In this document: piece after piece, positions 1-29,879 of the stretch
Layout of the letters: every line of letters begins with the position of its first letter
Numbering within the stretch: the first letter of the stretch is position 1
Made by a program: the position numbers and the translations under genes
Notes under the pieces: generated by a model
The model's database searches: none
Told to the model about the DNA's origin: nothing
Seen by the model: only the letters and a program-made list of their open reading frames with translations
From: Ktedonobacter racemifer
GTDB lineage: Bacteria; Chloroflexota; DTOL01; JACQYG01
Assembly: GCA_020723545.1 (NCBI GenBank)
Contig: DYIS01000004.1
Coordinates: forward strand, 1-29,879
Direction of reading: 5' to 3'
Length of the DNA stretch: 29,879 nt

Positions 1-70
1 TCCCGACACCTGTCCCCAGCCATGGGACCACCCGGCGCTGGATAACCTAGCCCGCCGGAGGGAACGAGCA

Positions 71-1428
<1,358 letters not shown>

Positions 1429-1441
<13 letters not shown>

Positions 1442-1662
1442 CCACAACACTGCCGAAAACCCCTCCCTTCCTGTGGATAAATGCCCCTTTTCCGTGGATA
1501 TCTTACCCATTTTGTGGACATCTTGACACCTTTAGGGGCCCTTTTAAGCCGAGTGACCACCATCTCCGGACATCTGGCCAAAGAGCAACCTGTCTCCCAC
1601 CCAGGAAAGGGCCCTCGTCCACCACTTCAACGTTTCCACGTGCCTACTGCTACTACGGCTAC
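1429..1662. other. Putative replication origin oriC (DnaA boxes plus DnaA-trios)
   Basis: Perfect box TGTGGATAA at 1472-1480; 2-mismatch boxes at 1429-1437, 1438-1446, 1493-1501 and 1513-1521. Degenerate box TTTCCACG, then TGCC, then CTA CTG CTA CTA CGG CTA (1644-1661), resembling the B. subtilis box-GC-trio unwinding element. Confidence 0.75.
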
Positions 1663-1704
1663 CTCTTAACCTCAGCAACATCTACCAGGCTCATTCTAGT
1701 CTCC

Positions 1705-1733
1705 TTGACAGGGTTCATCCAAGGTGATATGTT
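1705..1733 (+). promoter_or_regulatory. Sigma70-type promoter for the glycoside hydrolase pair
   Basis: TTGACA (1705-1710), 17-nt spacer, TGn-extended TATGTT (1728-1733). Confidence 0.55.
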
Positions 1734-1754
1734 AGACATGCCAGGCCAACCCTC

Positions 1755-3467
1755 TTGGAGAAATTGTCCGTGGCATTTCCTCGGGGAAACAATCACCGTC
1801 GAACGATCGCCTTTTTGGCAACTTTGCTGCTGCTCCTGCTGGCCAGCGGCATCGCTTTGCTGGCCTCGGGCCACCGGTCTTCCGGAAACAAGCAGGAGAT
1901 CAGGGCCCGGAGGATCCTGCCCAACACCGACGTGAACCCTTACGGGGCGAGCTTCTTCCTGACCCAGGAGGTGGAGGAGTGGAAGCTCAAGAAGACCTTG
2001 CAAATGGCCCAGGAGACCGGCATCGGCTGGGCCCGGCAGCAGTTTCCCTGGGTGGAGATAGAGCCTCAGAAGGGGAAATTCGTCGACGAACGGACGCAAA
2101 GATCCACCTGGGAGAAATTCGATCACATCGTGGAGCTCTGCGGCAGCTATGGGATAAGGGTGATCGCCCGCCTGGATGCGCCACCGGCGTGGGCCAGGAA
2201 CCAACCAGCCCTGGGAAGAGGGCCCCTGCGCGAACTATCTGACTTTGGTGATTTCGTGTATTCCTTTGTGAACCACTTCAAAGGCCGTATCCAGTATATC
2301 CAGCTTTGGAATGAGCCGAACCTGTGGTACGAGTGGGGCGATAATACGCCGGATGCCCGGCAGTACGTGGAGATGCTCAGGATCGGGTTTCAACGGGCCA
2401 AAGAAGCGGACCCCAATGTCTTCGTGGTCAGCGCACCCCTGGCTCAGACCCTGGAGCGTTCCCCTCGCTCCGTGCCCGACCTGGATTATCTGGAAGAGAT
2501 GTATCGAGAGGGGGCAAGGGAGTATTTCGACATCCTGGGGGCCAACGCCTTCGGCTTCGACCGGCCTCCGGACGACCCTCCCAGCCCGGATGCCTTGAAT
2601 TTTGCCCGGGTGGAATTGCTAAGGGAGATTATGGTGAGGAGCGGCGACGCCGACAAGCCGGTCTGGCTGGGTGAATACGGGTGGAACGCCTCGCCGGAGG
2701 GTTACCCACCCGAATGGTATATCTGGCGGCGGGTGAGCGAGGAACAGCAGGCCGAATATACGGCCAGGGGTATTCAGAAGGCCAGGGCGGAGTGGAACTG
2801 GGTGGGCGTGGTTAACATCTGGTACTTCCGCCAGGTGGGCCTCATACCGCCCGATCGATCTGAATACTATTTCCGCCTGGTGGATGTGGATTTCACCCCA
2901 CGCCTGGCCGCCCACGCCATCAAGAAAGATGCCAAATCCTTAAGCCTGGCCGGTCCGGGATATTACGAGGAGACAGCTTCGCCGGTGACGACGTCGGGGA
3001 GCTGGCAACGGCCGGTGGATGTCCATGCCAGCGGCGGGAGCTACCTGGCCACGAGCACCGCCGGGTCCAGCGTGGGGTTTTCGTTTTCCGGCGACACCTT
3101 GCGGCTGATAACGGCCAAGGGCCCCCAGGGAGGCACGCTGCAGGTAACGGTGGACGGGAGAGAGGCAAACGCCCTGCCCAGGGACAAGAAGGGCCGCGCC
3201 ATTCTGGACCTCTATAGCCCCATTCCTTCCTGGCAGGAGGGCGTGGTGGTGGCCCGAGGCCTGGGACCGGGGGAGCACAAGGCCCGCCTGACCGTCTCGG
3301 GCGACAGGAACCCGGCGGCCACCGGAAACGTGTGTGCCATCGATGCCCTGGAGGTCCAGGCCGGTGGGACGCCGGCCTGGTACTATTGGGCCTGGGGGCT
3401 GGTCCTGGCGGGGCTGGTCCTGGATGTGGGGCTCCTGTGGACATACCGGAAACGCCGGAGCACCTGA
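1755..3467 (+). CDS. Membrane-anchored clan GH-A (GH5/GH39-like) glycoside hydrolase with C-terminal beta-sandwich domain
   Basis: N-terminal hydrophobic segment, acid/base motif WNEP, nucleophile motif KPVWLGEYGW, beta-rich C-terminal domain, and C-terminal TM followed by RKRR. True start may be TTG 1764 or GTG 1770 (GGAG at 1757-1760). Confidence 0.8.
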   Translation: MEKLSVAFPRGNNHRRTIAFLATLLLLLLASGIALLASGHRSSGNKQEIRARRILPNTDVNPYGASFFLTQEVEEWKLKKTLQMAQETGIGWARQQFPWVEIEPQKGKFVDERTQRSTWEKFDHIVELCGSYGIRVIARLDAPPAWARNQPALGRGPLRELSDFGDFVYSFVNHFKGRIQYIQLWNEPNLWYEWGDNTPDARQYVEMLRIGFQRAKEADPNVFVVSAPLAQTLERSPRSVPDLDYLEEMYREGAREYFDILGANAFGFDRPPDDPPSPDALNFARVELLREIMVRSGDADKPVWLGEYGWNASPEGYPPEWYIWRRVSEEQQAEYTARGIQKARAEWNWVGVVNIWYFRQVGLIPPDRSEYYFRLVDVDFTPRLAAHAIKKDAKSLSLAGPGYYEETASPVTTSGSWQRPVDVHASGGSYLATSTAGSSVGFSFSGDTLRLITAKGPQGGTLQVTVDGREANALPRDKKGRAILDLYSPIPSWQEGVVVARGLGPGEHKARLTVSGDRNPAATGNVCAIDALEVQAGGTPAWYYWAWGLVLAGLVLDVGLLWTYRKRRST

Positions 3468-6139
3468 TGCCAAGAGGTGAGAGAAAAACCGCCCTCCTGG
3501 TCCTGGCCCTGCTGGCCGGCGCGCTGCTCATCACGTGGATATTGGGCGCGGTGGTGGCAGAGCACCGGGCCCGGACCCGAGGGGTAGGCAGCGGCTCAGG
3601 CCCGGCGCCGCGCCGCGAGGCCAACCTGTTTGGGGCCAACGTCTACTTGGATCAGGAGCGTTCCCGGGAGGAGCAGGAGCGCGTGCTGCGGCTGACCAGG
3701 GAGGCCGGGCTCTACTGGGTGCGCCAACGCTTCGCCTGGAAGGACATAGAGCCTTCTCCCGGGGAGTATTCCTGGGAGAAGTGGGATGCCATCGTGTACC
3801 TGGTCGGCCAATACGGCCTGGATCTCTTGGCGGTATTGGACACCTCTCCCACCTGGGCCCACAGCCGGGGCCCGGATACGTCTCCCCCCGATAGCCCCGG
3901 GGCCTTCGCCGATTTCGCCGGGCGCTTTGCCGAACGCTACCGAGGGCGGATCCTCCACTATCAGTTATGGGATGAGCCCAACATCTACCCTCACTGGGGG
4001 GAACGCTACGCCTCGCCCAGGGAATACCTGGAGCTGCTGAAGTTGGCTTACGCCAGGGTCAAGGCCGCCGATGGGCGCAATCGGGTGATCCTGGCCGGCC
4101 TGGCACCCACGGTCGAGCACAGCGAATGGAACCAGAGCGACGTGGACTACCTGGCCGAGTTGTACCGCCTGGGCGGCCGGAACTACTTCGACATCATCGC
4201 GGCAAAGCCCTACGGCTTCTGGACCGGGCCCGAGGATCGCCGGGTGGACCCGCGGATCTTGAACTTCTCCCGGGCGATACTGTTGCGGGAGACGGCGGTC
4301 AGGAACGGAGATGGCCAAAAGCCCATCTGGGCGGTGGAGTTCGGCTGGAACGCGTTGCCCGCAGCATGGCGCGGGCGACCATCGCCCTGGGGGTCGGATA
4401 GCGAGGAGCGACAGGCCCGACGCACCGCCCTGGCCATGGAGCGTGCCCGGGACGAATGGACCTGGCTGGGGGCCATGATGCTGCCGGGCCTGCACCTGCC
4501 GGGGGAGCCCGAGGACCCCCGGCAAGGGTTCGGGTTGGTGAATGGGGATTTCTCCCCTCGCCCGGCCTACCAGGCGGTGCAGGCCGTGGCCAGAGCCACC
4601 CAGGAGATGGCTGCCAGGCCCAGCGGGGTCAGCGAAAGCCAGCTACCGTATTACGGTGCGCTCTCGTTGCTAGCTGCAGCCCTGGCCCTCCTGTCGTGGC
4701 AATTGGTCCGGCAAGGGTCGCGCTTGCCGTGGGCTCGCTGGAGCGACTGGTACGTGAACCTGGGCCAGGGATGGGGAACGGCGCTCTTAGCGCTGGCTTT
4801 TCTTCTGTTTTACGGGCTCCCGTGGCCGCCCCTGAGCCTAGCTGCCCTGGTCTGGTTCGGGTATCTGGCCTATCTGCGGTTGGACCTGGCGCTCTACCTG
4901 ACGATCTTTTCCCTGCCATTTTACCTGTACCCCAAGACCTACGGCAGCATCGCCCTTTCCATACCTGAGATCACGGTGCTCTCGTGTAGCCTTTTGTGGC
5001 TCTGGAGGGGCCGGCGGACCATGGTCGGCCGCCTGCGCCACCCGGCGGCCGCGCTGAGGGGGCTCCTGTCAGCGATGAGACCCCGGGCCTTCCCCATGCT
5101 GGCCCTGGCATTCCTGGCCCTGGGGGTTCTCTCCCTGGGGGTCACCTCCAGCCTGCGCCTGAGCCTCCGGGAGCTGCGGGTGAACGTGCTGGAACCGGTG
5201 CTTTTGTACTTCCTCATGGTCAGCACCTGGCGAGAGGAGAGGCAGGTGGTCTCGGCAGTGAAGGCGTTGGTGGCTGGCGGGGCGGTGGTGGCGACGTACG
5301 GGCTATACCAGTGGCTCTTCACCGGGGACGTGATCACGGCCGAGGGGGTGCGGCGGATGCTGGCCACCTATCGCTCGCCCAATAACCTGGGGCTTTATCT
5401 GGAAAGGATAATCCCGTGGTCTCTGGCCCTGGCCTGGTCGGCCGGAAGGTGGCGGAAGATCTACCTTGGGGCACTGGGATCTCTGGGCCTGGCCCTGTTC
5501 CTGACCTTCTCGGTGGGCGCCTGGTTGGGGGCGGCCGGTGGCCTTTTTGCCGTGGGCCTGTTTCTTTTTAAAGGGAGGAAAGCCCTGGCCACCGTGCTGA
5601 TCCTGGGCCTCCTGGCAGGAGGCCTGGCGCTGCCCATCGTCAGGGTGGAGAGGGTGATCTCGCACCTGAGCTTCCGGCAAGAGACCACGACCTTTCTGAG
5701 GCTCCAGGTCTGGCAGGCGTCGGCGAACATGATCCGAGACCACCCACTGCTGGGCGTGGGGCTGGATGGCTTTTTGGAGCAGTACCGGACCAGGTACATC
5801 CGGCCCGAGGCCTGGAAGGAGCCGAATCTCTCCCATCCCCACAACCTGATCCTGGAGTTCTGGGTCAACCTTGGGGTGCCCGGAGTGGTGATCCTGGTCT
5901 TGTTCCTGTGGGGGTTCTACCGGCGGGCAAGCCATGTCTACCATGAGGTCCCCCCTGAGGGGGAGGGGCGGGCGATGCTCCTGGGCGCCATGGGCGCTAT
6001 GACCGCCGCGGTGGTCCACGGCCTAGTGGACCGTTTCTACTTCGGTGCCCCGGATCTGGCCTACGTCTTCTTTGTGACGCTGACGGTGGTGGAACTTTCG
6101 AGTTCCCGTAGGGCGCCGGAGACCGGGCCTCTCATCTAG
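3467..6139 (+). CDS. Fusion of a GH-A glycoside hydrolase domain and an O-antigen ligase (WaaL/Wzy_C)-like polytopic domain, about 890 aa
   Basis: Start reassigned to ATG 3467 (TGATG overlap with the upstream stop). WDEP and KPIWAVEFGW, then many TM helices with YRSPNNLGLYL, RLQVWQASANMIRDHPLLGVG, SHPHNLILEFW and HGLVD. Confidence 0.8.
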   Translation: MPRGERKTALLVLALLAGALLITWILGAVVAEHRARTRGVGSGSGPAPRREANLFGANVYLDQERSREEQERVLRLTREAGLYWVRQRFAWKDIEPSPGEYSWEKWDAIVYLVGQYGLDLLAVLDTSPTWAHSRGPDTSPPDSPGAFADFAGRFAERYRGRILHYQLWDEPNIYPHWGERYASPREYLELLKLAYARVKAADGRNRVILAGLAPTVEHSEWNQSDVDYLAELYRLGGRNYFDIIAAKPYGFWTGPEDRRVDPRILNFSRAILLRETAVRNGDGQKPIWAVEFGWNALPAAWRGRPSPWGSDSEERQARRTALAMERARDEWTWLGAMMLPGLHLPGEPEDPRQGFGLVNGDFSPRPAYQAVQAVARATQEMAARPSGVSESQLPYYGALSLLAAALALLSWQLVRQGSRLPWARWSDWYVNLGQGWGTALLALAFLLFYGLPWPPLSLAALVWFGYLAYLRLDLALYLTIFSLPFYLYPKTYGSIALSIPEITVLSCSLLWLWRGRRTMVGRLRHPAAALRGLLSAMRPRAFPMLALAFLALGVLSLGVTSSLRLSLRELRVNVLEPVLLYFLMVSTWREERQVVSAVKALVAGGAVVATYGLYQWLFTGDVITAEGVRRMLATYRSPNNLGLYLERIIPWSLALAWSAGRWRKIYLGALGSLGLALFLTFSVGAWLGAAGGLFAVGLFLFKGRKALATVLILGLLAGGLALPIVRVERVISHLSFRQETTTFLRLQVWQASANMIRDHPLLGVGLDGFLEQYRTRYIRPEAWKEPNLSHPHNLILEFWVNLGVPGVVILVLFLWGFYRRASHVYHEVPPEGEGRAMLLGAMGAMTAAVVHGLVDRFYFGAPDLAYVFFVTLTVVELSSSRRAPETGPLI

Positions 6140-6189
6140 ATTGCCTTGACAATGCTGAGCCGGGGGCAACCATCGCTACCGGGGCTTTT

Positions 6190-6203
6190 CTTTACCACTA
6201 AAG
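6190..6203 (+). repeat. Copy of recurring near-palindromic motif TTRCYASTAAAG
   Basis: CTTTACCACTAAAG in the convergent intergenic gap. Confidence 0.55.
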
Positions 6204-6239
6204 GAGCCGAGAAGGTGGGGGACAGGTTGCGAAGGATGA

Positions 6240-6836
6240 TCAGGCCAGGTAGAAGGAGCGGGCGAAGTTGATAGCGATGCGGAAGAGCGGTTCAACTATT
6301 CCTTTCAGGGCAACGGTGGCCAAAAGCGCGGCAATCCCCCCGACCACGGCACCGCCCAGTATATCTGAGGGAAGGTGGACCCCGCAGTAGACCCTGGCAA
6401 ATGAGAAGAGCAAGGCGAGCAGAAGGAGCCCGGCGCCGGCGCGGCGATTGAATAGCCAAATGATCAGGGCGAAGGTAAAGGCCATGGCCGCAGGGTTGCT
6501 GGGGAACGAGGAATCGGTGGGCCGATAGTAGAGCAGGTTCACCGTCAAAGTGGCGAAGGGCCTGGGGCGGAAGTAGAGCCCGTTGTTGGCGGCGACGATA
6601 GCGGCGGACAGGCCCTGGGCCAGTATAGCGTAAAGCACTGCTCTTTGATTGGTCTTGCGCAGATGGGGATTGGCTCCGGAGAACCAGAGGGCCAGAAGCA
6701 CCAGGGACATGCTCACCGGGACAAAATACTCGTTGACCAGCAGCCGCATGAGGCCGTCCAGCCAGGGAGACCGGCCAACCAGTCCGTTAACCGCTTGGAA
6801 CAGGGCCCGGTCGAGCTCAGTTATCTCCGGGATCAT
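6240..6836 (-). CDS. PAP2-family phosphatase (BcrC/undecaprenyl-pyrophosphate phosphatase-like)
   Basis: Start reassigned to ATG 6836 (GAGAGGAAAG upstream). Motifs RPRPF, SFPSNP and ARVYCGVHLPSD; several TM helices. Confidence 0.8.
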   Translation of the reverse strand: MIPEITELDRALFQAVNGLVGRSPWLDGLMRLLVNEYFVPVSMSLVLLALWFSGANPHLRKTNQRAVLYAILAQGLSAAIVAANNGLYFRPRPFATLTVNLLYYRPTDSSFPSNPAAMAFTFALIIWLFNRRAGAGLLLLALLFSFARVYCGVHLPSDILGGAVVGGIAALLATVALKGIVEPLFRIAINFARSFYLA

Positions 6837-7386
6837 CGGTCTTTCCTCTCGCTTTCCTCGGCCTCCGGCCGCTAGCTCTGGTACACCTTCCAGGTGAAGC
6901 GAGGAAACACCTGGAAGGTGTACCAGGGAGAAGAGAGATCCACCACCCATACGCGAAAAGGCGCCTGGCCCGGGCGGCGGGGAGGCGCAGGGGGGCCCGA
7001 AGGAGCTGGAAATAGCTGACCCTTTTCAAGGCGTCCAGGCCAGCCGGCGGGGGACCGGGCGGGTTAGCCTGGGTCGGCGGGCGCGGGGACCGGGGTTGGC
7101 GGTTCACCAGCGAACTTAAGGCCAGGGTGATCGAGATGGCCAGGAGGCAGCTCAGGGAAAAGAAAAAGATGAGCTGTGTGCCCTCCAGGCCGGGCACGTT
7201 CCGGTCAGCGGAGGAGAAAAACCAGTAGTAGGAGACAGAAATGGTGAGAAGGCCGGCCAGGGAGGAGGCCCTGGACCTGGCCGGGAAGAAGAAGAGGCCC
7301 TGGAGGCCATAGCGAGCAGCCACCAGTTGCAGGGTACCCAGGGCGCTGAGGGTGACGAAGATCATGTAGGCAGGCTCGATTGGCAT
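6817..7386 (-). CDS. Hypothetical membrane protein (about 3 TM) with a low-complexity C-terminal tail
   Basis: GGAGG RBS, hydrophobic segments, overlaps the PAP2 start; the last ~40 aa read through an inverted repeat. Confidence 0.65.
   Translation of the reverse strand: MPIEPAYMIFVTLSALGTLQLVAARYGLQGLFFFPARSRASSLAGLLTISVSYYWFFSSADRNVPGLEGTQLIFFFSLSCLLAISITLALSSLVNRQPRSPRPPTQANPPGPPPAGLDALKRVSYFQLLRAPLRLPAARARRLFAYGWWISLLPGTPSRCFLASPGRCTRASGRRPRKARGKTDDPGDN
6878..6926. repeat. Perfect 19-bp inverted repeat with 11-nt spacer (REP-like hairpin)
   Basis: CTGGTACACCTTCCAGGTG (6878-6896) and CACCTGGAAGGTGTACCAG (6908-6926). Confidence 0.9.
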
Positions 7387-7420
7387 GGCACCTCCGGCGC
7401 AACGAGCTAGAAGCGCCCTT

Positions 7421-7480
7421 CTTTGCCAGTAAAGAAACTAGTCAAAATCGTGCTTGGTCTTGCCTTCTTTAGTGGCAAAT
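7421..7480. repeat. Two inverted copies of TTRCYASTAAAG forming a 14/15-bp inverted repeat
   Basis: TTTGCCAGTAAAGAA (7422-7436) versus TTCTTTAGTGGCAAA (7465-7479), 28-nt spacer. Confidence 0.75.
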
Positions 7481-7552
7481 AAACTTACCGGCCGGACCTC
7501 TAGGGGCGATGAGTGCTCGGTGGTGGACGTCCGAGCGATGAGTTGCAGGTGG

Positions 7553-7581
7553 ATTATATTGCCAGGTACTGTGGCTGTCAA
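7553..7581 (-). promoter_or_regulatory. Consensus sigma70 promoter for the membrane protein/PAP2 operon
   Basis: Minus strand TTGACA (7581-7576), 17 nt, TATAAT (7558-7553). Confidence 0.7.
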
Positions 7582-7611
7582 GGACAGGGGAAGGCCGCCC
7601 TGGGCGAAGCC

Positions 7612-7640
7612 TTGCCTTGGCAGTCGAAGTCCGATATAAT
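7612..7640 (+). promoter_or_regulatory. Sigma70-type promoter for USP, TrkA-C ORF and murI
   Basis: TTGCCT (7612-7617), 17 nt, TATAAT (7635-7640). Confidence 0.55.
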
Positions 7641-7722
7641 TGCCAGCAGAGGGTGGGAGTGATCCGGGATTTTTTATTAGAAACAGTGCCAGCCGCTTTG
7701 CCTTGGCGAAGGTAAGGTTATT

Positions 7723-8142
7723 ATGTACAAGCACATCTTGTGTGCCACACGAGGTGGGGAAAACTCGGAGAAGACCGAGGAGAGGGCTATCAGGCTAGCT
7801 CGGGAGAACCAGGCGGGCCTGACGTTTCTGTATGCGGTTGATCCAGCCTTCGCCCAGGACCCTCGGAACGAACCAGGCCCGATGAGTGAGCCGGAGGGCC
7901 CCCATTGGCTAGGCGAACTGGTGCTGGAGATGGCGGTGCGGGTGGCCGAGAGACAAGGGGTTCAGGCCCAGCAGGAACTGCGGCAGGGGGAGGTGTTTGG
8001 CGAGATCAAGGAGTATCTGGCCCATCACCCGGAGGTGGATCTCCTGATGATGGGCGCGCCGGTGGGCGAGGTGAAGAACCATTTCAGCGACTTCGTAGGT
8101 GAGGTGGTGGCCAGCGGCAGAGAGGTCCTGATCGTAGAGTGA
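7723..8142 (+). CDS. Universal stress protein (UspA family)
   Basis: MYKHILCAT start, LTFLYAVD strand, GEVFGEI and DLLMMG motifs; 139 aa. Confidence 0.88.
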   Translation: MYKHILCATRGGENSEKTEERAIRLARENQAGLTFLYAVDPAFAQDPRNEPGPMSEPEGPHWLGELVLEMAVRVAERQGVQAQQELRQGEVFGEIKEYLAHHPEVDLLMMGAPVGEVKNHFSDFVGEVVASGREVLIVE

Positions 8143-8154
8143 TGAGGCCTGGGA

Positions 8155-8331
8155 ATGGAACTGGAGAAACGGCTGAGGAAGGTCGTCCTGGCGGTCCGGC
8201 GAAGCGATGGGTCCATGATCAATAATCCGAGCGCAGCGACGCAGTTGCAGCCAGGAGACAAGCTGATAGCCATTGGCACCAACAGCCAATTGAAGGCCCT
8301 GGCGCAAATGGTCAGGGTCACAAGGCCGTAG
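8155..8331 (+). CDS. Small stand-alone TrkA-C (RCK_C) domain protein, 58 aa (below the ORF-track cutoff)
   Basis: Manual translation MELEKRLRKVVLAVRRSDGSMINNPSAATQLQPGDKLIAIGTNSQLKALAQMVRVTRP matches the RCK_C pattern VLAVRR..G..I.NP.....LQPGD.L..IG. Confidence 0.7.
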   Translation: MELEKRLRKVVLAVRRSDGSMINNPSAATQLQPGDKLIAIGTNSQLKALAQMVRVTRP

Positions 8332-8349
8332 TGGGTGGGGAGGCGACGA

Positions 8350-9192
8350 TTGTCCGACCAGCGACCCATTGGGGTCTTCGACTCCGGGGTGGGCGGCCTC
8401 TCGGTGTGGCGGGAACTGGCGGCCCAACTTCCCCGGGAGAGCACGATCTACTTCGCCGACAGCGCCAATTGTCCATATGGCCCCCGGTCCAACCAGGAGA
8501 TCCAGGCCCTGGCCCAGGGCATCGCGGGCTTCCTGGCAGCGGAGGGGGCCAAGCTGATCGTGGTGGCCTGCAACACGGCGTCGGCGGCCAGCCTGGCTTA
8601 TCTTCGCTCCCTCTTCTCGGTGCCCATAGTGGGGATGGTGCCGGCGGTGAAGCCGGCGGCGGCGATGACGGCCAGCAAGCGCGTTGCGGTGATCGGCACC
8701 GCAGCCACCATCCAGGGACAGGTCTTCGCTGAGCTGGTGGAGCGTTTCGCTAACGGGGTGGAGGTGTACACAAAAGCGTGTCCCGGGCTGGTGCAGCAGG
8801 TGGAGAGGGGAGAACTGGAAGGTCCGGAGACACTCAGTCTCCTGCAGCGATACCTGGATCCGCTTCTGGCCCAGGGGATCGATACGCTGGTCCTGGGTTG
8901 TACACATTATCCCTTCTTGGAACCGGCCATTAGACGGGTGGTGGGACCTGATGTTATCATAATCGACCCCAGCCCTGCGGTGGCCAGGCAAACGGGAAGG
9001 GTTCTGGAGGAAAAAGGGTTGCAGGCCCATCTCGAAAGCCAGGCCGAGCATTTATTTTATACAACCGGCGACCCGAACCGTTTCCGTGAGATGATTCATA
9101 CCCTGCTCGGCATCTCTCCCGCGGTGCACCGGGCCGTGTGGCAGGGGCCTGGATTGAAACCGGTGGGCCCAACTGACTCGACAGACCATTGA
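8350..9192 (+). CDS. murI: Glutamate racemase
   Basis: DSGVGG, YGPRS, ACNTAS and VLGCTHYP motifs; TTG 8350 chosen because GGGGAGG lies 6 nt upstream. Confidence 0.95.
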   Translation: MSDQRPIGVFDSGVGGLSVWRELAAQLPRESTIYFADSANCPYGPRSNQEIQALAQGIAGFLAAEGAKLIVVACNTASAASLAYLRSLFSVPIVGMVPAVKPAAAMTASKRVAVIGTAATIQGQVFAELVERFANGVEVYTKACPGLVQQVERGELEGPETLSLLQRYLDPLLAQGIDTLVLGCTHYPFLEPAIRRVVGPDVIIIDPSPAVARQTGRVLEEKGLQAHLESQAEHLFYTTGDPNRFREMIHTLLGISPAVHRAVWQGPGLKPVGPTDSTDH

Positions 9193-9220
9193 CTGCTATC
9201 ACCAGGCTGTATATAATACA
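9189..9220 (+). promoter_or_regulatory. Sigma70 promoter with a palindrome over the -10
   Basis: TTGACT (9189-9194), 17 nt, TATAAT (9212-9217); TGTAT-ATA-ATACA palindrome at 9208-9220. Confidence 0.6.
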
Positions 9221-9246
9221 TGTACAAGTGACCGTTGGAGGGGGAG

Positions 9247-9615
9247 ATGTTGGAGCACCTCTTCTCATCAAAGGCGAGGATCAAGCTGCTGACCAGGTTT
9301 CTCAGCGATCCTGAGGCCAAATTGTACACCAGACAGTTGGAACGAGAGCTAGATGAGCCGGTGAATGCCGTGCGCCGGGAACTGGAGCGGTTTGAGGCCC
9401 TGGGCCTCTTGCAATCCTTTAAGGAAGGCAACCTGAAATACTACACAGTGAACCGCGAGTTCTCGATCTACCCAGAGCTGAGAGGCATTATCTTGAAGGC
9501 CCAGGGAATGCCCGGGTTGGCCCGGCCCGGGCCCTCGGCGTCGGCTGGCCTGCCCGGCCACCTGAAAAGCGAGCCCACCAGAGCCAGAGAGATGGTGGTG
9601 GGGGAGACCGATTAG
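9247..9615 (+). CDS. Winged helix-turn-helix (ArsR-like) DNA-binding protein
   Basis: LFSSKARIKLL...LYTRQLERELDEPVNAVRRELERFEALGLL...EGNLKYYTVN; ATG 9247 follows GGAGGGGGAG. Confidence 0.78.
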   Translation: MLEHLFSSKARIKLLTRFLSDPEAKLYTRQLERELDEPVNAVRRELERFEALGLLQSFKEGNLKYYTVNREFSIYPELRGIILKAQGMPGLARPGPSASAGLPGHLKSEPTRAREMVVGETD

Positions 9616-9630
9616 CAATCGGCGTTTCCG

Positions 9631-10692
9631 ATGGCGACCTGTCGTGGCTGTGGAAAAACGTCCCCTCTTGTCTCCTCGACGCTAAAGGCGTGCAACGATT
9701 GTTTACGCCTGACCCCGGCTAAGCTGCTTCCGTACATATTTAATGTTCACGGCAAGGCAAGGCGTGAATTTGGGCTTCCGGAGCGCCCTCCCAGAACTGC
9801 AGGCGGCAAGAGGTGTCCTCTTTGTGTGAACGACTGCCGCCTGGGCGAAGGGGAAAGGGGGTTCTGTGGCCTGCGAATTGGCCGCGGTGGGAGGCTTGTA
9901 CACCTGGGCGGTACAGCGGCCAGGGGTATCCTGCACTGGTACTACGACCCCTTGCCCACGAACTGTGTGGCGGACTGGGTCTGCCCCGGGACGAGGCAGT
10001 ACGGCAAGGTCAACCTGGCGGTTTTCTACGGCGCCTGCACCTACGACTGCCTGTTTTGTCAGAACTGGCACTTTCGGGAGCTTGGGCCGGAGACGGACGG
10101 CCTGGGCGCCGAGGAACTGGCAGCCAAGGCCAATTGGCAGACCTTCTGCGTCTGCTTCTTCGGCGGTGACCCCACGCCCCAGATGCCCCATGCCCTGGCG
10201 GCCGCGCGGCTCCTGGCCAGGAGGGGCGTGCGCATCTGCTGGGAGACCAATGGCTCCATGCACCCGGAGGTCCTGGATCAGGCGGTGCGGCTCTCCCTGG
10301 AGACGGGAGGGTGTGCCAAGTTCGACCTGAAAGCCTACTCCGAGGGCCTGCACCTGGCCCTGACCGGGATAACGAATCACCGGGCCCTGGAGAACTTCTC
10401 CCGGGCGGCGGCGCTGGTGGCGGAACGACCGGACCCGCCTCTGGTGATCGCCAGCACGCTCCTGGTCCCAGGATACGTGGACGCCCACGAGGTGGGGCAG
10501 TTGGCGCGGTTCATCGCCGCCATCAACCCTCAGATCCCGTATGCGCTACTGGCCTTTCATCCCCACTTTTACCTGCACGATCTCCCCCGCACCTCCCGTC
10601 GCCATGCCGAGGCCTGCTTGCAGGCGGCCAGGGAGGCCGGCCTGACCAACGTGAAGATCGGCAACCGGCAGTTATTGTCCAACGCGTACTGA
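9631..10692 (+). CDS. Radical SAM protein (PflA/AmmeMemoRadiSam-like) with extra N-terminal Cys motifs
   Basis: CTYDCLFC (Cx3Cx2C), FFGGDP, WETNG, KFDLKA; N-terminal CRGC/CNDC and CPLCVNDC...GFCG. Confidence 0.9.
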   Translation: MATCRGCGKTSPLVSSTLKACNDCLRLTPAKLLPYIFNVHGKARREFGLPERPPRTAGGKRCPLCVNDCRLGEGERGFCGLRIGRGGRLVHLGGTAARGILHWYYDPLPTNCVADWVCPGTRQYGKVNLAVFYGACTYDCLFCQNWHFRELGPETDGLGAEELAAKANWQTFCVCFFGGDPTPQMPHALAAARLLARRGVRICWETNGSMHPEVLDQAVRLSLETGGCAKFDLKAYSEGLHLALTGITNHRALENFSRAAALVAERPDPPLVIASTLLVPGYVDAHEVGQLARFIAAINPQIPYALLAFHPHFYLHDLPRTSRRHAEACLQAAREAGLTNVKIGNRQLLSNAY

Positions 10693-10718
10693 AGAGGCGT
10701 TTGGGACAGAGAGCAATT

Positions 10719-10732
10719 TCTTACTAGTAAAG
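10719..10732 (+). repeat. Copy of recurring motif TTRCYASTAAAG
   Basis: TCTTACTAGTAAAG in the convergent gap between the radical SAM gene and mfd. Confidence 0.55.
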
Positions 10733-10759
10733 GTGGCATGGTAGCCGCCCGCAGGGCGG

Positions 10760-13700
10760 TCAAGCCATCCCCAGAAGTTCGACCAGGGCCTCTTTCCACC
10801 TGGCCCCCAGGCCCCGGCGGCTAAGGCGCATGGAAGTGGGGCCTACCTTAAGGGAAGCCCCGAAACGGCGTTGGGCCTTCGCCATATCGATGCCAACGGC
10901 CTCTCGGAAGCGCATCACCACGTCGCTGCCGTGAAGGCTAATGACCCTGATACCCCTGCTCAGAACCAGAGCGCGCAGGCGTACCAGGTAGAGAAGGTTT
11001 TCGACCGTGCCCGGCACGGCTCCGAAGCGGTCGGCCAGCTCCTGGGCGAGGCTATTGACCTCCTCGGGAGACCGGGCGCCTGCCAGGCGCTGGTAGAGGG
11101 TTAGCCGCGCGGCCTCGTCCGGCACGTAGTCGCTGGGGATGTAGGCGTCCAGCCCCAGGTCCAGGGAGACGCTGGGGGGCTCGACCAGGGTGGGGGCTCC
11201 CTTTACTAGCAAGGAAGCCGCACCCGTCTCCTCCCTTAGCTCCTCCACGGCCTGGGCCAGGAGGCGACAATAGAGGTCGAAGCCCACGGCGCTGATGTGG
11301 CCGTGCTGCTCTACCCCCAGGAGGTTGCCGGCCCCGCGGATCTCCAGGTCCTTCATGGCGATGCGAAAGCCCGCCCCCAGCTCGGTGGCATCGTAGATGG
11401 CCTGGAGTCGCTTCCTCGCAGCCTCGCTCAGTTGAGACCCCCGGCTGTGGAGGAAATAGGCGTAGGCCCGGTTGGCACCCCGGCCCACACGGCCTCGCAG
11501 TTGATAGAGCTGGGCCAGGCCGAAATGGTCGGCCCGGTTGACGATGATGGTGTTGGCGTTGGGTATGTCCAGGCCTGATTCGATGATGGCGGTGCAAACC
11601 AGGACGTCGGTGAGGCCGCCCGCGAAGTCCAGCATGACCTTTTCCAGGTCCTCCTCTGGCATCTGGCCGTGGGCCACGGCGATGCGGGCCTCGGGCACCA
11701 GCCGGGCCAGCACCTGGCCCATGTATTCGATGCTCTGGACCCGGTTGTGGACGAAGTACACCTGCCCACCTCGATCCAACTCCCGCAAAATGGCTCCCCG
11801 GATGATAGCCCCGTCGTACTCCGCCACCTGGGTTACGATGGGCAGCCGTTCCTCCGGCGGGGTTTCCATGGTGCTCATGTCTCGGACCCCCACCAGGGAC
11901 ATGTGCAGGGTCCGGGGTATGGGGGTGGCGGTGAGGGTCAGGACATCCACCTCCCGGCGGAGCTCTTTCAGGGTCTCCTTGTGCATGACGCCGAAACGCT
12001 GCTCCTCGTCGATGATCACCAGGCCCAGGTTCTTGAAGGCCACGTCTTTCTGGATCAGGCGGTGGGTGCCGATGACGATGTCCACGGACCCCTCTCGGAG
12101 GCCTTTCACCACCTCCTGCTGCTCTTTTTCGGAGCGAAAGCGGGAGAGCATCTCCACCGTCACGGGGAAGGCCTGGAGCCGCTCGCGGAAGGTGTTGAAG
12201 TGCTGCTGGGCCAGGATGGTGGTGGGCACCAGGAGCGCCACCTGCTTGCCGTCGACCACCGCCTTGAAGGCCGCCCGCAGAGCGATCTCGGTCTTGCCGT
12301 AGCCTACATCGCCACAGATCAAGCGGTCCATGGGCCGGGGGGCTTCCATGTCCAGCTTGACCTCATTGATGGCCGCCAGTTGATCCGGGGTCTCGATGTA
12401 GGGAAAGGATGCCTCCAGATCGGCCTGCCAGGGGAAATCCGGGGCGAAGGCGTACCCGGCCGCTGCTTCTCGGGCAGCGTAGAGGCCCAACAACTTCCGG
12501 GCCACGTCCTTTATCGCCCGCTTAGCGCGGGCCTTGACCCGTTCCCAATCGGTGCCGGAGAGCCTGGTCAGGGTGGGCGGCGCCTCTCCGGCGCCGACGT
12601 AACGGCTGATGCGGTCCATCTGGTCCGCAGGCACGTACAGGCGGTCGCCCTGGGCGTACTCCAGGTGCAGGTACTCGCGCTCCGCGCCCTCCAAGGCCAG
12701 CCTGACCAGCCCCCGGTACCGGCCAATGCCGTGCTCGACGTGCACCACGAGGTCTCCCAAGGCCAGGTCAGAGAGAAAGGGCTCCCGCGGCGCTGCCCTC
12801 CGGGGGAGCGCCCGGCGAGGCTTGGCCCAACCGAAGATCTCCACATCGCTGAAGATCAGGGTGGTGGAGGCAGGCGGCAGGGCGCCCCAGCCCTGGGCCA
12901 AGGAACCCTGGATCACGGTCAGGCTATTGGGTGGAGGAAGGCCAGCCGGGCTCTCCTGGGGCACGGCGAAGATATCGCGTTCCTGAAATAGCGCGGATAG
13001 GCGCCGGGCCTGATGGCTGGTGATCACCAGGCGCCGGCCCTCCGCCAAGTGCTTTTGGCAGTCGTCCAGGAATTGCTTCAACCGGCCGGCATAGGGAGGG
13101 ACGGCCTGAAAAGCCGAGGCCAGCAGGTCTGTTTCCGGGCGCGCCGTCTGGGCCCGCCCCCAGTATCCCAGGGCCAGCCGGGGCAACCTTTGAAGCTGGG
13201 CCTGAAGTTCTTCCCAGCGGAAGCAAGGGTCGGGATATTCCGGCGGAAGCTCGCCGTGCTCCAGGAAGAGAGCCCTCAAATCCTGGGCCTGTTTATGGAG
13301 GTACCGCGCCTCGGCCTCCAGGCCTTCCGGCCCATCCAGGATCACCGTGCCGGAGAGGTGATCCAAAAGACCGGTGGACCTGTCCGGCGGATATAGGAAC
13401 GGCAGATAGAACCCTTCCCCGGCGAAGCCCTGGCCCTGAGCCAGGCGCTTCAGGTCCCGGGACCAGTTTTCCTGAAAGCGAGGCGAGCACCCGGTTATGT
13501 CCAGCTTCGAGAGCCGGGAGGCTGCCTCCCGGGCCCGGGCGGGCACGACCTCACTAGCGGGGGTGATCAATAGCCGGGAGAGGCGTTTTTGCGAGCGCTG
13601 GGTGGCCGGGTCGTAAAGCCGGAGTGACTCCACCTGGTCGCCGAAGAACTCCACCCGGGCCGGCAGCTCTGATGTGGGAGGGAAGATGTCCAGGATGCCG

Positions 13701-14287
13701 CCCCGGCGGCTGAAGAAACCAGGGGTGTCCACCAGGCTGGACGGCTGGTAACCGCCTTCCAGCAGTTGGGCCACCAGGGCCGCCGGGTCCACGCGCTGGC
13801 CCAGGGAGAGTTCATGGGTCCCGGCCGCCAGGTCTCGGGGGGAGATGGTCTTGTGCGCAAGCCCTCGAACGGAGGTGACGGCCACCAGCCGGGCAAAGTC
13901 AATTCCGTTGGCCGGGCCCAGGCCAGTTAAAGCGCCGATCCTGACCAAGGCGGCCAGGCGCTCGCGGCAGGACCCCAGGTCGGCCGAGGGGCGCTCGTAG
14001 GGCAGGGCCTCGGGCTCAGGGTACAGAAGCACCTGGGCCGGGAAGGCCGACCATAACGCCAGTTGATCGGCCAGGCGCTTCGCTCTCTCCAGGTTGGCCG
14101 TTACCACCAGCAGCGGGGCGACGGCGTCCCTTTGCAGACAGGAAATCAGAAAGGGGATGACGGCCTCAGGCAGGGTGAGCGGCAAGCATCGGTCGGCGGC
14201 GGCAGGGATCCCTCCGAGGATCTGCTCCCGCAGCCAGGCATAGCCAGGTATCTCGTCGATCAGAGAGAGCAAACCAGAGAGCGACAT
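10760..14287 (-). CDS. mfd: Transcription-repair coupling factor
   Basis: UvrB-homology region, RID, GDVGYGKTE, DEEQRFGV, TATPIPRT, QLRGRVGR and C-terminal TRCF domain; 1175 aa. Confidence 0.97.
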   Translation of the reverse strand: MSLSGLLSLIDEIPGYAWLREQILGGIPAAADRCLPLTLPEAVIPFLISCLQRDAVAPLLVVTANLERAKRLADQLALWSAFPAQVLLYPEPEALPYERPSADLGSCRERLAALVRIGALTGLGPANGIDFARLVAVTSVRGLAHKTISPRDLAAGTHELSLGQRVDPAALVAQLLEGGYQPSSLVDTPGFFSRRGGILDIFPPTSELPARVEFFGDQVESLRLYDPATQRSQKRLSRLLITPASEVVPARAREAASRLSKLDITGCSPRFQENWSRDLKRLAQGQGFAGEGFYLPFLYPPDRSTGLLDHLSGTVILDGPEGLEAEARYLHKQAQDLRALFLEHGELPPEYPDPCFRWEELQAQLQRLPRLALGYWGRAQTARPETDLLASAFQAVPPYAGRLKQFLDDCQKHLAEGRRLVITSHQARRLSALFQERDIFAVPQESPAGLPPPNSLTVIQGSLAQGWGALPPASTTLIFSDVEIFGWAKPRRALPRRAAPREPFLSDLALGDLVVHVEHGIGRYRGLVRLALEGAEREYLHLEYAQGDRLYVPADQMDRISRYVGAGEAPPTLTRLSGTDWERVKARAKRAIKDVARKLLGLYAAREAAAGYAFAPDFPWQADLEASFPYIETPDQLAAINEVKLDMEAPRPMDRLICGDVGYGKTEIALRAAFKAVVDGKQVALLVPTTILAQQHFNTFRERLQAFPVTVEMLSRFRSEKEQQEVVKGLREGSVDIVIGTHRLIQKDVAFKNLGLVIIDEEQRFGVMHKETLKELRREVDVLTLTATPIPRTLHMSLVGVRDMSTMETPPEERLPIVTQVAEYDGAIIRGAILRELDRGGQVYFVHNRVQSIEYMGQVLARLVPEARIAVAHGQMPEEDLEKVMLDFAGGLTDVLVCTAIIESGLDIPNANTIIVNRADHFGLAQLYQLRGRVGRGANRAYAYFLHSRGSQLSEAARKRLQAIYDATELGAGFRIAMKDLEIRGAGNLLGVEQHGHISAVGFDLYCRLLAQAVEELREETGAASLLVKGAPTLVEPPSVSLDLGLDAYIPSDYVPDEAARLTLYQRLAGARSPEEVNSLAQELADRFGAVPGTVENLLYLVRLRALVLSRGIRVISLHGSDVVMRFREAVGIDMAKAQRRFGASLKVGPTSMRLSRRGLGARWKEALVELLGMA
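11201..11214 (-). repeat. Copy of recurring motif TTRCYASTAAAG inside mfd
   Basis: Minus strand CCTTGCTAGTAAAG, encoded by TTG CTA GTA AAG in the linker before the TRCF domain. Confidence 0.5.
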
Positions 14288-14299
14288 ATTCGGCGGAAG

Positions 14300-14854
14300 C
14301 TAGTTAAACTGATTCATGGCGGCGGTGAGGCCTGAGGTCAGAGCACATTCCACCGCCTGGGCTACCTGCTCCTGCAACGGATCAAGGATTGGCAGCTCTT
14401 CCGGGGTGAAGTCGCTGAGCACATAGCTCACCTGGTCCCCATCTGGTGGGCGGCCGATCCCCACTCGCAGACGGGGGAAGTCCTCGGTGCCCAGGGCGGC
14501 GATGATGGATTTCATCCCCTTGTGACCCCCGGCGCTACCCCCGGGGCGCAGCCGCAGGGAGCCCAGGGGAAGGTCCAGGTCATCGTAGATCACCAGGAGG
14601 TTGCCCAGGGACAGGTGATAGCGGCGCACCAAGGCGCCCACAGCCAGGCCACTCAGGTTCATGAACGTGGTCGGTTTGGCCAAAACCACCGGGACATCCA
14701 GGACCGCTCCCGAGGCCACCCGGGCCTGGCAGAGCCTGGTCCACCCGCCGATGTGGTGCTTGCGGGCCAGGTGGTCCAGGCACTGGAAGCCCAGGTTGTG
14801 ACGGTTGTTGGCATACTCTCGGCCCGGGTTACCCAGGCCCACGACCAGCTTCAC
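14300..14854 (-). CDS. pth: Peptidyl-tRNA hydrolase
   Basis: (V)KLVVGLGNPG, RHNLGF, DDLDLP and GHKG; GTG start overlaps the upstream TGA. Confidence 0.95.
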   Translation of the reverse strand: MKLVVGLGNPGREYANNRHNLGFQCLDHLARKHHIGGWTRLCQARVASGAVLDVPVVLAKPTTFMNLSGLAVGALVRRYHLSLGNLLVIYDDLDLPLGSLRLRPGGSAGGHKGMKSIIAALGTEDFPRLRVGIGRPPDGDQVSYVLSDFTPEELPILDPLQEQVAQAVECALTSGLTAAMNQFN

Positions 14855-15555
14855 TCGCTTCCCCCACTCAACAGCGCCCGGGCCAGGGCGATGAGGCCCA
14901 GCAACAGGGCCACGCCGCCGGCCAACACCAAGCCCAGAAGGAAAGGCCTTAGGCAGAGCTGCTGAAGGTCGATCTGCAGGCTGGGCAGGAGCGAGGACAC
15001 CGGCCGGGGGGTGATGCCGGGGGTGGCAACGGCGGTGGGCGTAACCAGGACCACTGGGGTGCCGGGGGACTGGGGCGTGGTGGCCGGCAGCGGCGTCTCC
15101 GTGGGCGTGGAAGTGGCGGTGGGCGTGGGGGTGGAGGCGTTCTCCACCTGCACGGTGACCCGTGCCTCCTTGAACTGGCCCCGGACATCGATCACCCGCA
15201 GGGTCACCACGTAGGTGCCGTCTCGGAATTGCAGCGTATTCCATTGGTATAGAGGCCCATTGATCACCCTGGCCTTGTTCACGAAAAGGAAAGCGGGTTG
15301 GGCGAAGCCCGGGCCCAGGAGATGGATCTCGTAACGGTCAAAACCAGGGATGGAGGCGCTGCCAGTCACCTGTACCGTGCCCCGAACCACTGAATTGGGG
15401 GCAGGCTGATCGATGCGGTACACCTCCTCCGGCCCCGGCGTGGCGGTCTGAGCCAGGGGCCCGGCCTGGGCAGAAGGCAGGTGCGTAGAGCAAAGGATAG
15501 TCAAAACCATCCCGAATGTAGCGAGGACTTGGGGCGAGAATCTAGTTGCCCTCAT
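14851..15555 (-). CDS. Secreted Ig-like-domain protein with P/T-rich stalk and C-terminal membrane anchor
   Basis: Signal-peptide-like N-terminus, beta-rich domain (VRGTVQVTGSA...WNTLQFRDGTYVVTLRV), TPTPTATSTPT stalk, C-terminal TM. Confidence 0.7.
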   Translation of the reverse strand: MRATRFSPQVLATFGMVLTILCSTHLPSAQAGPLAQTATPGPEEVYRIDQPAPNSVVRGTVQVTGSASIPGFDRYEIHLLGPGFAQPAFLFVNKARVINGPLYQWNTLQFRDGTYVVTLRVIDVRGQFKEARVTVQVENASTPTPTATSTPTETPLPATTPQSPGTPVVLVTPTAVATPGITPRPVSSLLPSLQIDLQQLCLRPFLLGLVLAGGVALLLGLIALARALLSGGSE

Positions 15556-15721
15556 TTCATTCCGCGAGTGGGTATTCCCTCAGGGACCGGCACCTTGCCC
15601 CCTGAAGCCAAAAGCATCCATCAGGGCGCCGTGGACCTGGGCCCTGCCCTTTGGTTGGGGACGTAGTCCAGGTCGCACTGGGGGGTCCGGCCGGTCCAGA
15701 TCATAGTTAGTCTACCATAGA

Positions 15722-15750
15722 TTGACCAGGCCTGGCAAGTTTGCTATACT
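15722..15750 (+). promoter_or_regulatory. Sigma70 promoter for the ECF sigma operon
   Basis: TTGACC (15722-15727), 17 nt, TGn-extended TATACT (15745-15750). An overlapping divergent TTGCCA-18-TAGACT (15738-15709) may drive the pth-mfd operon. Confidence 0.6.
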
Positions 15751-15805
15751 GGCCCTGCTCCGTATCTCATGGGGGCTTTCCGTGTTCTATTCCCAGGGAG
15801 CCATA

Positions 15806-16471
15806 ATGATCGCCGGGAACGTGCAGGCGCTCTCCACCGAAGGCGATGACCGCCTCATTGAGAAGGCGAAGGAGAACCCCGAAGCCTTTGGGGCGCTCTA
15901 TCAAAAGTACCTGGCCCTGGTGTATAATTACATTTTTTATCGCGTGCACAACGTCCACGAGGCGGAGGACCTGACCGCCAAGACCTTCTACCAGGCGGTC
16001 TTTCACCTGCGCCGCTACACCAACCAGGGCGTTCCGTTCTCCGCCTGGTTGTTTCGCATCGCACACAACCTGGTGGCCAACTGGCACCGGGACCGACAGC
16101 GGCGCAAGACCTACTCGCTGGAGGCCATGGCACCGGGGTGGCGCCAGGAGGCCGAGATAACCTCACTTTCCGAGGGGATGGAGCGGAAGGAGAGAGCCCA
16201 GTGGCTTAAGGAGGCCATTGGCCGACTCTCGGCCGAAAGGCAGCAACTCCTCTTGCTGAAGTTTGTGGATGGGCTTTCCAATGCCGAGATCGCCACGATC
16301 ATGGGCAGGACCGAGGGGGCGATCAAGGCGCTCTTGCATCGCACGCTGTTCGCGCTGCGCCAGGAAATGGGAGGGCGTGGAGATGAGGCATCCGACGAGC
16401 CTCATCTGATGGCATCTTCCGGTCTTGCTTCGTCAGGGCTGATGCCGGAGGCCAGGCATGAGGAAAGATAA
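15806..16471 (+). CDS. ECF-family RNA polymerase sigma factor
   Basis: Region 2 EAEDLTAKTF...FSAWLFRIAHN and region 4 LSNAEIATIMGRTEGAIKALLHR; ATG 15806 follows AGGGAG. Confidence 0.92.
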   Translation: MIAGNVQALSTEGDDRLIEKAKENPEAFGALYQKYLALVYNYIFYRVHNVHEAEDLTAKTFYQAVFHLRRYTNQGVPFSAWLFRIAHNLVANWHRDRQRRKTYSLEAMAPGWRQEAEITSLSEGMERKERAQWLKEAIGRLSAERQQLLLLKFVDGLSNAEIATIMGRTEGAIKALLHRTLFALRQEMGGRGDEASDEPHLMASSGLASSGLMPEARHEER

Positions 16472-16841
16472 TGCTGTAGGCGAACGGCTGCCGTTCACCG
16501 AGGTGCTGGCGGAGTCGGTGGATCAAACCAGGCTGGAGGCGGTCAAGATCAAGGATTATCTAGCCCGCCACCCCGAATACCACCAAGAGCTGGAACCCCT
16601 GCTCTATACTGCTCAGACCATCCGGAAGAACCTGCCACCGATTCGCCCCTCCCCTGCCTTTCAAGAGAGCCTGAGGGAAGCCCTGGTGCATTCGGCTCGG
16701 GCTCAGGAGAGCAGGAGAAGGGGGGTCCCCCCATCGATCCAGGTGGTGCCCAGCCCCCGCCTGAGCCGCGAGCTCCTGGTGGCGATGGCGCTGGCCGGGC
16801 TGGCGTGTTTCGTCTTAGGGCTGAGACGCCGCCGGCCGTGA
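16458..16841 (+). CDS. Putative membrane-anchored anti-sigma factor
   Basis: Overlaps the sigma gene; helical N-terminus (YLARHPEYHQELEPLL...PSPAFQESL) and one C-terminal TM. Confidence 0.6.
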   Translation: MRKDNAVGERLPFTEVLAESVDQTRLEAVKIKDYLARHPEYHQELEPLLYTAQTIRKNLPPIRPSPAFQESLREALVHSARAQESRRRGVPPSIQVVPSPRLSRELLVAMALAGLACFVLGLRRRRP

Positions 16842-16968
16842 GGTAGCTGCCTGGCGAAAATAGCCTCAAGCTTTGCCTCTTTTGTGTCAACCCCCAATCA
16901 TCCAGGCGAAAATCAGCTCTACGAGGTAGGTAAAAAGGAGCCCATTGTACTAAAGGGCACAATATGCC

Positions 16969-17003
16969 TTGACTATTGGGCCAGGTTGTGATAATATACA
17001 CTA
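16969..17003 (+). promoter_or_regulatory. Hydrogenase operon promoter with a Rex/CRP-like palindrome over the -10
   Basis: TTGACT (16969-16974), 17 nt, TGn-extended TAATAT (16992-16997); TTGTGATAATATACACTA at 16986-17003. Confidence 0.6.
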
Positions 17004-17031
17004 CACCTGGCCTATAGACGAGGAGGTCAAG

Positions 17032-18060
17032 ATGCCCTTAAAGGTGATAGAGAAACGCGACGTGGAGCCCCTTATCCGCCACCTGATGGAGCGCTTCCAG
17101 GTGGTAGGGATCAAAAAAAAGGACGGCAAAAACACCTACGGCGTGATCGAGAGCCCGGCAGAGCTCCGCCTGGATTCCTGCGCCACCATCACCTCCCCCA
17201 AGAAGTATTTCTTCCCTCAAAGAGAGACGCTCTTGCAGTTTGCGGTGGACGGCTCTTGGGAGCCCCAGGCCGTGGTGGAGGCCCAGCCCAGGATCATCTT
17301 CGGCATGCGCCCGTGCGACATCGCGGCCACCTGGATGCTGGATATGGCTTTCTCCGAAGTCAACGCCGACGCCAACTATCTGGAGAAACGCAAACGAGCC
17401 CTGATCATCGGCGTGGACTGCAAGGAGCCCTGCGACGAGTATTGCTTCTGCAAGAGCATGGGCACCCTGGAGGTGGAGACCGGCTACGACCTGTTCTTCA
17501 CCGCTGCCGACGACACCTACATCGTGCGCACAGGCACCCCGGAGGGCGAGGCCCTTTTAGGGGAGTGGGGGAAGGCCCGGGAGGCGCTGTACGAGGACCG
17601 GGTCAAGCTGCGGGCGGTGCAACGGGAAAAGGACGAGAGGTTCAAAGAGGCCCTGGAGTTCGACGTGGAAGAACTGCCGAGGTTCTTGGAAGACAGTTAC
17701 CGCAGCCTCCTGTGGGATGTCCTGGGCGAGAAGTGCCTTTCCTGCGGGTCTTGCAACCTGGTCTGCCCCACCTGTTACTGCTTCAACGTCCTCGACGAGG
17801 TTAAGCTGAACCTGTCGGAGGGGGAGCGCTACCGGGTCTGGGATTCTTGCCAGTTGGAGGGGTTCGCCAAGGTGGCCACCGGGGAGAACTTCCGGGAGCG
17901 CCGGGGCGATCGCGTGCGGCACCGCTTCTTCCGCAAGGGCAAGTACATGAAGGAGATGTTCGGCCGGTTCGGCTGCGTGGGCTGCGGACGCTGCACCCGG
18001 GCCTGCCTGGTGCACATCAACCCCATCGAGGTGTACAATCAACTGAAGGGCGGTGAATAG
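17032..18060 (+). CDS. hydB: Group 3b NiFe hydrogenase beta subunit (2x[4Fe-4S], AsrA/FlxB-like)
   Basis: GMRPCD, CLSCGSCNLVCPTCYC, WDSC and CVGCGRCTRAC; ATG 17032 follows AGGAGG. Confidence 0.88.
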   Translation: MPLKVIEKRDVEPLIRHLMERFQVVGIKKKDGKNTYGVIESPAELRLDSCATITSPKKYFFPQRETLLQFAVDGSWEPQAVVEAQPRIIFGMRPCDIAATWMLDMAFSEVNADANYLEKRKRALIIGVDCKEPCDEYCFCKSMGTLEVETGYDLFFTAADDTYIVRTGTPEGEALLGEWGKAREALYEDRVKLRAVQREKDERFKEALEFDVEELPRFLEDSYRSLLWDVLGEKCLSCGSCNLVCPTCYCFNVLDEVKLNLSEGERYRVWDSCQLEGFAKVATGENFRERRGDRVRHRFFRKGKYMKEMFGRFGCVGCGRCTRACLVHINPIEVYNQLKGGE

Positions 18061-18910
18061 GGTGGACGCTAGACTCCTGCCAACCGTGGATCTGGACACC
18101 ATTTTCCGGCCTCGCCTGGCGCAACTCCTGAACGTGGAGGAGATGACGGCGAAGGAGAAGCTCTTCACGTTCCAGCTCAAGGACGGGACGCCCCTGGGGC
18201 AGGATCCCGGCCAGTTCGTGGAGGTGTCGGTGTTCGGCATCGGCGAGGCCCCTATCTCGGTGTCGTCATCCCCGACCCGTGGCGATACCTTTGAGCTCTG
18301 CGTGCGGGCGGTGGGGAACGTGACCAATGCCCTGCACCGCATGGCGCCGGGCGCCACGGTGGGAATCCGCGGGCCTTTTGGCCAGGGCTTTCCGGTGGAG
18401 GAGATGAGGGGCCGCAACGTCCTCTTCGTGGCCGGCGGCCTGGGACTGGTTCCCCTGCGCTCATTGATCCATGCCGTCCTGGACATGCGGCAGGATTTCG
18501 GTGCCGTGACCATCCTCTATGGCACCAAGAATCCCTCCGAGCTGCTTTTCCGGAACGAACTGGCCCAGTGGGAAGCTCGAGATGATGTGGACTATCAGGT
18601 CACGGTGGACGTGGCCGACGAATCCTGGCGCGGCAACGTGGGGGTGATCACCACCCTGTTCCGGGGCCTGCCGGTGGACCCCCGCAACACCGTGGCGGTG
18701 ATCGTGGGCCCGCCAGTGATGTACAGGTTCGTGATCCGGGAGGTCCTGGGGAAGGGCCTGCCCATGGGTCGAATCCTCGTCTCCCTGGAGCGCCGGATGA
18801 AGTGCGGCGTGGGCAAGTGCGGTCATTGCCAGATCAACGGCGTGTACGTCTGCCAGAAGGGCCCGGTCTTCACCTATTCGGAGCTACGGAATCTGCAGGA
18901 GGCGATATGA
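18053..18910 (+). CDS. hydG: Group 3b hydrogenase gamma subunit (FAD/NAD(P)-binding, [2Fe-2S])
   Basis: GQFVEVS...GEAPISVSS, RGPFG, AGGLGLVPLRS, VGPPVM and MKCGVGKCGHC...VC. Confidence 0.9.
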   Translation: MNRVDARLLPTVDLDTIFRPRLAQLLNVEEMTAKEKLFTFQLKDGTPLGQDPGQFVEVSVFGIGEAPISVSSSPTRGDTFELCVRAVGNVTNALHRMAPGATVGIRGPFGQGFPVEEMRGRNVLFVAGGLGLVPLRSLIHAVLDMRQDFGAVTILYGTKNPSELLFRNELAQWEARDDVDYQVTVDVADESWRGNVGVITTLFRGLPVDPRNTVAVIVGPPVMYRFVIREVLGKGLPMGRILVSLERRMKCGVGKCGHCQINGVYVCQKGPVFTYSELRNLQEAI

Positions 18911-19647
18911 TGAAGCCGAAGATTGCGGTGTTCGAGTTCTCCAGTTGCGAGGGATGCCAGTTGATGTTCGCCAACCTGGAGGCCGAGATCCTGGAGGTCC
19001 TGGGAGCAGTGGAGATCGTGAACTTCCGGGAGATCATGACCGAGAAGGGCGACGACTACCAGATCGCCTTCGTGGAAGGGGCCATCACCCAGGAATCGGA
19101 GATCGAACGGCTGAAGAAGATCCGCGAGCAGGCTAAGGTGTTGGTGGCCCTGGGAGCCTGCGCCCACCTGGGCGGGGTGAATTGCATGAAGAACTATCAA
19201 GACCAGGAGGAGGTCCGCCGCTACGTGTACAAGGAGCGAGCGGAGTGGTTCGACACCATCCCGGCCCGGCCGCTGAGCGCGGTGGTGCCGGTGGACTACG
19301 CAGTCCCGGGGTGCCCCATCGATAAGAAGGAGCTACTCGAGGTCACCAAGAGCTTGCTATTAGGCAAAAAACCCAGCCTCCCGGACTACCCCGTGTGTGT
19401 GGAATGCAAGATGGCCGAGAACATCTGCGTCTTCGACAAGGGCATGACCTGTCTGGGGCCGGTGACCCGGGCGGGCTGTGCGACCATCTGCCCCACCTTC
19501 GGGAACAAGTGCGAGGGCTGCCGGGGGCTGGTGGACAACCCTAATGTCAACTCGCACAAGCAGGTGCTCCAGGAACACGGGCTCTCGGTGCAGGGGATAC
19601 TGAACAGCTTTCGCATGTTCGAGGGCTACTTGGAGGTGGCTAAATGA
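18907..19647 (+). CDS. hydD: Group 3b hydrogenase delta (small) subunit
   Basis: SSCEGCQ, VEGAI, LGACA, VPGCP and distal CVEC...CLGPVTRAGC...CP...CEGCRG; ATGA overlap. Confidence 0.9.
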   Translation: MMKPKIAVFEFSSCEGCQLMFANLEAEILEVLGAVEIVNFREIMTEKGDDYQIAFVEGAITQESEIERLKKIREQAKVLVALGACAHLGGVNCMKNYQDQEEVRRYVYKERAEWFDTIPARPLSAVVPVDYAVPGCPIDKKELLEVTKSLLLGKKPSLPDYPVCVECKMAENICVFDKGMTCLGPVTRAGCATICPTFGNKCEGCRGLVDNPNVNSHKQVLQEHGLSVQGILNSFRMFEGYLEVAK

Positions 19648-20930
19648 GAGACCTGAGCCTGAGCGTCCACCACATCACCCGGGTGGAGGGGCATGCCAAC
19701 ATCACCGTGGACGTGAGGAAGGGAGAGATTAAGGAGTTGAAGCTGGAGATCGTGGAGTCTCCCCGCTTCTTCGAGGCCATGTTGCGAGGCCGCTCCTGGG
19801 AGGACGTGGCACACATCACCTCGCGCATTTGCGGCATCTGTGCCGTGGGCCACACCGCTGCCTCCTTGCGAGCCACCGAAGCGGCCTTCGACTTCGTGCC
19901 CTCGGAACAGACGGTGCTATTGCGCAAGCTGATCATCGACGGGGAAACGATGCAGAGCCATCTCCTGCACGTGTACTTTTTGGTGGCGCCGGATCTCTTG
20001 GGCGTTGGCAGCGTGATACCCCTGGCTGCCACGCACCCGGAGGTGGTGAAGAGGGCCCTGCGCCTGAAAAAGCTGGCCAACGACATCTGCTACGTGGTGG
20101 GCGGCCGGGCGGTGCACCCCATCTCCATGGTGGTGGGTGGGTTCACCCGCCCCCCCACGGCCCAGGAGCTGGGGGGCCTACGCCAGAGGCTGGTGGAGGC
20201 GGTGCCGGACCTGGAGGCCACCGCGGAGCTGATCAAGGCCCTGCCCCTGCCCAGGTTTGAAAACCCGACCGAGTATTTGGCCCTGAAGAGCCAGGCGGAA
20301 TATGCCTTCTACGACGGCGATATCGCCTCCACCGACGGCGACGTCACACCAGTCAAGGACTACCGCCAGAAGATCAGGGAGACGGTGGTAGAGCACTCCA
20401 CGACCAAACACGTGAGCGGCAACCGGCAGTCGCTCATGGTAGGTGCCCTGGCCCGCTTCAACAACAACCACGAGCAGCTCCACCCGCTGGCGAAGAAGGT
20501 GGCCCGGGACCTGGGGCTCCGGGCCCCCTGCCATAACAGCTTCATGATCAGCGTGGCCCAGGTGGTGGAGGCGGTGCACGCGGCCGAGGACGCGATCATG
20601 GCCATCGACGAGCTCTTGGGCCGGGGGTTGAAAGATGAGCCGATCAAGGTCCCGGTGAAGGCGGGCAGTGGAGTGGGGGCGGTGGAGGTGCCCCGGGGGA
20701 CCCTCTACCACGAATACAGCTATGATTCTAAAGGCGTCATAAGCGACTCTAACCTGATCATCCCCACCGGTCAGAACATGGCCAACATCGAGTTCGACCT
20801 GCGGGCCATCCTGCCGCAGATCCTGGACAAGCCAAAGGAGGAGATCGCCCATACCCTGGAGATGGTGGTGAGAGCGTACGACCCCTGCATCTCCTGCTCC
20901 ACCCATCTCCTGGACGTGAGGTTTGTTTAG
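19644..20930 (+). CDS. hydA: Group 3b NiFe hydrogenase alpha (large) subunit
   Basis: TRVEGH, L1 RICGICAVGH, EVPRG, L2 RAYDPCISCSTH plus a 7-aa C-terminal extension. Confidence 0.93.
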   Translation: MRDLSLSVHHITRVEGHANITVDVRKGEIKELKLEIVESPRFFEAMLRGRSWEDVAHITSRICGICAVGHTAASLRATEAAFDFVPSEQTVLLRKLIIDGETMQSHLLHVYFLVAPDLLGVGSVIPLAATHPEVVKRALRLKKLANDICYVVGGRAVHPISMVVGGFTRPPTAQELGGLRQRLVEAVPDLEATAELIKALPLPRFENPTEYLALKSQAEYAFYDGDIASTDGDVTPVKDYRQKIRETVVEHSTTKHVSGNRQSLMVGALARFNNNHEQLHPLAKKVARDLGLRAPCHNSFMISVAQVVEAVHAAEDAIMAIDELLGRGLKDEPIKVPVKAGSGVGAVEVPRGTLYHEYSYDSKGVISDSNLIIPTGQNMANIEFDLRAILPQILDKPKEEIAHTLEMVVRAYDPCISCSTHLLDVRFV

Positions 20931-20955
20931 GGCGAAGGCATGGGTAGATCGAATT

Positions 20956-20972
20956 CTTTACTACTAGTAAAC
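20956..20972. repeat. Overlapping double half-site variant of the recurring motif
   Basis: CTTTACTACTAGTAAAC: TTTACT/AGTAAA inverted arms around ACT. Confidence 0.4.
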
Positions 20973-21071
20973 CAGGCTGGCTGAGGCGCCCTGGTGCCAT
21001 CGCGATGCGCGAGGCCGGGCTGGGGGCGGGGACGAGATGCGCCTGATGTTGAAGTTAAAGAGGAGGGCAAA

Positions 21072-21524
21072 ATGGTATCACTGGAGATCCTGAAGAAGGC
21101 TGAGCTCTTCGAGGGCCTGAGCGACGATGACCTGGCAGCCATTGCCAAACATGCCCGGCTGGAGACCTACGAGGCTGGCACCAAGATCTTCGCCGAGGGT
21201 GAGGTGGCCAAGGACATCTACGTGGTGCACGAGGGACGGGTGGCAGTGATGATCGGCATCGGCCAGGGCAAGCAGCTCATCGTCGACACCGTCTCCAAGG
21301 GCGGCACGCTGGCTTGGTCGGCCCTGGTGGAGCCCCATATCCTAACGAGCTCGGCCAAAAGCGTGGACAAGAGCACCCTCGTCGCCATCCCCGGCGAGGA
21401 CCTGGACCACATCTGCGAGAGCAACTGCCGCCTGTGCTACACGATCATGGCGAAGATCGCCGCGGTGATCTCCCGGCGCCTGCAAAACACGCGCCTGCAA
21501 CTGGTGAGCCTGATGTACGGGTAG
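21072..21524 (+). CDS. Stand-alone cyclic-nucleotide-binding-domain protein 1 (no HTH)
   Basis: ELFEGLSDDDL, IFAEGE...IYVVHEGRVAV, LAWSALV; ATG 21072 follows AGGAGGG. Confidence 0.85.
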   Translation: MVSLEILKKAELFEGLSDDDLAAIAKHARLETYEAGTKIFAEGEVAKDIYVVHEGRVAVMIGIGQGKQLIVDTVSKGGTLAWSALVEPHILTSSAKSVDKSTLVAIPGEDLDHICESNCRLCYTIMAKIAAVISRRLQNTRLQLVSLMYG

Positions 21525-21564
21525 AGCTGGTCCGAGGAGAATGTGAAAACGATCAGACCCCTGG

Positions 21565-21595
21565 AGCGTCGGCGAAACCCGGCGCTTCTTTTGTT
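21565..21595 (+). terminator. Intrinsic terminator after the hydrogenase/cNMP genes
   Basis: AGCGTCGG-CGAAAC-CCGGCGCT stem (one G-U pair) followed by TCTTTTGTT. Confidence 0.6.
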
Positions 21596-21663
21596 CCAGA
21601 AAGCGCAACGGCCGGGGGAATGGCGTGGCATTGGTACGAATAGTACAAATATTCTCGAATTTC

Positions 21664-21698
21664 TTGACACAGTTCGTCGTTTGTGCTATAATTCACTG
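21664..21698 (+). promoter_or_regulatory. Consensus sigma70 promoter for the lrp-hdr operon with a palindrome over the -10
   Basis: TTGACA (21664-21669), 17 nt, TGn-extended TATAAT (21687-21692); TTGTGCTATAATTCACTG at 21681-21698. Confidence 0.75.
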
Positions 21699-21717
21699 TG
21701 TAAATCGTGAGGCGGGT

Positions 21718-22257
21718 ATGGTTCATTGCCTGGATGAGATCGATAAGAGGATCATCGCTCTCCTGCAGGCCGACGGGCGAATGCCCAACGTGGATATCGC
21801 CCGGGAACTGGGCTGCTCCGAGGGCACGGTGCGCAGGCGCCTGGACCACCTGCTGTTCAGTGGCGTGATGAGGATAGGCGCCATCTTAGAGCCGGCCCGG
21901 CTGGGGCTGGGGACCCACACCATTATCGGCGTGGACGTGGAGCTGGCTCAGGCGGAACAGGTCGGCCGGATGCTGGCCGAGATGCCGGAGGTCTGCTCGG
22001 TGATCTACGTGACGGGGAACTACGACGTCATCGCGGAGGCGGTGTTTCACTCCAACGATGAGCTGCTGGCCTTCATCACCGAGAGGATCGCCCGCATCCC
22101 CGGGATCAGGAGGGTCGAGACCTCCCACATCCTCAAGGTGATGAAACGCACCTGCGACTGGCAGGTCTTCGAGGAGGGCCCCGTGGCGGCAGCGCAGGAG
22201 CTCACGGCGACCTCGAAGACGGGGCCCCTCGGCATCGCCGAGCAGCAGAAGAGATGA
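21718..22257 (+). CDS. Lrp/AsnC-family transcriptional regulator
   Basis: LDEIDKRIIALLQADGRMPNVDIARELGCSEGTVRRR HTH plus RAM domain (VTGNYDVI); ATG 21718. Confidence 0.92.
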   Translation: MVHCLDEIDKRIIALLQADGRMPNVDIARELGCSEGTVRRRLDHLLFSGVMRIGAILEPARLGLGTHTIIGVDVELAQAEQVGRMLAEMPEVCSVIYVTGNYDVIAEAVFHSNDELLAFITERIARIPGIRRVETSHILKVMKRTCDWQVFEEGPVAAAQELTATSKTGPLGIAEQQKR

Positions 22258-22589
22258 ACGAGGAGAGTGCCCTGGCGAGGAGGATCGCCGAGACCATCGC
22301 GGAGGCCCTGGCCCGGGCCGATGGCACCAGGAGCTACGCGGTGTTCAGCCGAGGCTGCTGCAGCGCCTGTGATCTTGGGACATGCCCGGAATGCGGCCAC
22401 GCCTTCGACGGCAGCACCGTCATCATCCACCACAAGCGAAAAGGCAAGCGGTACCTGAGCGACCGGGCGGCGCACTTTCTCTCCCATGGAAGGAGCTCAT
22501 ACCAAACCAAATACGTGTACAAGGATCAGCCAGTGACCGTGGACCTGGACCTGCGGGAGCTGGCCGAATACCTGGATATGAAAGCCTAG
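22254..22589 (+). CDS. Hypothetical Cys/His-rich protein, 111 aa
   Basis: ATGA overlap with lrp, GC-rich third codon positions, CCSAC...CPECGH cluster. Confidence 0.7.
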   Translation: MNEESALARRIAETIAEALARADGTRSYAVFSRGCCSACDLGTCPECGHAFDGSTVIIHHKRKGKRYLSDRAAHFLSHGRSSYQTKYVYKDQPVTVDLDLRELAEYLDMKA

Positions 22590-22627
22590 CCTGGCCGCCG
22601 GATCAATGCTTCCGAGGAGGGCCTGTC

Positions 22628-23221
22628 ATGGCGGAAAAAGCCTTCAATCTGACCCGAGAGATGCTGGACCACTCCTTTGCGGAGACCGTGGCTCCCGACC
22701 GGGAGAAGCTCCTCACCTGCATCCAGTGCGGCACCTGCACCGCCTCCTGCCCCACCGCCTACGCCATGGACTACACCCCCCGGCAACTCTGGCGCCTCAT
22801 CCAGGTGGGCCTCCGGGAGGAGGTGCTGAAGAGCAATACCTATTGGCTCTGCACTAACTGCTACTCCTGTACCATTCGCTGCCCTCGAGGCATCTCTCTC
22901 ACCGAGACCATGGCGGCCTTGAAGCGCCTGGCCATCGCCCAGGGCCTGGAAAAACCCAGCACGATCCAGGGCCGGGTGGCGCGGTTCTACCGATCCTTCA
23001 TGGATTCGGTGCGGCGTCATGGACGGTTGCATGAATCAGAGTTCCTGATCACCTATTTTGCCCACACCAATCCCCTGGGCCTGGCCGGGCAAGGACGCCT
23101 GGGCTTCAACCTTTGTAGAAAAGGTAAGATCTCCCTGGCGCCCTCGGAGGTCAAGAAGAGGGGCGACATCGCGGCCATCTTTCGCAAGGCTCAGGAGCTG
23201 GAAGCGGGAGGCGCGCCATGA
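22628..23221 (+). CDS. hdrC: Heterodisulfide reductase subunit C-like (2x[4Fe-4S])
   Basis: CIQCGTCTASCP and WLCTNCYSCTIRCP; ATG 22628 follows GAGGAG. Confidence 0.88.
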   Translation: MAEKAFNLTREMLDHSFAETVAPDREKLLTCIQCGTCTASCPTAYAMDYTPRQLWRLIQVGLREEVLKSNTYWLCTNCYSCTIRCPRGISLTETMAALKRLAIAQGLEKPSTIQGRVARFYRSFMDSVRRHGRLHESEFLITYFAHTNPLGLAGQGRLGFNLCRKGKISLAPSEVKKRGDIAAIFRKAQELEAGGAP

Positions 23222-24102
23222 AGTACACCTATTTTCCGGGATGCTCCCTCCTTAACACGGCCAAGGAATACGACGTCTCGGCCAGGGCGGTGATGCGAGA
23301 GCTGGACAGCGAGCTCGTGGAGATCCCCGACTGGAACTGCTGCGGCGCCACCGCGGCGGACGTGGTCAGCTACCTCCTGTCGCTATTCCTGCCCGCCCGG
23401 AACCTGGCCATGGCCGAGGGCATGGGCCAGGAGGTGGTGGCCACCTGTAGCTCCTGCTTCTTGAACCTGTATCGGGTGAACAAGCATCTGGAGCAGAACC
23501 CGGAGCTGAAAGGGCAACTGGACATCGTATTGGCCGAGGCGGGCTTGAGCTATTCCGGCAACTTAAGGGTGCGACACCTGCTGGATGTGATCGCCAACGA
23601 CATCGGCGTGAAGGCAGTGGCCAAGAGGGCCAAGCGAAGGTTCGCTGGCATTAAGGTGGCCCCCTATTACGGATGCCAGGTGGTGCGCCCCTACGCCGAG
23701 TTCGATGGCCCGGACCTGCCCATGTCCATGGACAGGCTCATCGCTGCCCTGGGCGCGGAGACGATCCCCTATCCCGTGAAAACCCGCTGCTGCGGGGGCG
23801 TGCTTATGACCACCCAGAAGAGCATCGGCGTGAAGCTGGTGGCGGACATCCTGGAGCCGGCCAGGGAGGCCGACTGCGTGGTGACGGTCTGCCCCCTGTG
23901 CCAGTTAAACCTGGAGGCCTATCAGAGAGAGGTGGCGGGCAAGCTGGGCTGGCCGGTGAGGCTGCCGATCCTCTACTTCACCCAGTTCATCGGCCTGGCC
24001 TTCGGCCTCCCGGAGAAGGACCTGCAACTCAGCTCGCACCTGGTATCGGCGGAGAAGTTGCGGATAGCAGGTAGCAGAGAGCAGGTAGCAGAGAGCAGGT
24101 AG
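23218..24102 (+). CDS. hdrB: Heterodisulfide reductase subunit B-like (two CCG domains)
   Basis: YFPGC, WNCCG, CSSC, YYGC, RCCGG and CPLC. Confidence 0.92.
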   Translation: MKYTYFPGCSLLNTAKEYDVSARAVMRELDSELVEIPDWNCCGATAADVVSYLLSLFLPARNLAMAEGMGQEVVATCSSCFLNLYRVNKHLEQNPELKGQLDIVLAEAGLSYSGNLRVRHLLDVIANDIGVKAVAKRAKRRFAGIKVAPYYGCQVVRPYAEFDGPDLPMSMDRLIAALGAETIPYPVKTRCCGGVLMTTQKSIGVKLVADILEPAREADCVVTVCPLCQLNLEAYQREVAGKLGWPVRLPILYFTQFIGLAFGLPEKDLQLSSHLVSAEKLRIAGSREQVAESR

Positions 24103-24118
24103 CAAGTAACAGGTAGCA
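24066..24118 (+). repeat. Tandem repeat, 14-bp unit (7-bp subperiod), about 3.8 copies, spanning the hdrB stop
   Basis: AGCAGGTAGCAGAG, AGCAGGTAGCAGAG, AGCAGGTAGCAAGT, AACAGGTAGCA. Confidence 0.9.
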
Positions 24119-24140
24119 TTCTTTATAGAGGAGGCAGGGG

Positions 24141-24620
24141 ATGGTGTCGGTGAAGGTCCTACGGGGGCTCGAGCTCTTTCAGGGGCTCAGCGATGAGCAG
24201 ATCAAGGAGATAGCGGCTTTGGCCAAGGAAGAGGAATTCGAGGAAGGAGCGGTCATCTTCCAGGAGGACACGGAGGCGGAGAACCTGTACATCCTGGAGG
24301 AGGGCCGGGTGGCCCTGCGTTTCCGTTTGATCGTGCGACCCCTTTCCAAAGAGACCACCGTAGATACCGTCCGCAGAGGCGAGGCCTTCGGGTGGTCGGC
24401 CCTGGTGAAGCCGCACCGACTCACCGCCTCGGCCATCTGCGCGGAGAGAGCGAAGGCGGTGGTGATAAGAGGCAAAGAACTAAGGGAGCTGTTCGAGAAG
24501 AACCATCATGTCGGCTACATCGTGATGACCAACATCGCGGAGATCATCGCCACCCGGCTCAGGGACGTGCGCCTGCAATTGATCCGGGAGATGGGACAAT
24601 CCATCCTTTACGGCTGGTGA
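24141..24620 (+). CDS. Stand-alone cyclic-nucleotide-binding-domain protein 2 (no HTH)
   Basis: ELFQGLSDEQI, IFQED...LYILEEGRVAL, FGWSALV; paralog of 21072-21524. Confidence 0.85.
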   Translation: MVSVKVLRGLELFQGLSDEQIKEIAALAKEEEFEEGAVIFQEDTEAENLYILEEGRVALRFRLIVRPLSKETTVDTVRRGEAFGWSALVKPHRLTASAICAERAKAVVIRGKELRELFEKNHHVGYIVMTNIAEIIATRLRDVRLQLIREMGQSILYGW

Positions 24621-24665
24621 TGACCTGGAACCCAAAATACATCCATCATTTCGGGGGGTGGAGAG

Positions 24666-27600
24666 ATGGCTAAGGCAAGAGTGGGGGTCTACATCTGCCA
24701 CTGCGGCTCCAATATTGCCGGGACCGTGGACGTGCTCAGCCTGGCCCAATACGCGGCCACCCTGGACAACGTCATCGTGGCCCGGGAATACAGGTATACC
24801 TGCTCCAGCACCGGCCAGGAGATGATCAAGAGGGACATCCAGGAATTCGGGCTGGACCGCATCGTGGTGGCGGCCTGCTCGCCCCGCATGCACGAGTTCA
24901 CCTTCCGGGCGGTCCTGGCCGAGGCCGGGCTGAACCCATATTACCTGAACGTGGCCAACATCCGCGAGCACTGCTCCTGGATCACCAAGGATAAGGAGGT
25001 GGGCACGGAGAAGGCCAGGCACCTGATCCGGGGGGCGGTGGCCAGGGTGGTATGGCAGGAGCCCCTGGAGGAGCGGGAGGTGCCGGTGAACCACAGCACG
25101 TTGGTGGTTGGGGGCGGCATCGCTGGCATCCAGGCGGCCTTGACCATCGCCCAGGCGGGGTATAAGGTCTACCTGGTGGAGAAAGACACCTCCATCGGTG
25201 GCCGCATGGCCCAATTGGACAAGACCTTCCCCACCCTGGACTGCTCGGCCTGCATCCTCACCCCCAAGATGGTGACGGTGGCGCGGGAGAAGAACGTCCA
25301 GCTCCTGAGCTACAGCGAGGTGGTGGACGTCTCGGGGTACGTGGGCAATTTCAAGGTCCGGATCAAGCAAAAGCCCCGCTACGTAGACCTGGAGAAGTGT
25401 ACGGGCTGCGGGGAGTGCGTCCCGGTCTGCCCGGTGAAGGTCCCCCACGAGTTCGACCAGCGTCTGAGCCAGCGCAAGGCCATCTACCGTCTCTTCCCCC
25501 AGGCCATACCCAGCGCCTATGCCATTGATAAACGGGGCATCTCCCCCTGTCGGGCCGCCTGCCCGGCAGGGGTGAACGCCCACGGCTATGTGGCCTTGAT
25601 CGGCGAGGGGAAATACGAGGAGGCCCTGGAGCTGATCCGCCGGGACCTACCGTTCCCCGGGGTGTGCGGCCGGGTCTCCACCACCCCTGTGAGACGGCGT
25701 GCAGCCGGGGAGAGGCCGAGGGCGCCGTGGCCATCGCTGCCCTGAAGCGCTTCGTGGCCGATCATGTGGCCCCTGCCGCCTTCATCCCGCCCAAGCCCCG
25801 AGGCGAGAAAGTGGCGGTGGTAGGGGCGGGGCCAGCGGGGCTCTCGGCAGCCTATCACCTGGCCAGGAACGGCTACGACGTCACCGTCTTCGACGCCCTG
25901 TCGATCCCCGGCGGCATGATGGCGGTGGGCATCCCGGACTACCGCCTGCCCAGAAAGGTGCTGCAAGAGGAGATCGAATACATCAAACGCATGGGCGTGG
26001 ACATCGTCCCCAATACCGTTGTGGGCAAGAACATCACCCTGGAGGAGATCTTTCAGCGCGGCTACAAGGCGATCTTCCTGGGCATTGGCGCCCACCGGAG
26101 CCATAAACTGGGCGTTCCCGGGGAGGAACTGTCGGGGGTGCTCCAGGGGGTCTCCTTCCTGAGGGACTTTAACCTGGGCAAGAAGGTGGAGGTGGGACGG
26201 CGGGTGGCGGTGATCGGCGGCGGTAACACCGCCGTGGACGCCGCGCGGACCGCCCTGCGCCTGGGAGCCGAACAGGTGACCATCGTGTACCGCCGCTCCC
26301 GGGAGGAGATGCCGGTCAACAAGTGGGAAGTAGAAGAGGCGGAGAAGGAGGGGATCGCCATCCGCTTCCTGGCTGCGCCAACTTGGATACTGGGCACGGA
26401 CCGGGTCACCGGCCTAGAATGCATTGGCATGGAGCTGGGAGAGCCGGACCAGAGCGGACGCCGCCGGCCCATACCGATCCCGGGCTCCTCGTTCACGCTG
26501 GAGGCGGACACGGTGATCGCCGCCATCGGGCAGGCGCCAGACCTGACCGTCCTGGGAAAGGCGGTGAAGGCCACCGGGTGGGGCACGATCGAGGCCGACC
26601 CGGAGACATGCGCCACCGCCCAGCCCGGGGTCTTTGCCGGAGGCGACGCGGTGACTGGCGCGGCCACCGTCATCGACGCCGTGGCCGCTGGCAAACGAGC
26701 GGCGGAGTCCATCCACCGCTATTTGCAGGGTCAAGATCTCAGAGAGGGCCGGGCCTTTGACGTGCCCAAGGAGCTCATAGCTCACAAAGAGCTCTCGGAG
26801 GACATGGAGTACGTGCCGCGCCAGGAGGTCCCCACCCTGCCCATTACGGAAAGGCGAAGCAATTTCCGGGAGGTGGAACTGGGCCTCAGCGAGGAAATGG
26901 CCCGACGGGAGGCCGAACGATGCCTGGACTGCGCTGCCTGCGCGGAGTGTTTGCAGTGTGAGGCCGCCTGCGGCCCCAAAGCCATTCGCCACCAGATGAA
27001 AGAGGAGTACGTGGAGCTGGAGGTGGGGGCCATCATCCTGGCCACCGGGCACGAATTCTACAAGCCGCAGGGGTTGCCTCAATATCACTACGGTCGCTTT
27101 CCTAACATCATCGACAGCATGGAGTTCGAGCGCATGTGCAACGCCGCCGGCCCCACGGGCGGTGAGATCCTCCTGGCCGACGGCCGTAAGCCGGAGAGCG
27201 TGGCCTTCATCCACTGCGTGGGCTGCCGCGATGCCCACTCCAACACCTATTGCTCCCGCCTGTGCTGCATGCATGCCATGAAGCAGGCGCACCTGGTCAA
27301 GGAGAAGACGGGGGCGGACGTCTACGAGCTCTACATCGACATCCGGGCTGGTGGCAAGGGGTACGAGGAGTTCTACGAGCGGGTGCAACGGGAAGGGGTG
27401 ATCTTCATCCGGGGCCGCGGCGCAGAGGTGATCCCGGTAGACAACCGGCTGGTGGTGAAGGCCGAGGACACCGGCCTGGGCCGACCCATCATCCTGCCGG
27501 TGGACCTGGTGGTGCTGGTGACCGGCATGGTGGCTCGGGCGGATACGGCAGAGGTGGCCAAGACCTTCCACGTCACCCGGGACAAGGACGGATTCTTCCT

Positions 27601-27994
27601 GGAGGCCCATCCCAAGCTGCGGCCCTTCCACACCAATACCGATGGCATCTTCCTGGCCGGCACCTGCCAGGGGCCCAAGGACATCCCCGATACGGTGGCC
27701 CACGCCAATGCCGCAGCCGCTGAGGCATTGGTGTTGCTAGGCCGCGGTCGGGTGACCATCGAGCCCATCATCGCCGAGATCGACCCCGACGTGTGCGCGG
27801 GATGCAAGGTGTGCGTGGAGCTCTGCGCCTACTCCGCCATCGAGTTCGATGCAGAGAGGAAGATCTCCCAGGTCAACGGGGCCCTGTGCAAGGGGTGCGG
27901 CGTTTGCGTGGCGGCCTGCCCTTCGGGCGCGGCCCAGGCCAAGCACTTCAACGACGTCCAGATCATGGCAGAGATAGAGGGGGTGCTAGCGTGA
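24666..27994 (+). pseudogene. hdrA: Large HdrA (HdrL-type) with an inserted GltD/NfnB-like NAD(P)H module; split by a 1-nt deletion at 25677/25678 (real lesion or sequence error)
   Basis: ICHCG, AACSP, GGGIAG, TLDCSAC..PK and CTGCGEC..CP before the break. After it: HPCE..C, GAGPAG, GGGNTA, VYRR, CAECLQCEAAC, MEFER, CSRLCCM and two C-terminal ferredoxin motifs. GTC TC CAC CAC CCC TGT restores GRVCHHPC when one G is added (about 1109 aa). Confidence 0.85.
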
Positions 27995-28419
27995 GCCAGG
28001 AGTTCGAGCCCAAGATCGTGGGGTTTCTTTGCAACTGGTGTTCCTACTCCGGGGCGGACATGGCTGGCACGGCGCGGATACAATATGCCCCCAACGTCCA
28101 CATCATCCGGGTGATGTGCTCGGGAAGGGTGGACCCCTCTTTCGTCCTGAAAGCCTTCCGGGAGGGGGCGGACGGCGTGCTGGTGGCGGGCTGTCACCCG
28201 GGAGACTGCCACTACACCGCCGGCAACTACAAGACCCTGAGGCGCATGCCGCTCCTGGCCAAGATGCTGGAGCAGTTCGGCATCGAGCCGGGGCGCTTCC
28301 GGCTGGAGTGGGTCAGCGCTGCCGAAGGGGCCAGGTGGGCCCGGGTGGTCAACGAGATGACCGCGACGGTGCAGAAGCTGGGCCCCCTGAATTGGAAGAA
28401 CCATGTAAGGCACACATAG
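27991..28419 (+). CDS. mvhD: MvhD/FlxD-type [2Fe-2S] subunit
   Basis: [21 protein letters not shown] and GCHPGDCHY; GTG overlaps the hdrA TGA. Confidence 0.93.
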
Positions 28420-28433
28420 CCTAAGACATCATC

Positions 28434-28458
28434 TGTCCCGGAGTTCAACTCCGGGACA
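28434..28458. repeat. Perfect 11-bp-arm palindrome between mvhD and hdrC2
   Basis: TGTCCCGGAGT-TCA-ACTCCGGGACA; no U-tract on either side. Confidence 0.85.
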
Positions 28459-28493
28459 TCAGGCGGGGGACAACGCAGGGAGGAGGTTGCGCG

Positions 28494-29075
28494 GTGGCAA
28501 AAGCGATAACCCGCAAGGACTTGAGCTATCTCGGAGAGGTCTTCCTACGGCACGTGCAGGCTATCCCTGGTGGGGAGAAGATCAAGCTCTGCATCCAATG
28601 TGGTACCTGTAGCGGCTCCTGTCCCACCAGCTACGCCATGGATTATACCCCACGGGAGATCATCGCCGCCTTAAGGGCTGGCCAACTGGGCAAGGTGCTC
28701 GAGAGCAACACCGTCTGGCTCTGTGCCTCCTGCTATTATTGCACCGTGCGCTGTCCCAGCGGCATCAAGCTGACGGACATAATGTATGAGCTGAAGCGCT
28801 TGGGGATAGAGTACGGGTTGTACGTGCGGGGTGGCATGACGCCGGTCCTCTCCACCACATTCCTGGACATCGTGGATCGGTATGGTCGAAACTTCGAGAC
28901 GGAGCTTTTGGTCCGCCTATTCCTCCGCACCGATCCCCTTAAGCTCCTGGGAACAGCGCCCCTGGGCTTAAGGCTCCTCCGTCGCCGGCGGCTGCCCCTT
29001 TTGCCGGAGAGGATCAAAGGAAGGAACGATCTGGCCAAGATGCTGCAGCACGTCAGAGAACGGGAGGCAGCGTGA
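28494..29075 (+). CDS. hdrC: Second HdrC-like subunit
   Basis: CIQCGTCSGSCP and WLCASCYYCTVRCP; GTG start follows GGAGGAGG. Confidence 0.88.
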   Translation: MAKAITRKDLSYLGEVFLRHVQAIPGGEKIKLCIQCGTCSGSCPTSYAMDYTPREIIAALRAGQLGKVLESNTVWLCASCYYCTVRCPSGIKLTDIMYELKRLGIEYGLYVRGGMTPVLSTTFLDIVDRYGRNFETELLVRLFLRTDPLKLLGTAPLGLRLLRRRRLPLLPERIKGRNDLAKMLQHVREREAA

Positions 29076-29879
29076 TGCGCTATCTGTACTATCCTGGGTG
29101 TTCCCCTACGACCAGTAACAAGGCCTATGACCTCTCCGCCCGGGCAGTGGGGCGGGCCCTGGGAGTGGAGCTGGTGGAGCTGGACGACTGGAACTGCTGC
29201 GGCGCCACGGCCTATATGTCCGTTCGGGAGCTCAGTTCCTTCGTCATCTCCTCCCGGAACCTGGCACTGGCGGAGAGGCAGGGTGGTGGGGACCTAGTGA
29301 CCGTCTGTAGCGCCTGCCTCACCGTTCTCAATAAGGCTAGCCGTTATATGGCGGAGAACGAAGACCTCCGGAGGGCGGTCAGCGAAGCCTTGGCCCTGGT
29401 CGGCCTGCAATATAGCGGTGGGGTCTGGGCCCGCCATTTCTTGGATATCCTGGTCCATGACGTGGGCCTGGAGTCCATTGCGGAAAAGGCAGTCAACAAG
29501 TTAGGAGGCCTGCGGGTGGCCCCTTATTATGGCTGCCAGGTTAGCCGCCCCTATGGTACATTTGATGATCGAGAGTTCCCGGTGAGCATGGATCGCCTCT
29601 TCTCTCACCTGGGGGCAGAAGTGGTGGACTTTCCCCTCAAGGCCAAGTGCTGTGGCGGCATGCTCGTGAACACCAACGAGGGCGTGGCCTTGAGGCTGAT
29701 CAGGGATCTCTTCGCCTGCGCCGTGGAGAATGAGGCCCAGATTATCGCGACGGCTTGCCCCCTCTGCCACATAAACTTGGAGGCCTACCAGGGGAAGGTC
29801 AATAAGAAGTTTAAGGCCAACTATTCCCTGCCCATTGTCTATTTCACCCAACTGGTGGGCGTGGCCCTGGGGCTCTCCA
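29075..29879 (+). CDS. hdrB: Second HdrB-like subunit, partial (runs off the window; absent from the ORF track)
   Basis: Manual translation from ATG 29075: YYPGC, WNCCG, CSAC, YYGC, KCCGG, CPLC and PIVYFTQL, with no stop to the window end. Confidence 0.9.
   Translation, partial: MRYLYYPGCSPTTSNKAYDLSARAVGRALGVELVELDDWNCCGATAYMSVRELSSFVISSRNLALAERQGGGDLVTVCSACLTVLNKASRYMAENEDLRRAVSEALALVGLQYSGGVWARHFLDILVHDVGLESIAEKAVNKLGGLRVAPYYGCQVSRPYGTFDDREFPVSMDRLFSHLGAEVVDFPLKAKCCGGMLVNTNEGVALRLIRDLFACAVENEAQIIATACPLCHINLEAYQGKVNKKFKANYSLPIVYFTQLVGVALGLS

Follow-up and report, generated by a model that had tools for sequence, protein, structure and literature searches.

A PslG-like glycoside hydrolase encoded next to a PslG-like/WaaL-type fusion protein in Chloroflexota, and a proposed role for the pair in surface-polysaccharide assembly

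The window, the whole 29,879-nucleotide stretch of DNA analyzed here, carries two overlapping forward-strand genes whose features are collected in Table 1. Gene 1 can be read from a TTG at 1755 (570 aa) or a GTG at 1770 (565 aa), and the GTG is the likelier start because GGAG lies 8 nt upstream of it and the resulting length matches that of a 565-aa, 90%-identical homolog (P0123). The TGA of gene 1 (3465-3467) has one A in common with the ATG of gene 2, so the overlap from which the initial annotation had claimed translational coupling is present in the sequence, and the junction, GGAGCACCTGATG, is identical in a genome of the same genus (G025). Each gene encodes a (beta/alpha)8 barrel; at 39% identity (E 5e-73), the two are paralogous.

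Table 1. Positions of the two genes and their predicted features within the window
Feature	Position	Strand	Residues, motif or basis
Gene 1	1755..3467 (or from 1770)	+	doubly membrane-anchored PslG-like (GH39-like, clan GH-A) glycoside hydrolase with C-terminal beta-sandwich
Gene 1 N-terminal transmembrane anchor	1806..1862	+	residues 18-36; hydropathy peak 2.7
Gene 1 (beta/alpha)8 catalytic barrel	1920..2939	+	about residues 56-395; 39% identical to gene 2 barrel
Gene 1 acid/base E187	2313-2315	+	WNEPN motif
Gene 1 nucleophile E307	2673-2675	+	GEYGW motif
Gene 1 beta-sandwich-like module, CE2_N-like	2940..3374	+	about residues 396-540; Pfam PF17996 E 1.9e-4, below cut-off
Gene 1 C-terminal transmembrane anchor	3387..3443	+	residues 545-563; hydropathy, sequence; followed by predicted cytoplasmic tail YRKRRST
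TGATG stop/start overlap, genes 1/2	3465..3469	+	GGAG at 3457-3460; same junction in G025
Gene 2	3467..6139	+	890-aa fusion of PslG-like ectodomain and WaaL-type Wzy_C membrane transferase; Pfam, AF2, homologs
Gene 2 N-terminal transmembrane anchor	3500..3556	+	residues 12-30; hydropathy 2.59
Gene 2 PslG-like barrel	3602..4621	+	about residues 46-385; Foldseek, VIA, profile matches to PslG
Gene 2 E170	3974-3976	+	WDEPN motif
Gene 2 E291	4337-4339	+	VEFGW motif
Three linker transmembrane helices	4643..4876	+	393-417, 434-450, 454-470; DSSP of both models; join ectodomain to WaaL core
WaaL-like 12-helix core	4865..6106	+	about residues 467-880; VIA and Foldseek matches
Large extracytoplasmic loop	5669..5845	+	735-793; carries R745, H790/H792
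R745	5699-5701	+	RLQVW motif
H790/H792	5834-5842	+	SHPHN motif

Gene 1 belongs to a large family: a threshold of E<=1e-20 gives at least 1898 homologs, and JGI names a few of them "PslG". Its best PDB sequence match is the GH39 entry 5jvk. The glutamate pair claimed for its WNEP and EYGW motifs is present as E187 and E307, and in a joint alignment of the barrels these motifs fall in columns equivalent to those of gene 2. The predicted membrane tethering also holds, with a helix at each end of the protein and RKRR after the C-terminal one; because of this RKRR tail, the positive-inside rule would place the ectodomain outside. The CE2_N-like module of gene 1 is also found between barrel and membrane domain in fusions of about 1000-1150 aa.

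The AF2 model of the gene 2 protein is one confident chain (pLDDT 90.1, pTM 0.80). PslG is the top fold match for its barrel (5bx9, E 1.8e-15 with Foldseek; Z 33.9 for model residues 30-396 with VIA) and the top profile match (E 6.7e-28), and Pfam GH39 (PF01229) is matched by neither barrel. The glutamates expected in WDEP and EFGW are there as E170 and E291, and the family profile aligns their motifs with those of Glu165 and Glu276, the acid/base and nucleophile of PslG (PMC11912335). For the membrane half, WaaL is the sole strong fold match (Z 23.3 over 380 residues aligned to residues 6-407 of 7tpj_B with VIA; E 3.7e-8 and TM 0.68 against 7tpg_B with Foldseek), with SEDS proteins second at Z 13.5-15. 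Pfam Wzy_C (PF04932) matches residues 672-811 (E 4.7e-23, 82.1 bits, cut-off 31.7), in agreement with the WaaL-type identity first proposed for this domain from its Arg and His motifs. Those motifs, RLQVW and SHPHN, are aligned to VRLKIW and EHAHN in the solved WaaL, a regular expression match continues from SHPHN as H792-N-x9-G803-x2-G806, and R745, W749, H790 and H792 are invariant in all 120 of the best 120 matches among fusion homologs.

The orientation of the core is fixed by the WaaL and RodA alignments, and in unfused orthologs the protein begins near residue 430. Across the family, the N-tail of gene 2 has a net charge of +1.8, versus +0.7 past the N-terminal helix, loop 415-433 holds 4.0 K+R at a net +2.8, and charge bias puts both loop 520-541 and the loop following helix 393-417 inside. 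These sequence features predict a cytoplasmic loop 415-433. Charge bias, helix parity and homology together suggest that the barrel and transferase sites both lie outside the cell, as had been anticipated for the two active sites. This same-face topology requires residues 454-470 and 472-489 to be two spans, with R471 alone as the DSSP break between them.

The fusion is real and common in Chloroflexota. It could be supposed that two genes were joined by sequencing error, or that the open reading frame is not expressed as one protein, since the source genome is a metagenome bin of 322 contigs at 84% completeness and unfused gene 1 plus Wzy_C arrangements are found in genomes at loci L046 and L047. 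However, the fusion recurs in 217 homolog clusters from independent assemblies, it is read without a break over about 1050-1180 codons in the complete, single-contig genomes G245, G237, G293 and G365, and a full-length, 91%-identical ortholog with the same junction is present in G025. With the single confident AF2 chain, these observations refute an assembly or gene-calling artefact, to which we assign a negligible probability. The fusion proteins are already in databases under the generic name "O-antigen ligase family protein", and our literature search found no paper on the family, much as had been guessed.

Fused and stand-alone barrels form two distinct, old lineages, with 2 changes across 268 sequences. 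Among the best 120 matches per query, which sample the two lineages unevenly and reach closer homologs for gene 1 (48-60% identity to the query) than for gene 2 (35-54%), one catalytic glutamate is missing in 48 of 120 fusion homologs and both are kept in 71, versus an invariant pair in 121 of 121 stand-alone gene 1 proteins. The conserved cutter is therefore gene 1, and the data do not support the tethered, trimming hydrolase of the initial annotation as a conserved role of the fused barrel. The acid/base is replaced by Q in 22 fusion homologs, by N in 3 and by other residues elsewhere, and the nucleophile by A in 13, among others. Despite this loss, the pocket around the site is invariant, with W168, P171, N172, Y187, G250, W288, G293 and W294 kept. 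At locus L043, the stand-alone copy is the one without the nucleophile. These substitution patterns make glycan binding the more likely conserved role of the fused barrel, rather than cutting, although the fused barrel of the source organism, with both glutamates, could still be an active hydrolase.

The gene pair heads a larger conserved glycan cluster that encodes an epimerase, a second Wzy_C protein, an MprF-TM-like protein and GT4s. Of 20 sampled loci, 9 have an epimerase/dehydratase gene after the fusion gene (after its unfused ortholog in two), with the second Wzy_C, the LPG_synthase_TM protein and the GT4 glycosyltransferases, or most of these, coming next; half of the sampled loci have the fusion without the cluster. 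No glycosyltransferase or flippase lies within the window. The source genome has the cluster dispersed on other contigs, with the epimerase and a Wzy_C paralog on C15 and three GT4 genes on C193. Contig C293 encodes a WecA-like phosphoglycosyl transferase and, separately from the cluster genes, a Wzy_C-TPR protein. The conserved cluster showed neither a Wzz/PCP nor a Wzx gene, and its sole flippase candidate is the LPG_synthase_TM (MprF-TM-like) protein. Neither this position at the head of a cluster nor the PslG kinship of the barrels appeared in the initial annotation.

Starting from the domain identities, fold matches, conservation patterns and gene-cluster synteny that are directly observed, we propose that genes 1 and 2 stand first among the genes of a Chloroflexota pathway for surface-polysaccharide assembly; its topology, its lipid-linked donor, the binding role and the question of which Wzy_C of the cluster polymerizes and which ligates are inferred. 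If the glycan is lipid-linked (undecaprenyl-diphosphate type), then gene 1 would be a PslG-like retaining clan GH-A endoglycanase, tethered on the outer side of the cytoplasmic membrane, that trims, releases or clears polymer much as PslG does with Psl. On that same side, the gene 2 core would accept the lipid-linked glycan and pass it either to the growing chain, as a polymerase, or to a final acceptor, as a ligase; its membrane domain may be a polymerase instead of a ligase. Its ectodomain, an ancient paralog of gene 1 with a retained sugar-binding pocket, would hold the polysaccharide, as acceptor or product, beside the transferase, with hydrolysis optional. We give this reading, a pathway hydrolase next to a transferase with a glycan-holding ectodomain, a probability of about 60%.

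The fused barrel could instead be as active as that of gene 1, both being retaining glycosidases or transglycosylases, and could trim, size or transglycosylate the chain just transferred by its own Wzy_C domain, which is the cut-and-ligate idea with which the locus was first described. E170 and E291 are both present in this protein and throughout its small clade (P0007, P0010, P0011, P0013, P0032), the majority of best-matching fusion homologs noted above keep both glutamates, the pocket residues are the same as in the active stand-alone lineage, and the closest fold is that of PslG. But the intact or lost state has changed at least 16 times on the tree of the fusion lineage, against no change in the 121 stand-alone proteins, and hydrolysis is therefore not the property that selection maintains in this copy; moreover, the nearest relatives outside its clade, the sister clade P0004-P0009 at about 50% identity, carry Q at the acid/base. 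We regard such a bifunctional enzyme as possible but doubtful. What stands of the idea is an extracytoplasmic glycan-processing pair with a WaaL/Wzy_C-type transferase; what is not supported is conserved cutting by the fused barrel.

Protein O-glycosylation would make gene 2 a PglL/WsaB-type O-oligosaccharyltransferase that puts lipid-linked glycan on surface proteins of the S-layer or sheath, with the barrel recognizing the glycan. Gene 2 matches the H[NSQ]x9Gxx[GTY] motif common to WaaL and PilO/PglL enzymes, and Gram-positive Wzy_C enzymes glycosylate S-layer proteins. A lipid A-core to act as acceptor is generally absent from Chloroflexota, so the acceptor must differ from that of WaaL. 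No O-oligosaccharyltransferase is among the strong fold matches, however, in searched structures that may hold none, no conserved candidate acceptor protein adjoins the fusion gene in the loci compared, and the second Wzy_C of the cluster fits a polymerase-plus-ligase pair equally, all of which makes this role improbable. A non-glycan role like that of IctB, formerly proposed as a bicarbonate transporter, is more improbable by far: gene 2 matches TIGR00947 (IctB) at E 1.7e-20, but its 73.4 bits fall well short of the 366.4 required, IctB is another Wzy_C homolog whose own function is not established, and the glycan neighborhood and PslG-like domain indicate polysaccharide chemistry.

Among known proteins, PslG is nearest to the barrels. 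PslG bears an N-terminal membrane anchor, as do both proteins here, and shares with them a periplasmic or outer-face location (predicted for ours) and Wzy-type pathway neighbors. In Pseudomonas aeruginosa it is a CAZy GH39 endo-beta-glucanase of the Psl exopolysaccharide cluster (PDB 5bx9, 4zn2, 9g17; PMC13434223). It is the best fold match of the barrels at 22-23% identity, with NEP acid/base and E-x-G-W nucleophile motifs that align with Glu165 and Glu276. Unlike PslG, gene 1 is anchored a second time at its C-terminus and its beta-sandwich is larger. The gene 2 barrel is covalently fused to its transferase, but PslG and PslJ, the polymerase, are two proteins, and one catalytic glutamate is often missing from the fused lineage, besides the unmatched Pfam GH39 model.

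The core of gene 2 shares with WaaL of Cupriavidus metallidurans (PDB 7tpg/7tpj) its twelve helices, its Wzy_C assignment and, in the large outer loop, the Arg and His motifs, but at 14-18% identity and with 25 bits against the NCBIfam RfaL cut-off of 277, and it adds four helices and a 340-residue ectodomain N-terminally. Wzy polymerases such as PslJ and WzyE likewise use lipid-linked repeat units at the outer face, beside GT4, epimerase and hydrolase genes, and the two Wzy_C paralogs of the cluster are what a polymerase plus a ligase would predict, although Wzz/PCP and Wzx are not visible in it. The Wzy_C-TPR protein of the source genome also adds a non-membrane domain to a Wzy_C core, in its case C-terminal TPR repeats rather than an N-terminal glycosidase fold. 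GH18 chitinase-like lectins are catalytically dead glycosidase folds that serve as lectins. They belong to another clan and other organisms, and the loss in the fusion lineage is patchy within one orthologous lineage whose domain is fused to a transferase, but both keep the pocket and replace the catalytic acid (E to Q, among others), a change that would allow binding without cleavage.

The two genes form a coupled pair in which the stop codon of gene 1 and the ATG of gene 2 share an A (TGATG). Within gene 1 the likelier start is the GTG at 1770, which has GGAG 8 nt upstream; the 90%-identical homolog P0123 is 565 residues long. The gene 1 product carries E187 in WNEPN and E307 in GEYGW, and that of gene 2 carries WDEPN (E170), VEFGW (E291), RLQVW (R745) and SHPHN (H790, H792). 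Hydropathy gives gene 1 a single helix at either end, the C-terminal one followed by YRKRRST, and gives gene 2 a helix at the N-terminus, 360 soluble residues and then a long polytopic domain. Every part that the initial annotation had observed is borne out by the ORFs, translations and hydropathy: the coupled genes, the glutamates in both barrels, the membrane tethers, and the polytopic domain with its Arg and His motifs.

Features of the window and of homologous loci, with their coordinates (locus features carry the locus name)
Feature	Location	Strand	Basis or remark
dnaA	2-1441		flanks the pair upstream
DnaA-box-like site TGTGGATAA	1472-1480		just downstream of dnaA
DnaA-box-like site CGTGGATAT	1493-1501		just downstream of dnaA
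DnaA-box-like site TGTGGACAT	1513-1521		just downstream of dnaA
Gene 1	1755 (TTG) to TGA 3465-3467	+	ORF list, translation
GGAG at the gene 1/gene 2 junction	3457-3460		
Gene 2	ATG 3467 to 6139	+	890 aa; ORF list, translation
PAP2-family phosphatase	6240-6950	-	convergent to gene 2
ORF, 189 aa	6817-7386	-	no Pfam match
ORF, 380 aa	7909-9051	-	no Pfam match
Stand-alone barrel without nucleophile	L043:12453-14219	-	IWLSAYGW
Gene 1 ortholog, then unfused membrane-domain ortholog	L046:8039-11251	-	
Gene 1 ortholog, then unfused membrane-domain ortholog	L047:7657-10746	+	
LPG_synthase_TM protein	L029:12468-13532		
LPG_synthase_TM protein	L047:13105-14148		
Wzy_C-TPR protein, 1187 aa	L050:2528-6091	-	own contig C293

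In the AF2 model of gene 2 (53 homologs; pLDDT 90.1, pTM 0.80), the barrel comes closest in fold to P. aeruginosa PslG (VIA Z 33.9 across residues 30-396 of the model; Foldseek E 1.8e-15), followed by the Bacteroides GH39 entry 5jvk (VIA Z 31.8) and then by GH1 enzymes (Z 28). The family profile reaches PslG as well, at E 6.7e-28, with WdEPN falling on WNEPN of PslG and avEfGW on STEWGW, and the acid/base and nucleophile glutamates of gene 2 align with PslG Glu165 and Glu276. In PslG these residues are the acid/base and the nucleophile, the latter trapped by a covalent probe (PMC11912335). The catalytic glutamates of gene 1 occupy equivalent columns in the joint barrel alignment, and assignment of its barrel rests on 39% identity to that of gene 2 (E 5e-73) together with 5jvk as its top PDB sequence match. 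The Pfam scan matched the barrels to the N-terminal GH42 domain alone, at 33.3 bits for gene 2 and, for gene 1, at a sub-threshold 20.1 bits, and left PF01229 (Glyco_hydro_39) unmatched in both proteins; a single-sequence PDB search missed both PslG and WaaL, for which profiles and folds were needed. Both barrels are PslG-like, GH39-like clan GH-A folds and predicted glycoside hydrolases.

The Wzy_C/WaaL-type domain that had been proposed for the C-terminal half of gene 2 matches Pfam Wzy_C (PF04932) above its gathering score (residues 672-811, 82.1 bits; cut-off 31.7). Modelled alone (pLDDT 89.4, pTM 0.89), this half has one strong fold relative, the O-antigen ligase WaaL (Foldseek E 3.7e-8, TM 0.68), whose twelve-helix core fold it follows (VIA Z 23.3, 380 residues aligned to WaaL 6-407), with the SEDS polymerases FtsW and RodA in second place in the fold search (Z 13.5-15). 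The full-length family profile A1 also reaches WaaL by sequence at E 1e-7, with RLQVW placed on VRLKIW and SHPHN on EHAHN; profile A2, made from the C-terminal half alone, gave no useful match among PDB sequences. An H-N-x9-G-x2-G motif spans residues 792-806, H[NSQ]x9Gxx[GTY] being a motif of Wzy_C/WaaL-type proteins, and R745, H790 and H792 are invariant in all 120 fusion homologs. Because score, fold and motifs agree, we file the domain as a predicted member of the Wzy_C/WaaL superfamily, but class it neither with WaaL proper nor with IctB, since it falls short of both equivalog cut-offs (25.3 bits against 277 for NCBIfam NF012031 RfaL; 73.4 against 366.4 for TIGR00947).

How these parts sit in the membrane can be predicted from charge and fold. 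In gene 1, acidic residues precede the last helix and RKRR follows it, a pattern that would place the ectodomain outside. Among 120 fusions the N-terminal tail has a net charge of +1.8, the loop after helix 393-417 a K+R count of 4.0 and a net charge of +2.8, and the loop 520-541 a net charge of +2.8, and on account of this bias all three should be cytoplasmic. Fold alignment places RodA helix 1, whose N-terminus is inside, from residue 536 onward and WaaL residue 6 at residue 467, which would set the orientation of the core and put the loop 735-793 outside. Parity would then require four spans between the cytoplasmic loops, at 434-450, 454-470, 472-489 and 499-522; the weak point of the topology is the single-residue break at R471, where DSSP of both models interrupts the helix. 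We infer a 16-span protein with the barrel and the Arg/His loop both on the outer face. Unfused orthologs begin at about residue 430, as would be expected if a gene-1-type protein with both ends inside had been joined to an N-inside transferase.

The fusion itself is genuine. A word-index search returned 217 homolog clusters, the best 120 at E below 1e-140, and the fusion homologs, of 870-1120 aa, stem from numerous independently assembled Anaerolineae/Chloroflexota bins. Across the phylum, 246 of 401 sampled genomes match at least one part of the gene 2 protein, single-contig genomes hold the match in unbroken frames of about 1000-1180 codons, and barrel and Wzy_C were verified in one frame in 17 of 20 fetched loci. 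A same-genus genome, G025, has the identical GGAGCACCTGATG junction within an unbroken frame of 973 codons, of the same length as in the window. The assembly artefact that the initial annotation had held out as a possibility is ruled out by these clusters, single-contig genomes, fetched loci and shared junction. The ESM Atlas adds several clusters with the barrel-Wzy_C architecture, mostly from Chloroflexota, and longer fusions have, as gene 1 does, a beta-sandwich after the barrel, which in them precedes the membrane domain. Our literature searches for a barrel-Wzy_C fusion found no paper describing one, and where the homologs are named in databases the name is the generic "O-antigen ligase family protein"; as had been anticipated, the architecture is uncharacterised but widespread and already deposited.

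What is new here is the divergent evolution that sequence comparison indicates for the two barrel lineages. Among the fusions, taken as the best 120 of the 217 gene 2 clusters and thus as the top matches of that query, the alignment shows both glutamates kept in 71 proteins and a catalytic glutamate missing from 48. Substitutions at the acid/base position are Q (22), N (3), D (2), A (1) and S (1), those at the nucleophile position A (13) and T, G, H, S or N (8 together), and the tree of these 120 proteins contains at least 16 changes between the intact and the lost state. Over the same proteins, the barrel residues W168, P171, N172, Y187, G250, W288, G293 and W294 and the membrane-domain residues R571, R630, R745, W749, H790, H792, H851 and D855 are invariant but for a gap or a single sequence. 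Gene 2 of the window falls in a small clade with both glutamates; in the clade sister to it (P0004-P0009, about 50% identity) Q replaces the acid/base residue. The gene 1 lineage behaves otherwise: gene 1 and the 120 homologs closest to it, likewise the top matches of their own query though a less divergent set, show no variation at either glutamate or anywhere in the WNEPN motif. On a tree built from 268 barrels, the stand-alone and the fused lineages part with only two state changes, and we therefore regard them as old paralogs rather than the products of repeated recent fusions. In our reading, what selection would keep in the fused lineage is the transferase together with the sugar pocket, rather than hydrolysis.

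The 20 fetched loci of other species give a similar count, with a glutamate missing in 5 of 17 fused barrels and both kept in 10 of 11 stand-alone copies. At one of them, L043, the pattern is reversed: the stand-alone barrel lacks its nucleophile and the adjoining fused barrel has both glutamates. A rule by which the fused copy decays only beside an intact stand-alone copy finds no support in this locus, nor in the 17 fusion loci at large, where four of the five decayed fusions have no stand-alone copy in the fetched stretch.

At other loci the pair heads a larger gene cluster. Nine of the 20 sampled loci, which represent six or more families, have an NAD-dependent epimerase/dehydratase after the fusion or its unfused ortholog, and then most or all of the following: a second Wzy_C paralog (26-31% identical to the gene 2 membrane half), two or three GT4 glycosyltransferases and an LPG_synthase_TM protein. 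The Wzy_C paralog is absent from one of the nine, and LPG_synthase_TM from another one. This last, an MprF transmembrane-domain-like protein, is a conserved member and the sole flippase candidate seen in the cluster, and no Wzx or Wzz/PCP co-polymerase genes were noticed there in the sampled loci. In 9 of the 20 loci the gene immediately upstream of the fusion is a stand-alone gene 1 ortholog, and in seven the fusion has no adjoining gene 1. At L046 and L047 the gene 1 ortholog is followed by an unfused membrane-domain ortholog, 44-45% identical, which represents a natural barrel-less transferase. The stop codon is followed immediately, in frame, by the ATG of this ortholog, a spacing usual in tight operons, and we reject the in-frame stop as a sign of read-through.

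Within the window, the PAP2 phosphatase was considered as a partner for Und-PP recycling, but because none of the 20 sampled fusion loci holds a homolog of it at E<1e-8 it is not counted in the system, and the remaining genes are unrelated to the pair. The dnaA gene adjoins the operon in the window, at L029 and L047 and at the P0008 locus. The DnaA-box-like sites of the window are spaced at 20-21 bp, and cumulative GC skew has its minimum near 2 kb (profile over positions 1-3000). The glycan operon is thus probably a direct neighbour of the replication origin. At two other loci (L024 and L027, with fusions P0097 and P0217) the fusion adjoins an mreBCD-pbp2-minCDE(-rodA) wall cluster, which at L027 also has a gene 1 ortholog nearby; this adjacency hints at a link with wall growth.

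The window's own genome, a 2.57-Mb bin of 322 contigs that is 84% complete, carries on separate contigs an epimerase (72% identical to that of genome G290) with a Wzy_C paralog and a GT2 (C15), and three GT4 genes (C193); no LPG_synthase_TM ortholog was found in this incomplete genome at E<1e-10. A second glycan cluster on C293 comprises UDP-glucose dehydrogenase, a WecA-like Glycos_transf_4 protein, more GT4 genes and a protein in which Wzy_C is followed by C-terminal TPR repeats. The WecA-like protein and the GT4 genes bear only indirectly on transfer from an undecaprenyl-diphosphate-linked glycan, the predicted reaction of Wzy_C/WaaL-type enzymes. The genome totals six barrel paralogs and four Wzy_C proteins, so that with gene 2 and the TPR protein two of the four bear an extra domain. 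The four further PslG-like barrels lie on C296, C32, C319 and C96; an in-frame TGA occurs in two of these matches, and that on C319 sits in an ORF of about 800 aa.

What, then, might the fused barrel do? The initial annotation had proposed that a tethered hydrolase trims the glycan that gene 2 ligates or polymerises. Of this proposal the gene pair, the Wzy_C/WaaL domain and the reality of the fusion hold, and conserved trimming by the fused barrel is not supported, given how many fusions are without a catalytic glutamate. Our preferred explanation is that gene 1 would cut and that the fused barrel would mainly bind the glycan for the transferase. A further reading, to which we give a probability of about 0.3, makes the fused barrel a built-in polysaccharide-handling module, doing a job that falls to separate proteins elsewhere. 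Such a module could hold the growing chain or the acceptor for the transferase and so set chain length or attachment site, in a cluster where no gene for a Wzz/PCP co-polymerase was noticed. A bolder form draws on glycosidase chemistry, in which changing the nucleophile from E to A, G or S, or the acid/base from E to Q, is the chemists' route from retaining glycosidases to glycosynthases and thioglycoligases. Natural fused variants carry those same substitutions, and by analogy the barrel could, in some lineages, itself form glycosidic bonds from an activated lipid-diphosphate donor.

The main value of the system is the contrast between a stand-alone predicted hydrolase that, throughout gene 1 and its 120 homologs, has its catalytic pair and a fused paralog that loses it repeatedly, since this separates binding from cutting, two roles that a single-copy system like PslG leaves entangled. 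The Chloroflexota, and Anaerolineae in particular, are filamentous bacteria that abound in sludge, sediments and mats; their envelope glycans are poorly known, and they generally lack classical LPS. The pair offers a handle on these glycans and defines a conserved gene cluster to look for in cultured members.

Many exopolysaccharide pathways, those for Psl, Pel, alginate and cellulose among them, encode a hydrolase or lyase whose part in synthesis is debated. A phylum-wide fusion of a PslG fold with a Wzy/WaaL-type transferase is genetic evidence that both act on the same chain in the same place. In the Psl pathway the polymer is acted on by PslG, an endoglycanase of the periplasm (PMC13434223; PMC11912335). 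The likeness to that pathway lies in the combination of PslG with a Wzy-type polymerase, and the same working is proposed here from sequence and models; unlike in Psl, the glycanase fold is present a second time, covalently joined to the transferase.

Follow-up and report, generated by a model that had tools for sequence, protein, structure and literature searches.

Lineage-specific short palindromes, such as REP, dRS3/NTS and HIP1, are still poorly understood, and each enzyme newly linked to one of them (RAYT, Ssn) is both informative and useful. Palindromic repeats tagged with GTAG or CGTC are reportedly described by Di Nocera et al. 2013. The palindromic elements of Rickettsia are selfish palindromes of about 100-150 bp that lie in frame within genes and add a peptide segment. 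Elements of the IS630/Tc1 type use CTAG target sites and duplicate the TA. Palindromes are also found as the sites of chromosome-organising proteins: Noc sites, SlmA sites and parS are 14-16 bp in length, occur in tens of copies per genome and are often genic. These sites are conserved, positioned with respect to ori or ter, and served in each case by a protein of their own. The NTS/dRS3 hairpin repeats of Neisseria are the targets of Ssn GIY-YIG single-strand nucleases (PMC11893778). In dRS3 only the 6-bp ends are conserved, with 8 variable bases between them, and NTS possesses oriented flanks (PMC1797815; PMC11893778).

The motif described here, a palindrome of 18-20 bp with the sequence (t)TTCTTTACTAGTAAAGAA(a), comes from an uncultured groundwater Chloroflexota represented by a MAG of 2.57 Mb (84% complete, 322 contigs). 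It was noted in a stretch of 29,879 nucleotides, referred to as the window, and has been compared between the source genome (G000), two sister species of the same genus (G001 and G002) and two motif-less relatives (G003 and G004). As a family it stands out by its small size and strict symmetry, by being rich in AT within a GC-rich genome, by its frequent presence in essential genes, and by its tie to the joining of other repeats. With a probability of roughly 0.55, we regard it as a family of interspersed palindromic repeats, very short and confined to one genus, that is to be counted with the mobile or repetitive DNA and not with regulation or chromosome organisation.

Symmetry, copy number and distribution of the motif

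The motif consists of two halves around a TA, (t)TTCTTTAC-TA-GTAAAGAA(a), with the 12-mer TTRCYASTAAAG as its core, and the spacer between the halves is always 2 bp. The most conserved bases are TT and C, which lie one helical turn apart. Positions -2, -1, +14 and +15 lie outside the bases used for selection and are nevertheless T,T and A,A at 82-85%, which sets the length of the palindrome at 18-20 bp. An earlier reading of the window, made from its letters alone (the sequence-only reading), had been right about the ideal palindrome CTTTACTAGTAAAG as far as it went, yet had made it too short. The flanks of the copies are unrelated to each other and are at genome composition, which rules out that the motif is part of a larger repeat. 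Isolated halves occur at background frequency genome-wide, with no signal of a monomer. Pairs of sites recur at a spacing of 43-48 bp.

Genome-wide counts were made with the 14-mer core at up to three mismatches, and expectations were taken from Markov models and from composition-matched palindromes. The source genome contains about 350 copies at this threshold, a density of 1 per 7.3 kb. There are 41 perfect copies (0.0003-0.002 expected under Markov models of the 2.57-Mb genome), and 80, 112 and 121 copies have one, two and three mismatches, respectively; composition-matched palindromes gave 0, 0-1, 0-6 and 19-57 matches at zero, one, two and three mismatches. The 12-mer pattern, with 152 matches against 0.4-0.7 expected (order-2/3 Markov), is likewise far above background.

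At up to two mismatches, the three species of the genus carry 233, 181 and 223 sites, and the two genomes of the same order carry 0 and 0. None of 38 other relatives searched contained the motif, and in a search of 185,579 species only the two sister MAGs had multiple copies of the 18-mer. A phage origin was rejected on a search of 2.9 million viral contigs, which yielded only 2 single chance matches. No Rfam family was matched by the window or by any of three repeat-rich loci, and a full-text literature search with the core string returned cloning primers only. The sequence-only reading was correct that the motif is non-random, undescribed, symmetric and no promoter element, and its symmetry agrees with the view taken there that it is not a polar signal.

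Among the described families, REP/REPIN sequences are similar in being species- or genus-specific short palindromes with hundreds of copies, unrelated flanks and an occasional paired arrangement. The present motif differs from them in that it has neither a GTAG nor a CGTC head, is shorter (18-20 bp), and forms a perfect and nearly loop-free dyad; moreover, it is often genic, shows no stem covariation and is without a copy-flanked RAYT. A link to a RAYT was rejected for the source genome, where the sole Y1_Tnp gene belongs to an ordinary IS605 tnpA-tnpB pair on a contig without the motif.

Sites in the window and their placement in genes

Five exact matches to TTRCYASTAAAG are located in the window, at 6192-6203 (+), 7423-7434 (+), 7467-7478 (-), 10721-10732 (+) and 11201-11212 (-), and the coordinates and strands in the sequence-only reading were the same. 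Shuffles of the window gave an expectation of 0.01 matches, and five were reached in 0/100 shuffles, in agreement with its estimate of far below one chance match per window. What it had described as a double half-site is a real sixth copy. The sites and associated features are as follows, with the strand given where one applies.

6123-6231: 109-nt segment containing site 1, found in the source genome only
6188-6205: site 1, TTCTTTACCACTAAAGGA; 14-mer core at 6190-6203 with 2 mismatches
7419-7436: site 2, TTCTTTGCCAGTAAAGAA; upstream of the minus-strand gene 6817-7386, 35 nt from its ATG (7386)
7465-7482: site 3, TTCTTTAGTGGCAAATAA; 46 bp from site 2
7553-7581, minus strand: consensus sigma-70-type promoter TTGACA-17-TATAAT, predicted by pattern match only
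10717-10734: site 4, TTTCTTACTAGTAAAGGT; left arm short by one base
11199-11216: site 5, CCCTTTACTAGCAAGGAA; within mfd, near codon 1020
20954-20973: site 6, TTCTTTAC-TAC-TAGTAAAC; copy with a 3-base insertion

The contexts of these sites had also been read properly. Two copies lie between convergent genes, site 1 between a Wzy_C/GH fusion and PAP2 and site 4 between a radical-SAM gene and mfd. Sites 2 and 3 form the pair in a 5' leader, within the region predicted to be transcribed from the 7581-7553 promoter on the minus strand, and site 5 occupies the mfd linker between Helicase_C (831-931) and TRCF (1039-1132). Site 6 is located between the gene for a NiFe hydrogenase large subunit and that for a cNMP-binding protein.

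Gene calls were made with a crude caller of our own, which left contig ends as 'intergenic', and by these calls about 35-54% of sites are inside real genes, as are 22/41 perfect sites. An apparent 2-3-fold enrichment at contig ends was an artefact of the caller, as the outermost 300 bp of contigs account for 17% of the bases that it leaves intergenic. The genic copies use two stop-free frames only, encoding the peptides FFTSKE or SLLVK, and are usually positioned in linkers between Pfam domains, mfd included. In-frame copies are carried by intact housekeeping genes, namely those for PolA, SelB, Mfd, ValRS and a NuoG-like protein. In this respect the motif is similar to the Rickettsia palindromic elements, which also occur in frame within intact housekeeping genes at permissive linkers or loops, yet it spans six codons and replaces a stretch of similar length rather than adding one.

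Distances to gene starts and stops are broadly spread, with no fixed spacing and no link to promoters, as the sequence-only reading had maintained. The genes near sites are functionally unrelated (kinases, PolA, SelB, Tad pilus, RuvX, MltG, GDH and POR), and no coherent regulon was found among them. A kinase-FHA gene has four sites around its promoter, and a Tad-pilus locus holds five.

Turnover between sister species and junctions with other repeats

Several of the window sites vary between relatives, among them those represented by assembled contigs from the runs X2 and X3. Copies restricted to the source genome are found at C109:3473, C13:7514, C53:2489 and C293:16302 as well as in the window at 6123-6231. 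The 109-nt segment around site 1 is absent from G001, G002 and the X2 and X3 relatives, where 6096/6122 is joined to about 6232 by some 28 other bases. One single site replaces 7418-7483, and with it sites 2 and 3, in the X2 relative, and site 3, degenerate in the source genome, is a perfect 18-mer in G002. At the exact place of site 4, G001 has an unrelated 42-nt GC-rich hairpin. At site 5, the mfd gene of G002 reads TTCTTTACCAGTAAAGAG, a near-perfect copy that differs at 6 of 20 nt, compared to a difference of about 7% in the flanks.

Orthologous comparisons numbered 95; the site is replaced or absent in 25 of them (26%) and found at the same position in about 74%. The motif passes the check set in the sequence-only reading, its genome-wide frequency being far above background and most sites keeping their position in the sister species. 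Weak selection would also lead to this degree of retention, which counts against the repeat reading. The divergence of retained sites is 0.03-0.13 and that of their flanks 0.05-0.11, with indels in 13 of the sites. At replaced sites, a patch of 18-21 nt occupies the place of 21-27 unrelated nt that the sister species have in common, and such patches are seen in PolA, a Ser/Thr kinase, a DUF2207 protein and a Wzy/TPR protein. No target-site duplication was found at new copies, the changes being replacements of similar length, an outcome that is not known from any transposition mechanism. We infer the direction of most replacement events with some uncertainty, because single loci may have a phylogeny other than that of the genome as a whole and the PolA relatives found in metagenome contigs, which are without the motif, have only 53-57% identity. 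Perfect copies make up 9/14 of the lineage-variable sites versus 4/17 of those kept in all three species (hypergeometric one-sided p = 0.027).

The motif is also found at the borders of other elements. A MITE of about 190 bp with inverted ends sits in the central TA, with the motif halves flanking the element and a duplicated TA, one copy on each side; at the empty locus (C41), G002 has an intact, degenerate motif. Terminal inverted repeats and a TA duplication are thus features of the 190-bp element and not of the 18-mer, the flanking bases of which are not duplicated. The position of the MITE exactly in the central TA, with one empty ortholog intact, is what IS630/Tc1 target sites would show, but target preference cannot explain 350 targets restricted to a genus, and the IS630-type transposase genes found are not located beside the motif. 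An IS630-type transposase was rejected as a partner, since the copies found have neither an adjoining motif nor a matching inverted repeat.

Mosaic arrays of hairpins are likewise bounded by motif halves, with about half of the array ends abutting one, and between the same two halves the spacers differ from species to species. As in NIMEs, these are arrays of unrelated small repeats that are bounded by a palindrome and differ in content between strains. The motif therefore resembles dRS3/NTS and NIMEs as a repeat that bounds mosaic small-repeat arrays and forms an insertion or recombination point for mobile DNA. It differs from dRS3/NTS in that all 18 positions are conserved and symmetric; furthermore, it is rich in AT, within a genome rich in GC, and has about 40% of its copies in genes, while dRS3/NTS have a high GC content and lie outside genes. 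No enzyme linked to the motif was found among the candidates searched in the source genome and genus.

Possible mechanism and rival explanations

If the motif is a repeat family of the mobile fraction, its two rigidly spaced 8-bp halves could form the recognition site of a putative dimeric transposase or recombinase that would act at the central TA/CTAG. Copies would be laid down as whole units and then not maintained, so that they would decay at the neutral rate, most often from CTAG to CCAG or CTGG and by small indels. They would survive wherever 18 AT-rich bases are tolerated, that is in intergenic DNA and in protein linkers, as FFTSKE or SLLVK. The same site would be the place at which the TA-duplicating MITE and the mosaic hairpin arrays are inserted or joined. 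As the copies are replacements and not insertions with duplications, the enzyme may work in an undescribed way. A more far-reaching and distinctly doubtful version has the 18-mer itself as the mobile unit, with two 8-bp ends around the TA and a cut-and-replace reaction by the putative dimeric enzyme, whereby about 21-27 bp of target would be removed and not duplicated; the same ends would carry cargo in the MITE and the mosaic arrays. Were this true, it would be the smallest self-propagating DNA element described.

It is unlikely that an abundant protein of the host (nucleoid-associated, Noc/SlmA-like or a global repressor homodimer) has the motif as its binding site. The MITE and mosaic insertions would then be secondary, since in a genome of 62% GC a CTAG palindrome rich in AT makes an attractive target. 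The perfect dyad with its rigid 2-bp spacer and the helical-turn distance between TT and C would suit such a protein, and the lack of hairpin covariation (13 compensatory double changes observed, 19.5 expected) fits a dimer that reads double-stranded DNA. The copy number is within the range of Noc or SlmA sites, most sites are kept in position, and the pairs 43-48 bp apart and the four sites around the kinase-FHA promoter are also in its favour. However, retained sites have diverged no more slowly than their flanks and about a quarter of sites are replaced. The information content (Rseq 25-29 bits) is about double the requirement for 350 binding sites (Rfreq 12.8-13.4 bits), perfect sites are if anything more often genic, and positions and neighbour functions are unrelated to any gene set or gene boundary. 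Features of an operator or regulon (a promoter or start bias, related targets, Rseq close to Rfreq) were looked for and none was found.

In contrast to Noc, SlmA and parS sites, the motif evolves neutrally, is not locally enriched and is not accompanied by an extra ParB paralog. Canonical ParB_N genes number one each in G000 and G002 and two each in the motif-less G003 and G004, with none detected in G001; as the MAGs are 73-92% complete, this comparison is a weak one. What the sequence-only reading had observed is confirmed and its interpretation is partly supported, the evidence pointing to a repeat tied to mobile DNA; its proposal of a ParB/Noc-like organiser near oriC is not supported, as the window is of average density (4 sites, 4.1 expected from the genome average) and has no skew switch, and parB is on another contig. 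The roadblock regulator that it also suggested is at odds with the broad spread of distances to starts and stops, the unrelated neighbours and the genic share of about 40%.

Its third suggestion was a signal of the DNA-uptake type; that the motif serves uptake or self-recognition and was spread through transformation bias, in the manner of DUS/USS, is very unlikely. Like such signals, it is present in great numbers both within and between the genes of a single lineage, it carries excess information, and its genic copies are located in poorly constrained parts of proteins, and both comEC and the Tad-pilus locus with its five sites are present. Transformation bias should nonetheless hold copies at the consensus across recombining lineages, whereas here divergence is neutral or faster, indels are frequent, and the differences are patch replacements and indels rather than stepwise point changes. 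The density is about ten-fold below that of known uptake signals, comEC occurs in all five genomes, the motif-less ones included, and the motif halves that flank other repeats would be left unexplained.

The odds are slimmer still that the motif is targeted by a site-specific nuclease or an enzyme of the defence type, such as one related to the Ssn GIY-YIG single-strand nucleases. In each genome hundreds of palindromic repeats go with the Ssn enzymes, whose specificities depend on the lineage (PMC11893778), small single-domain GIY-YIG genes are present in all three motif genomes, and the repeat-bounded mosaic arrays resemble NIMEs. These genes are not flanked by the motif, however, and occur in the motif-less G003 and G004 as well, so that the repeat-flanked, co-occurring small GIY-YIG gene that marks the Ssn/NTS pair (PMC11893778) is not seen here. 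In addition, the motif is fully symmetric and lacks oriented flanks of the NTS type, stem covariation is absent, and the predicted hairpin is weak at -4.2 kcal/mol. Least credible is a structural RNA or DNA hairpin (terminator, mRNA stabiliser or cruciform), for which a stem of 7-8 A-U pairs with a CUAG loop is possible, some copies lie between convergent genes, a GC-rich hairpin replaces site 4 in G001 and a few copies have extended palindromic flanks, but the stem is weak (z-scores -2.05 to +0.54) and does not covary, it is the sequence and not merely the pairing that is conserved, about 40% of copies are in coding regions in either orientation, and neither a U-tract nor an Rfam match is present.

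For the annotation of these Chloroflexota, the preferred reading as a genus-specific repeat family means that motif sites should not be taken as operators, and that the peptides FFTSKE and SLLVK in the proteins of this genus would be repeat-derived.

Sequence, extent and lineage range of the palindrome

The source genome (G000) is a metagenome-assembled genome (MAG) of 2.57 Mb and 61.7% GC, in 322 contigs and 84% complete; the window corresponds to its contig C256. The sequence-only reading had noticed a recurring AT-rich 12-mer, TTRCYASTAAAG, and all five exact matches are present where it placed them. In dinucleotide-preserving shuffles of the window the 12-mer has a mean of 0.01 matches, and none of 100 shuffles reaches five. 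Read in context, each window site is contained in a longer dyad, CTTTAC-YR-GTAAAG. The supposed double half-site is likewise real, yet it is now read as a motif copy with a three-base insertion, TTCTTTAC-TAC-TAGTAAAC.

6188-6205: site 1, exact match at 6192-6203 (plus strand)
7419-7436: site 2, exact match at 7423-7434 (plus strand)
7465-7482: site 3, exact match at 7467-7478 (minus strand)
10717-10734: site 4, exact match at 10721-10732 (plus strand)
11199-11216: site 5, exact match at 11201-11212 (minus strand), within mfd
20954-20973: site 6, the copy with the three-base insertion

Genome-wide, the 12-mer pattern has 152 matches against 0.4-0.7 expected from order-2/3 Markov models, and for the 14-mer CTTTACTAGTAAAG there are 41 perfect copies where 0.0003-0.002 are expected. 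Sites with one, two and three mismatches to the 14-mer number 80, 112 and 121, compared to 0-1, 0-6 and 19-57 for eight composition-matched control palindromes; from these counts G000 holds about 350 real copies, or one per 7.3 kb. When 231 sites are aligned, the two positions on each side of the 14-mer, which lay outside the selection, are T,T and A,A in 82-85% of cases, a weak T/A preference follows one position farther out, and all positions beyond that are at genome composition. The unit is therefore an 18-20-bp palindrome, (t)TTCTTTACTAGTAAAGAA(a), and these flanks rule out that it forms part of a larger repeat.

Sites are mildly clustered (variance-to-mean ratio ~1.5 in 5-kb bins), and pairs 43-48 bp apart recur, sites 2 and 3 of the window among them. 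The window holds 4 sites at three or fewer mismatches, where the genome-average density predicts 4.1; GC skew does not switch within it, and parB is on a different contig. The proposed location near oriC is thus unsupported, as is a ParB/Noc-like organiser, no extra ParB paralog having been found. A second AT-rich family in G000, built of 7-bp units (AATTTCG/AAATTCG; consensus about GGGGTAATTTCGAAATTCGAATTTCGCAATTCGAAATTTAGC), is the source of the next commonest 12-mer palindromes (25 and 16 copies) and is found at C3:754-800, C5:15374, C8:8854, C83, C129, C195, C212 and others (contig:position).

The three species of the genus, G000 and its sisters G001 and G002, carry 233, 181 and 223 sites at two or fewer mismatches. 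Neither of two genomes from the same order has any, the reversed control pattern giving 2-10 matches in the same comparison, and 38 further relatives have no perfect copy. Among 185,579 species, each represented by one genome, only two MAGs of groundwater Chloroflexota, namely the sister species G001 and G002, contain the 18-mer in multiple copies; outside the genus it occurs as single matches, in low-GC genomes. The motif is absent from 80 Chloroflexota loci with PolA 53-57% identical, and is at chance level in viral contigs. A full-text literature search for the core string returned cloning primers only, and the motif was rightly described as undescribed, symmetric and not a promoter element.

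Type of signal and genomic context

Isolated motif halves occur at background frequency genome-wide, and paired halves are invariably 2 bp apart (66 cases; each other spacing has 0-1). Mirrored positions do not covary (13 complementary double changes versus 19.5 expected), the predicted RNA hairpin is weak (-4.2 kcal/mol), and there is no Rfam match. Together these features speak against a structural hairpin; they favour a sequence that is recognised on double-stranded DNA through two independent half-sites. Such recognition would suit the main rival to the reading preferred below, namely a site for a host DNA-binding protein that is merely favoured by mobile elements. That rival is nevertheless considered unlikely: the motif carries 25-29 bits of information where ~13 bits suffice for 230-350 sites, and an excess of this kind is what copied repeats or drive-type signals, rather than operators, typically show. 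The commonest deviations from consensus, C for T and G for A within the central CTAG, are consistent with genome-wide CTAG depletion. In G000, CTAG occurs 2,143 times against 8,939 expected from base composition, and about half of the ACTAGT sites (72/146) fall within the motif.

By our own codon-usage caller (2,545 genes, 87% coding), on which all genic and intergenic figures depend, 22 of the 41 perfect sites and ~35% of imperfect sites lie within genes, compared to 50% of AT-rich 14-mers generally. Distances from intergenic sites to gene starts or stops have no preferred value, and genes beside site clusters are functionally unrelated; a roadblock regulator is accordingly not supported. Genic copies are deep within long, well-scoring genes whose reality is confirmed by Pfam (DNA polymerase I, SelB, two Ser/Thr kinases, a NuoG-like oxidoreductase, ValRS, DUF2207, TPR/YkuD and Wzy/TPR proteins). 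All are in two of the three frames, translating to FFTSKE or SLLVK, since the palindrome has TAG in the third. They are located between Pfam domains: in PolA between the 5'-3' and 3'-5' exonuclease domains, in a Ser/Thr kinase C-terminal of the kinase domain, and in Mfd (site 5) between Helicase_C and TRCF.

Sites 2 and 3 are in a leader, downstream of a minus-strand consensus promoter. Elsewhere in G000, four copies occupy a 200-bp spacer (C109:6455-6654) around the promoter of a downstream Ser/Thr kinase-FHA gene, one directly against a TGG-TATAAT box; all three species share this array, G002 having a 13-nt tandem duplication within one copy. Among the densest clusters are five copies in 1.3 kb at a Tad/Flp pilus locus (C293:3100-4400; TadE/G-like and TadC-like T2SSF genes). 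The comEC gene (C13:5096) contains a one-mismatch copy present in all three species.

Presence, absence and divergence of sites between species

Orthologous DNA from the two sister species (87-97% identical) was compared for the window and 13 other regions, plus loci from the 185,579-species search; the comparison is an unrooted one of three species. Site 1 lies within a 109-nt segment unique to G000 and also missing from relatives in two other metagenomes. Sites 2 and 3 are drifting in all three species (site 3 is a perfect 18-mer in G002), and a related strain has a single site in place of both sites plus spacer. G002 has site 4, while in G001 an unrelated 42-nt GC-rich hairpin occupies its exact place. 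Site 5 is nearer consensus in G002, with six differences in 20 nt against ~7% in its flanks.

In 25 of 95 pairwise comparisons (26%), a site with two or fewer mismatches is replaced or absent in the other species. These are not simple insertions: an 18-21 nt site allele is set against an unrelated 21-27 nt common to the other species, between almost identical flanks (C109:3473, C13:7514, C53:2489 and C293:16302, with reverse cases from G001 and G002). The alleles differ in length by multiples of three, which fits coding DNA, and the 18-bp palindrome stands for a stretch of similar length without target duplication.

Retained sites have 0.03-0.13 differences per base, versus 0.05-0.11 over flanks of 57 bases to either side, and small indels occur in 13 of them across the 95 comparisons. 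The alignments give no sign of purifying selection, as retained sites appear to diverge like their flanks even though conditioning on a good site should lower apparent divergence. This also leaves an uptake signal unsupported, comEC being present everywhere, motif-less relatives included. Perfect copies make up 9 of 14 lineage-variable sites but 4 of 17 kept in all three species (hypergeometric one-sided p = 0.027), which suggests, within this unrooted comparison, that at least some variable sites are recent gains. The overall mismatch spectrum, calculated from mismatch counts, has more weight in its tail than a single burst predicts.

Association with mobile DNA and candidate enzymes

The best-supported reading, with a probability of roughly 0.55, takes the motif for a new interspersed palindromic repeat of very small size that is tied to mobile DNA. 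Copies would be laid down as a unit, decay neutrally and be tolerated in spacers and protein linkers, and the motif would mark the place at which mosaic repeat arrays and a TA-duplicating MITE were inserted or joined. This reading is qualified by the gene caller, the fragmented and incomplete MAG, the three species and the uncertain polarity of the replacements.

What follows the few "isolated" left halves is not random DNA: members of several repeat families adjoin them, and the inserts between paired left and right halves are from 50 to about 420 nt long. At two G000 loci (C133:328-520 and C41:9690-9910) the motif is split precisely at its central TA by a MITE of ~190 bp, which has inverted ends (…TTATTTCAAAATT…; also given as …AACTTATTTCAAAATT…), contains a GC-rich hairpin and is bordered by TA at either end. 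The motif was the target at C41, because the empty site of a sister species carries it intact, if degenerate; at C133 the sister sequence is 21 nt long and unrelated. Mosaics of hairpin repeats form other inserts; one such repeat family is centred on AGCCTTAAGGCT. About half of mosaic-array ends adjoin a motif half, though the motif is ~0.25% of the genome, and at C109:3144 different species have different spacers between the same two halves. The closest parallel is the dRS3 repeat of Neisseria, which bounds mosaic elements (PMC1797815; PMC11893778).

In Neisseria, dRS3/NTS is recognised by small GIY-YIG proteins (PMC11893778); here such genes are present but not flanked by the motif, and occur also in motif-less relatives. 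The sole Y1 transposase of G000 belongs to a standard IS605 tnpA-tnpB with no motif nearby, and IS630-type transposase genes do not adjoin the motif. Insertion sequences are usually lost from MAGs, so that an absent partner enzyme is weak evidence. The IS605-type tnpA with its tnpB-like ORF (C77:8503-9314) and a partial IS630-type (DDE_3) transposase (C268:1-1000) are at contig ends, and their termini are therefore unassembled.

Further copies of the ~190-bp MITE are found in G001 (C280, C344, C135) and G002 (C229). The AGCCTTAAGGCT repeat has stems of at least 10 bp (ttggactgc...gcagtccaa), occurs in G000 at C4:7303, C65:105, C146:4780, C177:5010, C302:1511 and others, and is combined in mosaic arrays with other hairpins such as gatcctcccgccccgatccagatcggggcgggaggatc and gcccaaccgcgttgggc. 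The 42-nt G001 hairpin at site 4 (locus L005, about 2760-2810) reads cccctcgatgtcccggag ttgaa ctccgggacatcgagagga; private hairpin insertions also lie beside other sites, of 33 nt in G001 PolA and 30 nt in the G001/G002 Wzy-TPR gene. In the window, a dispersed repeat of ~58 nt (6871-6928) lies near the junction of a PAP2 gene and the upstream ORF, with copies in G001 on C65 (both strands) and C276. The depth of aligned metagenome contigs over 6804-7004 is 2-3 times as high as in the bins next to it, and in relatives from metagenome runs X3 and X5 the repeat is replaced by 22 other bases.
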